A stretch of 64,000 nucleotides of DNA from PVC group bacterium. Its GTDB lineage: Bacteria; Omnitrophota; Gorgyraeia; B26-G9. Positions 1 through 64,000 of this stretch are shown here, in pieces; the stretch's first letter is position 1; every line of letters begins with the position of its first letter. The stretch covers positions 257,210-321,209 of the forward strand of contig JAAEQR010000072.1 in NCBI GenBank assembly GCA_024231215.1. Reading direction: 5' to 3'. A model generated the notes under the pieces. The model did no database searches and was not told where the DNA came from. It worked only from the letters and a program-made list of their open reading frames with translations. The position numbers and the translations under genes are program-made.

Positions 1-3000
1 AAAAAGAAGCAGCACAGTATATCGCGACTATTGGGCGCTCTCTGGATTCGTTAAAACCATATATCTATAATGAAGGGCTGACTGAAATTGACGAGCTTAA
101 AAAAGGGCGGAGTACAGCCAAAATATCATTTAGTCAATATGTTGTAGGTCTTGCTGATATGTTGAGGGAATATTCATTGTCGGTTGAAGCTTATCCGGCA
201 TTTTTTGAGTTGCAGAAAGTAGTAAAGTTGGAAGGAAAGGTGGATTTTGTTAAGGCAGATGAGGATCGGGCAAAATTAATAACTGCTTTAACCGAAGGCA
301 TCAATACTAAAGAAGATCTGGTTGAACTTGTAGATAAAAGTCTTCAGTTTAAAAAAGGAACTTTAACTGCTTCGGTTTATGCTAACTTTTTAAAGGATAT
401 GGCATTTAAGATCAGGCTTAATCTGGCGCCTTATGAAGAGTTTTGCACATACGCTGATTATATCAGCAGTTATGAAAAAGTGCCTAATGATCAGCTTTTT
501 GCGGAAATAAAATCAGTTGAAACAGCTTTACGTGACCAAGTTTACACAGATGATACTCAGAAGGAGCTGGATAAGCTGTATACACATCTTGGTATTTTGG
601 ATAAGCTTGTGAGTTTAACTATGCTTACCGAAGATATTGATTATTTTTTCGAGTATCAAGAAGAAATAAATACAGATACTTTTAGTCAATTTGTTGAAGA
701 ACAGGCAGAAGAGCTGGCAGTGATGGTTGTTTTGCCGGCTGATATTTCCTATCTTGATGTATACCTTCCCATTTGGACAAAATTCTATGATTTGGCCCAT
801 GAACGGGATATCTCTTTGATTGAAAATACTCTTAGCAAAATGGATTCAGATGATATGAATTTTGCGGCTTTGATAACGGGAGGATTTCATACAGAAAAAC
901 TTGCTAAAATATTAAAAGAGAAGAATATTTCGTATCTTGTACTTACTCCGCGTATTTCGCAGCATGATACTACCCCATACTTGGAACTTATGGGCGGGAA
1001 ACAAAGTATTCTTGATGATTTTGTGGAACAGATGCAAAGTACTTTGCAGACGATGAGTAATCTTATGGAAACAGACGGCAGTATGTCGACTGAGACACAG
1101 CAGATGGTAAAAGACAAATCAGATTCTTTTAAAAGCGCGGTTATTATAACTTCATTTGGCAGATTTGCTGCGCAAAGAGCTTCAGAAGGGATGACAAATA
1201 TTGAAGCAGTAAAAGAAGAATTCAAAGAGACGTTTACCCAGAATGTGGATACAGATCTGAAGGGTTTAGTAAAGAAAGTGATTGATAATGAAAATCTGAC
1301 CGTGAAATTAACCCCTGGCAGTGTTCAGGGGATTGCTACGGTAGGATTAAATAATAATAAAAATGCTTCACTGGTTTTTTCCTATACAAAAGAATCCGGC
1401 GCATCTGGCCAGCAATTTGCGGTATTGGATAAGGAGCCGGTGATTATTCCGGTGGCTACAGGTGCGGCAATTGCTTTAGCTGAAGGTATTGGTATGGATT
1501 TAATGAATGCTTCTCCTAAAGCTGTTATTCAGGCTTTAGTTGAATCAGGTGTTTCCGGGAAAGAAGTCAGGGCTCAAACATACGCGGCGATTAGTAAAAC
1601 AATAATAAAACTCAGCAGTCAAACCGGAATTACTACAGCAGAAGTTAAAGCTGAATTACAAAATACAATGACTGAAACAGCACTTCCTGTAGATAAACAG
1701 GAACAGCTGGTAAACGTGCTGACTAACTTTGTTGTAGGGGTAGAGGAAGCAAAGACTCCAAGTGCTAAGATAAATATGCTGCAGGCAGTAATTGATATTG
1801 CTCCGGTAGCAACCAGAATAGGTGAGGCAGTATCAGTTGATTTAGGATTAACTGATACTAAATCAGTTGATGTTATAACGCAGGGAGCAACACAAATAAG
1901 TAAAACCCCACAGCAGAAGAAAAACATTGTGGCTAATATGGCTAAGACATTAAATATAGAAGTTGCGATTTTAAATACAGCTATAGATTCAGCTATAATG
2001 CCGGCGGTGACAGCGGAGAGTCCGGCGGTGATACGTACCGCAAAGTCTGTAGTTGCAAAACTTGATTTATTCACAGCCCAGGTAGAAACAGTTAAAACAA
2101 GTCTAGCTCAGATAAGTATTAACCCAGAAGCAAAAGCCCAGATAATTACGGATTTAGCGGAGGCATTAAACTTTGATGCCGGAACGAACTTAAGTATTAC
2201 ACAGGTGACTAATGCCATAGACACGGCTATTATAGGAGAGACAGTAACAGTTAATGCCGGAGAAATTAAAACCGCGTTTGTTCAGCAGGGTATGGATGCG
2301 GGGCTTGCGGCTGATTTAGCAGATGTTGTTAAGGCAGAGTTGGGCATTAATGCCAATATTGAGACAATTGACGCATTGGCTGATATTGTATTGGAAAAAA
2401 CTCAGATAGATGTTACCGCAGCGGGAATAGATGAAAATACGCTAAAAAGTCAGTTTACACAGGGGTTAAGTACTGTGGTAGTGACCGCAGCAGCGATTCA
2501 GCCGGCTAATGTTAGCATAAGTAAAGTTGCTGATGTAGCGGATACCGGAGCTCAACAGCAGGCTGAAGCAATTGTCGCCCAGATCAGTCCGGAGCAGGTT
2601 GTCGCAATTAGAGGGTTAGTAGAACTCCAGCAGCCGGATATGAAGGATAAAGCGATTGAGGTTACAGGTGGTGATGTGCTGGTTTCGGAGATAAAAGGTG
2701 CTTTGGAGAATGTGGGCATAAATGCTGAAAATACGATTATGACTATAAGTTTGGGTAATTATAGTGATGGGGTTAAGGTTAATGTTACGCATATCGGAAA
2801 GACAAGTTTTGTCAGTATTAGCTCAGTGAATAAAAGTACGGAAAAAGTGGTTAAGAATAAGAGCAGTTCATTGCTATCCAAAATTGTTGCTTCTGTGGGA
2901 GATGATTTACAGATAAATAGCGATTGGTCAAAAATAAGCTCAAGTATGGCGGAATATCTGACCAGTACGAACGCAGAGCGTTTAACAGATTCCGGCCTTC

Positions 3001-3746
3001 CGATAACCGTAGCAGATAACAATCGAGAGAAGATTGGTAAAAAAAATGTTCTAGCAATAGATATGCGTTATTTGGCTACAGTAGAAAAATTAGAAGATGG
3101 TAAAGGAGTTACGCTTAAATTGTCAGCTGTGGGAAGTGAGGCTATTTTTGAGGCGATTACTAAGAAAATAGATATTATCGCGTATATCCCGGAGGAGATG
3201 ATGGGTGAGCAGGGAAAAACCATGGATACGCATGATTTGGTCAGAGGCTTAGAAGAACTAGGAATTCCCATGGAACATTTTAGCCTGGTGGTAGATAAAA
3301 AGATTGCGCAGCATGTAAGTGGAGTAGAAACAGTATCGCTAGAAACAGTAAAAGCTGTTGCTGAGAAAAAACACGGGGCAAATAATGTACGCATGCATTT
3401 TGCTGTGCAGGATAATCCAGATGATGTGGCGATACTTCAAAAAATGGAGGGAGTAACTTATACTGTGTTTAAAGCAAAATTAGAGCCAACTGAAGTACGT
3501 GTTATGGATTATGATATGCCGAAGATGCTTACTTCCATGATTCTTGGCAAAAGCCAGGAGTTGACCCAGGAAGATAAAGAGGCTGCAGTTGGGGTGATTT
3601 TGGCATCTATAAACGTTGATTGGTCTAAAGCTGATTTAAAGACTTTTTCCGAGACAGGATTAGAATCTTTGAATGAAACCACCAACAAGACAGAGTATTT
3701 GGATAAAAAATATGAACTTGTAGTAGCTTTTGGTACAGAAGCATAA
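1..3746 (+). CDS. 5'-truncated large secreted/hypothetical protein (ORF open from window edge; >1,240 aa in window). First ~300 aa in window align with the C-terminal two-thirds of the 529-aa paralogue at 3945..5534 (through a shared '...DISYLDVY...TGGFH...SYLVLTP' block), then a ~900-aa Ala/Thr/Val/Ile-rich low-complexity extension
   Basis: Frame 3 has no stop from nt 3 to 3746 (translated nt 3-158: KEAAQYIATIGRSLDSLKPYIYNEGLTEIDELKKGRSTAKISFSQYVVGLADMLREY..), so the gene starts upstream of the window. ~50% identity by eye with ORF 3945..5534 over the PADISYLDVYLPIWTKFY...ITGGFHTEKL...SYLVLTPRIS region (GGFH at nt ~876-890). Confidence 0.7.
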   Translation, partial: KEAAQYIATIGRSLDSLKPYIYNEGLTEIDELKKGRSTAKISFSQYVVGLADMLREYSLSVEAYPAFFELQKVVKLEGKVDFVKADEDRAKLITALTEGINTKEDLVELVDKSLQFKKGTLTASVYANFLKDMAFKIRLNLAPYEEFCTYADYISSYEKVPNDQLFAEIKSVETALRDQVYTDDTQKELDKLYTHLGILDKLVSLTMLTEDIDYFFEYQEEINTDTFSQFVEEQAEELAVMVVLPADISYLDVYLPIWTKFYDLAHERDISLIENTLSKMDSDDMNFAALITGGFHTEKLAKILKEKNISYLVLTPRISQHDTTPYLELMGGKQSILDDFVEQMQSTLQTMSNLMETDGSMSTETQQMVKDKSDSFKSAVIITSFGRFAAQRASEGMTNIEAVKEEFKETFTQNVDTDLKGLVKKVIDNENLTVKLTPGSVQGIATVGLNNNKNASLVFSYTKESGASGQQFAVLDKEPVIIPVATGAAIALAEGIGMDLMNASPKAVIQALVESGVSGKEVRAQTYAAISKTIIKLSSQTGITTAEVKAELQNTMTETALPVDKQEQLVNVLTNFVVGVEEAKTPSAKINMLQAVIDIAPVATRIGEAVSVDLGLTDTKSVDVITQGATQISKTPQQKKNIVANMAKTLNIEVAILNTAIDSAIMPAVTAESPAVIRTAKSVVAKLDLFTAQVETVKTSLAQISINPEAKAQIITDLAEALNFDAGTNLSITQVTNAIDTAIIGETVTVNAGEIKTAFVQQGMDAGLAADLADVVKAELGINANIETIDALADIVLEKTQIDVTAAGIDENTLKSQFTQGLSTVVVTAAAIQPANVSISKVADVADTGAQQQAEAIVAQISPEQVVAIRGLVELQQPDMKDKAIEVTGGDVLVSEIKGALENVGINAENTIMTISLGNYSDGVKVNVTHIGKTSFVSISSVNKSTEKVVKNKSSSLLSKIVASVGDDLQINSDWSKISSSMAEYLTSTNAERLTDSGLPITVADNNREKIGKKNVLAIDMRYLATVEKLEDGKGVTLKLSAVGSEAIFEAITKKIDIIAYIPEEMMGEQGKTMDTHDLVRGLEELGIPMEHFSLVVDKKIAQHVSGVETVSLETVKAVAEKKHGANNVRMHFAVQDNPDDVAILQKMEGVTYTVFKAKLEPTEVRVMDYDMPKMLTSMILGKSQELTQEDKEAAVGVILASINVDWSKADLKTFSETGLESLNETTNKTEYLDKKYELVVAFGTEA

Positions 3747-3770
3747 ATCTGGATTTCGAGTAACGAATAT

Positions 3771-3810
3771 GAAGAGGTTGTTATTTATTTAACAGCCTCT
3801 TTTTTATTTT
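3771..3810 (+). terminator. Rho-independent terminator after the truncated gene
   Basis: Inverted repeat aagaggttgtt / aacagcctctt (1 mismatch) with loop atttattt, followed by tttttatttt. Confidence 0.6.
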
Positions 3811-3853
3811 ATATAAAGTATGGTAAAATAGATGTTATTAGTATTAGCTTGCG

Positions 3854-3882
3854 TTGACAGGTTGAAAAACAGGTGGTATACT
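3854..3882 (+). promoter_or_regulatory. sigma70-like promoter: TTGACA - 17 nt - TATACT
   Basis: ttgaca at 3854-3859 and tatact at 3877-3882, ~60 nt upstream of the AGGAGG RBS of the 3945 gene. Confidence 0.55.
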
Positions 3883-3944
3883 TGATTGTTTTTATTATAA
3901 CCTTGTTTGTAAAATAAAATTCATACTTTAAAGGAGGATGGGGA

Positions 3945-5534
3945 ATGCAGGAAGTTAAGGGAAAATTGGCAAAATTATTCATATTGATTGTAGTGTTTGG
4001 GTTAAGTGCAGGGGAAGGTATTTCCTTTGCCCAGGATGTAGCAGAAGAAGAATCGCAAAAACCTAAAGATATCTTTAATATGGTAATTCCTTCAGACTGG
4101 GGGCGTGTCAGAGATGTATATAAAGGAAGCAAAGGCCAAAAGCAGGTAATTGTCCATATTCAGGATGCGCATTGTAACTACGATGCCCAGACAAATATTG
4201 GTAATATTTTAAACAAACTGGTAGAAGAATACGGTCTGAGCATAGCGGGTATAGAGGGAGCAACGGGCAAACTGGAGACAGAAGAGTTTTCTAGTTTTCC
4301 CGAAGATGATATCCGATATCAAGCTGCAGATTACTTTGTGCGCCAGGGTAAAATGAGCGGGGCGGAAGCTTTGGTTATCAGCCGGGGGGTAGAATATCCC
4401 TTGGAGCTTTACGGGATTGAAGATGGAGTATTATATTTAGATAACTTTAAGGCCTACCAGACATCACTTCCTTTTAAAAATGAGGCAAAGGTATTTTTCA
4501 TCAATCTAAAATATGCTCTTACCCGACTCAAAATGTTTTTATATAATACCGACTTGCTTGAATTCGATGTGCAGAAAAACGAGTTTGAGAAGAAAGTCCT
4601 ATCGCTTAATGATTATATTATTTTTCTATCTGGAGAAATGGCGAAGTACAATATTAATAAAACGGGATATGAGAATCTTTCTCGGTTGATTAAAGTAAAT
4701 AAAACAGAAGATAAGATAGATTTTGCTAAAGCAGAAGAAGAACGCACTAAATTGCTGACCGAACTTACCGGGATACTCTCAGAAGATGATATAAAAGCAT
4801 TACTTGATCAGGGAGTTGACTATCGCAACGGAAATATAACGGCAGCTCGTTATCTTGAGTTTGTTAGAGAACTGGCTCAGAATAATGAGATGAATCTTGA
4901 AGATTATAAGAACTTGGACCAGTACATTGATTACTCAGAAACGTATGATAAGATAAATAGTGCTTTGCTGTTTGATGAGATATGGCAGATTGAAGATGCA
5001 ATAAAAACTAACCTTTATACCGATGATGAGCAGGCAAAGCTGGACCTTTTGATTCGTGGGATGGAGACAATGGAGCGGCTTGTGGATATTAAGATGGTTA
5101 ACCGGGATCTTTCTTTTTATCAGGAACATAGTGACGAATTCAAGACAGATTCATACTATACCTTTATTACTAAGCAGGTAGAAAGATTCAAACTTGATAT
5201 TAACTTGCCTTCTGATATTAGTTACTTAGATGTTTATATCCCAGCCTGGGTCAATTTCTACAAAGTTGCGGGGAAAAGAGACGAAGCAATGATAGATAAC
5301 ACTATAAAGGTGATGGTCGAGAAAGACCGGAAAATAATGGCTATGGTTACCGGGGGCTTTCATACCCGGGAGCTGACTCGTATTATGCGGGATCGAGATG
5401 TCTCCTATATAGTTGTTACTCCGCACATCAAAAGCAATGAAGGTAATCGTTATTTTGATCTGCTTACCGGGGGAAAGACAGATTTAGAAAACTTCGTAGA
5501 AGCGATGAGTGAAGAAGTAACTTTGAAAGAGTAG
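3945..5534 (+). CDS. Secreted protein, QDAHC/GGFH paralogue family (possible TIKI/TraB/GumN/ChaN-like metallohydrolase fold)
   Basis: AGGAGG RBS 8 nt upstream of ATG; N-terminal signal peptide (KLAKLFILIVVFGLSAGEGISFAQD). Motifs VIVHIQDAHCNYDAQ, AGIEGATG and C-terminal VTGGFHTREL..SYIVVTP. The x-D/E-x-H-x-N N-terminal block and the C-terminal GxxH resemble the GExHD and GxGH signatures of the ChaN/TraB/TIKI superfamily (from memory, not searched). Confidence 0.8.
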   Translation: MQEVKGKLAKLFILIVVFGLSAGEGISFAQDVAEEESQKPKDIFNMVIPSDWGRVRDVYKGSKGQKQVIVHIQDAHCNYDAQTNIGNILNKLVEEYGLSIAGIEGATGKLETEEFSSFPEDDIRYQAADYFVRQGKMSGAEALVISRGVEYPLELYGIEDGVLYLDNFKAYQTSLPFKNEAKVFFINLKYALTRLKMFLYNTDLLEFDVQKNEFEKKVLSLNDYIIFLSGEMAKYNINKTGYENLSRLIKVNKTEDKIDFAKAEEERTKLLTELTGILSEDDIKALLDQGVDYRNGNITAARYLEFVRELAQNNEMNLEDYKNLDQYIDYSETYDKINSALLFDEIWQIEDAIKTNLYTDDEQAKLDLLIRGMETMERLVDIKMVNRDLSFYQEHSDEFKTDSYYTFITKQVERFKLDINLPSDISYLDVYIPAWVNFYKVAGKRDEAMIDNTIKVMVEKDRKIMAMVTGGFHTRELTRIMRDRDVSYIVVTPHIKSNEGNRYFDLLTGGKTDLENFVEAMSEEVTLKE

Positions 5535-5612
5535 TTAAAAAAAACAAAGACCATGATTGCAAGTTATTTATTTATAACACGTTATGAATATAAAAAAAAA
5601 TTGCGATACTCT

Positions 5613-5640
5613 TGCAAAATATAAAATCGTGTGGTATACT
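5613..5640 (+). promoter_or_regulatory. sigma70-like promoter: TTGCAA - 16 nt - TATACT
   Basis: cttgcaaa at 5613-5618, gtggtatact with the hexamer at 5635-5640; shares the GTGGTATACT -10 context with the 3854 promoter. Confidence 0.45.
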
Positions 5641-5780
5641 TTATCAACTTCTTTGTTTTACTTGTAATAATTTTTGTAGATTTTAATCAGTTTTAAAGTT
5701 TTGGGGCAGTTGAAAAAAAGGAAGAAAAAGTGAAGGAAAAAATGAAGAGTTTAACAATGGGTGACAAAAAAGGAGGAAGT

Positions 5781-7691
5781 ATGTTTAGAAAGGTATTATC
5801 GGTATTAATTATTTGTTCTTTTATGTTTTCTAATGCTTGTTTTGCTATGCCCGCAGCCGCTATACAGGCGAATGTGGATAATATGGCTTTGCAGAGCTTA
5901 GCGCAGGAATTTAAAGGAAATGTAGACCAAAAATTCGTAGATGCTTTTAAAACTAAAGTTGAGGCTGATAAAGCGGGATTTAGGGTATTATTGACTTTAT
6001 TAACCGGTAATAAATATGCTGATGATCAAGCAGCATTCGACACGATCATGGAAATGGCAAAAACTAGTAAACAGGACGGGGATTCGGTAAGTGATTTTTT
6101 ACTTAAAATGAAGATGAAAGTGGAAAAGGGTGTTGTTACCGGAACAACCCAAGGTGGTGTTACTATTAGTGCTACTGAGGAAAATAATAAGGTAGTAGTG
6201 AGTGACTCGAAAAGCTTAGAAGCAGAGATTGCTGCTGCAATACCTGGAAAAAATGCGCACAATGGTCGCTGGGATGTAACAGCTGAAGAAAAAGCTACTG
6301 GCGAGCTTATTACACTTGATGTTATCAGTGATGAACAGATGGAAGCAAGCGAAGAACTTACAGCTGCGGAATATAAGGCAGTAGAAGCAGCAATTGCAGA
6401 TATTAAAGCTGATGCTGAAAAGAATGCAGATAAGATGACTGTGGAAGAAAAAGCAGCAGTTGACAGATTAGACGATATGCTGAAAAATCATCAGATTAAA
6501 TCTATTGTAGATGTAGTAGAAGCACAGCATAAATATTCTTTTGGTGTAGAAAAGGAAAATGCTGATAAAAGCTTTACTTTCGGAGTTGGCAAAGCTATTC
6601 TTTCTCATGAGAATAAAAAAGTTTTAAAACAGAATATTTTACACTCAGCTTTAGCTGCAGGTAATGAAGGAAGTTTTGAAGCGCATTTAGATGTTATTAA
6701 GCGTCAGGCTGTGATTACTTCTCAGGATGAAGCAGACGAAGTTGGTACAGCGATGAATAAGTTGAAAAATGATATGTTGAAAAAAGTCACAGTAGATAAT
6801 GTTATTAAAGAAGGCAAACAGCTTAATACAGCTGAAAGTAAAAAAGTATTAAAGGATGCTGGTCTTGCGCAGGGTGATATGACCGATGACGTAATGGTGG
6901 ACTCGGTTAATAAAGTAATTGCAGAAGGATATGACCAGGATGTTCGTATTCCTATGATTTCATCTGGAAAAATATTCAATAAAAAGTTAAGTGCTGTTAA
7001 ATATAGACATGGTAGAGGTAGTAAAACTTCAGCGGCGTTGACGGTTAAAGAATTGACTGATATGATTAAAGAAGGAAAAGCTACAGCTTTAACTAAAGAG
7101 GTTAGTACTTTCCTTGATAAAAGTGTGGATGAAAACGGCGAATTAATGCCGAATACTGTTTTATCATCTCTTTTAACAGTTGCTCAAGAAGTAGGAAAGA
7201 ATACAGAGATAACTGGACCTAAACCGTTGAATATTGTTGATCTTGATGATACATCTTATGCTCGTTTAGAAGAGATTATTAAAGTTTGGGATGTTGCGCA
7301 TGTATTTAATCTTCAAAAAGGAAGTGCTAAGAGTTTGAATATTAGCGGAAAAGACTTGTCTATAATTCATACTGTCCAGGAACAGGATGCTATGGAAAAA
7401 GTAGACGGTGCGTTTTACCTGCCTTTGGATGGTAACTTGTTAACTCAGATGGCAAATGGTGAGGCAGTAAGTGAAATCTATGATATCGGAAGTGTATTAA
7501 TCGCAGCAATGACTCAGGATGTTACTAAATTGGGATTAACTGCCGATGCACAAAGTAAACTGAAAGCTCTTAGAGCAGACGGTAAAATAGATCTTCAACC
7601 GGTACTTACCGTAAGAGTTGCTGACGATGCTGCTTATCAAGATAGTTTTAAGCAGTTTAAGATTACATTGGCCCGTTTAAGAAAGGCGTAA
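5781..7691 (+). CDS. Secreted hypothetical protein (Ala/Lys/Glu/Val-rich, ~637 aa)
   Basis: The ORF track starts at a GTG at 5730, but AGGAGG at 5771-5776 sits 4 nt before ATG 5781 (MFRKVLSVLIICSFMFSNACFAMPAAA), a typical signal peptide. No recognisable catalytic motifs. Confidence 0.7.
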   Translation: MFRKVLSVLIICSFMFSNACFAMPAAAIQANVDNMALQSLAQEFKGNVDQKFVDAFKTKVEADKAGFRVLLTLLTGNKYADDQAAFDTIMEMAKTSKQDGDSVSDFLLKMKMKVEKGVVTGTTQGGVTISATEENNKVVVSDSKSLEAEIAAAIPGKNAHNGRWDVTAEEKATGELITLDVISDEQMEASEELTAAEYKAVEAAIADIKADAEKNADKMTVEEKAAVDRLDDMLKNHQIKSIVDVVEAQHKYSFGVEKENADKSFTFGVGKAILSHENKKVLKQNILHSALAAGNEGSFEAHLDVIKRQAVITSQDEADEVGTAMNKLKNDMLKKVTVDNVIKEGKQLNTAESKKVLKDAGLAQGDMTDDVMVDSVNKVIAEGYDQDVRIPMISSGKIFNKKLSAVKYRHGRGSKTSAALTVKELTDMIKEGKATALTKEVSTFLDKSVDENGELMPNTVLSSLLTVAQEVGKNTEITGPKPLNIVDLDDTSYARLEEIIKVWDVAHVFNLQKGSAKSLNISGKDLSIIHTVQEQDAMEKVDGAFYLPLDGNLLTQMANGEAVSEIYDIGSVLIAAMTQDVTKLGLTADAQSKLKALRADGKIDLQPVLTVRVADDAAYQDSFKQFKITLARLRKA

Positions 7692-7774
7692 CAATACTTT
7701 GCAAGGAGACATTAATTTGTCTCATTGCTTTATTTATGTTTGTTGTAGAATACTAAGTTTAGCATAAGATGGGA

Positions 7775-7816
7775 GGGCGGGCGAAACAAATAATCATGTT
7801 TCGCCCGCTTTTTTTG
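7775..7816 (+). terminator. Rho-independent terminator
   Basis: gcgggcgaaaca / tgtttcgcccgc, a 12-bp perfect stem with 8-nt loop, followed by ttttttt. Confidence 0.8.
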
Positions 7817-7847
7817 TGTGGGGATTGAAAAATTCAGGAGGTGTTTA

Positions 7848-9539
7848 ATGGGTATGTGGGGGAATGAAAGTTTGCGGCAAGGGGGCATGCTTGTGAATGC
7901 AAAGGAGATACTCAAGAATAGTATTGTATTCACATGTATTTTATTATTGATATCCGGTGTTTATTTGAATACCTGTAATGCAGAGTCTTTTTTAAAGACT
8001 AGAGTTGAGAAGATTGATGCTCCTAAGTTAAATGAGATTGATCGTATTAAGCAGGTCTTGCGGCATTTGGATATCCCGAGGGATGTTGGTTTTGTAAAAG
8101 AGATTCATACGCCTACTAATCCAAGTGAAAAACTGGTAATTAATATTCAGGATTTACATTGTCATTATCAAGCTCAAAAAAATATTGCAGCGTTGATTGA
8201 TCATCTTACAGATACATTCGGCTTGAAACTTGTTGGGGTAGAAGGTGGTTCTGGAAAGATAGATACTACATTCTATAAAGAATTACCCGATGAAAAAGTA
8301 AAAGAACAAGTAGCTGATTATTTCCTGCGTGAGGCGCGGATTAACGGAACAGAATACTTTGCTATAAATACTAAAAAAGATATTGCTCTTTATGGGGTGG
8401 AAGATCCGAAATATTACGATAAAAACTTAGATGCTTTTTTAACGGCTTTACCAAAAAGAGAAAAAATCATGGACGATATTGCGGTCTTGGAAAATGATCT
8501 GAATATATTAAAAGATCGTATTTATAATAAACGTTTAAAAGAACTAGATGATACTGTTGTGGCTTATGAAAACGGTAGTTTGCCGTTTGAAGATTATGTG
8601 GTATATGTTGCCGAGCAGTATGAAGATGGTAAATTAAAGCGTGATTTTAGAGAGTTGGCAAAGTTGGTTGATAGCATTCGAATAAAGCGTAATCTGAATC
8701 TGGAAAAAGTCGGGAAACAGCGGGAAAAACTTGTTAAGTTTCTAACTAAGAAATTACCGCGGTTGGAAATGGAAGATTTTTTAAAGATAACCATGGAGTT
8801 TAAGGCAAAAACAATAAAAGGGATGAAGTATCATAATAAAGTTAAAGAACTTTACGATAACCTTGATGCAAAAACAAAGACACTTGACCGGGCCTGGCCT
8901 GAACTTAGTAAGTATATAGTATATTTAAATAAATATGAAACTTTGGATAACTTTGCGATGTTTACAGAGTTGGATAAGGCTGTGGACAGGGTAAAAAGGA
9001 ATGCTTATACCAGCTATACTCAGAAAAAATTAGATCATAACTTAAAGACAATTCGTTTGGCGCGTAATTTATTTGCTACTAAGTTACTAAATCGAGATAT
9101 ACCGTCGATAAAAAAATATCGCAGTGATTTTAATTCTAAAAAGATGGCGAAGTTTATTGCATCTCAGGCGAAAAGATTAAAACTGGATCTACCGTTGCCG
9201 ACGGATATGGAGGAGATGGAAAAGACACTTCCTATAGTAGAAGATTTTTATTATTATGCTTCAAAACGCGATAATATTTTGGCTGAGAATACCTTGAATA
9301 GTATGAAAGCAGAAAATGAATGTATTGGTATTTTGGTTGCTGGTGGTTTTCATAGTGATGGGGTAGGTGAATATTTTAAAGATAAAAAAATAAGCTATAT
9401 AGTGTTAGCGCCTTATGTTGATGAATTAGAAGAGGATGATACGCGCTATATTAATGCTTTACAGGGCAAAAAGACTCCGTTTGAAGAGCAGTTAGAGAGA
9501 GAAGAACAATTAGCAAAAAATGAAGAAGAACAAGAATAA
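7848..9539 (+). CDS. Secreted/membrane-anchored protein, QDAHC/GGFH paralogue family (third copy)
   Basis: CAGGAGG at 7835-7841 with ATG at 7848 (track start 7818 lacks an RBS). Motifs VINIQDLHCHYQAQKNI, VGVEGGSGKIDT and VAGGFHSDGV..SYIVLAPYV mirror the 3945 gene; hydrophobic N-terminal segment IVFTCILLLISGVYL. Confidence 0.75.
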   Translation: MGMWGNESLRQGGMLVNAKEILKNSIVFTCILLLISGVYLNTCNAESFLKTRVEKIDAPKLNEIDRIKQVLRHLDIPRDVGFVKEIHTPTNPSEKLVINIQDLHCHYQAQKNIAALIDHLTDTFGLKLVGVEGGSGKIDTTFYKELPDEKVKEQVADYFLREARINGTEYFAINTKKDIALYGVEDPKYYDKNLDAFLTALPKREKIMDDIAVLENDLNILKDRIYNKRLKELDDTVVAYENGSLPFEDYVVYVAEQYEDGKLKRDFRELAKLVDSIRIKRNLNLEKVGKQREKLVKFLTKKLPRLEMEDFLKITMEFKAKTIKGMKYHNKVKELYDNLDAKTKTLDRAWPELSKYIVYLNKYETLDNFAMFTELDKAVDRVKRNAYTSYTQKKLDHNLKTIRLARNLFATKLLNRDIPSIKKYRSDFNSKKMAKFIASQAKRLKLDLPLPTDMEEMEKTLPIVEDFYYYASKRDNILAENTLNSMKAENECIGILVAGGFHSDGVGEYFKDKKISYIVLAPYVDELEEDDTRYINALQGKKTPFEEQLEREEQLAKNEEEQE

Positions 9540-9638
9540 TCTATTGTTTTCGCCTTGTGGCGATATTAGGGGCGATGGATGTAAAATATTGTAGGGGCAG
9601 AAGATTTTCTGCCCGAGATTAGGTAGGAGGAATTTTCC

Positions 9639-12575
9639 ATGTTTCACAGAAAAGAAAATCGTAGTTTTTCAAAATTAATTGCATTTATTCTCATTCAGGC
9701 GTTTGTATTGGTAAACGCGCCGATAATTTATGCCGGAGGGTTATTTGACCGTAGTGCGCAAGATATCGCTTGTTTATCTCCCCAGATGCATTTAGGTGCT
9801 TCTGCATTACAGCAGGCGTTTACGGTAGAACCGGAAATTGGGCCGAGTAATGACAAAACTATCAATCTCGATGTTCTGAATCAATTGCTTGATTCCGTAG
9901 AGCTGGATGAAAACTTATTGGCTATGGAAACGTATTTAAGAAAATTTCTATCACATGATGATATCAAAACTGATACCAAGAGTTGTATTGAAATGCTCAA
10001 AAAAAGAGGTTTATTATCTCCAGTTAGCGAAACAACAGTTGAGAATTTAGCAAGAGCTATGAAGCGGGGGATTACAAGGCAGGCAGATTTGTTTCGGGAT
10101 GATATTGTAGATAAGTCTAAATCTTATGTGCGAGCAGAGCAAACAACGCTTCGTACCAGGCTTGCGACTTTAAATTATCTTAATAACAACGCAAAAGACG
10201 CAGAACTTAATTTAATCAATGCGTATAGATGGACCCAAGGTGATAATACAATTCTAAACAATATTTATAATGTATTACAAAAAGCAGCGTTGGTTAGTAT
10301 CGAAGTAGGAGCTTTATGGGAAAAGATGTTATTAGAAGACGACGGAGACAAAGCAGATGCATTCCAGCAAATAACAGAGATTATTACTTCGCAGGAAGTG
10401 GCAAAAGCTAATCAGCTATTAATAAAGGAAATAGATACAGATTGTGAAAACAATAGGGTGGATAATGCCAGAACTAAATTGACTCAACTATTAACTAAAC
10501 AAGAGCTTTCTTTGTATGGTAAGAAAACATTAGTAGAAATCATAAGTGATAAACTTTCTTTGTCGGAAGAACAACATACTCAGGTTGTTGAAATGTCTGA
10601 AGATGAAATATCCGATGCAGATATAGTAGAGTCGATAATTATTAACCGACTTTCTAATAAGCTAAATAATCTGAACAAGTCACTAGAAATTAATTTAAAA
10701 GGAAGAATGTTTGATGCGGCTTTGGCTGATATGAAAAGCATTGAAGATATAGGTGTTTTAGGTTTTGAGGAAATGAGTGAATTTAGAGATGCACAGGTAT
10801 TAATGGATTCTGTTCTGTTCAAAGAAGCAAAATTTTGGGCAGACACAAGTCTGATTAGTTTTAGTCAGGGGGATAAATCGGAAGCTAATACATCACTAAA
10901 GAATATGCTTGAGATATACGCGCATGAAGCAACTGTATTAGAGACGCGGGGTGCAATATTTAACGAGTTAAAATATAAGAAGATGGTTACTGATGATGAC
11001 AGTGAATTTTTTACGGACTTGGAGAATGCAAATGATGCGTCATCTAGGGAAAACAGTATTAAAGTTATTGTAGCAGCGATAGAGAAGAATATTGAACCGG
11101 GAATAGAAATCTTAGCAGATAATGCGAAATCATCAGTGTATGGTGATTCTACTAGAGATGATGAATATTTGACGTCAGAACAGAAAACAGAATTACTGAG
11201 AGCAAAGACAGATTATTTGCGAGAGACGATTATAAATGCTGTATCTCGTGCATATGATAAAGCAGATGTGGCCGAAGGAAGTCTTTATATGCAACAACTG
11301 GTTGATCTTACAGCTGAGAATAAAACCGATGCAGAGTTTGTTGAGCAGACGGCAAACTTAATAATCAATACCTGGTTTGGCGGTAGTGCGAGATATAAAG
11401 GTAGAGTAATGTCTTTTTTTAATGAATCAAATACATCAGAAATAACTAAATTGATTAATGATCAGGTGATTCCAAGTAAAGCGGAAACGATAATTTCTTT
11501 AGTAAAGTGGGGTTATGATCGGGGAGATATCAAAACCGCGGAAGAATATCTGACTGAAGTATTGATGCTGAGTATTTCAGCCGGAGTTACACAGAGTTCG
11601 AGAATGCAAATTATAACTTCATTGAGAATTAATGGATTGGTGCGAGATAGTCTGAATCCTATTTTAACTAGCGATCTTGAAGCAGCGGTTAATGCAGAAG
11701 ATAAGGCTAAGAGTATTGAGAATATAGTTGCATATTTAACGGTAAATATCGGTCTGAATACAGTACGGGAAGATGTCCCTCAGATGCGGCGTTATTTGCG
11801 CAAACTCCAGACAATAGATGCGGGGAACAGCTTGCTTGTGCTACTTAATTCTTTTTTTGCAAAAGGAGTTTCAGCCGAACGCCAAAAAGAATTGGTGGAT
11901 ATGCTGGTGGCCGAAGAAGTAATTAGTGAAAATGAAAAAGATGCACGCTTAAATGAATTAACTAAAGCAATTGGAAAGTCTGAAAAGGTCTATGAGATAA
12001 GAGATATTATCCTTAAACAGGGGATACTGGTTGAAATGGCCGGCCAAATAAGTTTGGCTAACTGGCTTTATGAACAACTGGAAGCTGACAAAGCTGGCAG
12101 CTTTTTAAAATTGGTTTTGGATATTTGTGATGTAACTCCGACTTTAGGAAAAGATATATTTGCTTTGTTATCCGCGGTAGGATTAGAAAATGCAGATGAT
12201 ACACAAAGAGAGAATTTATATCAAATCCTGAGTAAAGATGATACACTTAAAAATGAAATTATTGAAACGATCAATTATAATCAACAGATTGAAAAAGCAG
12301 AGCGGTTGATGAGACTAATAAGCCTTCGCGCAGCGGATAAAAATGATATCGGTGGAAAACAAATGTTTAAAGAAATTAAACGCTTGCTTAAAATTTATTG
12401 TGATGAAGGATCGTCCGAGCGGTTAAAGAAAAATATTTTCGCATTAACATCTAGATTAAGTAATTTAAACATGAGAGCTTTGCTGGGAAGTATCTTCTCC
12501 TCAGTTTCTAAAAAAATAGAATCTGAGAAAGCTCCGACGGAACAAGTATTAAGTATAGTTGGTCAGGCGATATAA
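9639..12575 (+). CDS. Large hypothetical exported protein (978 aa) with the conserved N-terminal 'ILIQAF' hydrophobic motif
   Basis: GGTAGGAGG RBS before ATG; N-terminus MFHRKENRSFSKLIAFILIQAFVLVNAPIIYAGG (basic n-region, hydrophobic core, A-x-A-like end). The rest is helix-rich with no recognised domain. Confidence 0.75.
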   Translation: MFHRKENRSFSKLIAFILIQAFVLVNAPIIYAGGLFDRSAQDIACLSPQMHLGASALQQAFTVEPEIGPSNDKTINLDVLNQLLDSVELDENLLAMETYLRKFLSHDDIKTDTKSCIEMLKKRGLLSPVSETTVENLARAMKRGITRQADLFRDDIVDKSKSYVRAEQTTLRTRLATLNYLNNNAKDAELNLINAYRWTQGDNTILNNIYNVLQKAALVSIEVGALWEKMLLEDDGDKADAFQQITEIITSQEVAKANQLLIKEIDTDCENNRVDNARTKLTQLLTKQELSLYGKKTLVEIISDKLSLSEEQHTQVVEMSEDEISDADIVESIIINRLSNKLNNLNKSLEINLKGRMFDAALADMKSIEDIGVLGFEEMSEFRDAQVLMDSVLFKEAKFWADTSLISFSQGDKSEANTSLKNMLEIYAHEATVLETRGAIFNELKYKKMVTDDDSEFFTDLENANDASSRENSIKVIVAAIEKNIEPGIEILADNAKSSVYGDSTRDDEYLTSEQKTELLRAKTDYLRETIINAVSRAYDKADVAEGSLYMQQLVDLTAENKTDAEFVEQTANLIINTWFGGSARYKGRVMSFFNESNTSEITKLINDQVIPSKAETIISLVKWGYDRGDIKTAEEYLTEVLMLSISAGVTQSSRMQIITSLRINGLVRDSLNPILTSDLEAAVNAEDKAKSIENIVAYLTVNIGLNTVREDVPQMRRYLRKLQTIDAGNSLLVLLNSFFAKGVSAERQKELVDMLVAEEVISENEKDARLNELTKAIGKSEKVYEIRDIILKQGILVEMAGQISLANWLYEQLEADKAGSFLKLVLDICDVTPTLGKDIFALLSAVGLENADDTQRENLYQILSKDDTLKNEIIETINYNQQIEKAERLMRLISLRAADKNDIGGKQMFKEIKRLLKIYCDEGSSERLKKNIFALTSRLSNLNMRALLGSIFSSVSKKIESEKAPTEQVLSIVGQAI

Positions 12576-12688
12576 GGATAGTTTTTATTAGGGAGATTCT
12601 GAACAGTGGTAAAAAAAAAGTCAAAATTCACACAATTATTTTTATTCTTATCCAGGCATTTATCCTGCCGGGTGGGCTAGGGGCGGGT

Positions 12689-14608
12689 ATGCACAACAAG
12701 GACGCAGTGAATAGAATCTACTTGTCCCCACAATTAAATATAAATAGTGTTTTATTGCAGTCGGTATTTAACCGGATGCCGGTTGCTTCATCTCCCCGGA
12801 TAAAGGTTAACATTCCGGAACAAACCATACAAAAAAAATTCATTATTTCCGCTTCCCTTAGAAAGCGTTCTGTTTTACTTGATACTGCGTGGAAAGCTAT
12901 ACCAGCGATATATCGTTTTATTTTCGGTCCTGCATTTAAAATTATTCAGTCGCAGAAACATAAGCTTAAAGAACGTATAACCCAAGTTGTATTTAATCAT
13001 CTTTCACTCCGGAAACCATTACCTGTGTCGGCTGTGGTAAAGGATGATCTTTATGCAAGGTTGGCAGGCGCGGCAAATAATTTAATTGGCACATATGCGC
13101 CGGTATTTACTGACTCACAGGAAAAGGCAAAGCGTATAGAAAAGCAGCTAGTGGGAGGTCTTGCTTTTTTAAAGCAGATACAAATGGTTGATCAGCTGAT
13201 AGATAAGATTTGTTCTATAAAAAATAAGTCTGAATATATAAATGATTTTTTAGAGCTTTTTAGCCGGGAAGAAATACCAGCCTATACCAGAAAAGCTATT
13301 TTTGAACATATATTAAAGAAGAAGCTTTTTGTAGATGATCTGGATGAGAAATTATTCTTAGATTATGTTCAGGCGATAGAAATAGGAGACAGGAATAAAG
13401 CATATCGGCTGCATGTAAAGATTGTTGAGATGCTTGCGATGAACCTTTCTTTAAAGCATGAGGCATTGCTTATTGAGGCAATGATCGAGGCTTATAATCA
13501 GAAAGATTTGGATTCCGCAGAACAACGGCTTTCAGACTTGCTGGAAATGTATGCGGATATGAATAGGACTTCAGAATATAGAAACATATTATTTAAGAAA
13601 TTAAAAGGCAAGGTATTGATAGAAGAAAAAGATAGAGATTTATTTGATGAGCTTGTTGATATTTCAGAAAGTAATTTTCCCGTAAGCATCATAAAGAAGA
13701 ACATATTTGCTATGTTCTATCATGCATTGGCAACATATTTGAAAGAAGTGAATCCGTTCATTTATAAAATATTAAAAGCAGTTAAACTATACTTTACAGA
13801 GGAAGAAAAACCTAAAACTCCGAAGCCGGTTGTAGTTGATCCGGTGCTGACTCAAGATGTTTCCAAGGGAGTAGACAGTTGTCCGGTTTTTGCAGATGAA
13901 ATAATTGAAACTATTGATAGAGCATTGTCTAGCGATGATATTATTATTAATTTTTTACGGAAAGTATGTTTAGAAGCAGATTCATCAATAGATAGTTCAG
14001 AAAGAGAGCTATCTATTGTAAAACAATTCTTAAACGATACGATGTTTAATAACCCCCATATAGATAAAGAAAACATAATTATTGGATATGAGATGGAAAC
14101 AAGGGATGATATGTTTTTGCTGATGCGGGATATTATGCTTCGATATCGTGCAAATAGCGAACAAGGACTTCCTTTTGATTTTGAACTTTTGGCGGCACGA
14201 GTATTAAAAGAAGATGCACAGTTGTATTCATTTAAACTTATGGAGCCAATACGGAACTTTCATGGACTTGCGATAAGCAGGGTAGAAATTTGCGGGCCTA
14301 AGGATAAAAAGGAAAGAGGGAGTAAGGGTCGGTTGGCTTACATAGAGGTACCCTACAAAAGTTCTGGGGAGCGTGAATTTAATAGATTATATAAAGCTGC
14401 GCGTGATAATCAATATGATTATGGAAAATTTGCAGTTGGTGAAACAGTTTGCGAAAATGGCATAAAAATGTTTGAGATTATTATCAAGGGAGATGGCAAA
14501 TCGTCCGATTTTGGCATAAGATTTTCTATTAAGGATGAAACTTTCGGATTATATCCGAAAAATGATCATAATTTTGATCCCATGGAACTGGTTTTACAGG
14601 CAATATGA
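12689..14608 (+). CDS. Hypothetical protein. The in-frame region 12527-12688 upstream of the first ATG encodes the family N-terminal motif, so the true start is probably GTG 12606, reached only via a frameshift at the A9 tract 12611-12619
   Basis: The frame of ATG 12689 is open back to a TGA at 12524-12526 and translates ...KKKVKIHTIIFILIQAFILPGGLGAGM-HNK, which matches the KLIAFILIQAFVLVN motif of the 9639 gene. There is no ATG/GTG/TTG in that stretch. GTG 12606, 10 nt after AGGGAG at 12590-12595, lies in the other frame and would join with one extra A or a -1 slip at A_AAA_AAG. Confidence 0.6.
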   Translation: MHNKDAVNRIYLSPQLNINSVLLQSVFNRMPVASSPRIKVNIPEQTIQKKFIISASLRKRSVLLDTAWKAIPAIYRFIFGPAFKIIQSQKHKLKERITQVVFNHLSLRKPLPVSAVVKDDLYARLAGAANNLIGTYAPVFTDSQEKAKRIEKQLVGGLAFLKQIQMVDQLIDKICSIKNKSEYINDFLELFSREEIPAYTRKAIFEHILKKKLFVDDLDEKLFLDYVQAIEIGDRNKAYRLHVKIVEMLAMNLSLKHEALLIEAMIEAYNQKDLDSAEQRLSDLLEMYADMNRTSEYRNILFKKLKGKVLIEEKDRDLFDELVDISESNFPVSIIKKNIFAMFYHALATYLKEVNPFIYKILKAVKLYFTEEEKPKTPKPVVVDPVLTQDVSKGVDSCPVFADEIIETIDRALSSDDIIINFLRKVCLEADSSIDSSERELSIVKQFLNDTMFNNPHIDKENIIIGYEMETRDDMFLLMRDIMLRYRANSEQGLPFDFELLAARVLKEDAQLYSFKLMEPIRNFHGLAISRVEICGPKDKKERGSKGRLAYIEVPYKSSGEREFNRLYKAARDNQYDYGKFAVGETVCENGIKMFEIIIKGDGKSSDFGIRFSIKDETFGLYPKNDHNFDPMELVLQAI

Positions 14609-14647
14609 TCTGGATGAAATGAAAAGTTAAAAAAAGGATAAAATAAG

Positions 14648-14676
14648 TTGCAAAAACACGGTTTATAAGATATACT
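14648..14676 (+). promoter_or_regulatory. sigma70-like promoter: TTGCAA - 17 nt - TATACT
   Basis: ttgcaa at 14648-14653 and tatact at 14671-14676, upstream of the PilZ gene. Confidence 0.5.
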
Positions 14677-14712
14677 TTAACGGTTTGTGTGAGATGCTTT
14701 AGAGAGGAAATT

Positions 14713-15099
14713 ATGGGACAAGAAAGAAGAAAATACATACGTTTAAAAGTACACAGTTCAGTGGCTAATTGCCGTTTGTTGTCAATACGTCAAAGGGACC
14801 CGTGTAGTACCTTTACGGTCTGGCCGGTAAAAGACCTTGGAATTGGAGGGCTATCGGTTCATACTGAAGATGAAGTTCCTTTGGATACCTTAGCATATCT
14901 GAATATGGATCTGGATATCGCTATGCGTACCGTAGGAGTTCTTGCCAAGGTGATCTGGCGTAAGGCAAAAGATGTAGGCTATGAGCTGGGGCTGCAATTT
15001 TGCGGCTGGCCCAAAGAAGATGACCGGGATGCCATGGCTGATTATATTGAGCATCAGATCAGTAGTGAATCTGATTCTGAAGCTATAATTTTAGGATAA
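14713..15099 (+). CDS. PilZ-domain protein (putative c-di-GMP receptor), ~128 aa
   Basis: MGQERRKYIRLKVHS has the RxxxR motif (RKYIR); DLGIGGLSV is a D-x-S/G-x-x-G variant of the second PilZ signature. Probable start ATG 14713 (purine-rich GAGGAAA upstream) rather than track start 14689. Confidence 0.7.
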   Translation: MGQERRKYIRLKVHSSVANCRLLSIRQRDPCSTFTVWPVKDLGIGGLSVHTEDEVPLDTLAYLNMDLDIAMRTVGVLAKVIWRKAKDVGYELGLQFCGWPKEDDRDAMADYIEHQISSESDSEAIILG

Positions 15100-15120
15100 A
15101 TTAATAAGGAGACAATTTTG

Positions 15121-18100
15121 ATGAAGTTTCTAGGTTTAAAACATAGGATGTTAAAACCCAAAATTTGCAATAGAACGTGGCGAAGAACACTAATCTTTTG
15201 GGCTCAAAAAAGCTACAAAAAGCTTCGACAAACAATAAAGTGTGCCTGCGTTTTTTGTAACTTTTTGATCTCCAAAATATCAGCACTCTTTATCCCCGAC
15301 TATCGCAAAATCTGGGTTAAAATAATTGCAATGACACTTGTTCAGACATTTCTGATTGTGAATATCTGTGGACCAGTACATGCCCAAATTAATAATAAGG
15401 AACAGACTAATTCTGATTATCTGGCGCCGCAGGTGATTTTGAATCATGATACCATCCGAAATGCTTTTATTGATATTGTAGAAAATGGTAATATATTCGA
15501 TGGTCTTTTTGAAAGTGAAAATCAATTTAGCGAGGGGGCAGGGAATGATGGGAAGGTACATCATCAATCAACTAATATTTTTAATAATTTTTCAAGTCCG
15601 GTTTCTATCCCAAGTGATTTCGCTAACGGAAAAATAATCAGACTGGATAGCCCCACAGCACCACCGCCACCCGAGAATTTCAAACAAGTTTTTCCAACAG
15701 GTTTTAATGAATTTAAATTTGGTTTGTGGGGAAGATTAAGTTGGAACAAAGAAGATTTAGTTCAACACATGAAGAAATATGGAATAATTGTAGATTCTGA
15801 GGATTTTGATAAAGAACAATTGCGTAGGGTATATAACACGTTTGTTGTAGCGGTTGAAAAAGATAAAGATTTTACAAATGCATGGTTTATGTTGGGAGAA
15901 ATTCATATTTCCAGAGAAGATATGTATTTTCAGGCAGGAGAAGAGAAACCACACAAGCTTCTTTTCCCGCATGTTACAGAATATGAGACAAAAATAATTT
16001 TCTATAATTCTTTCTTTTATATTAATAGAATGACAAGAATTCATTTATTTGATGGAAGAAGCGTAAATGACCGCAAGAAGAATTTAATAGACACCGTTAA
16101 AATGGCTCATGATCTTAGTGTGTATTATGAGGGGAGGGGATTGCCGGTTAAAACTACTGATTTAGAGAGTGCTCAGGCGCAGGATATGTTTGAAAAATTA
16201 GATATAGTTGGAACTGAGTCCACAATAAAATTCATTCTTGATTCGATGAAAGATGAACCGTATGATGATATCAAAATAGCAGTTCCGGAATTAATATCGA
16301 TACAAGCTTTTAAAAACGCATTGAGGATATCGAGAATTAGTTATGAAGAGCTGGGTAGAGAACAAATGATAGAGCTGCTTACAAAGATAAATGAATTGGC
16401 ACAGGAAGATATGCTTAATAAGAGTCGGGTTGACGATGAGCTTTTAAATAGAGCAATATCTGAGTGTTCTAATGTTTCTCTTAGTGCTGGAAAAAAGAAA
16501 ATGCTTATTAAGAGTCTAAATAGTGCAATTGATACCTGGAAAAATGAAAAAAAGTATTGGGGAGTTAGAGAGCACTTTAGTGGCGGGCGTCAAATTCGGA
16601 CATTTCTTTTGTATCCATTTGGCATCCAGGAGTTAGACAGACTTCGAAATGAATCGAATGGATATAAAAATCCTCGTGTTTGGAAAATCCGAGAAGATGA
16701 AGATTCTATGGCTATGTATGAATTGTTATGGAGATATTCGCCTAAAAACCATGAGATAGAGGAGGGGCATTTACAGCAGGTTTTTGCGGCTGATCCAGAT
16801 AATCCTGTTCTAGATATTCCTTTAAAGGATGGATCACCTGATGATATACTTCGTTCAATAGTTGAGATTGCGGTGACTGATTGGAAACAAAAGGCGGCAG
16901 GTCTTTCGGGTGGATTTGTGTCTGCTATGAAGGGAATAACCAATACATTGGGACAGAATGGTTATAATGCGTATTTGCCTGGGCCGAAGACAGAAGGGTT
17001 GCTTAAAGAAGTGCATGCAAATGTTCCTATTTTTAGGCATGGTGGGTATATGGCAGTTGCATTAGATATATGGTTTTTTTATGTTTTTAGTGCCAGAGAA
17101 AACTTAAATGTTAATAAATTGAATCATATTGTAGAACATATTTGTAGGACAAGATATACATTTTTGAATGAAAGAGGAAGAAATCTAGTTAGGACTCATA
17201 TTCAGGAAATTGATAATAAACATCGCAAAGAAAGAAAACTTCGAACTCGCAATTTGAAGTTAAAAGAGGAAGATGATCATTGGGTAAATAATGGGAGTGG
17301 TACATTATTCCCTAAATTATTAAATGTAATGATGGGTATTCCTTTTTTTGCTGTAGAAACTATGATTCCGACAACATTAAAGGCTTCAACTATAGTTCAG
17401 CAAAGTCAGGGAGGTGCTGGTGGAGCGAACTTGGGTGCTTATCTGGTGGGAGGGATAGCTGTTGGATTTTCTGTTTGGATATATAATAAATTTTTTAGTC
17501 AAAAAGCAATTCGGAAAGAAATCGAGAGACTTTCTTTGGAAGCAATGGAGAAAAATGATGTTTCTAAATTAAGAAGATATTATGACAAATCTAATTATAA
17601 ACGTAAGCAGATGATTATTAATACGGTTGGAATAGCCGGAGAAGAAGCAACTAATGAGGCCTTTCTTCAACAACTTATAGCGAGTGAAGGTGACGATGCA
17701 TATGCTAAAGCTGTTGTGGATGGAGTCTATGAATTTTTGTTGCTTAGAACTAGCGATGTATTGTCGGGTACTATATATGAAATATCTGATTTATCATTGC
17801 AGGATTCTGTTTTACTAGAGTTCTTAGTAGAAGATGATATGGATAAAAAATATGATATAGTTATTGAAGATGAATTTGCTGTGGCAGATGAATTGGTCGA
17901 AGTTTTTGGGGAGTTGCAGCAAGAGCAAGCTGATTATGCACTGGGTAACAATGAATTTCATAAAGGAGAATTTTATAGGATGGTCAATGAGAATCCTGTG
18001 CTGAAAGAATCCTTGATTGACGCTGGTAGAAAAAAAGGTGAAGTTCTTCAGCGGTTTGCTATAAATAACTGGATTGCGGTACAAGCTAGAAAAAACAAAG

Positions 18101-18312
18101 AGGATGCTTCAATAGTAGTTGAAAAGTTACTTTCACCGGAAGCAAGAAGAAAAGTGGAAGAAATAGGGGATAATTCTAGTGATCCTGATTTTAGAGCTGA
18201 AGCTGAATTAGCGCTTATGCTGGATGAAAAATTAACAGTTGGAACATCAAGAAGCAGTGTAGATTCGAGAGAAAAAGACTCATTGATTGCAGTTATTGAG
18301 GCTGCAATTTAG
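15121..18312 (+). CDS. Large hypothetical membrane-anchored protein (1,063 aa). Basic Cys-containing N-terminal extension, then the conserved 'LVQTFLIVN' hydrophobic motif, then a later Gly-rich TM segment
   Basis: AAGGAG 9 nt upstream of ATG 15121. Motif RKIWVKIIAMTLVQTFLIVNICGPVHAQ at residues ~62-90; internal hydrophobic GAGGANLGAYLVGGIAVGFSVWIY at nt ~17400-17480. No catalytic motifs recognised. Confidence 0.7.
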   Translation: MKFLGLKHRMLKPKICNRTWRRTLIFWAQKSYKKLRQTIKCACVFCNFLISKISALFIPDYRKIWVKIIAMTLVQTFLIVNICGPVHAQINNKEQTNSDYLAPQVILNHDTIRNAFIDIVENGNIFDGLFESENQFSEGAGNDGKVHHQSTNIFNNFSSPVSIPSDFANGKIIRLDSPTAPPPPENFKQVFPTGFNEFKFGLWGRLSWNKEDLVQHMKKYGIIVDSEDFDKEQLRRVYNTFVVAVEKDKDFTNAWFMLGEIHISREDMYFQAGEEKPHKLLFPHVTEYETKIIFYNSFFYINRMTRIHLFDGRSVNDRKKNLIDTVKMAHDLSVYYEGRGLPVKTTDLESAQAQDMFEKLDIVGTESTIKFILDSMKDEPYDDIKIAVPELISIQAFKNALRISRISYEELGREQMIELLTKINELAQEDMLNKSRVDDELLNRAISECSNVSLSAGKKKMLIKSLNSAIDTWKNEKKYWGVREHFSGGRQIRTFLLYPFGIQELDRLRNESNGYKNPRVWKIREDEDSMAMYELLWRYSPKNHEIEEGHLQQVFAADPDNPVLDIPLKDGSPDDILRSIVEIAVTDWKQKAAGLSGGFVSAMKGITNTLGQNGYNAYLPGPKTEGLLKEVHANVPIFRHGGYMAVALDIWFFYVFSARENLNVNKLNHIVEHICRTRYTFLNERGRNLVRTHIQEIDNKHRKERKLRTRNLKLKEEDDHWVNNGSGTLFPKLLNVMMGIPFFAVETMIPTTLKASTIVQQSQGGAGGANLGAYLVGGIAVGFSVWIYNKFFSQKAIRKEIERLSLEAMEKNDVSKLRRYYDKSNYKRKQMIINTVGIAGEEATNEAFLQQLIASEGDDAYAKAVVDGVYEFLLLRTSDVLSGTIYEISDLSLQDSVLLEFLVEDDMDKKYDIVIEDEFAVADELVEVFGELQQEQADYALGNNEFHKGEFYRMVNENPVLKESLIDAGRKKGEVLQRFAINNWIAVQARKNKEDASIVVEKLLSPEARRKVEEIGDNSSDPDFRAEAELALMLDEKLTVGTSRSSVDSREKDSLIAVIEAAI

Positions 18313-18352
18313 CTTATGGGGCTGAAAAAAATAAAATAAATAGCATATTTGT

Positions 18353-18386
18353 CCGCTGGGGGGAAGAATATCCCGGCGGATTTTTA
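18353..18386 (+). terminator. Rho-independent terminator of the 15121 gene
   Basis: ccgctggg / cccggcgg, an 8-bp stem with one G.U pair and loop gggaagaata, followed by attttt. Confidence 0.65.
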
Positions 18387-18523
18387 ATTATCGGGCGATT
18401 CGTGAATCGCCCCTACAAGTCGAAAATAAATAAACATAATTGGGAGGGCAATTTTAAAAGAGTCAATGCTTACAACATCTTTATTTTCAATAGCTTGCAA
18501 CTTCTAAAAAAAGCGAAAAATCT

Positions 18524-18552
18524 TTGACAGGGCCTACTTTTTATGATATACT
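18524..18552 (+). promoter_or_regulatory. Near-consensus sigma70 promoter for the giant gene: TTGACA - 17 nt - (TGa)TATACT
   Basis: ttgaca at 18524-18529 and tatact at 18547-18552 with TG two nt upstream (extended -10-like). Predicted TSS ~18559, giving a ~190-nt leader to ATG 18749. Confidence 0.6.
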
Positions 18553-18660
18553 ATAAATGTCTTAAAAAAGAGGGTAAAATATTTATAACTGATTGAAAAT
18601 AAATGTTGTTAGAAAAACAATTCGACAGTTCCGAAAGGACTGCTTTAAGGTTGGGTGGGT

Positions 18661-18704
18661 GGGCTGAAGATAGAAATTATCTTCAGCATGCCCTTTTTTG
18701 TTTT
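18661..18704 (+). terminator. Intrinsic terminator/attenuator inside the 5' leader of the giant gene
   Basis: gctgaagata (18663-18672) / tatcttcagc (18678-18687), a perfect 10-bp stem with loop gaaat, then atgccc + tttttt g tttt. It lies between the promoter (18524-18552) and the start codon (18749). Confidence 0.6.
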
Positions 18705-18748
18705 CAGATACTGTTACAAAACGCACATCTACAAAATAAGGTGAAGAG

Positions 18749-21700
18749 ATGGTGACTCGAATATTTCATAGTATAGTCTACTGCGGGCACAAATTATTGC
18801 ACATCTGCAGCGTTGTGCTTCTTCAGCTTTCTCGTCGTACCGCAAAGGGTACGCCTCCGGAAGCTTCAGTCGCACGCCTTGCATCTGCACAACACTTTGT
18901 GTCCTCGCGACGACAATACCATGAAATACCCGAGTTGCGCGCAAATCGAAAATACAAATTGTGGTTTCGAATCGTATCCGCGATACTTGTCCAGGCCTTT
19001 TTGGTTATGGATATCGCTATGGCTTCGGGCGGAGATTTGAGCTGGTTAAAAACACCTAAAAATCTATCCCGTAGTGAAAGTAAAATTTCCCATCTTTCTC
19101 CCACCACAAAAATCGATAAAGGAGTTTTCCGAAACAGCGTTGAATTATGGAGCGCTCTTGCTATAGCAATGAATAGTCCTGATAATGAAGAGCTGCGCAA
19201 GCCTTATGGGATTAGTGTTGTTGATGCCCACAATAGAATAATGTCTATAACGATGGAGAAGGAAGTATTATTTATTTATCGTCTTGATGATGCGCCAATC
19301 GCTTTTAAATTAAACCCCGTTCTTGAAACTACAACTAATAAGATGAGATTGGGTGAATTTGAACTTGCGACAGTACCGATTGAAGAAGTAGTTGAAGTAG
19401 GCGGTGATTTACTTGGATATGAAAGAATTATTACTTCGCAGGAGTTTGCAGAACGCTTAGATGCTTTAAACAGCGCGCCAGAGTTTAATGAAGAAGAGGC
19501 TTTGGAGCTGGTCAGACAAATGATATTAGCGGCTGGGATTACCGGAGAGATTAAAACTATAGGTAGGGATCAATATGCGAAATGGAAGCCGGAGAAATGG
19601 GATGTGCAAAAAGAAGCGACCAAGCTGATGTATAAAGGTTGTGTAGTTAATATGCCGACTTCGGCTGGAAAGACGATTGTATTTAATGCTACAGGGATTT
19701 TACGTAATCTTGCTAATAGATTACAAAAAGATAAGAAACGCGAAGTAACGATTGTGCATACTGAAGAAAATTTGGTAGAAAGAGATGCTATGCAGGCAAG
19801 CAAAGTAAATCAAAAGTTTAAAATGACTACCGGATATGTAATTTCTCAGGATGGAGAACGTAAGGCGTATATTGATAAAAATGGAGAGATGGAGGAGACT
19901 ACAGAGCAAGATTTGTATAAGAATGCAGATATTGTTTATATTCATGTTTACAATTTTGTGCATAGATTTCAAGCTGATTGTTATACCGCTAAAAAGACAG
20001 AAGATATCGCTTTGCTTTGGGGCCAACAGACTTATTTTATGGCTTTTGATGAAGGTGATGTTCCTTTAAAACATCATATGTCTACGCCGAGTGTTCTTTC
20101 CGGTGGTAATGATTTGATAGAGGGAATTAGGAAGATGCGATTGCATTTTGCGAAAAAGACAATGCAGATACAGGAGATTGTTGATGAACTTATTCAGGGT
20201 GATTTGTTAGATCCTGTTACTGGTAAGGCATCTAATAATTATTGTGAAGTACATAAGGATTCAAAGACGGTTAATCTGACCCCGAACGGTAAGGATTGGC
20301 TAAGAGCTAAACTCGAAGGAGTGAAAGAATATACTGAAAATAGGAATACAGAGATGGGAGATTTTGATCTATGGTTAGACTTTACAGAGTTGGCTTTATC
20401 TGCATATCGTTGTTATAAGATGGGTGTAGATTATAAGATAAAGGCTGATGCAAATGGCAATAATCAGATTGTAATTATTGATAAAGATACTGGTATGGAG
20501 TTGCCCGGACGGCGCTGGAGTCATGGTGTGGATATTGCCGTGCGTTTAAAAGAAAACCGTCAGGGAACTGAAAAACTTGAAATCAAACCGGATCAGATGA
20601 TTATTGCTTCAATGATGTTGCCGGAAATTCTTAGCTCTCAATTGGGGCTAGTTTCCGGGATTAGTGCAGCTTCTGCTACAATTGGTGAAGATACGGCCCA
20701 GATGTATGATATCAAATGGAAAAATCTTAGTGATCGTACAGAAGAATCAAAAAGAGAAGAGCGAATTGTAGTAAGTTCTGATCAAAAAACATCAGAACAG
20801 CATGCACTGGATATGATTGAGGTTTTAAAAGCTGGTAGTAAGGTAAAAGACTATATGCAGAAATGGGGCATGCCGGATAAAGATAAAACAGGTGCTGTAA
20901 TTATACGTTGTGATTCGGAACCTGAAGGAGCGAAGTTCACAGATGAGCTTATTCAGAAGACTACTTTAGGGCAAAGGAATATACTCAGAATAAAACGAGA
21001 TGGTACAATCGTAGATGCTAATGGTGAGCAGATAAAAGGGGCGAGTTTGCAGAATTTGGATAGTTTAATTGCAAATGATAGTATAGATAATATCTTAATT
21101 GATTTCAGCTCGGGTAATCAGAATATGTTTACTGATTTGACGGGAGAGAAAAAACTGAAAGATAAAATTGCGACGCTTTCTAAAGATAAGCGGGTTATTA
21201 TTGTCTCCACAAACTTAGTTGGTCGTGGGGTGGACTTTAAAGGTGATAACATGGTGTGTATTTCTTTGAGCTGTGATATTGCCGAAGAAAGTGAAATTCA
21301 GCTTAAAGGACGAGTTGCTCGTGACGGCAGAAAGGGGTACTTTTTTGGTTTTTGGTCGATTCAGGATGAAGTTTTTGTGAAATACAAAAAACTTATTCCT
21401 GACTCCCGGATGCATTTTTCGACAAAAGTAAAAGATGGTAAAACGCATATTTTTACCCTGACTAATGATCCTAAGAAATCAGTAGAAAGTGAAAGGCATA
21501 TTGTAGGAATGAGAGATGTTATTAATGATCATATCCAGCAAATGCGTCGTGAACAGAAAAAATTCGGAGAATCTTTATGGGATCCGGGCGATGATTCTGG
21601 ACATAAAAAGGGTTTTGCCAAAGAATTTGTGGAAAATAGATATCGTGTGCTTGTTCGCGGGCTACAGGGGGTGGGGATCCCTGAATTGGATGATATCTTA

Positions 21701-24700
21701 GGAGAGCTATATTACAAATGTGCACAAATAGAAGGGGAAAAAGGTGATGTTGATCCTGTCACACTTGTTGAAATTTTGGAGAATGATTTTGGAGTAAGTG
21801 GTTTTTCTGAGGAGGAAGCGCAGAGTGTTTTAAATAATAATGATTATAATTTAGAGAGGTCTTTGCATCAAATCCTTACTGAATTATTGCAGGCGAAAAC
21901 CTTAGATGTGTTGGACCAAGAATGGAAGAGCTTTATTACACAAGCAGACTGGATTAAACATCGTTTAGAAAAAGAACCTTCCCGCAAAGAACAACGTGGA
22001 AAAGTACAAGCGCAGCAGATCTATGAAGAAATTAAAAATAAGATAGCAAAAAGTTATGCGCAAACACAAAAGACAATAAAAGAACGTTTGGCAAAAGAGG
22101 TGATTTATCAAGCTGCTGCATTTGCCGGAAAACTCCCCACAGATAAAGAGCTAGCTGATTCTAAGAATGAGAGGGAAAAGGAGCAAGAGAAAGATAAGAT
22201 TCCTTTAATGGATCGTGCTAAACTTTTTCTGGTTAAGTTTATTCCTTCGGCTGTAGTTATGTCTTTAAGTATTATGACAGCGGTTGGGATTGGCTATGTT
22301 TTTAAAATTCTGAGTGTTGAAGGTGTTAAGGGGGTAGCTGCTTTGCCTATAGCCGGAAATATATTTGCTTGGTTTTTAGGGTTAGGTCCAATTATCCTGG
22401 TTACAGTTACGATAAGCACAATATTGATAGCCTGGGCGTTGAATTCCCATATAAAACGTTTGTCCCAGGTTGATTCGACGATTGGAGAGATGGCTGAAAT
22501 AGTTACCCAGGCATCTGAGAAAAAGATAAGTGAAATTGGTATTGTTTCAGCTAAGTCGACTTTACGAAAAGTGTTAACTGTAACAGCTACATTTGCTCCA
22601 TTTGTTGCGGCCATGACGTTATTTTCTTTTATTGCTAGTGTTCCTTTTGTTGGAGTTGTAACGGTACCTATACTTGCTTCTGCGGTGTCTGGGGTTATCG
22701 GGATTGTATCTGCTTCATTACTTTTGTTTTTGTCTCGTAAAGAATTAAAGATAGCTCCTACTGTTCCTGTGGGAGCAGGAGCGCAGTTTATGCGTGGCCT
22801 AATTTCTGGAACAATAACAGTTTTAACTGTAGGGGCATTTCTCTGGGTTTCTTCCTCTGTTCTGACAAATCCTGTTGCCTGGGGTCTAATAATTACCCTG
22901 GCTAGTTCTTTTATTGCTAATAGAATATTTAGAAAAGCAACAAAAGTTCCATCTTCAAATATTTTATTGCCTTTATTGGGATTTGTAACCGGAATAAGCC
23001 TGGGGCTTGGAATTATTTTCGGTGTGGTTCCTTTGTTGGGGGCATCGGTACTTAAAACCCTTCCGGGGGCAATGGCCTCGGGAGCAATGAAAGGTCAAGG
23101 GGTTCTTCAGATTCTGGCATATATGGCGTCAATGTTATTTTCTTTTAAACTAGTTAAATTTACTTTGGCTCAATGGAAGCTATCGGAAAAAATAGCGCGT
23201 GAACCTATTGTAGCAGATGGACAGCCAGTAGTAGATGTGTCAAAACAAAAAAGATTAGCTTACTTGACACGAGCATATACACTTAATGCAAGAATGGTAA
23301 TGATGGGTCTGGGCGCGGTTGTAACATTGGCTTTGTTATTTAATACTGGCTGGCTGGCGTTTCTTGTTAATCTGGGGATTCCGATATGGATATCCCGGGT
23401 TGTTGCGGCATTTCCTGTTTTTGCTGGGGCTATATTTATTGCTTTTCTTACGCGTAATATTCTTGGGGCCAGAAAGAAAGTATTTAATTATTCTTATTTA
23501 AGCAAACGTAGAGTATGGAATTTTGTTAGCCAAAGCGTGATAAATAAAGGTAATAGCTGGAGTTTTTTAACTATCCAAGCACAATTAGAACGTGTCGGGC
23601 TTAAAACATTATCTGAACATATCACTGTCGGTATAGATGATTTTAAAGAACGGGTTGCAGATAGTAAGCATGCTTTAGGTTTAGCGCATGGTATTTTGAA
23701 TAATATGGCTCAGAATAGTGGTATTAATGAGAAAGACAAGCTTATGCAGTTATTTCTTACTGAACTGCAGAATTCTGAGCCTGGGGATGGAAGATTCTTT
23801 TCGCAGAAGGAAATAGATAGTATTATTTCTCAAATGATTGCAAGAAGTCATGACAAATTGCTAAGTAAAAAACAGCGACGAGTGTTTAGAAAAGCAATGA
23901 CAGCTGTTTTGGTGGAAATGGATTTAGCAAAAGTTGGTTTAGCAAGATTGTTACATATCGTTAAAGATCAGGAAAACATAGATAAATTTCTTGATTCTCT
24001 TCTTATGCCTACGATGGGAGTTCCAATGCTTGCCACAGCACCAATAGCTGCGGTAGTGAGTCAGAGTCAACAAGAGAGCAGTCCTTATGATAAGTGTAAA
24101 ATTGATGTAAAAGATATTTCTAAAGATGTTCAAGATTATTATGTATCATTAGCTGAAAAGGCATTTAGGGTGTCTTCAGTTTCTGCAGATGATACGACTG
24201 CTTTTGCTTTAGATTATGATTGGGCTCAACGGATGAAATCATTTCAATCGGAAATGAGAATTACTAGAGCAGAACAACAGGCAGGTGATGAGTTTGCAGG
24301 GCGTATGGAAGCAGCGCATCAGAAAATTAAAAAAGCAGATTCTGAAAAAGAACGAATTGAGGCAAGGCTGGAATTAACCAGAGTAATTCAAGAAGCTGGA
24401 TTATCTGTAATCAAGAATATTGATCTTTCCCCAGAAGAATCTAAAGTTCTAGAGCAGGTAACTCAGAAACTTGAAGTAATAACAACATTAATAAGTATCC
24501 GGGAAAATATGGCGAGGGCTACCTATGATTTTAATCAATGGAGAGAACGCGAAGCAACAGAAGATGAAATAGTTCAATATGAGAAAGAATCAACAAAAAC
24601 AATGGCTGAGTTGCAGGCAGTGTTTGTTAAAAAAGCAAAAAGCGCCAATATAGATCCAGAATCTTCGACTGATGCAATTATAGAGCAGAGAAAAAATATT

Positions 24701-27700
24701 ATTGATTCCCTAGATAAAATCTCTGCATATATCATAATGCGAAAAAATGAAATTAAGACAGCAGACGAAGAAATCTTATCTTTAAAAATGGATAACAGGG
24801 ATCTGAAATTATTAAGACAGGCAGAGGATGCTTTGGATAAAACAGAAGAAGCTAAGGCGTCTGATAGAGATCAAACCTTGTCTCCAAATAAAACTGTGGA
24901 GTCAGATAAAGCTCAGTCAGCACCACCTCCGAAAGAGGAGTCTTCACAGAGACCAGTTGATGGAATTATAGTAAAGCCGGTGCGAGAAGAAGATGAATCT
25001 TTTGCCGGAGGGGTAAGCCGGGGCTTTTTTAATCAGGGCGCTAGTCTGCGAGATATATCGGAAATACTAAAAAGTCAGGATACTTCGGCGGCGGAAACAT
25101 TCAATGCGCTTATAAATTTAGGCGAAGGCCAGAGTGCAAAAAAGGTTGTCATCGCAATGCAAGAAGAAGGTGGCTATTCGGAAGAGGTTACTTTTTCTGT
25201 AGCGGTAGATGTATTGATGGTTAATCGCGGATTTTCTATTGAAGAGACTACCATGATGCTTTCAGATCCAATTGTCTCTGGTCAAAATATGTCTCCGGAA
25301 CAGATGAGAAAATCAAAATTAATTGCTAAGCTTTTGCATGATAAAGATGCTAATAATCAAGATCAATTGCGTAAGGCATTAGATATGTTACTACTTTTAC
25401 CGGGACAGTTGAATGTAACGAAAATGCCTCGACAGTTTGATGAATTTCTAAATCTTACGCCAAGATTGGACGAGAATCATTTAAAAGATAAGATTGCTGG
25501 ATTACGCAGTAAACTTGATAATGGCCAGAAGATAACAGAAAAAGATGTTGCAGAAGCTCATGAGATAGCCCAAGCTGCTTTAAAGACGTTTGCGTTAACC
25601 CAAAAGGCCCAGGAGCGAAAACAACTTAAAAAAGCAGATAAAGTTATAAGCCCAGAGGATAAGATAAAGCAAAAGACATCTCAAGATGATTCGGCTGGAC
25701 TGAGTGAATACATAACCGAAGAACTTACAAAGAGCATATCCGGGCGAAAGATATTGAAAAAATCTGCTAAAGGTATTGAGTATTTTATCCTGGTTAGTAA
25801 AGAGCTTAGATATTTGATCTCCGCAATACGAGCATATCATAGTGATGATATTAAAAGGGCAGAAGAGAATCTCACAAATATGTTCAAGTTAGCTTTTAGT
25901 AATAAAGAGGCCCGCGATTTAGTTTTTGAAGTTCTGGATGATATTGATTATGTTACTGCAAAGGGAAAAGAAATTTACAGTGCGAGAAGTGTCAAGGGTG
26001 AAGACAAAGATGCGCTGATTAAAGAGCTGGTTGAAAAAATTACTGCCGGCAGAGAACATTTTAAAGTTTACTATGATAATCTAAAGACTATTTTACAAAT
26101 TTCTGCGCGTGAGCAGGGGAATGAAGAACAATTAAGACAACAGCTGGAGATTCCGGTCCGGGATATCTTAAAACATTATTTTGCAGAGCAAGAGACGCGG
26201 CAGTATATTCTTAAAATTTTAGATAAAGCAGATATTGTGGGTTCAAAGGAGAAAAAAGCTTTTGCGAAGATAGATAATGTTACGGATAGGAATGCGTTTA
26301 TTGACAAGACAACCGCAATGATTATTACAGACTTGGCATCTCCTGAGAAATTGAAAAAAATGAAAGAAGCTTTATCTACAGTAGATGATTTAATTATAGC
26401 CAGACAGTTGGAAAAGTTGATCAGTACTGATACTAAGAAGGCTGATGCTGTAGCTACTAGTACTCCGGCTGAAATTGCGGTTGAAACTGCTACACATATG
26501 TTACCGCCTAATCTTGCCGAAGGATATAATCAAATTGCCAAACAGCTTGGACTGAAAACTTTAGCTGTCCCGGAAGATTTTCTCGGCCTTCCTATATATA
26601 AACCAACTATACAAGCTATAGAGACTGCAGAAAAAGGTATAACTACTATAGCAAAGAAGATACAACCGGTATTACCAAAGATTGAACCGCAGGGTAAAGA
26701 AAACTGGGAAATGCAGGATCTCTTGGTAATAGATAATTTGCGTAAATTACTCCAGGGCGGGCAGGATTCGACAGGTAGTTTGATACAGACTGGCAAACTT
26801 GAAGAATCTCCGGAAGTTCAGGCAGCAAAGGCGCGATTGCGTGAAGCTATTGCACGCTATGAAGAATTAGATAAGGCTTATTCAGCTGTTAATCGTGAAT
26901 ATAACCGTTATTTTGGCATGATTCAGAGTGGAAAATATTTTATGAGTCTTAAAAAGGCAGTTATTGAACAAAACGCTGTAGCAAAACTAAAATTGCAGTT
27001 GCAAAAACTAAAAGAAGTAGATAGGAAATTCAGAGAAACAGAAAAGCAGTTTATTGAGGATTCGATTGCTGATCTGGATGAAAAAATCAAAGGACTTTCA
27101 GGCCCGGATAGTGCAATAGTTGTAAATGACAAAATGCTTCAGGAAGCATTAGCTAAGCTGGAAGAACAGATCAAGCAAACAGAGGAAGATATTAAGTCAG
27201 CCGGAATAACAATGCAGAAGTTACGTATTTCATTAGCAGATTGGGAGCAGGCAAAACAAGATATCAGGGCAGGCGAAGAGATAAATCTGGCTAAACTGTT
27301 GGGTATGGTAGAAGAATCAGACCGTACCTATGCGAGAAATAAATTACAGGCTTTGGTTGCTGATATTGCTCAGTTAGATGCGGAAAAGGGTAGATTATCA
27401 ATTGATCCTAATCGTACTTTAATTATGACCAATGGTCAGATTAACGCTAATTTGGAGGTAGTTGGACAGGCAGAGCTTGACGAACGGGTCTTAGGGCTTA
27501 TGATTGCGGATAGCACAAAACAATGGACAGTCTATCGATGGGGCAATCGCCTGAGTCTTACACAGTTTGAAGGAGCTCAGACGATTAAGCTTCAACATTT
27601 TGTTTTTGGACAAGATGCACAAAGCATATCAGAGCGGGAGAAGATGTTTAGAGATGCGTTTAGATACTGGAGCAGTCAGATAGAGTGGGCAGAATCTGAC

Positions 27701-30700
27701 ATTAAATATCTTAGACATGACCGTTTTAATGATCCTAGTTTATCAGAGGAAGAAAAGGCAATAATCTTACGGCAAGTAGAGAACTTGGAAGATAAAATGC
27801 AGTTTGCTGTGGATACAATTGAGGATTTGAAAGAAGATCAGAAATACTGGGATCCATCAAAATTAACAGTTGATAAAAGTTTTGCAGAAAAAAAACGGTT
27901 ATCTGAAAGAAAACTAGGATTTGTTCAGAAAAAGGTTGTTTTCTTTAATGATCTTATTCCTCTTTTAAAAGATATGCGTGATTTTGACTTTAATCAGGCT
28001 ACAGAAGGCAGGACTTATTGGCAGACGGAAATAGATGAGAAAACAGCAGAGCTTGGCTTGATCGAAACCGAACTTACTGCTTTACAAGATCAATTGAACG
28101 TGGATCCGAATAATACGACTTTAAGGCAACAGATTGAAATTAAGAGGCATCAGGTTTCCAATGTTTTGTTATATATTGAGTACGCTGAATTATCCAGAGT
28201 ATCCGCTGAAAGTAATTTGCGCTATATTGGTTCATTGGGCGGAACAGAAAATAAGTCAAAGGTAATAGAGCGGTTTGAAACAGTTGCTAAAGCTGGGGAG
28301 GATTATTATTCAGATACAGTTGATTTGCTAAATGAGATGCTGAGCAATCAAACACTGGTGATTGATACAGCTACGGCTTACTGGCAAAATATACGCACAG
28401 AATCAACCCAGCGTTTAGAAGAAATTAGTGGTTATTTAGATCCGAATAATACAGCAACATTAGCGCTTGATCATCCGGATAATCTTTTTAATGAAGCAGG
28501 TATTGCGGTTTCAATTGACCAAAGAATAAGTTTTCAGATAAAAGTATTGGATCCGAATAATACAGAAAAAGATGCACAAGGTAACTATATTTCCGCAGCA
28601 AAATCTAAAGAGCAGGCATTAAAAGAGCAGGCAATCTATCGCCAGAGAATTCAAGCTGAAGTGGCAAAGCCGGAAGAGGAAAGAGATGAAAACCATGAAA
28701 GTCTGTTATCTCTTTGGAAAACAGAGATCGCTAAACGAAATATATATATGCGAAACGCTGACCTGCAAGTCAAAAAAGCTAATATATATTTGGGAACACT
28801 TGCTTTATTAAAAACAGCTTATCAAGCGGAAGAAAATTCTTTAGGAGTATTAATTCCGTTGGTGCGCAAAGAACTTGATACTTTAGCAAAAAATAAAGAA
28901 TATCTTTTGGGCACTTCATCGGAAAGCCCAGAGAGCTTGGTTGACAGGAATATTAGTTTGATTAATGATGAACTGGCTTTTTATCCGATAGCCAGAGAAG
29001 CTGCGGTTAGAAAGTTAGAGTGGTTGGAAAAGACAAAGAAAGACGCTGCAATTATTTTAGGAGAGATTTCACCTGAGAACCAGATAATAGCAGATGACTT
29101 GGCAAAAGAGCACGAAGCAACGAAGCAAGAATTAGAAAAACAATTAGCTAAAATCCAGGAGGCAATACAAGAAATAAATGAAGAAATTAGCAAGGCTGAA
29201 GGCTGGCTGGGAAAACTAAATGATAAAGATCATGATGTGCTGATCCGGCTGCGAGAGACCATGGAAACTCGCTTGAATATATTAGAAGATACTATTAGGC
29301 AAAAAGGAAAATTGCTTTATCAGAGTAATCTGCTTAAAGAGTCTCAACGTCAGATCGCTAGTGAGATGGCGGAACTTCGCAAACTGGGTGTGTTGGATAT
29401 TGCCGTAGCCAATATTGGCGAAGAGCAAAAAGATTCGTTCCCCATGGTTTTGGATAAGAATTCATTAGAAAAGTTAGTACGTAATATTCTGAATGATCCT
29501 AATCGGCCGCAGGATTTGGTAAAGGCAGCTGCCGGAGATCTTTCCTTGGACAATGCAAAGGGTATTCTGCAGAAAGTTGGACTGCACCTAAAACGGTTTA
29601 GTTTTGGTGAAGATTATTATATTGTAACGCATATTGCCAGCGGGGAGTATCAGGAGATGTATCTAAGGCTGGGCAACTTTTTTGGATCTGGAGAGCATGT
29701 AAAGATAAGCCCGTTTATTTATACGGTAATGGCGGATGAACCGCGGCGTGGAGCAGAAGGTATTGGATTGGTTATGGATGTTGATCCTCAAAACATGCCG
29801 ATTCATTACGGGTTAATAGTGGATGTTTATAAGCCTAAGTATCAGGAAGTTGGTTATGATTATACTTTAACTGAAGAAAAGACCCGTTTGATGATTACCC
29901 AGGACTACACGATGCTTATGGTTCCGGAACAGGATGATAAGGGTAAGCCTACGGGTGAATATAAAGCGTTTCTCGGCGCAACTATGTTTGCGGATATGCC
30001 GATGAATATGAAATTTCAGGAAGATATATCTTCTTTTGGCGGAAGCGTACGCGGAGATTTAAAACTTACCGAGGCATTTAAACTTAGAGCGGATTTGAGC
30101 GCTATTCTTTTAAGAGATCCATATGATGAAAATTTCGAATGGCAGTTTGGAGATCTCATGTTCCCGGATAGTATCAAGAAATATAAAGCTTCTGTCCAGG
30201 GACAGGAAATGCAGCTGCTTTCTGAACGGCTGGCTTTAGAAGTAGATATGTGGAAACTGCTCAAAAAAGAAGGTAAAAAAGATGAATTTACGATGCAGTT
30301 TTTCCTGCAGCATGAAGACAATACAGAAGGTTATACTCAGACTTCTTTTGGGGCAGGACTTACCAAGGCCTTTGCTTGGAAATTAGTACAGCCAATAGAA
30401 ACTAAGGTTGTATTGGAAGGTGCGGTTGGATCTGAAACAGAAGATATTAAAATTGGTATAGACAATCGCATTGGCGGTGATGATGGCGTTGATGTTTCCT
30501 TGTCCGCTAAACTCCGGGGTGAAAATCGCAGTTATCTGGCTAAAGTATCTAAGGATGTTTTTGGTGTAAATATGGCGGTGACTTATGGAGATGAATATGG
30601 GCGGGGAGAGCCTGTTTTTGGATTTGAAGCTGGCCAAACAGTTAGTAAGGAAACCGTAATTGCAGATTCAATAGATGCAAGAGATGCGGGGAAGGATATT

Positions 30701-33700
30701 GAGAGGATAACAGCGGATGCGTCTGAACTTGCTAATAGTGAAGATTTGTTAACTAGTTCCTTATTATATACCTTAAAGAATGATACTGAGTTTTATGAAA
30801 CTTTGTTGGGGGCTCAAGAGAATATCGTAGCTGGTTTTAGCCGGTGGGTTTCAGTTATAGAAGCTCGTTACGGGGGATCTATTGATACCGATGAAGTTGA
30901 AAGTAAAATTAAGAAGTTATTTTCTATAGATTTGGGTGTTAATGTTATAGTGAAAAAGACCGGAACCAAAACAGGGGATGATTTAGCGTTAGTTCAGTTA
31001 AAAAGAGCGATTGAACAAAGCCGTCTAACTGTGAAGCAGGCGATGAATAGCTTAACCAAGGCCTATGTGGATATGGTCAATGCCAAGACTAGCTATGACA
31101 AAATAAATGTTTCCCGATTGCAGGAAATAATCAATGCTTCTGATAGTGAACAGACCAGAGAGAAACTTAGCTATCTAATTACTAAGGCAGAAACAGAGTG
31201 GGAATTAAATAAGGCTATATTTATCAGACTTACGGGAATGTCGGAAGTAGAGGTGGATATTATTCTCAATGATTTGCCAAAAGTAGAAACCGAAGCTGAT
31301 GTGCTAAAAGTAGAAGAAGCAATGAAGAAACAAATAGAACTGATGAAAAGCAATTGGCTGCCGTTGATGGAGAATATAGAGATTCGCGCGGAATTAAAGC
31401 AGAAGTCCTGGATAAGAAAGATATTATCACTTGCTCCAATAAAGAAAATAGTTGTAGGCTTTAGTCCTTCAGAGACAGCGTTGCAGCTTGATGATTTTGG
31501 TTTAAGTATGAGTATCCCGATAACTGTGTATGAAGACGGGGCAGAGAAAAAGGCGCGTCAATTGCCGATACCGGTAGAAGAGAAACTTTTAAGGCTGGAA
31601 TATAAAGAATACGTAAGAAAATCACAGTTTATTACGGGAACTATCGGCGATAAAATAAAGCTGGTGGATAATACTTTAAATGGATTGCGGGAGCGCGAGC
31701 CATTATTGATAGATCAATTGGGAGAGTCTGTAGAGGCTTATAATCATAAGATTGATGCTTCAGAGGCAGCTATCTGGAATAATTTGGATGAATCAATAAT
31801 CGCATTTTTAGGTAATGTAGATCTTGTCTTTACTAATATCAGGTATCAGACAGAGCTGGAAAATGAACAGAAATATCATGAATCTCTAGTTGTAAAAACA
31901 ACTTCTACAGAAATAAAGGATGAGGCTGTTTCGACCGGTATAAAAGAAACAGAGTTGAATAAAATATACAGAAGATATATTGCTCCGGCTGATCTTGAAT
32001 TGACAAAGGCTAAAGATAAACTGGAAATGGTTCAGGAAATTCAGCGCAGCGGCTCAGGCTGGTTTAGTAAGCTTGAAATTGATGTTGGCCCGAGAATAAG
32101 TGCGGGTAAAAGTATTTGGCCGCTTAAAACACATATTGTGATTGATCGGGCCCATAAACAAAGAGCTGAAAAACGCACCTGGGAAACTCTAAGTGAGGAA
32201 GAAAAAACAGCTTTAGTCGATGGCGAATTAAAGGCAAGGTTCTTAATTGCTTATTTGGATTATACTGATGCGTTAAAGACAGTAAATGCTTTGACTGATC
32301 TGGAAACTGATGTTCTGCCTTCTGGAATACAGGCTAATTATCGGGCATATGACGATTTTATTGAGAAAAAAGGAACGCTTAATTATTTCTTAGGACAACC
32401 GTACGATGCGGAAATCACTTTAGATATTCCTACATCTGAAGTGCAGGCAGAACTCGAAGACTTTTTTGGGCCGGATTTTGATAAAGATAAGTTAGAGGAA
32501 GATCTGGCTAAAGTGAAAATACTTATTCTCAATAGCGAATTGAAAATCATGCAGGCGGGTGGAAAGATGCGCTTGGATATTCCTCTATCAGAAATCGTTG
32601 CTTCTATTTCATCTTCTAATCCTGCTCCGATAACCTGGTGGCTGGGGATGAAGACTTTTAACTGGGCAACTGATATTTTCAGTAAGAGTAAAAAGATGAC
32701 TGAAGTTATGCAGAGAAGACTGGTCGAGGATGAGCTGAAAAAGGCAAAAGCAGAGTTAAAATTGACAGTATATGCCGGAGAAACAGCCAAGGCCAAGGCG
32801 CTGTCTGATGCCAGATATGCTAAGAGTGTTTATGAGAAAGTCAGGGCGAGGATTGGAACTCATGTTCATGCAGTGACGGATATTGCAGACAGACCACATA
32901 AGACACGTGGTTCTCCCCAGGATAGGAGTATTGCCAGTCTTATTGCTAGTGCAGTAGAACATCATCCGGAAGTTATTACGGCAGTGCATAACTTAGAAGC
33001 GGCAAAAGATGGCGTGTTTTCCACAGTGCCTTCTATGAAACAGTTGAGGTTCCAAGATACTGGTATGCGTATGGATTCTAATCTGTATAGCGGAGTTATG
33101 GAGTTTCTACCACAGGAACAAGACACCTATTATAATGACCAGCAGAGAATTCAACTTGAGATTAAAGCCGCGGAGAGTATTTTCTATGCGGCAGTTGATA
33201 AGGCACGCGCGGAAGTAACTAGTTTTATTTATCAATTAGCTTTGATTAATGACGTAAGCGATGCTTTAGGTATAAAAGAATCAGAATCTATTCTTGCTGC
33301 ACAAAAATCATCGGTAGAAAGACAGCTTAAGGAGATGGCTAATATCGATCCGGAAGCAAAATTAGTCATTACTGATATAGATGAAATTTCTTTGCAGGCA
33401 TTTGATTATAGCGGTACAGATATCGATAAATTGTCTTTTTCGATAAATGGTATCCCGGAGATAGAGGCGGTAGACGCCAGGATTAATCAACAGGTAATTG
33501 TGGTTAATAATGTGTTGAGAAGTTTAGGGCATTTGACTCCGACAGCGGCTATGGCTCATGTTTCCGATGAAGAAGTAAATGACTTTGCCGCACAGAAATA
33601 TTTCGCAATACCTAATGCTGCGGAAATTGCGCAGAGGATTAGTGGTCCGATTTATAATATGTTGCAAGAAGGGCTCAAACGTGACAAGCTAACAAATAAT

Positions 33701-36700
33701 CTATCTAGGGAGATCGAGACATCTTTGCAGGATTTGACAGCTGTGATGAAAAGATATAAGCAAAGTAAACAAACAATGCTGTCTTTCTATCGCGAATATA
33801 TGGCCAGCGTGCGGCAATTAAAAGAAAAGAAAATATCTGAACCGGAGATGTTGGCGGCACTGGAGCAGTTTAAGAATTACCTTAATGTATATTTGGATAA
33901 TGTAAAAACCTACCAGAATAGATTTCATTATTTAAACGCTTTGTTAAGCACAGCTGGTATTGACACTGATTCCTTAGAGGCAGACACTGAAACTTGGGCT
34001 ATGGGAGTGCAACCGCGGTTTTTAACTTCTATAGAAAATATAGGAGTTGATGAGTCTGATCAGAACCGTTTGCCGGCTGAGGGGGATGTGCAGACCCAGT
34101 TAGGAGCTATCCGGAGTAAGGTTACGGATAAGTGGAACAATATAGAGTTAAAGGTATATGGAGATAGAAAAGTTACCGTTCAGAATATAAGCCGGAAATA
34201 TCAGCAGATATTCCAGGCTTATCCTCAAATCGTCAATGCAGTAATGACTAAGGGTGATTATATGGCGATTACCGAAGATTTTGTTGGGAATCAATTAATT
34301 CCTTTCTATAAAGAAGTGCTTGAGCTTGTTTATGATGAAGAAGGTACCCCTTATGAAGTACGTGAGGAAATCTTGGAGCTTGTTGGCAGAGAAGAAGTAA
34401 TTAAATTTAAAGTACTTCTTAGAGATAACCCGCCTGAGATTGCCAAAGCGGTTTTGGTCGAAGATACAATCAAGGAAGTGTTTAATAGATATCTAGTAAT
34501 TATAAATGCCTTAGCAAAAGATAAGGCGTTATCTTTTGGACAGAAAGCTGAATTGCAGGATGAGATTGCCGCGCTTAGACAGAGACAGATGGTAAGTCCG
34601 GTTTATGAAAAATACGAAATTAATAAACAGCAGATAGTAGAACAAATTTCAGCGGAATCTCAGAAATGGAAAGCAGGAGAATATAAACCTGAGGTATCCA
34701 AAGAACGGGAATTATCAGATGAAGAAATTATGCCTAAAGAGTCGATGGATTTGCAGACTTTATTTGAAAATACTATCCAGAAGATACAGTCTGGATTGAG
34801 ACATCATGCGTTGAATAATAGGTTAATGAGAGAAAAAACTGACGTAGCAATTGTGGATTGGGAAAAAGGCAAGCGATACAGTGTATTAAAAGGTTCCCAG
34901 GATCATCCGGAGCTTTTGTTTGATTCAGTAGAGAAATATGAAGAATATCTTGATCGTCAAGGTTTGCGTATGGAATTCTATACGGAGATTTCAAAATATC
35001 AAACAGCTGATCCTGAAGGACGAGGCAGGAAACTTTCGGAATGGGAATTAAGAGGCTTGGAAAAAGAAGGCATTTCTTATCAGGTATTTATTGTAGATCA
35101 AGAGGGAGAAGTTTTTGGTCGAGCTGTATTTAGCCGTGACTTATTAAAGAAGAAACAGGATAAAAAACTGGCTTATATCAATGCCCAGAAAGAACAGGCA
35201 GATCAGATGCGCAATGCCGAATATGCGGTCCAAATGCAGGCGCATCCGGATTATCCGGGGATGTGGAATCAGACGGTTAAAGCTTGGAAAGCAAGTGAAA
35301 TCGTGCCCTTGATTAATCTCGAGACAAAATTGCCGCAGCTTAATAATCGAGGATTTGCGATTTTATATCTTCAACCGATAAATGAAGATGGGACTTATCA
35401 GAAAGATGCGCAGACAGGTAAGCAGATAAGGCTGGAGCTCGGGGCATATCGTTATATCCAGGGCAAGCTTATTGAGGTTAGTCCGGCTGAAGAAGATGTG
35501 ATATTTATTGTTAAATCAACGATCAAAGATAATAATCCGGAAACCGGCGATAAGGTTCTTTTCGGGATCAAGTCGATAGAGAGAGAAATCGCTATGACAA
35601 CTTATGGCGAATATCTCGCAGTTTTGAATGTTCGTAATTTAGCTAATTCTATTAAAGCAGGACAAGTGTGGAAAAACTTTGAGACTTTAATGCCGATATT
35701 TGGTGCAACCACTAATAGTTATCAGGCAGTAGGTCAGGCCAGGGTAGGTTTTAATCTCTGGATGGCTTTGAGCGGACTGGGTTTGCCGGAAACACCGAAT
35801 ATAGATGATGTAGCAGACTTTTTTAAACAGAAATGGGGAACAGGAAAATACCAGGGGGAATATGATGAGGCTTATGAATTGGAGTACCAGCAGTTTTTGA
35901 AATTTATAACTAAATCTCCGGATTATAAAGATCCTGGATATAAAGAAAAAGTTTATGACTATTTAAATAAAGAACAACAGTTAAATACCAAACATAATAT
36001 TGCTTATGGAAAATGGGTGCTATTTACAGCGGATGCTTTAGCTGAGAGTACGGGGAAAACCAGAGATGATGATGGGTTGTTAAGAGGAATGTTTGCTTAC
36101 TTCCGGGGAACAGAGCTGAATGTTAATACTCTGGTTGGAGATGTTTTTAATATTAAAGATGCAGAAGGTAAAAAATATTATGGAAAAGGGATTACTAAAA
36201 ATACAGAAGGCTGGGGGCGCTTGTTTACAGGGCATGGGTTGACATTTGATACGGCGCCTTTAATTGATGTGGCTTTTACGGATAAGACGATTGGTGATTT
36301 AGGTATAGAAGATTTACTTAAGAATTATGTTTTTGGATATCCTGAATTTGGAAGTGAAGAAGATCAGCGTGAATATCTTGATCGATTAATGAATTCTTAT
36401 AACTTTGATATGAAACTGAAGAAAACAGCTAATCCTTTTGGTCGGGTATCTCAAGATAAGGATGCGTCGAAGAAAGCAAATTTACAAAAGATTGCGGACC
36501 TGAAGCTGGATCAATTTCATATGTCGATATATATTAGCCGCACTCCGGTATTAAATTCTAAAACAGGTGAAATAGAAGTAGAAGAAAGTATTGTGATTCC
36601 GGGATTGCTTGGATTTGAAGCGCGCCAGAAAGAATTGGTTCGTAACTTAGAAAATGCCAGATTATATGAAGAAGGTATTAGAAGTAAAGGATTAGTTATA

Positions 36701-39700
36701 GAAAAGAGTTCAGGCAGTAGTGCTCCGATATTGATACAACAAATTGTAAAAAGAGATGAACAGGATCAGATATCTCGACAGGATACATATGATTTTCTTT
36801 CCAGCAGGATGAACAGTCAGAGCGGCACAATTACGGAATATCATCAGTTTGCTACAGGCAAAGGTCCATCTGTGCAGAGTGGAAGGGGAACTTTGTATGG
36901 TAACGCATTGGTTGGAGGAGTTTTGGATTTAGCCGGGGCAAGACGAGAACGTCAGGTGATTACCGATTATTTTACAGATACTCAGAGTCTGCATGTTTAT
37001 CGTCAGGATTCTAATGCAAAAGGCAAGACCAAAAGTGTATTTGTAGGTTTAGCGGATATGTTTAATCCGGATTCGTATACCGGAGAGAAAGTAGAAGAAT
37101 ATGCAACTACAGGTCCAATTTTACATGATACTTTGCGTAAATTGCGTGAATTTAAGAAAACCGATGATGAGAAATATTTGAATTCAGCATTAATAAACTA
37201 TGGTGCAGTTAAGGAACGTCAGGATACGAACGGTGGTGTAGTAAAGGGAGTTGAACGCGATGACTTAAGAGATGCCGAAGAAAGACATCATTTAATTCAA
37301 TCTGGTGAAGAAAATATTACTTTCCTTAGGGTCTTAAGAGAAACTCGAGACATACTTAAAAACAAACTTAAAGATCGGACGCTAAAAGATAAGAAAATGT
37401 ATGAACGACTCCTGAGAGATGTTGAAAGCAGATTAGAACAGGGATTGAGCTTTATTTATACGCAGCTCTATAATAAAGAAACGAATGAGTTTAGTCGTGG
37501 GTTACAGTTTGTTGATGGAAAATGGCAGAGAGACAATGTGCTTGCCATTGATGTTTTGAACCTTTTGATCTTAGAGGATGGAGCGGATAATGTTGCTTAT
37601 AATATAGGAAGACAGATATTGGGGGCCAAGGCTTCAAATGAAGAAGTAATGCAGACTGGTATGATGCATCTTTTGGAAATGTGGGATAAGAAAGAACGTC
37701 CTGTGGAAAGGGGCGGTACTTTAGTAACTGATACGGTAACATTAGCTGATGGCAGAAAAGTGACTGTAACCCTACACGATGTAACAGACCAGGCTAGCCG
37801 CGGAGACCGCAAAGCTGCTGTATTTGTGGAGCAGGCACTTATTGATGCCTCGGCACATTTACAGATGGCTAATGATTTAAGGGCAATTGCGCAGGATTCT
37901 ACTGATTCGCGTTTTCGTGAAGAAATGCTTAAACGCGCGGAAGCGGAAATGGAGGCTTACAAACAGCATATTGCTGATTGTGATAAATTAGCGGTTCGCG
38001 TTAAAGATCGCGGCGTGGGATATCCCTATGCCACACGTAGCGGCATAAAACCATTTGCTGATTCAGTCTGGGTTGTTCCTGAGCATTTTGCTAATACATC
38101 AGCTACAGCCTGGGCATTTTTCGCGAAATCCGGTTATAATTTGTTTACTCATGAAATACTCGATGGAGCATTGGAAACTCGGTATGTAGACACAAATAAC
38201 ATTTCACCAATAATGCATAAGATTAGTAATGCTTATAACGGTAGTTATGATAAAAAGCTTATGCCAGGTAAAGATGATATTACTGGTAAAAATAATATCG
38301 AATTAGCGGTAAAGAAATTAGAAGAACTTATGCGTAAGCAAGCAAGTGGAAAGGTGCCTAGTATTCATGATGATTATCTTGTGGCTTTTGATGCAAAAGC
38401 AGGTATTTACTGGTACTGGCAGGTAACGAGTAGTCCAAAAGGTATTCCGGTTCGAAGACTGGTGGAAGTTACAATGATTGCAGATGAGGCTAGTCTTAAA
38501 CATGATTTAGAAAATTTAAGTTTAAGTTATGAATATGCCCAGTTAATCAATAAAGCCCAGGCGGAAAATAAGTTTGCACTGGAACTGACTACAGATGATG
38601 GTAAGCCGTTCCGCTTGCCAGATGGTCGGCCGGCAGTATTACTTAATCCTGAGCTCTTTTTCAAGAAGCTTGATCAGGTTGATAGGATGCCGGATAGACA
38701 GCAGAAGCAGATTGAACGCCGTGGTTGGATTTTAGCTGGGGAATTAGGTGAAGCCTTAGGTACAGACGATGATACTCCAATAAGAATGCGTTCGATATTC
38801 CCCTTAGGCGATTGGCAGAGAACAAGAATTAACCCTAAAACCGGGGTAGAGGAAACAGTATTTAATACTAAGGGCAAAGGATTGACAAAGGTTGTGAATG
38901 ATGTATTTACAACTACTATTCGATATAACGAGATTGGTAATATTTTAGGTAGTGTAAGTGTTCATAATACTACAGGAGAAACATTAAGGGAATCTATTGC
39001 AGTTGGACAGAATGTTGAAAAAGAAAAAATTGCTTTTGAAGTTTCTATACCTGTGCTGGGTCAGTCGAGCAGAGAGATTTTTGGGCCTGATTCAAGTGAT
39101 CCGATTTGGGAAATTACGGATACGGGAATTAAACTTAATGCCTTGGGTGATTTTGGAATAAAAAGTGCGGATATATGGCATCAGGAAGGTACTTTGGATA
39201 ATCCAACCCGCGGCATCTTAGGCTGGCACGAAGCAACTGTAAATAGAGATTTGCAAAATCATGAACTTACTGTACACAGGACTAATCTTTTAAATGATAA
39301 AGAAAAAGATACAACGTTTGATCTGACTTATTTAGGCCGAGAAAAGAAAGTAGCCAGCATTGGGGAAAACAGGGTTAATAGTAAATATTATGAAGATACT
39401 TACTATGCTGGTTTAATTCCCCAGATGGTTGAAGTGGATGGGTTGAAAACCGGCAATCGCTTAGGGTATGTCGAGATTGAGAATTATGATCGGCGGACGC
39501 GAAATACAACAGGTAGATATTTTGATGTTATAAAAATTAATGGATTTAATACTGAGAAAACAGCATTTGAAGATGTGAAAAACGGGCCGTTTACACGGAT
39601 GATCTGGTCGCATCGTTTTGAAGCACCGATTAAAATTCAAACTTCGCAGCGTGTTACTGATCTTAAGCATAATAAATATGAGACAGAATATTTGGCAGCA

Positions 39701-42700
39701 AAGCGGTGTGGAAAAACCGGAGAAATTGTGGAGATTTCTAAAGGTGAATATAACAAGCAGAGACAGCAATGGGGGGATCAGACCCAGGTATATCATCGAT
39801 TTGTTGCCGAAGGAGATTCTAATAATATTATTGAACGCAAACAGACAAAAATTAGTGGTATTTATGGATATACAATGGATACGTTTGTGGATGATCTGTT
39901 AGAAGGGAGTCCTTCCAGTATACGCTATATCCCAGCATATAATGATGATTCTTATGAGATTGGCTTAAATGCCTATCTTAAAGATGATACAGGTAAACAT
40001 GGTATTAAGTTCCATGATTATACTGATTATATTTGGAATAATAATTTCTTGGCTCGGACCGTAGATTCAGGGACATCTTTTGTTCATACTGCGGTAATGG
40101 ATGGGGAAGGTCGTAACGTTAGAGAAATTAGAGGGAATTATAAGGTTAAGGTTGTGAATAAAACAGGGTTTGAAGCGGGAACTAATCGACCGCTTAAATC
40201 TGCAATGTTTGTGAATGAGAAAGAATGGATGAGTTTTGAATATGGCAAGACTGATCCAAAAACTAAAGTGCAGAGAGTAACAGTTGTTCCAGTTGATTGG
40301 GGATTGGTACATACAGAGGATTATCGTATTGGCGATATTTTTGCCCGGCCGTTTAATATTAAATATGAAGATGGTTCTGAAGTGTTTGTGGATAAATGGG
40401 TGGAGTATCGTAATATTCCGTTGCTTGCTCATACGGTTAATCGTTATGGACGTACAGTTCAGAGATCTGAATTAGATTCATTCCCTGTAGAAGAAGGGTT
40501 AAATCTTAGCAAAAATAGCATATATGAAGTTTCTTTATTTGACAAAGAAACTGTCCAGAGTGCTAAGGCTTTTATTATGGGGACTCCGGTACCGTATTAT
40601 CTCCTTGATGATTTTGATAAAACATATATGGATATGCGTAAATCTTATGAATCGCCATATTATACAATTGATACGCGTGGTGATTTTGGTAGGACGATGA
40701 TGTTAGATAACCAAGATTTGATAGAGAATGTTGTAAGTATATATAAAAGTGAATTGGATTTATATAAAGGAGAGAATAGTAGTGATCTTGTTAATGGGGA
40801 AGATGTTTTGCAGGTGCTCAAGGTTGATTTTGACGGCAAAAAGAGAGATAAAGCAACCCAGACAATCTATGACCGGCTGGCGAATCCGTTAGAGGAGAAA
40901 ACCGGACATTTTGTGGTTAAGAAAACAGCCCGGGTATATAATGCAGAGAATATTTTAAATGATGAAATTGATGAGACAGCTTTTTCACAACGGGCGGTAA
41001 TAGCTTATAATCAGGGATTATTACAAAAAGATGTGGAAGGTGATTATAATATATACAGGTTTGTTCCGGTTAGAACAGATGTTAAATTTAAAAAAGCTGT
41101 GGATTATAAAGTGAATTATGATCAGAAGTATCGGGATGTTATTACCGGTCGTATGGTATATCGTAGTATTCGTTCTTCAGATTTGTCCTTTACTCCGAGA
41201 AGTTTGGAGGGTGGGGATAGCGGGGATCCTTTTATTGCTTGGTTGCCTGAGTTTACTACCGAAAACTATATTTATCACAGTAGCAATCCGTGGATGCGGA
41301 ATATCCATAATCCGTATTGGGTTTCTCAGGATGTAGTTTCTTATCGGATAAACTATGGGGTAGAATTTGATGGAAATGGAGTTGTTCTTAATATTGCTAA
41401 ATCGTCATCTGATTTTTTACCGATTACGGTTAAAGGTCGGCAAATGTTTATAGGAGACATTCCTTGGCAGATGAGAGGTGTAACTTTCTTTAGTACAGTT
41501 AAAGGGAAGCAACTGGATACAGAGGAATATCTTACGAAGGCTGATATCTGGATAGAAGATATAGAGAAGATGGCGTTGGCTGGTATAAATACAGTAAGAA
41601 CTTCAAAGCCTGTGAGTGGAAATATTCTTAATGCTTTTTCTGTATATGGGATTAAAGTTATTGTTGGATTAAGAGAAGCTGAATACGAAGAGTATGTAGA
41701 GGAATTTAAAGGACATGCGTCGATATTAACATGGGATATTATAGATGAGGAAGATTATCCTGAGGATAGTGATCAGAGATATCGGAAGTTACAGCAAATA
41801 GCTGAGCATATACATGAGTTGGATCCGGACCACCCGGTAAGTACAGTACATGATGGTTTGTTAGAGAAAAAAGATTTGGATATAGCCTCGGCTATTGATA
41901 TCTGGGGAATCAATACCTCTCTATGGGATAATGGTGGACAGATTTTCTCAGAATGGGAAAGAATGTCTGATAAACCAATGTACTTATCTAGAATAAGAAT
42001 GGATTCATTAGATAATAGGAGACTTAAACCCGACCAAGGAGGACAGGCGGTTGCGGTATATAATCTTTGGAAACGTATAGATGAGAATAGCAGTATATAT
42101 TCCGCAGATAACGTGTGTTTAGGGGTAACATATCATTCTTGGGTGGATGAATTATGGCGTACAGGAGCCCCTGATCAACAGAATATTGGGGGAGAAGTGG
42201 ATAATGTTCCGTATGATGGGTTTACTAATATCGAATATACAGGTTGGAATAAATCCGATGGGACAACAAAAGATGTGTATAAACTTATGCAGATGGTTTG
42301 GACACATATTCCCATGGGGACTGCTTTAGCGGATAAGTCTATCCCAGGAGTAAAGATCAATACTAAACCAACAAGAGAAACTGTATATAAAGATAAAATA
42401 TGGTATGACCATAAAGGAAATAATAGTCTTGAAATTGTAGACGGTCTTTCTCCTCAAGGTTCTCCTATGGCGAGATATTCTTATACTTTGCCTCAGTCTT
42501 TACCGTCTTTGGAAAATAGTGTTACTTTTGTTCCGGTTGAAGAAGATAGGGAATTTACAGCTGTAAATTTAGCCATTAGTCCGGATTATTTGCAAGGAAA
42601 TGATTTCCTCTATTTTTACACCAAAGACATAGAAAATCCGTCTGCAGAAGTTGTTTTTATAGATGCTTTTGGGAAACAGCAAGTAACTGTTTCTGAAAAT

Positions 42701-45700
42701 GAAAAACACATGAAATTATGGGTTCCAATCTCACAAAATCAGGTGTTTGTGCCGGGTATGGATAAAATGAAAGAAGTTGTTTCTGTAGATTCTTCACGCT
42801 GGGATATTAAAAATAAACGACTTTGGGTAGTATCATTGGCACGATTAAAAGAAGTCTCTGAACTTAATGATGTACATAAACTCCAGGTAAGAATTGATGG
42901 AAAAACAAATAAAGATTCTCGCATTTCTACAATTGGAGTGTTGGGTAATAGTGAAAGAGACATGGATAAAGTGGAGACAACTGAAGTAACCAGGCTTAGC
43001 TGGGGGGATGGATCAACCATGATTGCTGCATTAAAAGATACCGAGGGCAGACCGCGGAGTATAGTGCAGTTATTAGGTAGAAAACATGAATATGAGACTT
43101 TGGCAACTTCTGCGAAGAAATGGAATGCTTTGTCCTTATTTACAAATAAAATGCAGGATCCGGAAGTCACAATATTCAGTGATCCTCAGAAGAAGGATTT
43201 TTCTGTTTCTCTTTGGAGTCCATCTGGTTATAAGTTATCAGGTATTCTTTTAAGTTTAAAAGATAAAAATAACGGTTCAATTGTAATTAAACTGGCGGCT
43301 CGTAACGCGTTTGAAACCCAGATGGTTATGGATTTTGAGCTTGGGTATGTACAGGGAGATATTCCGGCAAATATAGCGTATGGAACAGATGATTTCGTAG
43401 TTTTCCCAATTGGTAAGAATCCTGTGATTGCTAATATGAATTCTAATATTTTTAATAAAATTAATGACTTTTTACAGCAAAGGGTGGATCCGACTTTTAA
43501 ATTAACAGAAGAACAGAAAGAATTAATTTGGCATTATTCGCAAGCTGAAAATATGGTTAAGATTGTTGAACAGTTTCCGCTTGCGGATGAAGCTGTTTCC
43601 GGCAATGTTCCTTTTTATGCATATCCGGAATTTGAGAATGAGATTAAATCTAGAGTGCAACCAGAAAAGGCTTCAGATATAATTAACAGTGAGAGTATTA
43701 AAAATATTTTGTTACGATATGTTTCAGATCTTGAGGAAAGACTACAAGCAGGGCAGACTCCGTTGGTGCCGATTAATATTGGGACCTATTCAAAAGATAA
43801 TATAAACACCGAAGATTATGTTTCTACGGTCGATGAATTGGAATCTATAGTGCCGATGCTTGTGGACTTGGGGATGATTAAAGAAGCTGAAATGATCGTA
43901 AGGTTTTATATTGAAGAAGCGACTCAAAAAGGATTATATCCAGTATCTGATTATTACAATAGACAGACAGGAGAAAAAGAATATTTTGACGCATATTCTG
44001 CTAATGTGCTTCCTTCTTCGGTGACAGCCAAATCACAGATTGCTTTGGTCAATTCCTGTTTAATGATGATGCAGGTGACGGGCGATGCTTATTATTATAA
44101 GGCTGCGGAAAATACATTTGATCGTTTATTAGAGTTTAATCCGCAGATAAAAAATGCTATGCATAAGAAGGATGATGTTTCACTTTGGGAAAAAATCACA
44201 CAGTCTCAATTGGTGGAATTGTCTTTAGACTATCTCAACCGCAATGTAACTGTGGGTGGATTAACTGATCTAGAACCGAATTTAGATATGGATTATATTG
44301 GCACAAGGAAAAAACTTCCGGTACAGCCAGATTATTATCCGACCCAGACTAATAATAAAGCGTATCTTTTGCTATCTAAAATAAAAGATATGGCCGAAGA
44401 ACTACCAGATATGGGTGATTCGTTTTTACAAAAAGCTGTCTGGTTTGAATCATTACAAATAACATGGCTGAAAGATAATTTATTTAATCGTTTAGAAGAT
44501 AGTTCTCAAAAAGGCCTGATTCCAGATGGGATTTTTGACCTCTATAGTTCGCAGGGAGTTGAAGGGGCGGATGAAAATTATATTAAAACGCTGTGTCCTA
44601 ATCCGGTAGCTAATTTTGCTTCTTCAAAATCAACTTTAGAAGCAGCGTTGCAGGCTGGATACATTACTTCTGAGGAATTCAAAGTTATAGTAGATAATCT
44701 AGCTAAATATTTTCATAAAGAATTAGAGCTAGACGGCAAAAAGGTTAATGGTCTTGATTCTATAACACGTTTTATAGATAGGCCGGATTTAATCTTCCTG
44801 GATAATATGGTTGATTTACTAAATCTTGTTTCTAAAACTGGGGATAAAGAGGTCTGGGATCGAATTAGCCAGACTATAGATACATATCCTCTTAAAGATA
44901 AAATGTTGCCGACGGTTATTGCTGAGACTGACTTTTCTAAAGGTAGTGTTGATTCAGGCATTGGTTTTGATTCTGGATATGGGATATCCGGTAGACAATT
45001 CCGGGTTTTACCTTCGGCAGAAGATGATAGAAGCCCGCCTTCTTTGAAAGCTAGTATTGGTTATAGCTTTGCCAGATTACGGGATGGATACTCGCCTTAT
45101 TCTTCTAAGCTTGAAAAAGAAGAGAGGTTTGAATCTGAACGTAAAAAAGCGATAGAATATATCATTTCCGGTAGGGGAAATGAGGGGGATTTCAAACTTT
45201 TACTTAGTCCGAAAAAGCGCTATGGAGGATTATTTGGTATTGGCAGTACGCTTGCAGCTACGCTTATTGTTAAACTGGTGCTGACAATTATTGCTACTGT
45301 GATGTCGAGAAAACAGAGGCGAATAAACAGATTAATGAAAGACAGTAAATATAAAGGCAGTACTCCTGTGTATAAGCGGAAGTTGATCTATACAATGTTA
45401 GAACGGTATCGTAAACAGGTACTTAAGGTAGTAGAAGGAGCTCATTTTAAAGGGGTTAGCGTGGGAAAAGATAAAATTCTGAGTGCTACAGAGATAAGTA
45501 CATCTTTTAAGGCTACAGATGCTCATATTGAGGGAGCTTTTTCCAACTATCTATTTGTATTGAGAACGCTTGCAATGGAATGGGTAAGAAGAAAAAAAGA
45601 TTTAGGAGAAGAAGATGATGCTTTGCTAGTATCAGACCCATTTTTAGATAGTGTGGATGAATTAACTCTAATGCTGGGATTATTTATAAGGCAAGAGATT

Positions 45701-48700
45701 GTAAAAGGAGAAGATATTCAAATTCAAGGGAAGATAGAGGCTTATTTACAGCATTATGTGGTGCAGCTTAGACATATTTTGCATAAAAGAGATATTGCTA
45801 GCAAAGAAGGTAATCCAATGGATATGGATAAGCTGGATTCACAGTTTCAGAGGATTATAGCTGATTTAGGTATTCCTAATTTTGGAGATAACCCAGTAGC
45901 TTCTTCACAGGTAGTACCGTATATTGACCGGGAGCAAAGGCGGTATGTAATTAATTATTATGCTATTGCTTCCCGGGACATTGCTCAGGCGCGTCGAAAC
46001 TTGGCTAAGACTAGACAAGATTTTACTAAACAGAAAAAAATTCTTAAAGAAAAAGAAGCAACGGTACTTTCATCGCAAATGGCCCCAGAAAAAAAAGAAC
46101 AAATGCTGGCTGAGCAAAGATCAGTTGTTGTGAGTGCAGAGATAAAATTAGATCGAGAGAGAATAGAGTATGAAAAATTCAAGGAAAGATGGCGTTTAGA
46201 GGAAGCTAATAAGCTAGGAAAAGAACGGCAGGAACGTTTTGAAGAAAATTTTTTACCGCGGTTTGAACAATTTATAAAAGAAGAAAAACTAACTTCGATT
46301 GCTCCGGCAATTATGGAGCCGGCAATGTTCTTAGACCGTTTTGTTATGCTTTCTTTAACATCAATAATATCCGCTGTAACTTTTATCAGTTATACTGCTC
46401 CTTTAGTGGCTTTGAAAATTTCATTTTTAAATGCGTTTGGAGCATGGAGTCTACCGTTTTTAATTAGTATTGCTGGAGTTTTGGTTTTCAACACAGTGCG
46501 TGAATACCTGGCTCTTTTAAATCATGATCGGATTGACAATACGCCTCGGGGGAAGGTACTGAGCTACGCAACGGGTATTTTCTTATTAATAAGTGGGATA
46601 GTGATTGGTCAGATGATGCAGGTAACCTATTTAGATATGGCATTGATAAAGTGGCTTGGAGTATTTGTAATCATTGCTGAGAGTTTGAATTTGATAATGC
46701 CTCAGCTTTTTATGCCTGTTTATGCTTGGGTAAAAGACTCAGTTTTATTAATTTTTAAGGTTCCGTATGCTTTATTTCAGGCGATTTTTAATCCACAATA
46801 TTATATTAAAATATGGAAGGAAAATAAATTATTCAAAGAATTTTTCCCTACGGTTAATAAACTTAACCCAGCCGAGAGATCATCACATTCTTTACTAGGA
46901 ATAAGTGCGTATTATCATTTTAAACCTGGACTTGTGCTCGCAGATATGGCGATATTTGATAAGAAATCTTATGAGGGGCTTAGCAATAGCAAAAAGGCGG
47001 TTAAATTTGCAGCTAATTTGGTGCAAACAATTGGATCTATGCGGAATATATTTGTATATATTCTTTACTATGTCGCGATATTTTTTGTAGCTGCATATTT
47101 CGGGCAAGATCATAATATCTATGGCTGGTTTGTTACTCGTTTTGAAGCTGGTGAGATTCATAAAGTATTTTTTGGATTGACAAGCTATGTTATTTTATCA
47201 CAATATCTTGCTTCTTTTGCTATATTCATGTTTTTGACTGTAAAAATGTCAATAATCAAGAGTCTTGTGGAAGGGTTTAGATATAATGTCTGGTATCGTT
47301 TTACCAAATACACATTAACCGACGAAGTAAATGACAAAGTGGAAAATGCGAAGAAAGTGTTAAAGAATGACGGAGAGCCTAAATACTTCGCGATTATGAA
47401 TTTTGGAGGACAGTCAATGGTACCACCTTCTTTTAAGCTTGCTCGAAAGTGGAAAAATGTAGAGAAAGGCAAAAAGGCAGCAATACAGAATCTTTTAGAC
47501 CATATAGATATTCACTTGCAGGCAAAGACGCAGGGGTTAATGACACTATTAAAAACATACAATCTATTAGGTGATAGTCCAAGAAGGACAAAAGAATGCG
47601 TGTATGAAGTTTTAGATGCGTTAATCTCCCGAGAGATGGAGGAAAAAACTACACTTTTTGATCTAATCCAGTTAAATAATACTCAGTTACCGGAAGATTT
47701 GCAGGTCACGGCTAGTACAGACAAAAAGGATAAGCATTGCGCTGATAATGTGGCGATAGGATATTATTTGCGGCTCTATCTTACTGAGATGACCGGTGCT
47801 TCCGGAAATATGTCTTGTGCTGCGAATTTAGTTGCCAAGGCAATTAAAGTTAATGAACTGGGTCTATCTAAATATGCTCGCTTTATTATTTCACATAATA
47901 AATATAAATATGCTCCGGGGACTGATAATCCAACTAATCTTTTTGACCAGCATAGTGGTGAAGAGATTGTGGAAATAGCACAGAGAGACAAGTTGAAAAA
48001 ATTGATCTCTATTATTTCCGGAGGGGCATATGTTGCGGGTGAAAAGGAAGCTGGGGAAGTGCATTATACCTGGACTCATTTCGGGATGAAGTCAGCGGGT
48101 ATGAGCAGTATATTTCTCTCCAAGATAGTATCCGATACTAAATGGTTTTTTGTTGAAGACAGAGATGCTACAATTCCGGATACGGCTAGATGGTTATCTG
48201 ACGGAGCAACGATGATTGGCGATGAAAATATAGCGATAATGATTGCTAATCGCGATACCAGCTGGCATTATCATCCTACTTCCGAAGCTTCATTTTTAGT
48301 CGAACAGGGATTTTGTTCTACAGGAGCTAAAAAGACCTCTACTGGTTGGGGGAACCTTAAAAGGGAAACTTGGGGAGAAGCTCTAACGATGATATCATAT
48401 CCGGATTCTCCGGTTATGCCTTTAACCGGAAGAACGGGAAAGGTGCAGAAGCAGGAAGGAATAGGTTTTTGGAATAGGCTTTATAATAATCTATTTGGAT
48501 TGATTGGATTTATTCCCAATGCTATGGGGCAAAGCGAAGACCGCTGGGCAGCACACGAGACAGCTCATACCCAAATTGCGATGGGAGGTAATCCTAGGTA
48601 TGTTATGAGTAAGGGGATTTGGAATAAACTTCGAGAGACGAGTTTTGCTACACCTTGGACGCAAGCGCCGGTACGTTGGTCAGCTGGAAGACTTCAGGGA

Positions 48701-50941
48701 CTTAATGATTATATTATGCAAACAATTAATGAATTGGGTGGGGAAGCTATTTGGAATCGAGAGTATGATGTAAACGAAGGACGTTTTTATATCATTATGC
48801 CATTAGCTATGCTTACTGTATTTAGCGGGTGGCTTATGATTTTGTTTGACTTGACTCCGTTTGTGGGAATTAATGCTATTTTTTGGAGTATTGGAATACT
48901 TGCAAATCAGATACTTACTTTTCATGGACTTTTAGCTTATTTAAGAAAAACAGGATACGTTGCGCTAAGTGCAGCAGTGTTTGGAATTATCGGGATGGGG
49001 CTAGGATTTATGTCCGGTGGCATGCTGGGAGCAGTAATTTGGGGAATTGTTGGTCAGTTGTACGGAGGTTTTATTGTTGGTTTTAATGCTTGGATGTCTA
49101 AACGTATTCGAGATGCGGTTCTTTTTGCTTCGCGGGTGAACATTGAGACTTTTGCCCAGATAAAAGGACATATAGGAATTAATTTCGAATTTAAGCTTTC
49201 GGGTAAAGGTGGGGATAGTCCAGCTGTCCCGTGGATTGGTTTGTCGATATTCTATAATCAAAAAGCCAAAAAATTACAATTTATATCCATATGGAATCAA
49301 GATGAAAATAAAAAGGAAATAGATATAACTAGTTTGAATTTTATAGTATTTGTTGGTGCAGTTATTTCTGTGATTACTTTTTTAGTTATTCCGAAGCTTT
49401 CATTGTTAAACGTGATAATGACAATCCTTGGATTGATTTTTATTATGGGTATACCTATGGGACCGTTTTTAATGAAGCGAAAAATTGGAGAACATAGTCC
49501 CATAGGTGAGTTTATTGGAAAGAATATAGTGGGTTTTGGTGGCGGAGCTTTATTTCTTACGGCAATTTCTCTACTGGGACGGCATGGGGTGATGAGTGGA
49601 TTTGACATGTTGGTTTCCGGGGCGGGATGGCTATTGATGATTGCGGTGAATGTAATTCCAATAATACGAATAATTACTCAGTGGCAGTTTAGGGATGTTC
49701 CGGAAGGATCCATAAGTATTAATACATTTAGAGATCCTGAAACTGTAAAGAAGCTACACAAGAAGAAGGTCGATGAAATTGCTCGTAAAAAAGCTAAGAA
49801 AAATGCTAAGTTTAAGGTCAAAGAAATTACTCATAGACAAGCTAAGAAAAAGGCTAGGTTTTTGGAATGGCTATATCTTAGCAGGGATGCTAGAGTTACT
49901 TCTGAAACAGCGCGTGGTTTCTGGTGGGCGATGATTACTTTAAGTTGGTTTATACTTGTTCCTAGAGATGCTGTGATTACTGCGTCTTTTGGTAAATATA
50001 TGTCAGCTTTTCCCATTGCATTAGTAGTTAGTATTGTTACAAAGGGAATAATATATATAATTATAAGTGTATGGTTAGGTAAATTTGTTGAGGTTATCCA
50101 GACTCGTTGGTGGATTGCGAAATCTAATGCTTTGCGTCGGACAATACTGCCGTTAATTGAACAAGCTGTAAATTCAGGTCGTTACACGTATACTTTGAAT
50201 GAAATATTGACGCGTTTTCCTGCTATAGATAAAGGGATAAGTAATCGATCCTTCCGTCAGGTCAAAACGGCATATAGAGACATTCATAGGATGTTGAACG
50301 AATATGATAATCGTAATATACTTGATAATTCAGAGATAATTAAAATAAATGCTCTCGAGTTTTATAAAGTAGATACTAAGACAATTGTTGCGTCTCCTAA
50401 GGTGATGTCTGCATTAATTGGGATTACAGCGTTAATGGGATTAACTTATATAAATTATCAATTTGGATTTGAGGGAGTGGTTATCGGCATTCAGGCTTTT
50501 TCTAGAACGTTAAATACATTCGTGGCTCAACTGCCTTTCCAAGAGGGATTTGTTGCGCAGAATATCCATTGGCTTATAACTGCAGGGAGCGCGCTGTTAG
50601 GTCTTATCATTATAAGGTTAAGGAGAAGGTTCTTAAAGGCTGTCAGGGGTAGAAGCAAAGAGGATCTATTGGGAGGGGTGATGCCATATTTAATAAAGGG
50701 AAGGAACAAAGCTCCTAAAAAATCTTCACCTAAAAATGCTATAGTATCAATTCTTGAGGCATTTTCATCTGCTGCTCGGAAGAGGCAGGCAATAGTTAAG
50801 CCAACAGTTACTTCTTCAGATGAAAAATGGATAGAAGGAGAAGAATCAAAGGAACGTGGTTCTCCTCTTTCGGGGTTAATTAAATTAGATGATAGAGAAG
50901 AAGCAGTTCAGGAAAGTTTGTTGATTGAGGCTGCGATTTAA
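18749..50941 (+). CDS. Giant multidomain protein (10,730 aa): N-terminal extension + hydrophobic '[10 protein letters not shown]' motif, SecA-like ATPase module, ~10-helix membrane domain, ~1,700-aa coiled-coil-like tract, long beta-rich body containing a degenerate clan GH-A glycosidase-like domain, and C-terminal polytopic membrane bundles
   Basis: A single frame is open for 32,193 nt in AT-rich DNA, where stops should occur every ~20 codons, so this reflects selection. Domain calls come from motifs read in the translation (see sub-features). The start is uncertain: ATG 18749 has a weak SD, and in-frame TTG 18935 gives [22 protein letters not shown].., which fits the family N-terminus. Confidence 0.85.
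   Translation: [10730 protein letters not shown]
19430..21700 (+). other. SecA-like module within the giant protein (NBD1, PPXD-like insert, NBD2, start of helical scaffold)
   Basis: Blocks matching E. coli SecA from memory: WDVQ..[8 protein letters not shown] vs FDVQ..MRTGEGKT (Walker A, nt 19652-19675); NLVERDAM vs [26 protein letters not shown] vs [41 protein letters not shown] vs [21 protein letters not shown] (nt ~20042); VNLTPNG vs [42 protein letters not shown] vs [49 protein letters not shown] vs ATNMAGRGTDI (nt ~21206); [26 protein letters not shown] vs [28 protein letters not shown]. Confidence 0.8.
22200..23470 (+). other. Polytopic membrane domain (~10 predicted TM helices) immediately after the SecA-like module
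   Basis: Successive ~20-aa hydrophobic stretches: [216 protein letters not shown]. Confidence 0.6.
24150..29450 (+). other. K/E/Q/L-rich, heptad-like alpha-helical (coiled-coil-prone) tract of ~1,700 aa with short interruptions
   Basis: Composition and periodicity of the translation (e.g. [14 protein letters not shown].., [33 protein letters not shown].., [35 protein letters not shown]..); recurring LDPNNT/VDPNNT motifs around nt 28100-28560. Confidence 0.5.
41360..42030 (+). other. Degenerate clan GH-A (TIM-barrel glycosidase)-like domain inside the giant protein, paralogous to the downstream GH genes but lacking the nucleophile motif
   Basis: Aligns block-by-block with ORF 54692 and ORF 59001: MRGVTFFS vs [19 protein letters not shown] vs MGANVFRIYHH / [20 protein letters not shown] vs [21 protein letters not shown] vs VLMWVFGNENNY (acid/base Glu retained as DE); [14 protein letters not shown] vs [23 protein letters not shown] vs [18 protein letters not shown] replaces KPVLVTEYG (nucleophile TEYG lost). 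Confidence 0.55.
46300..50650 (+). other. C-terminal region of the giant protein with multiple TM-helix bundles separated by soluble segments and a highly basic K-rich linker (~49740-49870)
   Basis: Hydrophobic runs: [267 protein letters not shown]. Basic linker [38 protein letters not shown]. Confidence 0.55.
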
Positions 50942-50978
50942 TAAATATTTTCAGGAAAGGCAAAGAAAGGCAAAGCTC

Positions 50979-51335
50979 ATGGATAATATTCAAAATAAAA
51001 GGCAATGTAAGAGAGGGCAGGTTCAAGATACTTCTGTTAGTCTGAGATCTCTAGACCCTTTGGTATGGTTTAAATTCTGGGGAGGTTCTGAGTGTTGTGT
51101 GCGCGATATAAGCCTTTTAGGGGTGGGATTGTGTTGTGATGAAAGGCTTCCGGTTGGGACCAGATTAAGCATTGATTTGAGGTTAGGTCGAAGGGAAAGC
51201 AATATTCGTATTTTTGGTCGCGTTGCTTGGACGGAAAAAACAAGAGATAATTACCGGGCGGGAGTGAGATTTTCTTGGTGGAAAGATGACCAGGATAAGA
51301 AAATACTAGACGATTTTGTAGAAAAATTGAATTGA
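50979..51335 (+). CDS. PilZ-domain protein (putative c-di-GMP receptor), ~118 aa, immediately downstream of the giant gene
   Basis: MDNIQNKRQCKRGQV contains RxxxR (RQCKR); VRDISLLGVGL is D-x-S-x-x-G. The track start 50925 overlaps the giant gene stop; ATG 50979 is the first start after the TAA at 50939-50941. Confidence 0.7.
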   Translation: MDNIQNKRQCKRGQVQDTSVSLRSLDPLVWFKFWGGSECCVRDISLLGVGLCCDERLPVGTRLSIDLRLGRRESNIRIFGRVAWTEKTRDNYRAGVRFSWWKDDQDKKILDDFVEKLN

Positions 51336-51572
51336 GTAAATTAAAAAATCCCATCGAATGATGCAACCTATTCATTTTAAATCAGTTATGTCTATAAAAA
51401 AAATGCATTTTTCTTTGCAATATCTTAAAGGTTATGGTATAATTAATAAATTTTGGGTAACTTATTAAAAGCGTTAAACAAAGTTCATAAAAACATATCA
51501 TTTAATATAATAGTATAGAAACAAGGTGTTTGACATATTTGATGGTAAACAATTGTTGAGAGGTTTTATACT

Positions 51573-53045
51573 TTGAAAGTAAAATTATTTGTATCTAAAA
51601 ATTTTAATGTAATAATATTTATGCTTATTTTGCTGTGTTTTTCTCATATGAATACATCAAAGTTGCAGTCGGGACTGTTTTTGTCTGTCATTGAAAAGGA
51701 TAAATCAATAGAGCATTCTAGTTTGAATTATTTTCCTTCGAATAATTTATTAAGTAAAGAAAGTTTTCTTGCTCCAGTTTTACAGATGCAAAAAGATGAA
51801 TTTAGGATAAATTTTTATAAAGATCTTTTTGTCGAGCAATACATTAAGAACTGGAGAGTAATAGAAGGTCTTCAAAGCAGGGAAGGTCGTAGAATCCAAC
51901 GAAAGGGTGGTTTGGAGAAGGTCAAAAAGTGGAATTTGTCATTGGGGTCTAAATGGAAAATTCCGGGGTTAGAAGAACAACTGAAACTAGAGATGCCATG
52001 GATACAGAGGCTGTGGTATCTTCCCGGGCTTAAGAAAGCGCTTGCGGACAAACACAGGGATATTAATCATAAACATCTTGAATTTCTGTTTGATTATTAT
52101 CCAGAAGATGCTATGGAGTGTGTGCGTATTGCAATTACAGATGATGGATTTTTGCTTTCTCCAAATTTATTGAAAGCTTTGAATGAAATTGGACCAAAAG
52201 CAAAAAGTGTAAGTGATCTTTTATATGGGGTTCTGCTTCATCGCTTTTTTGGTTTCGCGGATATTAAAAAAGTCAGAGAAATTATTAAAACAATTAATAT
52301 AGAAGACTTGTCGGCATTAGACTCTGTTCAAGCAGCAGATATGAGAGTAGTCGTAGAAACCTTAACTGCAATTGATTCTGAGCATCTTGCAGATTTGAGA
52401 CTCATTGCGATGGATAAAATAGTTGGGCTTATTCAGAAAATAAAACAAGCAGAAGATTGGCTGTCTGAGGCACGCAGATTTGAAACTAAATTATATGAGG
52501 AAGAAGAAGCTGAAAGTAACGTTCCGGTAAGAGAAATAAATCATCAGTTGATCTATATCGATGAGGAAATAAGAAAACAAACTGTATATGAAACCATATA
52601 TTCGGAAGGAACTCAGGATCCAGAATCCAAGTCGATTCCCTTAGACACAACGTTTGAGGCGGAGAAATTGCGTAAATGGGAGAAGGAGATACGAGAGGAT
52701 AAATCCTGGAAAGAAGTAGAAAGAATAAATAAAAAGGTTAAGGCTCAGGTTTTTGCTTTGGTAAAAAAGATTAGCGATGGTAAATATGAGATAAAGGGAG
52801 ATTTGAAAAGTGCTATAAGGCGTCTTCATGACAAAGCATCAAAGATAATGAATGCTTTTATTTTTACAGAAATAGATATGGTTCCGGCAGCTACATTTAT
52901 CCCGGATGAAAGTGAATCTAGAAGACTAGAATGTCTTGAAGTAATTGAAGGATTGTTCAGGTATTATGCTTTTGATACTAGTAGTACAAAATTTTCAGTT
53001 ACTGTTCCTTGGGCAGGTCTAAATAAGATTGAGCAATCAATTTAA
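51573..53045 (+). CDS. Hypothetical protein with N-terminal hydrophobic segment (490 aa)
   Basis: TTG start 11 nt after GAGAGG; N-terminus KVKLFVSKNFNVIIFMLILLCFSHMNTS. No recognised motifs; the start codon is uncertain (alternative ATG at 51621). Confidence 0.5.
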   Translation: MKVKLFVSKNFNVIIFMLILLCFSHMNTSKLQSGLFLSVIEKDKSIEHSSLNYFPSNNLLSKESFLAPVLQMQKDEFRINFYKDLFVEQYIKNWRVIEGLQSREGRRIQRKGGLEKVKKWNLSLGSKWKIPGLEEQLKLEMPWIQRLWYLPGLKKALADKHRDINHKHLEFLFDYYPEDAMECVRIAITDDGFLLSPNLLKALNEIGPKAKSVSDLLYGVLLHRFFGFADIKKVREIIKTINIEDLSALDSVQAADMRVVVETLTAIDSEHLADLRLIAMDKIVGLIQKIKQAEDWLSEARRFETKLYEEEEAESNVPVREINHQLIYIDEEIRKQTVYETIYSEGTQDPESKSIPLDTTFEAEKLRKWEKEIREDKSWKEVERINKKVKAQVFALVKKISDGKYEIKGDLKSAIRRLHDKASKIMNAFIFTEIDMVPAATFIPDESESRRLECLEVIEGLFRYYAFDTSSTKFSVTVPWAGLNKIEQSI

Positions 53046-53132
53046 GCAATAAAGGGACAATTTTTAGTGGTTGGATTTTTGCTTGTTCTCGCCCCATTAT
53101 TTGTTAAAACTTACCTATTATTAGAGTGTATC

Positions 53133-53161
53133 TTGACATCTATTATGTTTTATGATATAAA
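53133..53161 (+). promoter_or_regulatory. sigma70-like promoter: TTGACA - 17 nt - (TGa)TATAAA
   Basis: ttgaca at 53133-53138 and tataaa at 53156-53161 with TG upstream; same TTGACA..TTTATGATATA architecture as the giant-gene promoter. Confidence 0.5.
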
Positions 53162-53216
53162 AGAAAGCTCATATATGAATCTTACAAAAACCTATATATA
53201 GGAAGGAGAGGACTAA

Positions 53217-54677
53217 ATGAGTGTTAAACACTATGCTACTGCCCCGGAAGATCGCATTGCTATTCTTCAAAAAGTTGCTTATGGTTTGGGAATGTTATGT
53301 AATAATTTAATCCCTGCGGCACTTGGGTGTATGGCAGTTGTCCTTAATTTAGGCTTAGGTATGAATCCTGCCTTAATAGGCTATATAATGTCTTTTCCTC
53401 GGTTGGTCGATGCTTTTACTGATCCTGTCATGGGTTATGTTTCTGATAATACAAAATCACGTTTTGGCCGGCGCAGGCCATATATCTTTTTTGGAGCAAT
53501 TCTTTCAGGAGTCATATTTGCTTTAATTTGGCAGCTTGGTGCTGGTCATAGTGAAATGTTCTATTTCTGGTTTTTCCTGATTGGATGTATTCTTTTATTT
53601 GTTGGTACTACTGTTTTTGCTACACCTTTTATTGCCTTTGGCTATGAAATGACTCCGGATTATCATGAGAGAACAAGAGTTATGGCTTGGGCTAATTGGT
53701 TTGGACAGATTCCTTGGCTGTTGTGCCCGTGGTTCTGGTGGATAATGGCTAATAAGAATTTCTTTGAGACTTCGGTTGACGGAGCCAGAGCTATAGCTCT
53801 AGGTGTGGGGGCAACAGTTGTTATCCTTGGGATAATGCCGGCTATTTTCTGTAAAGAACGCTATAAAAATACTGCTGGAACTGAAACTAAATCAGTTAAG
53901 GGCGCATTGGATAAAATTAAAGAATTTGGAACTGGATTTGTTAATACAATTAAAGTTCCGCCTTTCCTTAAGTTGTGTACAGCCACCTTCTTTCTTTTTA
54001 ATGGATTTATGCTTGTTTCTGGATTAGGGATGTATGTATTAATCTATTATTTATTTGGTGGAGATACGGTAATGGGAGGTAAGTATAGTGGACTTTTTGG
54101 CACTACCTCTGCTCTTTCAACAATATTTATTGTTATTCCGCTTGTAACAAGGCTTTCAACGAAATTAGGTAAAAGAAAAGCATTTATTATATCAACATCT
54201 ATCTCTATCCTTGGATTTCTTATTAAATGGTGGTGTTTTAACCCAGAGTATGCGCATTTAATAGTATTTAAAGGGATATCGTTAATTCCATTATTACCGG
54301 CTGTTTTGATTTCCTTTGGGATTGGTGGGTTATTTACAACTGTCGGCGCAATGATGGCGGATACTTGTGATTTAGATGAATTAAGTAGTGGCAGTAGAAG
54401 AGAAGGGGTTTTTGGGGCTATTTATTGGTGGACAGTTAAATTAGGAATGTCTGTAGCTTTTGCATTGTCCGGGCATGTTCTTAATGCTACGGGGTTTAAT
54501 GTTGAATTAGGTACTGCTCAGGCAGCAAAAACACTATTAATGCTTAGAGTTTTTGATATTATAATTCCAATTATAACGTCAATAATAGCAATACTCGCAA
54601 TAGTTTTTTATAAAATTACTGAAGAAAGAGCGCATGAAATCCGGGCTGAACTTGAAAAACGGCGCGGAAAAAATTAG
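53217..54677 (+). CDS. MFS-type glycoside-pentoside-hexuronide (GPH):cation symporter family sugar transporter (MelB/GusB-like)
   Basis: GGAAGGAGAGG RBS. N-terminal signature YGLG..DAFTDPVMGYVSDNTKSRFGRRRPYIFFGAI (GPH-family D-x-x-T-D-P-x-x-G-x-x-S-D-x-T-x-x-R-x-G-R-R-R-P motif) and ~12 hydrophobic helices. Confidence 0.75.
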   Translation: MSVKHYATAPEDRIAILQKVAYGLGMLCNNLIPAALGCMAVVLNLGLGMNPALIGYIMSFPRLVDAFTDPVMGYVSDNTKSRFGRRRPYIFFGAILSGVIFALIWQLGAGHSEMFYFWFFLIGCILLFVGTTVFATPFIAFGYEMTPDYHERTRVMAWANWFGQIPWLLCPWFWWIMANKNFFETSVDGARAIALGVGATVVILGIMPAIFCKERYKNTAGTETKSVKGALDKIKEFGTGFVNTIKVPPFLKLCTATFFLFNGFMLVSGLGMYVLIYYLFGGDTVMGGKYSGLFGTTSALSTIFIVIPLVTRLSTKLGKRKAFIISTSISILGFLIKWWCFNPEYAHLIVFKGISLIPLLPAVLISFGIGGLFTTVGAMMADTCDLDELSSGSRREGVFGAIYWWTVKLGMSVAFALSGHVLNATGFNVELGTAQAAKTLLMLRVFDIIIPIITSIIAILAIVFYKITEERAHEIRAELEKRRGKN

Positions 54678-54691
54678 TTTGTTATAAAAGT

Positions 54692-56587
54692 ATGAGAACA
54701 TTCAAAATTATAGTTATCTTTTATTTGATGATATTTCTTGTAGCTGGGTATTGTTTTGCTGCGCCTGAGCCTACTTTTAAACTATATGATCAGGGTACAG
54801 AAGATATTGTTAATTATGAAGAGTATGGTGAATTTAAAAATATAGGTAAAGAAGGATATAAGTACAAACCTAAGAAACGAAAAGAATTATCTGCAGCAGT
54901 AGGTGAAGGGATATACCCGAATACAAAAAGCCTGTCTAAAGATCCTCAGTTCAAAAAATATAAAAAGAATAAAAAGCTTCTGGGCAGCCAATGGGCGTTT
55001 GTAAATAGTGCTGATTATCAGGCAAATTTTTATCGCTGGGCAATGGCAGCAGAAAGTCCAGGGGTGAAATTATTTTATACAGCTCAAGCTTTAGAGAATG
55101 CTGATCATATAAAGCACGCGATTAAAGCTTACTATGCATTGGTTGTGAATTTCCCAAAAGAGGTTGGTGTTACCTATTGGGGGACACCATGGTATGTAGG
55201 CCCGGCTTCCTTAGATAGAATCCTATATCTGACCCAAGAATATCCGGAATTAGGAATAAAACTTGTTGATGCTAAAATTAGCGTAGAAAACCGCTATGAT
55301 GATAATCGGCGTAACGATGTGTTCATGGTTAATCCGGGAAAATTAATACAGTGCGATCCTAGTGAAGTGATAGGTAAACCTGCTGATTTAAAGGTTCTTG
55401 ATGTCATTGAACGCAAAGATTTTGGTCAGGTAAGTTTAGTTAAATATGGCAATGGCCATTGGCAAATGCTTGTTGACGGTGAGCCGTTTATGATAAAAGG
55501 TGTTGCCTATCAACCAAGCATGATCGGTCAAAGCCCGGATATCGGGACTTTAGAAGACTGGTCGCATATGGATAAGAACAAGAACGCTAAAATTGACAGT
55601 CCGTATGATGCTTGGGTTGATAAAAATAAAAACAATATTCAAGACGATAATGAGCCATCAATCGGTGATTTTCAGTTGTTGAAAGATATGGGCGCAAATG
55701 TGTTCAGAATTTATCATCATGATTTTGTCGGGAATAAAAAGATATTCCAGGATTTATATAAAAATTACGGTATTCGCATTATAATCGGAGATTTTTTAGG
55801 AATGTATGCCGTTGGTTCCAAGGCTTCCTGGGATCCCGGAACCAATTATTCTGATCCGCAGCAGCAGAGGAATATGCTTGATTCGGTAATGAAAATGGTT
55901 AATGATTACAAGGACGAACCTTGTGTATTAATGTGGGTTTTTGGAAATGAAAATAATTACGGCACAGCGAATAATTCAGGAGAAGAACCTGAAGCATACT
56001 ATCATTTTGTTAATGAGGTAGCAAAGAAAATAAAAGAAGTTGATCCCCATCATCCGGTAGCAATTTGTAATGGAGATATACATTTTCTTGATATTTTTGC
56101 CCAGCAGTGTCCGGATGTAGATATATTTGGGGTTAATTCATATCGGGGCAAACATGGATTTGGTTATTATAATTTTTGGCTTCCGATTAAAGAAATTGCC
56201 GATAAACCTGTACTGGTTACCGAATATGGGTGTCCTGCTTACGGCCATAAGTACAGTCGTGATTACGCAGAGAATTTTCAGGCTGAATATCTTGTGAATA
56301 ATTGGATGGATATGGTTGATAATAGTGCCGGTTCCGGATCGGGCAATGCCATTGGTGGGGCTTTGTTTGAATATCTGGATGAATGGTGGAAAACAGGAGC
56401 ACCTCCCGGATATCCGGACATCATTCAAGATGTAGTGCCTAATGTGGGAGGGCCTTATGTTGATGGCTGGTATTATGAGGAATGGTTTGGGATAGTTAGC
56501 CAGGGAGACGGTACAGATTCTCCGTTTATGCGTCAATTAAGAAAAGCATATTTTGAGTTACAGAAAATTTGGAAAGAAGAAGAATGA
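54692..56587 (+). CDS. Secreted clan GH-A glycoside hydrolase (GH2/GH5-like TIM barrel)
   Basis: Signal peptide MRTFKIIVIFYLMIFLVAGYCFA. Catalytic-type motifs VLMWVFGNENNY (acid/base NE(P)-like) and KPVLVTEYGCPAY (TEYG nucleophile-like), plus GANVFRIYHH and EWWKTG. The stop overlaps the next gene's ATG (ATGA). Confidence 0.65.
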   Translation: MRTFKIIVIFYLMIFLVAGYCFAAPEPTFKLYDQGTEDIVNYEEYGEFKNIGKEGYKYKPKKRKELSAAVGEGIYPNTKSLSKDPQFKKYKKNKKLLGSQWAFVNSADYQANFYRWAMAAESPGVKLFYTAQALENADHIKHAIKAYYALVVNFPKEVGVTYWGTPWYVGPASLDRILYLTQEYPELGIKLVDAKISVENRYDDNRRNDVFMVNPGKLIQCDPSEVIGKPADLKVLDVIERKDFGQVSLVKYGNGHWQMLVDGEPFMIKGVAYQPSMIGQSPDIGTLEDWSHMDKNKNAKIDSPYDAWVDKNKNNIQDDNEPSIGDFQLLKDMGANVFRIYHHDFVGNKKIFQDLYKNYGIRIIIGDFLGMYAVGSKASWDPGTNYSDPQQQRNMLDSVMKMVNDYKDEPCVLMWVFGNENNYGTANNSGEEPEAYYHFVNEVAKKIKEVDPHHPVAICNGDIHFLDIFAQQCPDVDIFGVNSYRGKHGFGYYNFWLPIKEIADKPVLVTEYGCPAYGHKYSRDYAENFQAEYLVNNWMDMVDNSAGSGSGNAIGGALFEYLDEWWKTGAPPGYPDIIQDVVPNVGGPYVDGWYYEEWFGIVSQGDGTDSPFMRQLRKAYFELQKIWKEEE

Positions 56588-57243
56588 AGAAAAAAAATAA
56601 TATAGTCAATAGAAAAAAAATAAATATAATGGTGGTTTTTTTTGTTATTTGTTTTTTATTTTCTCTATGGACTATAAGCTATGAGCCATGGACTTCTCTT
56701 TCTTTTGCTCAGGAGGAAGTGAAAGAAGAAGAAATAAAGCAGGTTTTTGTCTATGCGGATAAGGATTCTGAGAAAAATAGTTTTTCCCCCTCAGAATGGA
56801 TAGCTGATGGAGAGGATTTGAGTTTCGATGGCGGTTGGGAAAAAGATCCGCAGCAGGGAAAGACTTGCATAAAAATAGATTATAAGGCAGCTGGTAATTT
56901 TGGTTGGGCGGGGATATACTGGGTTAATCCAAAAGGGAATTGGGGTAATCAAAAAGGGGGGTATGATCTTCGTTTTGCTAAAAAGCTTACATTTTGGGTG
57001 CGCGGTGAAAAGGGTGGCGAATATATTGCGGGATTTAAATTCGGGGGGTTAAAAGGAGTCTTCCCGGATTCAGATAACCATGGTATCGGCCCCATAACGT
57101 TAACCGAACAATGGCAAGAATTAAGCATAGATATATCTCAAAGAAACATGAAATATATCAGTGCCGGGTTTAGTTTTGCCATTACTAAAGCCCATAATCG
57201 CAATGGTTGCACTTTTTATATAGATAATATAAAATATGAATAA
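56584..57243 (+). CDS. Secreted beta-sandwich/CBM-like protein, tandem paralogue A
   Basis: ATG 56584 overlaps TGA 56585-56587, suggesting translational coupling. Hydrophobic N-terminus VVFFVICFLFSLWTIS. Conserved with B and C: KTCIKIDYKAAGNFGWAGIYW, LTFWVRGEKGGE, FKFGG, GIGPITLTEQWQELSIDIS, CTFYIDNIKYE. Confidence 0.65.
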   Translation: MKKKNNIVNRKKINIMVVFFVICFLFSLWTISYEPWTSLSFAQEEVKEEEIKQVFVYADKDSEKNSFSPSEWIADGEDLSFDGGWEKDPQQGKTCIKIDYKAAGNFGWAGIYWVNPKGNWGNQKGGYDLRFAKKLTFWVRGEKGGEYIAGFKFGGLKGVFPDSDNHGIGPITLTEQWQELSIDISQRNMKYISAGFSFAITKAHNRNGCTFYIDNIKYE

Positions 57244-57283
57244 AGATATCCGCTACAAAAATCGGCGGATCCAATTTGTGTAG

Positions 57284-57313
57284 ATCATTTAGTTCATAAA
57301 GTCGCTAAATGAT
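57284..57313 (+). promoter_or_regulatory. Conserved 5'-UTR stem-loop upstream of CBM-like paralogue B
   Basis: atcatttag / ctaaatgat, a 9-bp stem with 12-nt loop ttcataaagtcg, ~15 nt upstream of the AAGGAGG RBS. Preceded by a second hairpin atccgc..gcggat (57248-57270). Confidence 0.5.
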
Positions 57314-57343
57314 GTGCTTATTAGAGAAAGGAGGAGCAAGGTG

Positions 57344-57991
57344 ATGAAAAAATTAAGTTGGATTGTAGTAGTAATGATTTTGGGATTATTCTTGAGCTTG
57401 AATGTTCAAGCGCAGGATATGGCTGAGGATTATGAAGAAGAGGAATTAGTTGGTAGACCGGCAAAGTTTGTAGATGGGGTTTTTGGGGTTTATTATGATC
57501 GGGGTAATCGTCAGAATCATTATATCCCATCGGGCTGGATGGGTGATCATGGTGATATCAAGATGAATGAGAATTGTAAAGAGAACCCGCATAGCGGCAA
57601 GAGCTGTATAAAGTTTACCTATACCGCAGAAGGCAAGCAGGGGGCGAATTGGTGTGGAGTAGCTTGGCAGAACCCGGCAAATAACTGGGGTGAAAAAAAT
57701 GGCGGAAAAGACTTGACTGGAGCAACAAAGCTGACTTTCTGGGCCCGAGGGGAACAGGGAAATGAACGCATACTGGAGTTTAAATTCGGCGGTATCGGAG
57801 GAACTTATGCGGATTCTGATTCTATGGGTATTGGACCAATTGATGTTACTACAGAGTGGCAGCAATATACTATAGACTTAACGGATACTGACTTATCTTA
57901 TATTATTGGAGGCTTCTGTTGGTCGACAAATGCGGATGCTAATCCTGATGGATGTGTTTTTTATCTTGATGATATCCAATATGAAAAATAA
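57344..57991 (+). CDS. Secreted beta-sandwich/CBM-like protein, tandem paralogue B
   Basis: AAGGAGG 9 nt before ATG 57344 (MKKLSWIVVVMILGLFLSLNVQAQD). ~75% identical to paralogue C: KSCIKFTYT..GKQGANWCGV.WQNP.NNWGEK.GG, KLTFWARGE, GIGP.D.TTEWQQYTIDLTD, C..YLDDIQYE. Confidence 0.75.
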   Translation: MKKLSWIVVVMILGLFLSLNVQAQDMAEDYEEEELVGRPAKFVDGVFGVYYDRGNRQNHYIPSGWMGDHGDIKMNENCKENPHSGKSCIKFTYTAEGKQGANWCGVAWQNPANNWGEKNGGKDLTGATKLTFWARGEQGNERILEFKFGGIGGTYADSDSMGIGPIDVTTEWQQYTIDLTDTDLSYIIGGFCWSTNADANPDGCVFYLDDIQYEK

Positions 57992-58023
57992 TTATTGAAA
58001 AATCTAGGTTAGATTGATTATAA

Positions 58024-58062
58024 AAGGGTAGGGGTTAGAATAGTAGCTTCTACCCTTTTTAA
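58024..58062 (+). terminator. Rho-independent terminator (repeated element, copy 1)
   Basis: aagggtag / ctaccctt stem with 18-nt loop gggttagaatagtagctt, followed by ttttt. Confidence 0.6.
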
Positions 58063-58183
58063 TAGTAAGGGGTGTTAGTTCACAGAACAGAGAGGGTTGC
58101 ATTTTTTTTATAGATGATATAAAATAAAGAACAATAGAAATAGGTTGTTTTGCCAAAAGACTTGGCAGATTTAATTCGCGTAG

Positions 58184-58215
58184 ATTACTTAGCTTTACGT
58201 TGTTCGCTAAGTAAT
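58184..58215 (+). promoter_or_regulatory. Conserved 5'-UTR stem-loop upstream of CBM-like paralogue C
   Basis: attacttagc / gctaagtaat, a perfect 10-bp stem with 12-nt loop tttacgttgttc, ~15 nt upstream of the AAGGAGG RBS. Preceded by a second hairpin tgccaa..ttggca (58151-58168). Same stem/loop geometry as 57284-57313 with covarying sequence. Confidence 0.5.
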
Positions 58216-58243
58216 GCGTTTATTAAAGAAAGGAGGCAAAGGA

Positions 58244-58879
58244 ATGCAAAAGATTAAAATTTTACTAGTGATGCTTATTGCTAGTTTGATACTGAGTGTT
58301 AATGTACAGGCTCAGGATGATAATTACGAGGAATTAATTGGTAGGCCGGGAAAGTTTGTAGACGGGGTATTCGGAGTATACTTTGACCGGGGTAATCGTC
58401 AGAATCATTTTTGTCCTTCAGGCTGGATGGGCGATTTTGGCGATGTAAAGATGAATGAAAAATGGACAGATAACCCGCATAGCGGCAAGAGCTGTATAAA
58501 GTTTACTTATACGGGAAAAGGCAAGCAGGGTGCAAATTGGTGTGGCGTGTTCTGGCAGAATCCTCCAAATAACTGGGGTGAAAAAAAGGGTGGTTTCGAC
58601 TTGAGCGAAGCGACAAAACTTACTTTCTGGGCCAGAGGAGAAACAGGCAAAGAACGTATTCAGGAATTTAAAATGGGTGGTATTGGCGGGACTTATTCGG
58701 ATTCTGATTCGGCTGGAATCGGTCCGGTTGATCTGACTACAGAGTGGCAGCAATATACGATTGATCTTACTGATGTTGATCTTACATATGTTAACGGTGG
58801 TTTTTGCTGGTCAACTAATATTGATGCTAATCCGGAAGGATGTGTGTTATACTTGGATGATATTCAATACGAACAGTAA
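58244..58879 (+). CDS. Secreted beta-sandwich/CBM-like protein, tandem paralogue C
   Basis: AAGGAGG before ATG 58244 (MQKIKILLVMLIASLILSVNVQAQD); see paralogue B. Confidence 0.75.
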   Translation: MQKIKILLVMLIASLILSVNVQAQDDNYEELIGRPGKFVDGVFGVYFDRGNRQNHFCPSGWMGDFGDVKMNEKWTDNPHSGKSCIKFTYTGKGKQGANWCGVFWQNPPNNWGEKKGGFDLSEATKLTFWARGETGKERIQEFKMGGIGGTYSDSDSAGIGPVDLTTEWQQYTIDLTDVDLTYVNGGFCWSTNIDANPEGCVLYLDDIQYEQ

Positions 58880-58915
58880 TTGTGGGGGGAAGAATAGTCA
58901 ATATATAGATTTGTA

Positions 58916-58955
58916 AAGGGTAGGGGTTAGGGGAAAAGCTTCTACCCCTTATTTA
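58916..58955 (+). terminator. Probable terminator (repeated element, copy 2)
   Basis: gggtag / ctaccc stem with loop gggttaggggaaaagctt (same GGGTTAG..AGCTT loop core as copy 1), followed by a weaker cttattta T-tract. Confidence 0.45.
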
Positions 58956-59000
58956 TAATTAAGGGAGTTTTTTAAGAAGGGAAAATAAAGGGAATTTATA

Positions 59001-60272
59001 ATGAAAAGACGTACAATCGCTATATTTTTAATTTTAATTTTCGGCTTTAATTTTGAACTAAAAGCGGAAACGGATAAGATTGTTATTAAGAAGTTAAAAA
59101 ACGGACATTATCAGATGCTGGTGAATGAAAAACCGTATGTGGTAAAAGGTGTCTGTTATGCTCCGATACCTATAGGTAAAAGTCATTTGACTAATTTTAT
59201 GTGCGATCCAAACAAACCTTGGGTTGTAGATGGAAAAATCATGCAGGAAATGGGTATTAATACGATCAGATTATACCATGCTGGAGATGAACCAAAATTT
59301 TGCAAAGCAATGATTGAGGATTTATATAAGCTTTATGGGATACGTACAATTTTAGGTCATAATTTGGGGTTTTGGGATTATCCACCGCCTAATTATGGAG
59401 ATGAGGAATTTATTAAGGAGATAACCGAAGAAACCCTCAAAATGATTGAATATTTTAAAGATACCCAGGGAATTTTATTCTGGAACTTAGGGAATGAGAA
59501 TAATTATAGCTTTGACGGCCGGATAAATCCTTGGAGTACTCCGGAGATTGATGAATTGAAAAGTCATCGGGATAAAACAAATGCCCGGGCAAAGATTTAT
59601 TATTCTTTTGTAAATGAGGTAGCAAAAAAGATAAAAGAAATCGATCCTAATCATCCTGTATCCTTAGGTAATGGGGAGACAGTAGGTCTTAAAATTGCTG
59701 CGGGAAATTGTCCGGATGTTGATTTGTTAGGATGCATAGTATATCGTGGAAAGGTATTTGGTACTTTTTTCAAAGAAGTTAAACGTAAATTTGATAAACC
59801 GGTGGTATTAACTGAATATGGTTGTGACGCCTATAATGCAGTAAAACAAAAAGAAGATCAGAGGAATCAGGCGAAGTTTTTAAGAAGTCAATGGTTGGAT
59901 TTAGAGAAAAACTTTGCGAATGGAGAAGGCATAGGTAACTGTTTGGGCGGTGCTATATTCGAATGGACCGATGAGTGGTGGAAAACATCTGAATCTGACC
60001 GAGATAGTTGGCTGGTGCATGATATAAGCGCTAGCTGGGGTATGGGAGCGTATGATTTTGATGCTAAGGCGGGAAAGAATATGAACGAGGAATGGTTTGG
60101 TCTTCTGGCTATATCTGAGGAATTAGATGAAAGTGGTAATAATAAAAGGATTCCGCGCAAAGCATATTATGTCTTAAGAGCATTGTGGAATGATAAAGTA
60201 GCTCGAGAAAAAGAAACAGAAAAAAAGAAAAAGCCTAAGGGTGCTAAAGTTATAAAGAAGAATACGAAATAA
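59001..60272 (+). CDS. Secreted clan GH-A glycoside hydrolase (second copy, shorter)
   Basis: Signal peptide MKRRTIAIFLILIFGFNFELKA. Motifs GINTIRLYHAGDEP, ILFWNLGNENNY, YYSFVNEVAKKIKEIDPNHPVS, KPVVLTEYGCDAY, EWTDEWWKT, collinear with ORF 54692. Confidence 0.65.
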   Translation: MKRRTIAIFLILIFGFNFELKAETDKIVIKKLKNGHYQMLVNEKPYVVKGVCYAPIPIGKSHLTNFMCDPNKPWVVDGKIMQEMGINTIRLYHAGDEPKFCKAMIEDLYKLYGIRTILGHNLGFWDYPPPNYGDEEFIKEITEETLKMIEYFKDTQGILFWNLGNENNYSFDGRINPWSTPEIDELKSHRDKTNARAKIYYSFVNEVAKKIKEIDPNHPVSLGNGETVGLKIAAGNCPDVDLLGCIVYRGKVFGTFFKEVKRKFDKPVVLTEYGCDAYNAVKQKEDQRNQAKFLRSQWLDLEKNFANGEGIGNCLGGAIFEWTDEWWKTSESDRDSWLVHDISASWGMGAYDFDAKAGKNMNEEWFGLLAISEELDESGNNKRIPRKAYYVLRALWNDKVAREKETEKKKKPKGAKVIKKNTK

Positions 60273-60273
60273 C

Positions 60274-60296
60274 GCCGCAAATGGGCGTTTTGCAGG
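60274..60296 (+). terminator. Weak hairpin/terminator
   Basis: aacgcc gcaaat ggcgtt followed by ttgc; short U-tract, so low confidence. Confidence 0.3.
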
Positions 60297-60324
60297 AGCA
60301 CTATTAACAAAGAGAGGTGGAGGC

Positions 60325-62163
60325 ATGAAATGGTTCAATAACCTTATGTTTTTGATCTGTATTGGGATGATGTTCCTTTATTATCCAGTCCAAATAAATG
60401 CTGCGGAAACAGCTTCTATTGATAATTCTTTTCGCCAAGAATTAAATACAAAGATTAACAATTTTTTCCAAGAGAAACAATTTGTAGAAGCAATAGAATA
60501 TTTAGAAGCGCTTAATGCAGAAAAAGTGGCTGAAGAAAACGCAGATTCTCTTTATATAGAATACTATTTGATGCTTACTAAAACAACTTATCTCGATTAT
60601 CTGGAGTCTGAAGAAGATTGGGAGAATTATTATAATTCTTATCAAGATCTTGATATAGAGATTATTGAAACAGCTGAGTATCTTGTTTCTGAGTATTCGG
60701 TTTCAGGTGTAATTGTTGATGTCCAGTCTCTTGCCTGGAAAGCATATATGCGGGAGGAAGATAAAGAGGCAGCTGACGGTGCATTTGATGCTTTAGTCGA
60801 TATGGTTATTGCCTATACGGCTGAACAGGGTGATATCGTCAAGTTTAAGGAATTAGCTGATTTAGTAAATAGTCAGGCTGGCTATTCGCAGATGAACACA
60901 TTGTTTGCTGAATATCGCGATTATCTTATAGAAACAGAGGCAGATATAAGTTCGGTTGATAGTTTATCAGAAGTTGCCCGTTCATACTTAGAAACCGAAG
61001 ATATAGATACAGCAATTATTATTTATGAACATTATATGGAGCTGCTTGCTGAGCATTATGATACAAATGAAAGTTTAGAAAAGTTAAGTATGATTGCGGA
61101 TAAATTCCGACATCACGGATTCTCTCCGGCGCAAGATGCTGATTTTGCCGAAACAGTATATGATTATGTGCAGCAGAAGTTTGGTTTGGAAGCTCTATCT
61201 GATATGGATATGCTGGCTCGGGCTTATAATTTAGAGTTAAACGGACAATATGAGCGTGCTTTCGAGGAATATAAAAATTTTGTAAAGATGTTTCCGGATA
61301 GCCAGTTCATACATGAAGCATATACGCGTCTAGGGGTGATTAGTTTTTATTGTTTATCAAAACCAGAGCAGGGGATTGCTTTTTTTCAAAAAGTTCTGGA
61401 GGATGCCGGAAATTCATTTAATGCCCCATTTTGTATGTATGAAATGGCCTTATTCTATCAATGGAATCAAGAGCATGATATGGCACGTGAATTATATTTG
61501 CAATTATCTGAAGGGGAAGGGATGTTTGCTGACTTAGCAGCGCAGCGTTTAGCAGAGATAGATGAGGGGGATCAAATGCAGAGTGATCTTACCTCTTTAT
61601 TTGATCTTGTTTTGAAGGAGAAAACAGAGGACTCTACGATAATTATGGAGCTGACGGCACAGCCGGATCGGGGTATTGTCGGAGAAGAGATAATATTAAC
61701 CGGAGTGGCACAGGATTTCTCTGCCGGGACAGTTCAACCGTCGTTTAGTTATGAATGGTTACGGGATACGGGGACAAGCGGAGATCCTGGTAATGTGACA
61801 GAATTTAAAACAACTTACGATACTCCCGGCCCGAAAATTGTCTGTTTTTCAGCAGAGGTAGCAGATAGCCGGGCAGTTATTGGTAAGGTTATATGGATTT
61901 ATGAGCTGGCAGTAAGTATGCCTGAGACAGAAGAGGTGAAAACCGGGGAGTCAGTAGATTTTAAAGCGCAGATTTCACCTCCGATCACAGAAGAAGATTA
62001 TTTAAAATGGGCCTGGACGCTTAGCGGTCCGGAAGAAGTTTCAGGGGAAGGTAAAGAGTTTAGTGCTGTATTTGCAGAAAGTGGTAGTTACGAAGGCCAG
62101 TTGGAAATTTCTAATGGCGAGATAAAAGCAGTAAAGAAGTTTACTTTTCAGGTAACCGAATAG
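60325..62163 (+). CDS. Secreted hypothetical protein: N-terminal helical (TPR-like?) region plus two C-terminal PKD/Ig-like repeats
   Basis: GAGAGGTGGAGG RBS; signal peptide MKWFNNLMFLICIGMMFLYYPVQINAAE. C-terminal repeats FSYEWLRDTGTSGDPGN..KIVCFSAEV and LKWAWTLSGPEEVSGEGKEFSAVF..GSYEGQL resemble PKD-type beta-sandwich repeats (motif-level only). Confidence 0.6.
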   Translation: MKWFNNLMFLICIGMMFLYYPVQINAAETASIDNSFRQELNTKINNFFQEKQFVEAIEYLEALNAEKVAEENADSLYIEYYLMLTKTTYLDYLESEEDWENYYNSYQDLDIEIIETAEYLVSEYSVSGVIVDVQSLAWKAYMREEDKEAADGAFDALVDMVIAYTAEQGDIVKFKELADLVNSQAGYSQMNTLFAEYRDYLIETEADISSVDSLSEVARSYLETEDIDTAIIIYEHYMELLAEHYDTNESLEKLSMIADKFRHHGFSPAQDADFAETVYDYVQQKFGLEALSDMDMLARAYNLELNGQYERAFEEYKNFVKMFPDSQFIHEAYTRLGVISFYCLSKPEQGIAFFQKVLEDAGNSFNAPFCMYEMALFYQWNQEHDMARELYLQLSEGEGMFADLAAQRLAEIDEGDQMQSDLTSLFDLVLKEKTEDSTIIMELTAQPDRGIVGEEIILTGVAQDFSAGTVQPSFSYEWLRDTGTSGDPGNVTEFKTTYDTPGPKIVCFSAEVADSRAVIGKVIWIYELAVSMPETEEVKTGESVDFKAQISPPITEEDYLKWAWTLSGPEEVSGEGKEFSAVFAESGSYEGQLEISNGEIKAVKKFTFQVTE

Positions 62164-62184
62164 ATAAGGAGATGTTTTCAATAC

Positions 62185-64000
62185 ATGCAAACCAAAGAGC
62201 GAAGAAAATATATTCGCTTAAATAAGATATTTCCTGTCGAATTACAAGTTGTAGACCTCCATAATAAACCGCTTAGCGGTCTTCTTCAAGGCTTTACCCG
62301 TGATGTTAGTTTTGAAGGTGTATGTATAGCAATCAATAATTTTGATCATCTGCATCTGGAAGCGCTTTTAAAACAACAAGCAAAAGTCATTCTCTTTTTA
62401 AATATACCTTTAAAACATGAATCGGTTAGAGCTGTATCTAGTTTAATATGGATGGAGAAATCGGATACTCCGTATGAGCACAGTTATCATTTGGGGATGA
62501 AGTATGAAGTAATAGATAAGGTAGAACAACGGCAGATTATACGGCATGCATGTTTTACCAGGCGTTTTCCGCGGGTGGTAGCTGTATGCTTTATTATTTT
62601 TGTTTTGTCTTCAATATACCTGTTGTTTGAAAATAGACGGCTTCTTTATGATAATAAATTGCTGGTAAAAGAAATAACAGTATTTTCCCATCGGCAGTTT
62701 GAGGTGCAGACAGCCTTGGACAAAATAGAGGCAGAAAAAATCATTGTGCACAAACTATTGCAAAATAGCAGTCAAGAGCTCAAAAATCTGAAAGGACAGG
62801 TTATTTTACTGGACCAGAGTTTACGAGATAAACAATTAAAAGATAGGACTGCTGTAGATTTGCTTATCAATGAACGTCGTCAGCTGGATAGACAATTGGC
62901 TTTATTGATAAAGGATAAAACAAAGTTGGAAGAAAAATTAAAAAATTATAGTGAGAATGAAACAGAATTAAAAACACAATTAGTTGATCTTAAGGGTAAA
63001 CGAATGCTTTTGGGGAGCAAGAGTTTGCAACTAATGTATAAGTGGCTTATATCCGCACAGTCTGGGAAAACAGGACTTGTGCTTAGTTATGAAGACGATT
63101 CGTCATTAATAGATGTTGGTTTTACGTATGATCAGGCACTAAGTGCTTTTAATTTTGTTTATTTTGAGGAATATACAAGGGCTGAAAAGATTTTTGATTT
63201 TTTTAAAACTAAAGCACAAAGAATAGAGGGAGGTTTTGCAAATGCATACGATGTTGTTAACGGCAGTGTAAATGAATACATTGTGCATAGTGGACCATCC
63301 AGCTATCTTGGTTTAGCAATGTTATATTATGAAGACAAGACCGGAAAGGGTAAATATCGTTCACTTGCTTGTGATATCGGAGATTGGGTTTTAACTCTAC
63401 AAAAAGAAAGTGATCAGGGGGGGGTATGCGGTGGTCCTGGGTTAACCTGGAGCAGTACCGAACAAAACTTAGCAGCATATGTTTTATTTAAGAATCTAGC
63501 TAAACGCACTCAAGAGCAGAAGTACTCAAGAGCTGCGGAAAAGATATTAGTTTGGTTAAAAGATGTGGCGTATAATCATAAACTTAAGCGGTTTAACCGT
63601 GGTGCTTCTGATGGAATGATTGCGACGGATGCTATTGCTCTAAGTATTTTGGCTTTGGGGCCGGCCGGATTAAGTGAAATAGGCATCGATGTAGAAGATT
63701 TGATCGTTTGTGTGGAAGAAAACTGTAAGATACAAGTATGGGTTAAGGATGTTTTCGGTAAAAGACAAAGTGTTACTGGCTATGATTTTTGTTCTCCGTC
63801 AAGTATTGGCAGGCGAGGGTTAGTGTCGGTTGAGTGGACGGCACAGATGGTTATAGCGTATAAAGAATTGAGCCGCTATTATTTGAAGGAAAATAATGAT
63901 AAAAAGGCTCGTAGATATATGAGTAAGGCAGATTACTATCTGGGAGAACTTGAGAAGTTATTGCTGGTTCGATCGTCCGGGTTTGGTGTCTCTAGAAGTA
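62185..64000 (+). CDS. 3'-truncated multidomain membrane protein: N-terminal PilZ domain, TM helix, coiled coil, then a C-terminal domain with possible (alpha/alpha)6-type glycosidase-like motifs; continues beyond the window
   Basis: Not in the ORF track because there is no stop before nt 64000. MQTKERRKYIRLNKIF (RxxxR) and TRDVSFEGVCI (DxSxxG) give PilZ. RFPRVVAVCFIIFVLSSIYLLF is a TM helix. QFEVQTALDKIEAEKIIVHKLLQNSSQELKNLKGQVILLDQSLRDKQLKDRT..LEEKLKNYSENETELKTQL is a coiled coil. The C-terminal LVLSYEDDSSLIDVGFTYDQALSAFNF..GGVCGGPGLTWSSTEQN is unassigned. Confidence 0.65.
   Translation, partial: MQTKERRKYIRLNKIFPVELQVVDLHNKPLSGLLQGFTRDVSFEGVCIAINNFDHLHLEALLKQQAKVILFLNIPLKHESVRAVSSLIWMEKSDTPYEHSYHLGMKYEVIDKVEQRQIIRHACFTRRFPRVVAVCFIIFVLSSIYLLFENRRLLYDNKLLVKEITVFSHRQFEVQTALDKIEAEKIIVHKLLQNSSQELKNLKGQVILLDQSLRDKQLKDRTAVDLLINERRQLDRQLALLIKDKTKLEEKLKNYSENETELKTQLVDLKGKRMLLGSKSLQLMYKWLISAQSGKTGLVLSYEDDSSLIDVGFTYDQALSAFNFVYFEEYTRAEKIFDFFKTKAQRIEGGFANAYDVVNGSVNEYIVHSGPSSYLGLAMLYYEDKTGKGKYRSLACDIGDWVLTLQKESDQGGVCGGPGLTWSSTEQNLAAYVLFKNLAKRTQEQKYSRAAEKILVWLKDVAYNHKLKRFNRGASDGMIATDAIALSILALGPAGLSEIGIDVEDLIVCVEENCKIQVWVKDVFGKRQSVTGYDFCSPSSIGRRGLVSVEWTAQMVIAYKELSRYYLKENNDKKARRYMSKADYYLGELEKLLLVRSSGFGVSRS

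Follow-up and report, generated by a model that had tools for sequence, protein, structure and literature searches.

A single open reading frame of 10,730 codons lies on the forward strand of the window, by which I mean the whole 64,000-nucleotide stretch of DNA that was analysed. The features assigned to its product, hereafter called the giant, and to the region just upstream are the following (window coordinates; residue numbers are those of the giant).

18524..18552, + strand: sigma-70-type promoter, near-consensus (TTGACA, 17 nt, TG-TATACT), a consensus match only
18657..18704, + strand: hairpin with a 10-bp stem and 4 further pairs, then a U-run, in the 5' leader of the giant ORF
18749..50941, + strand: giant ORF, 10,730 aa, ATG start, no internal stop
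18935..19123, + strand: signal-peptide-like leader, residues 63-125 (basic stretch, helix, GG, HLSP)
19028..19558, + strand: N-terminal domain, residues 94-270, conserved in relatives P0008 and L082
19571..20113, + strand: first part of a SecA-like NBD1, residues 275-455 (Walker A, Walker B, TPSVLSGG)
20114..20584, + strand: SecA preprotein-crosslinking domain (PPXD), residues ~456-612 (PF01043, E = 4.6e-9)
20585..21388, + strand: rest of NBD1 (motif III, SAASAT) and NBD2 (motifs V and VI), residues 613-880
21389..22198, + strand: helical linker with a putative remnant of the SecA scaffold/two-helix finger, residues 881-1150
22205..23470, + strand: conserved membrane domain of ~10 helices, residues 1153-1574, from hydropathy and helices of an AF2 model
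23546..45238, + strand: ~7,200 residues without strong hydrophobic segments, nearly Cys-free and with almost no detectable homologues
24002..24058, + strand: weakly hydrophobic, Pro-rich conserved segment, residues 1752-1770
41441..42301, + strand: GH158-like (clan GH-A) TIM barrel, residues 7565-7851, paralogous to 54692-56587 and 59001-60272
45248..50620, + strand: C-terminal membrane region, from hydropathy

The giant ORF is a real coding unit, in agreement with an earlier, sequence-only reading that had pointed to one frame open over 32.2 kb. No stop interrupts its 10,730 codons, a run whose probability by chance at the same composition is ~1e-378, and the other two frames contain 826 and 1,227 stops over the same interval. 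The frequency of G at codon position 1 stays between 0.29 and 0.38 in each 1.5-kb slice, and this steadiness indicates that the full ORF is coding, in a single frame. A Shine-Dalgarno-like sequence, AAGGTGA, precedes the ATG, with an in-frame stop four codons upstream; another start codon just ahead of the leader was dismissed because only the annotated ATG has such a sequence. The candidate promoter, ~200 nt upstream, matches the consensus at 11 of 12 hexamer positions and carries the extended -10 TG. The hairpin in the 5' leader (MFE -27.7 kcal/mol, z = -2.76 relative to shuffles) is terminator-like and could act as an attenuator. Scans of the 64-kb window for tRNAs and Rfam families were empty.

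The N-terminal module had been read as a SecA rather than a generic DEAD-box helicase, and the comparisons made here support that assignment. The motifs quoted in support of that reading are all present where it had placed them: Walker A MPTSAGKT at residues 302-309, NLVERDAM at 341, Walker B DEGD at 434-437, TPSVLSGG at 446, VNLTPNG at 508, GRRWSHGVD at 587, motif V STNLVGRGVDF at 820 and motif VI QLKGRVARDGRKG at 851. The PPXD carries VDY..IVIIDKDTG..PGRRWSHG, and the distance between motifs II and V, put earlier at ~390 residues, was measured as 386. The SecA-specific TPxxxSG and DY..IID..TG..PGRRWS are thus retained along with every ATPase motif. With the gathering thresholds as cut-offs, Pfam SecA_DEAD (PF07517, 42.1 bits, cut-off 24.6), SecA_PP_bind (PF01043, 37.3 bits, cut-off 23.5) and, in NBD2, Helicase_C (25.9 bits, cut-off 23.5) all match, while the generic DEAD family, at 23 bits, stays under its cut-off of 26. 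The best matches of the module in a PDB sequence search are all SecA, the top stretch being the PPXD stem, and hhalign aligns it with canonical SecA at 99.3 % probability across NBD1 and PPXD. A generic DEAD-box helicase is ruled out by the PPXD, by the SecA-specific motifs and by the DEAD score.

Judged by its motifs and profiles, the module is a divergent SecA-type ATPase with intact catalytic motifs. Nine diverged family members retain the ATPase motifs as well as the SecA-specific ones, among them motifs V (TN..GRG.D) and VI (Q..GR..R); this maintenance implies selection for ATP turnover. A word-indexed homologue search with the module found canonical SecA only, at E ~1e-5, and a scan of a genome-contig collection with it found no relative. 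The AF2 model of residues 251-900, computed without an alignment, has a pLDDT of 37.5, too low to be informative. Cysteine makes up 1 % of the motor, and the protein is almost Cys-free past residue ~1000 (0.0 % in residues 1001-1500).

Canonical SecA inserts its two-helix finger into the channel. A remnant of this finger appears to survive in the linker of the giant, as LDQEWKSF...QQIYEEIK at residues ~1040-1100; the corresponding family block, DQEW...GY...IYxEIK, aligns by eye with DQEWKDHL...LRGYGQ.DP..EYK of SecA. The family profile that includes the NBD2 end matches SecA at 96.7 % probability in hhalign (E = 3.4e-10), while the match of the linker alone is weak (E = 4e-4, 35 %). The fingertip Tyr is replaced in the giant and kept in five relatives. 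Pfam SecA_SW matches one of 12 members only (E = 0.026), and structure comparisons give weak echoes (model of medium confidence, pLDDT 61). As to the helical wing domain, gapped low-confidence columns are obtained when the NBD2 end is present and none are recovered from the linker alone.

The membrane domain of about ten helices that had been proposed to follow the SecA module was found at residues ~1153-1574, both as hydropathy peaks and as helices in an AF2 model of medium confidence (pLDDT 61); its loops include the motifs KRLSQVDS and LKxAPxVP...F.RG. These loops carry 38 K/R on the 'in' side and 3 on the 'out' side, with the termini N-in/C-in, and from this distribution I infer that the motor is placed in the cytoplasm. 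The leader complicates the picture. It resembles a cleavable Sec signal peptide, with a basic n-region, an 18-residue core and AMA|SGG, its hydrophobic helix IVSAILVQAFLVMDIAMA spanning residues 75-93; a literal reading would place the ATPase outside the cell, in conflict with the topology given by the loop charges. SecY itself has 10 helices and is N-in/C-in, so that the membrane domain is SecY-like in count and orientation, a feature that is not SecY-specific. The sequence-only reading had proposed a comparison of this segment with SecY/Sec61, but profile and structure searches revealed no similarity of residues 1153-1574 to either, in sequence or in fold. A SecY identity of the domain is rejected on sequence, and the fold level gives it no support. 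A word-indexed homologue search with the linker+TM alignment gave no match, and hhalign detected nothing between this first block and membrane blocks 2 and 3. Since ten helices with N-in/C-in topology return the chain to the cytoplasm, export of the region that follows would need a further start-transfer element. The sole candidate past the first block is the weak segment at residues 1752-1770, which could be an eleventh membrane span or such an element.

Downstream, helical amphipathic periodicity peaks at residues ~1500-3500, and in most blocks from residue ~3500 to 8500 strand-like periodicity prevails. Only crude propensity and periodicity measures support the order proposed earlier, helix-rich then beta-rich. 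A self-BLAST of the giant revealed no internal repeats, and Pfam detected no dockerin, TSP3, glycosyltransferase, methyltransferase, NUDIX or peptidase domain in it. A PDB sequence search with residues 1601-10730 returned a weak GH158 match only. This match is the GH-A-like barrel (residues ~7565-7851), on which Pfam GH2_C scores 21.2 bits against a cut-off of 21. The barrel had been described as missing its nucleophile, and the alignment bears this out: the giant retains the acid/base Glu and has SRIR where both paralogues have the nucleophile motif TEYG. Replacement of the nucleophile Glu suggests that the barrel is probably a binding module, without catalysis, rather than an enzyme. The two paralogues, encoded by neighbouring genes, begin with short basic-then-hydrophobic stretches that look by eye like signal peptides.

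Towards the C-terminus, the second set of TM bundles reported earlier corresponds to hydropathy segments between residues 8834 and 10624 (8834-8852, a block at 9192-9507, a block at 10015-10451, and 10606-10624). The whole giant has ~30 hydrophobic segments. The accompanying 'poly-Lys linker' is a K-rich loop (residues 10329-10368, 12 K in 30 residues) but not a homopolymer. At the syntenic locus L002, a giant ORF shows 28 % identity in its C-terminal part to residues 9726-10318.

The genes around the giant ORF provide further context. The leader is common to the giant and to window ORFs 9639, 12689 and 15118, and it recurs in L082, L002 and L005, in ORFs adjoining the homologous giant gene. 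Downstream lie an MFS_2 gene and the two GH158-like genes (54692-56587 and 59001-60272), a sugar-uptake context; these and other neighbours have syntenic counterparts of 72-82 % identity in Candidatus Omnitrophota MAGs. Pfam scans of the neighbouring ORFs gave no T2SS or pilus match in the window, Pfam and NCBIfam scans of the upstream neighbours gave almost no match, and a PDB sequence search with ORF 3945-5534 gave none. Ten nearest homologues were looked up, nine of which are Omnitrophota/Omnitrophica MAG proteins and one of which is labelled 'bacterium'; by these sequence relationships the host is a member of the Omnitrophota.

Comparison with the relatives delimits the conserved part of the giant. 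In 11 of the 17 nearest relatives, most of whose records are fragments, the SecA-like module is followed ~200 residues on by 8-10 hydrophobic segments; a further two, P0013 and P0016, have 3-5. The membrane blocks align collinearly and have loop motifs in common. Two relatives, L082 (42 % identity) and L081 (37 %), align with the giant over residues ~51-2036 only, although 5,000-6,000 residues of each are available; the one exception is a weak 22 % stretch in L081. The SecA-like module and the ~10-TM block are thus, at the sequence level, a cassette that is conserved across diverged relatives while the rest is not.

The reading that I favour, with a confidence a little above even, is that the giant is an inner-membrane protein whose built-in, membrane-anchored SecA-like motor exports its own variable region. 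The conserved engine would consist of the first ~1,800 residues, comprising the leader, the SecA-like motor with its scaffold/finger remnant and the ten-helix domain. This last domain, which is specific to the family, would take the place of the soluble C-terminus of SecA and tether the motor to the cytoplasmic side of the membrane. The engine cassette would be translated and inserted first, and would then use ATP to help thread or insert the long, rapidly evolving remainder of the same chain across the cytoplasmic membrane, the housekeeping SecYEG channel being the simplest conduit. The downstream region, with its barrel, probably a catalytically dead glucan-binding module, would then probably be exposed on the surface, where it may bind prey or substrate glycans. 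This reading draws on the SecA identity and conserved motifs of the module, the putative finger remnant, the conserved cassette beside a variable remainder, the loop charges, the Omnitrophota affiliation, the published self-export proposal and the sugar-uptake genes nearby. Against it stand the topology implied by the leader, the replaced fingertip Tyr, the return of the chain to the cytoplasm after ten helices, the weak match of the linker alone, the medium confidence of the structure model and the lack of T2SS matches among the neighbouring ORFs scanned.

An alternative, which I consider unlikely, is that the motor has been repurposed and exports no protein, so that the middle 7,200 residues would remain cytoplasmic and the motor would remodel or tension a largely cytoplasmic giant scaffold, or move another polymer. 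The return of the chain to the cytoplasm after ten helices, the lack of a strong hydrophobic segment from the first block up to residue 8834 and the loss of the fingertip Tyr would all fit this proposal, as would a 2026 preprint in which nearly half of the long proteins are read as inner-membrane-anchored with cytoplasmic domains (bioRxiv 10.64898/2026.06.07.730766). Yet, of the SecA-specific parts of the giant, the preprotein clamp (PPXD) is conserved best, the neighbouring paralogues of the barrel start with apparent signal peptides, and the fall in Cys content between the motor and the rest of the chain also argues against a cytoplasmic middle region.

Less probable again is a self-contained accessory translocon, in which motor and ten-helix channel, combined in one polypeptide and independent of SecYEG, would recognise the locus-specific leader and export the leader-bearing neighbours together with the giant's own downstream region. 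Such a device would account for the co-occurrence of motor and membrane block as a conserved unit, for the number and orientation of the helices, for the apparently retained two-helix finger and for the leader shared with neighbouring ORFs. However, the membrane block resembles SecY/Sec61 in neither sequence nor fold, the h-region of the leader is perhaps just that of a lineage-typical signal peptide, and the likeness to accessory Sec is one of analogy. Moreover, SecYEG and a normal SecA are retained in the published giant-bearing genomes (West-Roberts et al. 2023, bioRxiv 10.1101/2023.11.21.568195). Finally, a chimeric assembly, a decaying gene or a product cleaved or translated as several proteins, any of which would deprive the fusion of functional meaning, is very improbable: the source organism is uncultured, modules fuse and split among relatives (in L081 the upstream-gene family precedes the SecA-like module as an in-frame fusion) and possible proteolytic processing of giants has been discussed (West-Roberts et al. 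2023), but the coding signal is uniform without a stop across 32 kb, the order leader, SecA-like module, TM block recurs in the independent assemblies P0008 and L082, a giant ORF occupies the syntenic position in L002 too, and Pfam found no C39 or S8 peptidase domain in the giant.

How bacterial proteins of 10,000 to >100,000 residues pass the membrane is an unsolved problem, for which the Omnitrophota are the richest source of examples. A self-contained export device, if that is what the giant is, would explain the presence of megadalton proteins on the surface of ultra-small predatory bacteria. The giant is a comparatively small yet complete example, with a putative engine that is compact, N-terminal and well delimited at ~1,800 residues, and the leader-sharing neighbours are candidate clients of the putative motor. 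Self-export has already been proposed for giants with SecA domains (West-Roberts et al. 2023), and because a compact engine is kept while the downstream region changes, this idea becomes testable on an expressible fragment.

Among known systems, the GH158 endo-beta-1,3-glucanases (PDB 9oro) share with the barrel, and with the products of the two neighbouring genes, a clan GH-A TIM barrel and the acid/base Glu, but the giant has SRIR where the TEYG nucleophile stands. With housekeeping SecA (TIGR00963 / PRK12904) the giant has in common a PPXD inserted in NBD1, an NBD2, all ATPase motifs, the TPxxxSG and PGRRWS signatures and what appears to be a remnant of the DxxWxxHL...GY...EYK scaffold/finger region. 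Identity is only ~25 %, however, and the module, which scores 64.3 bits against a cut-off of 814 for NCBIfam PRK12904 and 60.7 against 800 for TIGR00963, is not a housekeeping equivalog by these models. It is preceded by the leader and a 180-residue domain, its wing domain is not demonstrable, and in place of the Cys-rich, zinc-binding C-terminal tail of SecA, which is not present, it passes directly into the TM block, forming one covalent chain with a polytopic membrane domain and ~9,000 more residues.

In Gram-positive bacteria, the accessory Sec system (SecA2/SecY2) exports very large serine-rich adhesins with special signal peptides; there, separate proteins serve as motor, channel and cargo, and SecY2 is clearly homologous to SecY. 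The giant would resemble this system in that a dedicated SecA paralogue would serve a giant protein that is exposed on the surface and bears an unusual leader. It differs in that motor, membrane domain and cargo would be one polypeptide, in the lack of SecY similarity and in phylum.

The closest parallels are published. The sequence-only reading was unaware of any description of a SecA within a membrane protein of >1 MDa; this claim of novelty fails, since such Omnitrophota giants were reported in 2023 and again in 2026. West-Roberts et al. (2023) described giant membrane proteins of Omnitrophota and actinobacteria whose SecA DEAD and preprotein-binding domains are divergent. In the 2026 preprint (bioRxiv 10.64898/2026.06.07.730766), 20 of the Omnitrophota proteins that reach 10,000 aa or more form a PF07517 architecture cluster. 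By its sequence, the giant belongs to this already described class of Omnitrophota giants with a divergent SecA-type ATPase, and, the fusion being in the literature, no new kind of system is discovered here. Like other members, it comes from the Omnitrophota, is encoded by a very long single ORF, has many TM helices, matches Pfam SecA_DEAD and SecA_PP_bind but not SecA_SW, diverges from housekeeping SecA on a long branch, has content of the glycoside-hydrolase type and lies near sugar-uptake genes. At 10,730 aa it is shorter than the 2023 set (>30,000 aa) and falls within the 2026 catalogue; it has neither the 'Archaeovorin' nor the 'Dockerin-type' domain set, its SecA-like module is N-terminal and followed by a TM block, and, in contrast to many published loci, no T2SS gene was detected by Pfam in the neighbouring ORFs scanned in this window. 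West-Roberts et al. (2023) reported scaffold and wing to be lacking in giants, whereas profile comparison here points to a putative two-helix-finger remnant. What the present analysis adds is the conserved cassette, this finger remnant, the absence of likeness to SecY, the leader shared with neighbouring genes and the loss of the barrel nucleophile.

The giant protein of 10,730 residues begins with a leader, a SecA-like ATPase and a ten-helix membrane domain (residues 1153-1574), which together make up its first ~1,800 residues, hereafter the engine. The features on which the argument turns are as follows.

18749-50941, + strand: giant ORF, ATG start, 10,730 codons, no internal stops
18524-18552: predicted near-consensus sigma-70 promoter (consensus match), ~200 nt upstream of the giant ORF
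18935-19123, + strand: leader of the giant protein, residues 63-125
Giant residues 7565-7851: GH158-like barrel, paralogue of genes 54692-56587 and 59001-60272
159-3746, 3945-5534 and 7818-9539: three paralogous upstream ORFs

The sequence-only reading had assigned the N-terminus to a SecA-like ATPase, an assignment supported by Pfam, a PDB search, comparison with a SecA profile and a family motif alignment. In Pfam, SecA_DEAD (42.1 bits, cut-off 24.6), SecA_PP_bind (37.3 bits, cut-off 23.5) and Helicase_C are all matched. The best 10 PDB matches of the module are all SecA, and DEAD-box helicases come next, at E > 0.01. Aligned with a profile of canonical SecA (n = 7; 99.3 % probability, E = 8e-21), residues 282-657 correspond to SecA columns 82-416, which comprise NBD1 with the inserted preprotein-crosslinking domain (PPXD). 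Walker A (GKT), Walker B (DExD), the SecA-type TPxxxSG, motifs III, V and VI and the PPXD stem DY..IID..TG..PGRRWS are kept in 9 diverged members of the family alignment, and the ATPase is therefore under selection; every motif quoted in the sequence-only reading was found where that reading had placed it. Two other identities were rejected: the Pfam DEAD model of a generic helicase scores under its cut-off, and the NCBIfam equivalog models of housekeeping SecA give 61-64 bits against cut-offs of 800-814. A composition check detected no Cys-rich tail in the module, which is covalently continuous with the membrane domain. A putative two-helix-finger remnant occupies residues 1040-1100 (window 21866-22048); its fingertip GY is conserved in two related proteins (P0008, P0009) and in the related loci L081, L082 and L083, and KEQRGK stands in its place in the window's giant.

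An exhaustive search of 1.84 billion representatives yielded as few as 194 proteins at E <= 1e-3, 22 of them at E <= 1e-10. The ten nearest homologues of the SecA-like module looked up are all hypothetical proteins, nine from Candidatus Omnitrophota/Omnitrophica MAGs and one labelled only 'bacterium'; nine of the ten are marked partial, being cut by contig ends. In 11 of the 17 nearest relatives, 8-10 hydrophobic segments follow ~200 residues after the module, and two fragments (P0013, P0016) have 3-5. These membrane blocks are collinear in alignment and have the loop motifs KRxSQVDxS and LKxAPxVP...RF in common, pairwise HMMER support being marginal for the most distant members. With 5,000-6,000 residues of each ORF covered, the giants of two metagenome loci, L082 (42 % identity) and L081 (37 %), match the window's giant only over residues ~51-2036, a single weak 22 % stretch in L081 excepted. 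Hence the engine is the conserved part of the protein and the other ~8,700 residues are its variable part.

In the mechanism that I propose, the engine would be translated first and would insert so that its ATPase faces the cytoplasm. The ten-helix domain would keep the ATPase permanently tethered, taking the place of the lipid- and SecY-binding C-terminal parts of SecA. Powered by ATP and using the PPXD clamp, the engine would then move the downstream chain, still emerging, across the membrane, SecYEG being the simplest route. The middle region, dead glucanase barrel included, would serve on the outside as a structure for glycan binding or attachment. Such a location and role would fit the glucan-degradation and sugar-uptake genes next to the giant, as well as the predatory or episymbiotic way of life that has been proposed for Omnitrophota.

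Alternatively, the motor may have been repurposed on a mostly cytoplasmic scaffold, which I consider unlikely. Residues ~1770-8834 are without a strong hydrophobic segment; another three membrane blocks and a K-rich loop lie in the C-terminal ~1,900 residues, where the stretch 9726-10318 shares 28 % identity with the C-terminal portion of the giant ORF at the syntenic position of an Omnitrophota MAG locus (L002). Cys amounts to 1 % in the leader and ATPase part and to 0-0.2 % per 500 residues after residue 1000 (window 21749-50941), except for 0.8 % in block 9501-10000. Periodicity in the middle is helix-type up to ~3500 and strand-type in most blocks thereafter; no internal repeats were found in this stretch, and PDB and Pfam searches of it gave no matches save the barrel. 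There, the acid/base Glu is kept and SRIR occupies the site of the paralogues' nucleophile motif TEYG. Both paralogues resemble GH158 beta-1,3-glucanases (PDB 9oro, E = 1.6e-8), and their short N-termini, basic then hydrophobic, read by eye as signal peptides.

The leader consists of a basic stretch followed by [IF]W[FV][KR][IV]I[AS]xxL[IV]Q[AT]F[LV]xx[DN], a small-x-small pattern with GG and, ~15 residues on, [HY]L[AS]P. It recurs on at least three upstream ORFs (9639-9830; ~12610-12770; ~15300-15490) and beside related loci: L002 (8384-8560), L005, also a syntenic Omnitrophota MAG locus (ORFs at 739, 3105, 6285 and 7515), and L082 (ORFs at 5277, 7516 and 9881). With an HMM trained on five copies, copies outside the training set were recovered at E = 4.7e-12 to 7e-6, and L082 yielded three more. 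The leader may be a lineage-specific signal peptide or sorting signal for the locus. The giant's copy resembles a cleavable signal peptide; acting as one, it would export the ATPase, which clashes both with the topology read from loop charges and with the conservation of the ATP-binding motifs. Other possible roles are those of an uncleaved helix for membrane targeting, of an anchor, either peripheral or hairpin, or of a ligand for the signal-peptide groove of the motor itself. More doubtful than the cytoplasmic scaffold is a SecYEG-independent motor-plus-channel that would also serve the leader-bearing neighbours; the hint of SecY that had been raised for the membrane block was not supported.

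That the giant is an artefact, or a processed non-unit, is very improbable. The claim of one frame open over 18749-50941 was borne out by the lack of stops (the other two frames hold 826 and 1,227) and by an excess of G at codon position 1 that is equal in all 21 slices of 1.5 kb; chance would give 10,730 open codons at this composition with a probability of ~1e-378. A Shine-Dalgarno-like AAGGTGA precedes the ATG, and an in-frame stop lies 4 codons 5' of it. In the 5' leader of the gene, a stable hairpin and U-run (18657-18704; -27.7 kcal/mol, z = -2.8) follow the strong promoter-like site, an arrangement that could provide transcription attenuation ahead of the 32-kb gene.

Downstream lie a sugar transporter (MFS_2), a pair of GH158-like genes, three tandem paralogues of 220 aa and a TPR/PKD protein; contigs of Candidatus Omnitrophota MAGs match them at 72-82 % identity and in unchanged order. 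The segment 53217-60272, with the transporter, the two GH158-like barrels, whose catalytic motifs are intact, and the 220-aa paralogues (56569-58879; 39-73 % identical, weak 'choice-of-anchor J' match), is syntenic in L002 and L005 and is a probable beta-glucan uptake cluster. No type II secretion genes were found within the window. L081 1-18772 (JABUBN010000020.1) is one open frame of at least 6,257 aa in which the SecA-like module comes after a domain with homology to the window's three paralogous upstream ORFs (24-28 % identity, E down to 3e-45). Genes that are separate in the window are fused to the giant in L081, implying a functional link and frequent module fusion and fission.

At the left edge of the window, ORF 3-3746 is already open (at least 1,247 aa); it has no confident Pfam family and possibly forms the C-terminal part of a further very long gene. 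ORF 62164-64000, which leaves the right edge, starts with a PilZ domain (24.9 bits, cut-off 22.5), after which come a TM segment and a region with weak resemblance to GH76, and could encode a c-di-GMP-responsive membrane protein. Across the whole window, the large ORFs not overlapping a longer one are all on the + strand (16 of 16), a minus-strand ORF of 151 aa being nested within 159-3746. Every 2-kb slice has positive GC skew, and the cumulative curve climbs monotonically; both features fit a single long leading-strand block of co-directional genes.

According to West-Roberts et al. 2023, the majority of full-length giant genes in Omnitrophota code for many TM regions and for divergent domains of the SecA DEAD and preprotein-binding types. 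Such domains fall into a long-branched clade separate from the normal SecA of the same genomes, which also hold SecYEG, SecB and SecD; they may export their own giant, with the adjacent TM regions as anchor. A second preprint, covering 916 Omnitrophota proteins of 10,000 aa or more, describes a 20-protein PF07517 architecture cluster among them (2026, 10.64898/2026.06.07.730766). Since both report SecA-domain giants, the statement in the sequence-only reading that no such fusion had been described was wrong. The architecture, already on record, is striking and leaves its mechanism open. The texts of the two preprints do not appear to describe four points: that the ten-helix partner domain is homologous among relatives and fixed in position, that a conserved engine of ~1,800 residues can be delimited from a remainder that varies, the putative remnant of the two-helix finger, and the leader shared with other ORFs. 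The chief value of the window's giant is that it offers a compact, well-delimited engine for experiments.

Follow-up and report, generated by a model that had tools for sequence, protein, structure and literature searches.

A probable pseudo-glycosidase module of clan GH-A in a SecA-type giant protein of an Omnitrophota-like bacterium

The view that the giant proteins of Omnitrophota attach to prey cells and digest their walls rests largely on their glycosidase-like domains and on the GH and sugar-import genes that neighbour them. In the 64,000-nucleotide stretch of DNA analysed here (the window), from an Omnitrophota-like bacterium labelled 'PVC group bacterium', a giant gene carries a domain related to the two secreted glycosidases encoded downstream of it, with the nucleophile motif of those enzymes replaced. 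This locus raises the question of where the domain came from, and whether it still cuts glycans, binds them or does neither. The giant ORF and the parts of it discussed below are as follows.

18749..50941, + strand: giant ORF, 10,730 aa (32,193 nt)
19580..21328, + strand: divergent SecA-like ATPase region, giant aa 278-860, from Pfam and motif reading
41405..42307, + strand: putative pseudo-glycosidase domain with the (beta/alpha)8 fold of clan GH-A, at giant aa 7553-7853, from HMM, Pfam, AF2 and Foldseek
41741..41755, + strand: loop after beta4, I7665-D7666-E7667-E-D7669 replacing the family G-N-E-x-N
41918..41920, + strand: S7724 replacing the Tyr after beta6 (98% conserved), NVYRWD having become NTSLWD
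41987..41998, + strand: S7747-R7748-I-R7750 at the end of beta7, replacing S-E-A/T-G

Across all 10,730 aa, Pfam matched only the SecA-like and Glyco_hydro_2_C regions. The SecA-like region matched SecA_DEAD (E 9e-11), SecA_PP_bind (4e-10) and Helicase_C (1.5e-5), with Walker A MPTSAGKT, motif II FDEGD and VSTNLVGRGVDF all intact, and a search for homologues of this region recovered canonical SecA only, at E ~1e-5, and no orthologous giant protein. The N-terminus bears a hydrophobic segment; a hydropathy scan of the protein found 16 such segments, and predicted transmembrane segments form two clusters, at aa 1205-1565 and 8831-10440. The gene is thus of the SecA type of Omnitrophota giants, being a single ORF of >20 kb that encodes several transmembrane segments as well as a divergent SecA DEAD domain. 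Omnitrophota giants that encode a divergent SecA domain, and near which lie GHs and genes for carbohydrate import, have been described (10.1101/2023.11.21.568195), and GH2 catalytic-domain genes are already reported to flank such giants (10.64898/2026.06.07.730766). The giants of West-Roberts et al. 2023 and of the 2026 complete-genome preprint share with the present one an ORF of >20 kb, the SecA DEAD domain, transmembrane segments and downstream GH and sugar-import genes. The present protein is shorter than their 30,000-aa-plus set, and Pfam found in it none of the Archaeovorin hallmarks (glycosyltransferase, methyltransferase, peptidase, NUDIX, dockerin/TSP3). The searched passages of both sources (10.1101/2023.11.21.568195 and 10.64898/2026.06.07.730766) make no mention of a degenerate GH module. 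The giant protein is probably made in the cell, and the region that separates its two transmembrane clusters may lie outside the cytoplasm, by analogy with stand-alone relatives that carry signal or lipoprotein leaders; the GH-A domain could instead be cytoplasmic.

An HMM built from 45 stand-alone relatives matched the giant protein once, at aa 7553-7853 (E 3e-61), and a second, intact GH-A copy was not found elsewhere in it, even with HMMER filters off. The initial annotation had described residues ~7540-7760 as collinear with the two glycosidases; the homology was confirmed, but the domain proved to be longer than that range. In BLASTP, giant aa 7401-8000 matched the 423-aa enzyme, gh2, with an E of 6e-22 (26% identity over 300 columns; giant 7565-7810 against gh2 38-334) and the 631-aa enzyme, gh1, with an E of 4e-13 (giant 7650-7851 against gh1 403-627). 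The same segment scored 27.1 bits against Pfam Glyco_hydro_2_C (cut-off 21), and 21.2 bits were obtained in a 3,530-aa slice. No Pfam match to the N-terminal jelly-roll or Ig-like domains of GH2 (Glyco_hydro_2_N, Glyco_hydro_2) was present in the giant, gh1 or gh2, and NCBIfam GH2 equivalogs scored 18-46 bits, far under their cut-offs of 544-2000. Structural comparison with GH templates, proposed in the initial annotation, supported a (beta/alpha)8 barrel: eight beta-alpha units can be counted in the AF2 model (pLDDT 82.4, pTM 0.86, a confidence that leans on the alignment of intact enzymes), and its top Foldseek matches are all GH2 (beta-glucuronidases) or GH158 barrels (E 3e-14 to 7e-13). 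GH158 is the best relative in the PDB, with a partial match to the giant domain (E 4e-5 over 65 residues) and a match to the family profile (E 1.9e-14) limited to profile positions 65-201.

The best relatives outside giant proteins are stand-alone secreted or lipoprotein enzymes of ~335 aa, described as 'GH2 TIM-barrel only' (P0001-P0046; 30-38% identity, E 1e-28 to 1e-49), from Bacteroidota, Kiritimatiellota (Pontiellaceae) and Sumerlaeota, for example Gaetbulibacter aestuarii and Marinifilum breve. To our knowledge, their substrate is uncharacterised. Like the giant domain, they are barrels with KPMYLS, DPxHPVST and DEWWK motifs, and they differ from it in being single-domain, in keeping WELGNEYNYH and SEAGADS, and in the longer loops after beta3 and beta4, both of which are shortened in the giant.

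At the catalytic positions, WDIIDEEDY of the giant aligns with WNLGNENNY and WVFGNENNY of the stand-alone enzymes, and KPMYLSRIRMDS with KPVVLTEYGCDA and KPVLVTEYGCPA. The acid/base Glu is retained as E7667, three residues past beta4 as predicted in the AF2 model, and matches both a Glu conserved in 97% of the family and the GNE of GH158 and GH2; the Asn before it (98% conserved) is D7666 in the giant. The nucleophile Glu (99% conserved) is replaced by R7748, which falls in predicted beta7 (model residues 190-195), residue placement having been read from the secondary-structure positions of the model. In clan GH-A, the Tyr after beta6 hydrogen-bonds the nucleophile, and this Tyr is the one replaced by S7724. 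The alignment thus bears out the initial annotation in reading DE for NE and SRIR for TEYG. In the family profile, NE falls on the NE of GH2 6ncw and SE on its E, and an alignment of gh2 with GH158 (9oro, 6pal) places the acid/base and nucleophile likewise. The barrels of GH158 (BuGH158, 6PAL; GH158(Pro), 9ORO) and GH2 beta-glucuronidases are the closest solved structures by profile and fold; their acid/base after beta4 and nucleophile at beta7 align at just 15-19% identity, and their nucleophile Glu and the Asn of NE are absent from the giant's copy. In BuGH158, the mutants N136A, E137A and E220A were all inactive (PMC7157763). A frameshift or sequencing error behind SRIR and IDE was rejected, since the other two frames contain stops and do not restore the motifs, indicating that the changes are substitutions.

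The extent of the degeneration was gauged on a family alignment of ~200 domain copies, taken from 196 retrieved homologues plus the three copies in the window. A catalytic motif deviates in only ~6 of these copies, and GNE and the nucleophile Glu are kept in nearly all of them, including those in proteins of 1,500-5,800 aa. The giant domain differs at 12 of 40 family-conserved positions, compared with one for the median member and three for P0049, the giant-protein fragment described below, and is the third most degenerate among 192 copies. Nine of the 12 changes map to the catalytic face (Fisher p 0.005), where nine of 16 conserved positions are changed and seven kept, compared with 21 of 24 kept at non-catalytic positions. 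Among the catalytic-face residues replaced are both Tyr, as well as Gly or Asn at three positions, and a pair of Arg appears to have been introduced at the -1 site; the GH-A sugar-contact residues kept are R7617, H7701, E7667, W7719, N7722, D7800 and W7803. Measured against 45 stand-alone enzymes, the giant domain has a mean distance of 1.26 and the P0049 domain one of 1.29, and the giant and P0049 are 36.9% identical within the GH-A domain and 31.8% elsewhere, showing that, by these measures, the overall divergence of the domain is not accelerated. No relative above ~40% identity was found in any collection searched, namely a word index of 5.8 billion proteins, 1.84 billion representatives searched exhaustively with HMMER, genome contigs, and metagenome contigs in two scans, of which one was empty and the other gave only stand-alone marine enzymes, 31-36% identical. 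The SRIR variant therefore stands as a singleton.

Downstream of the giant gene lies a sugar-utilisation cassette.

51573..53045, + strand: 490-aa ORF that separates giant gene and sugar cassette, without matches in Pfam or NCBIfam
53217..54677, + strand: MFS_2 sugar transporter, glycoside-pentoside-hexuronide type (Pfam MFS_2, E 6e-55)
54692..56587, + strand: gh1, secreted GH-A enzyme, 631 aa, with GNENNY (55943-55960) and TEYGC (56219-56233) intact
56569-57243, 57314-57991 and 58214-58879, + strand: three paralogous secreted proteins of ~222 aa
59001..60272, + strand: gh2, secreted GH-A enzyme, 423 aa, with GNENNY (59490-59507) and TEYGC (59811-59825) intact
60325..62163, + strand: secreted TPR + PKD protein, which ends the cassette at loci L003 and L006 too

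The two stand-alone enzymes do look active, as previously annotated, with intact NE and TEYG motifs and signal-like N-termini. Their mutual identity is 36% (E 4e-71); gh1 has an extra, unannotated N-terminal region of ~245 aa, and the closest solved family to gh2 is GH158. The ~222-aa paralogues are predicted beta-sandwiches that weakly resemble CBMs (AF2 pLDDT 65; Foldseek CBM4/CBM30/CBM29, E 3e-5 to 1e-3). The MFS_2 transporter is 72-77% identical to proteins of Omnitrophota MAGs, and the MFS, GH and CBM-like genes taken together are 72-82% identical to those of Candidatus Omnitrophota MAGs, compared with an identity of just 27-32% among the giants (the L003 giant ORF being covered over ~2,590 codons from its end). 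A promoter and terminator scan of 50700-54800, bearing on whether the cassette is transcribed separately from the giant gene, gave counts equal to the shuffled expectation.

From the collinearity of the domain with the neighbouring glycosidases, the initial annotation had proposed domain capture from, or by, the adjacent genes, and had called for an alignment and a phylogeny. A recent copying of the module in either direction, followed by degeneration, is favoured by a homology that is real and by the distance of only ~12 kb, but the phylogeny contradicts it. In a distance ranking over 192 family members, gh2 came 181st and gh1 189th from the giant domain, and in a bootstrap tree of 70 taxa (100 replicates) every clade that united either of them with it held 30 taxa or more, both lying on the far side of the tree. 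Its sister, in 86 of 100 bootstraps, is instead the domain of P0049 (MCM8813688.1), an Omnitrophota giant-protein fragment that runs collinear to the giant from aa 4560 to 8242 (3,683 residues) and holds a catalytically intact domain at the collinear position. The cassette also occurs without an adjacent giant gene at L006, and the MFS-GH pairing is present in 40 of 80 MFS loci, across many phyla, so that the cassette has a history of its own. We therefore give capture almost no credence; phylogeny and collinearity together show descent of the domain to have been vertical, within the giant-protein lineage. The large carriers of the GH-A domain are named as partial Omnitrophota proteins, and other Omnitrophota giants (P0049, P0050, P0054, P0063, P0066, P0071 and others), very large and mostly partial, have the same module with GNE and the nucleophile Glu retained, unlike the window's copy.

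We consider it quite probable that the giant module is a vertically inherited pseudo-glycosidase that carries out no canonical glycan cleavage and persists as a non-catalytic part of the protein. A type of GH-A module that recurs in Omnitrophota giants, normally catalytically intact, has here, after vertical inheritance, lost the retaining double-displacement machinery, through replacement of the nucleophile Glu by Arg, of the Asn by Asp and of the beta6 Tyr by Ser, along with nine more conserved residues, most of them on the barrel's catalytic face. The barrel is kept despite this loss, as suggested by the unbroken ORF, the confident predicted fold and a divergence equal to that of the intact sister; the unaccelerated divergence, the intact 32-kb ORF and the intact SecA-like motifs together argue for a retained pseudo-glycosidase. 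The secreted, intact gh1 and gh2, which belong to a separate and conserved cassette with an MFS importer and three CBM-like proteins, would provide the hydrolysis in trans at this locus. The present role of the domain may be that of a remodelled pocket binding a glycan or other ligand, or simply that of a structural module.

How far a binding role can be specified depends on what is left of the cleft. A dead barrel that keeps its cleft could act like a lectin, a repurposing proposed in the initial annotation; it would bind the glycan cut by its neighbours and so tether the giant to the surface of prey, to a cell wall or to a polysaccharide. Such a glycan-binding role is possible given the retained fold and several retained GH-A sugar-contact residues, and is consistent with the lack of accelerated divergence, with the secretion leaders on the stand-alone relatives, with the precedent of GH pseudoenzymes that have roles of their own, such as beetle GH28 (PMC6549527), and with the proposal that Omnitrophota giants are adhesins and cell-wall degraders (10.1101/2023.11.21.568195). 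Yet with nine of 16 conserved catalytic-face positions altered and two Arg predicted at the -1 site, it is doubtful that the ancestral sugar-binding site survives and unlikely that its specificity does, and the heavy remodelling of the -1 subsite makes glycan binding no more than a possibility. The giant domain and the gh1/gh2 pair also fall into different subfamilies and need not have a substrate in common, and three candidate CBM-like binding proteins are already encoded at the locus; the lectin-like role is, on balance, unlikely. Equally, the module might be a dispensable relic in neutral decay, at most a spacer, kept because partial deletion within a 32-kb ORF is rare. Its rank as third most degenerate of 192 copies, its shortened loops after beta3 and beta4, its singleton status across the databases searched and the fast evolution of giant proteins (27-32% identity against 72-82% in the cassette) would all fit decay. 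The absence of stops and frameshifts would not, nor would the 21 of 24 non-catalytic conserved positions kept, an outgroup distance the same as that of the sister, or an identity to the intact sister that is no lower in the domain than in its flanks (36.9% against 31.8%), and we regard neutral decay as a doubtful, tentative explanation.

Retained catalysis of a non-canonical kind was also weighed, either substrate-assisted in the style of GH20/GH84, with D7666 polarising the 2-acetamido group and E7667 as acid/base, or with a relocated nucleophile. The acid/base Glu is kept, the Asp now before it gives a D-E pair, and the cell-wall glycans of prey are N-acetylated. Giant proteins have further been implicated in cell-wall digestion (10.1101/2023.11.21.568195). 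Against such catalysis, an Arg occupies the nucleophile position, where the acetamido oxygen would need to sit, and many more pocket residues are altered. The beta6 Tyr is gone, a residue that in substrate-assisted families normally stabilises the oxazoline, and we know of no clan GH-A family with a substrate-assisted mechanism. The nearest alternative carboxylate, D7752, is family-conserved and coexists with the nucleophile in active members. Catalysis of this kind is thus very improbable, and its boldest form, in which the N-to-D change and the nucleophile loss mark a switch within clan GH-A to substrate-assisted catalysis on N-acetylated prey wall glycans (peptidoglycan, pseudomurein, chitin), is more improbable still; if true, it would mean a mechanism new to clan GH-A and direct wall-cutting by an Omnitrophota giant.

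The pseudo-glycosidase reading implies that catalysis can disappear from a module that is normally intact in Omnitrophota giants, with both the module and the giant ORF retained. Given a catalytically dead module in a giant, domain content alone is no proof of a hydrolytic giant protein, and separate secreted enzymes encoded nearby may do the hydrolytic work. The intact domains of the P0049 type and the dead copy form a natural pair for the question of binding or cutting. Judged by its sequence, the giant domain is a modest but real case of an enzyme turned non-enzyme, and otherwise an ordinary pseudoenzyme. Other pseudo-glycosidases include alpha-Klotho KL1/KL2 (GH1-like), heparanase-2 (GH79-like) and the chitinase-like lectins (GH18), whose roles are non-catalytic and lie in binding or regulation. 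Beetle GH28 pseudoenzymes likewise have a glycosidase fold with a catalytic carboxylate replaced, and non-catalytic roles (PMC6549527). Known pseudo-glycosidases, though of other families and organisms, resemble the giant domain in retaining the fold with a catalytic carboxylate replaced; most of them largely keep their sugar-binding residues, whereas in the giant domain most of the -1 subsite is remodelled.

Residues ~7540-7760 of the giant protein had been described in the initial annotation as collinear with the two secreted GH-A enzymes encoded downstream, gh1 and gh2, and BLASTP showed this to be real homology. Giant residues 7401-8000 matched gh2 with an E-value of 6e-22 (26% identity, giant 7565-7810 against gh2 38-334) and gh1 with an E-value of 4e-13, gh1 and gh2 being 36% identical to each other. 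A family HMM built from 45 stand-alone relatives gave one match in the giant, aa 7553-7853 (window 41405..42307, E 3e-61); the homology therefore holds in the range first proposed, and the true domain is ~90 residues longer. No second GH-A copy was found by this HMM in the whole protein with the HMMER filters off.

Giant gene and downstream genes
18749..50941, + strand: giant ORF, 10,730 aa, a single unbroken 32-kb ORF
First ORF downstream of the giant gene: 490-aa ORF without a family match
Downstream of the 490-aa ORF: MFS_2 sugar transporter (Pfam, E 6e-55)
54692..56587, downstream of the MFS transporter: gh1, 631-aa enzyme
56569-58879, between gh1 and gh2: three paralogous secreted proteins of ~222 aa in tandem
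59001..60272, downstream of the ~222-aa proteins: gh2, 423-aa enzyme
After gh2, last in downstream order: TPR + PKD protein

The + strand carries all but one of the 17 ORFs of ≥150 aa in the window, the exception sitting within a + strand ORF. The G+C content is ~37%. Every 2-kb bin across 1-64000 has a strongly positive GC skew (0.18-0.34), and AT skew too is positive for the most part, making the coding strand markedly purine-rich.

At the acid/base site, the giant reads WDIIDEEDY opposite W(N/V)(L/F)GNENNY in its neighbors, and at the nucleophile site it reads KPMYLSRIRMDS opposite KPV(V/L)(L/V)TEYGC. This alignment agrees with the earlier description of an acid/base kept as DE and a TEYG nucleophile motif replaced by SRIR. 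The DNA at the altered motifs contains plain substitutions, and a frameshift origin was ruled out, as stops occur in the other two frames and neither brings the motifs back.

The giant domain, gh1, and gh2 all matched Glyco_hydro_2_C in Pfam, gh1 and gh2 also matched Glyco_hydro_72 slightly above its gathering cut-off, and scores against the NCBIfam GH2 equivalogs were far under their cut-offs. The nearest solved family by sequence was GH158 (gh2, E 1.6e-8; family profile, E 1.9e-14; giant domain alone, E 4e-5). Structure modeling, which the initial annotation had recommended, predicted a barrel of eight beta-alpha units (AlphaFold2, pLDDT 82.4, pTM 0.86), for which Foldseek returned GH2 beta-glucuronidase and GH158 barrels with E-values of 3e-14 to 7e-13. 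The model places E7667 three residues past beta4, R7748 in the final turn of beta7, and S7724 two residues past beta6, which in clan GH-A are the places of the acid/base, the nucleophile, and the Tyr that hydrogen-bonds the nucleophile, respectively. In alignments to GH158 and GH2, the family NE and E coincide with the residues that are catalytic there. Each of the BuGH158 mutations N136A, E137A, and E220A abolished activity (PMC7157763).

Searched exhaustively with HMMER, 1.84 billion representative proteins yielded 812 relatives at E ≤1e-3, and every domain copy in 196 retrieved proteins, together with the window's three, was aligned to the family HMM for a survey of motifs. The G-N-E and the beta7 Glu were kept by practically all copies, including those within proteins of 1,500-5,800 aa, the exceptions being the giant, both copies of P0165, the third copy of P0153, P0055, and P0145. 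P0165 (1,875 aa; copies at aa 322-644 and 948-1283) carries GNGLN and SGFN in one copy and GSDLN alongside a retained nucleophile in the other; P0153 has three tandem copies, the last of which (aa 911-1229) shows SNRQG and LAYG; in P0055 and P0145, the acid/base is changed to Asn or Asp. Pseudo-copies seem to arise mainly in multi-domain carriers. At the 40 positions that are ≥85% conserved among 191 other full-length copies, the giant deviates at 12 and the median member at 1, making the giant the third most deviant of 192 copies.

Changes in the giant domain at conserved positions
Following a strand: Tyr to Ser (beta2), Gly to Asp (beta5), Tyr to Ser (beta6), Lys to Arg (beta8)
Acid/base loop: G-N-E-x-N to I-D-E-x-D
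Beta7: Glu to Arg, Gly to Arg
Further changes: Asp to Asn, Ala to Ser, Glu to Ile

Of the 12 changes, nine are at the C-terminal ends of strands or in the loops after them, and conserved positions on the catalytic face were changed at 9/16 compared to 3/24 elsewhere (Fisher p = 0.005).

Domain capture from, or by, the adjacent sugar-utilization genes had been proposed as the origin of the module, with a phylogeny as the means to check it, and the results contradicted this. Kimura distances from the giant domain were 1.05-1.2 to a subfamily with the motif SE(A/T)G, 1.95 to gh2 (rank 181/192), and 2.27 to gh1 (rank 189/192). In a neighbor-joining tree of 70 copies with 100 bootstraps, the giant domain was sister to that of P0049 (86/100), the pair was nested in a clade made up of modules from within large proteins, and gh1 and gh2 were on the opposite side of the tree; a clade of <30 taxa joining gh1/gh2 with the giant domain appeared in 0/100 replicates. 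P0049 (MCM8813688.1) is a 3,877-aa partial protein that spans the whole 11.6-kb contig of a Candidatus Omnitrophota MAG and is collinear with giant aa 4560-8242 at ~30% identity, and its domain copy, aa ~3170-3500 at the matching position, is intact (GNEENY and SETGADS). Other large carriers are mostly annotated partial Omnitrophota proteins. It follows that the GH-A module is an old component of this giant-protein lineage and that catalysis disappeared once it had separated from the lineage of P0049.

The giant and P0049 domains have similar mean distances to the 45 stand-alone enzymes (1.26 and 1.29, respectively) and to twelve other embedded modules (1.28 and 1.24), and giant-P0049 identity is 36.9% within the domain compared to 31.8% across the other 3,380 aligned residues. 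The SecA-like ATPase motifs of the giant are also intact (MPTSAGKT, FDEGD, and VSTNLVGRGVDF). Taken with the unbroken ORF, this fits a module whose fold would still be constrained and whose catalysis would not. The most likely account, which we consider probable, is of a vertically inherited pseudo-glycosidase module kept within a functional giant membrane protein, with hydrolysis at the locus left to the secreted enzymes, which are predicted to be active. The pattern is compatible alike with a binding and a purely structural role. Under the pseudo-glycosidase account, a ligand-binding module and a structural relic have roughly equal odds. The lectin-like function suggested in the initial annotation is a hypothesis, and the heavily remodeled -1 subsite, with two Arg at the nucleophile site, speaks against the ancestral sugar specificity simply having been kept. 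Continued activity by non-canonical, substrate-assisted catalysis would be a long shot of very low probability. No relatives of the giant domain above ~40% identity were found in the two protein collections, the genome contigs, or the metagenome contigs.

Klotho, heparanase-2, and chitinase-like lectins are pseudoenzymes with a glycosidase fold. Such proteins are already well known, a further example being beetle GH28 (PMC6549527). Giant genes of Omnitrophota are described in one preprint as encoding many transmembrane segments and divergent SecA domains, with glycosyl hydrolases and sugar importers lying downstream (10.1101/2023.11.21.568195). A 2026 complete-genome preprint gives GH2 catalytic-domain genes as their dominant glycosidase flank, two of which adjoin a 147,155-aa protein (10.64898/2026.06.07.730766). 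The window's giant fits this class, but is without the Archaeovorin domain set by Pfam. Judging by the passages searched in the two preprints, a catalytically degenerate copy of an embedded GH-A module appears not to have been described previously.

The downstream MFS transporter is 72-77% identical to Candidatus Omnitrophota MAG proteins. In the Omnitrophota MAG contig JBDRPX010000003.1 (L003), the entire array of MFS, gh1, three small proteins, gh2, and TPR/PKD protein is conserved at 48-82% identity (70-82% for the MFS, GH, and small-protein genes, 48% for the TPR/PKD protein). Just upstream of the array ends another very long ORF of at least 2,591 codons (L003:7-7782), which is only 27% identical to the giant over ~600 residues; this would mean either that giant genes change far more quickly than the genes beside them or that the two giants are non-orthologous. 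Another locus, L006, has the cassette without an adjoining giant gene, and a gh1/gh2-type gene was ≤10 kb from an MFS homologue in 40/80 loci, spanning Ignavibacteria, Calditrichia, Fibrobacteres, Gammaproteobacteria, and others. The ~222-aa proteins belong to a family of >2,000 members, the named ones mostly from Omnitrophota; members are mostly ~383 aa long, apparently with the domain in duplicate. A modest AF2 model (pLDDT 65) was weakly similar to CBM4, CBM30, and CBM29 beta-sandwiches (E 3e-5 to 1e-3). Given the conservation of the array elsewhere, its giant-free occurrence, the MFS-GH pairing across phyla, and this CBM-likeness, the cassette reads as an independent glycan-utilization unit that combines one importer with two secreted GH-A enzymes and candidate binding proteins. 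The first ~245 residues of gh1 (window 54692-55420) are without a counterpart in gh2 or a Pfam or NCBIfam match, and this extension is kept in the Omnitrophota orthologues at L002, L003, L004, and L006 (full-length identity 73-82%).

One ~222-aa protein is 100% identical to a database protein from 'PVC group bacterium' (P0213, MCP4649183.1) encoded on a 708-kb contig, yet the giant itself had no near-identical match in either protein collection, and the 32-kb gene may have been left uncalled or set aside in the deposited annotation. Upstream, three proteins (159-3746, 3945-5534, and 7818-9539) are paralogous, the 3945 protein matching the 7818 protein (E 1e-71) and its C-terminus matching the N-terminus of the 159 protein (E 3e-66). 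No meaningful Pfam match was found in any of the three, which have in common the motifs IQDxHCNYxAQxNI and, C-terminally, GGFHT...ISY.V.TP. Four consecutive proteins, starting at 9639, 12689, 15118, and with the giant, have a common N-terminal leader (window 9639-9800, 12689-12760, 15118-15450, and 18749-19110), a hydrophobic stretch with a conserved Q-[AT]-F-[LV]-[IV] core (LIQAFVLVN, LVQTFLIVN, LVQAFLVMD) and, ~15-30 residues further on, [YCH]L[SA]P[QT] (CLSPQ, YLSPQ, YLAPQ, HLSPT). This leader may serve the giant and its upstream partners as a shared sorting or processing signal.
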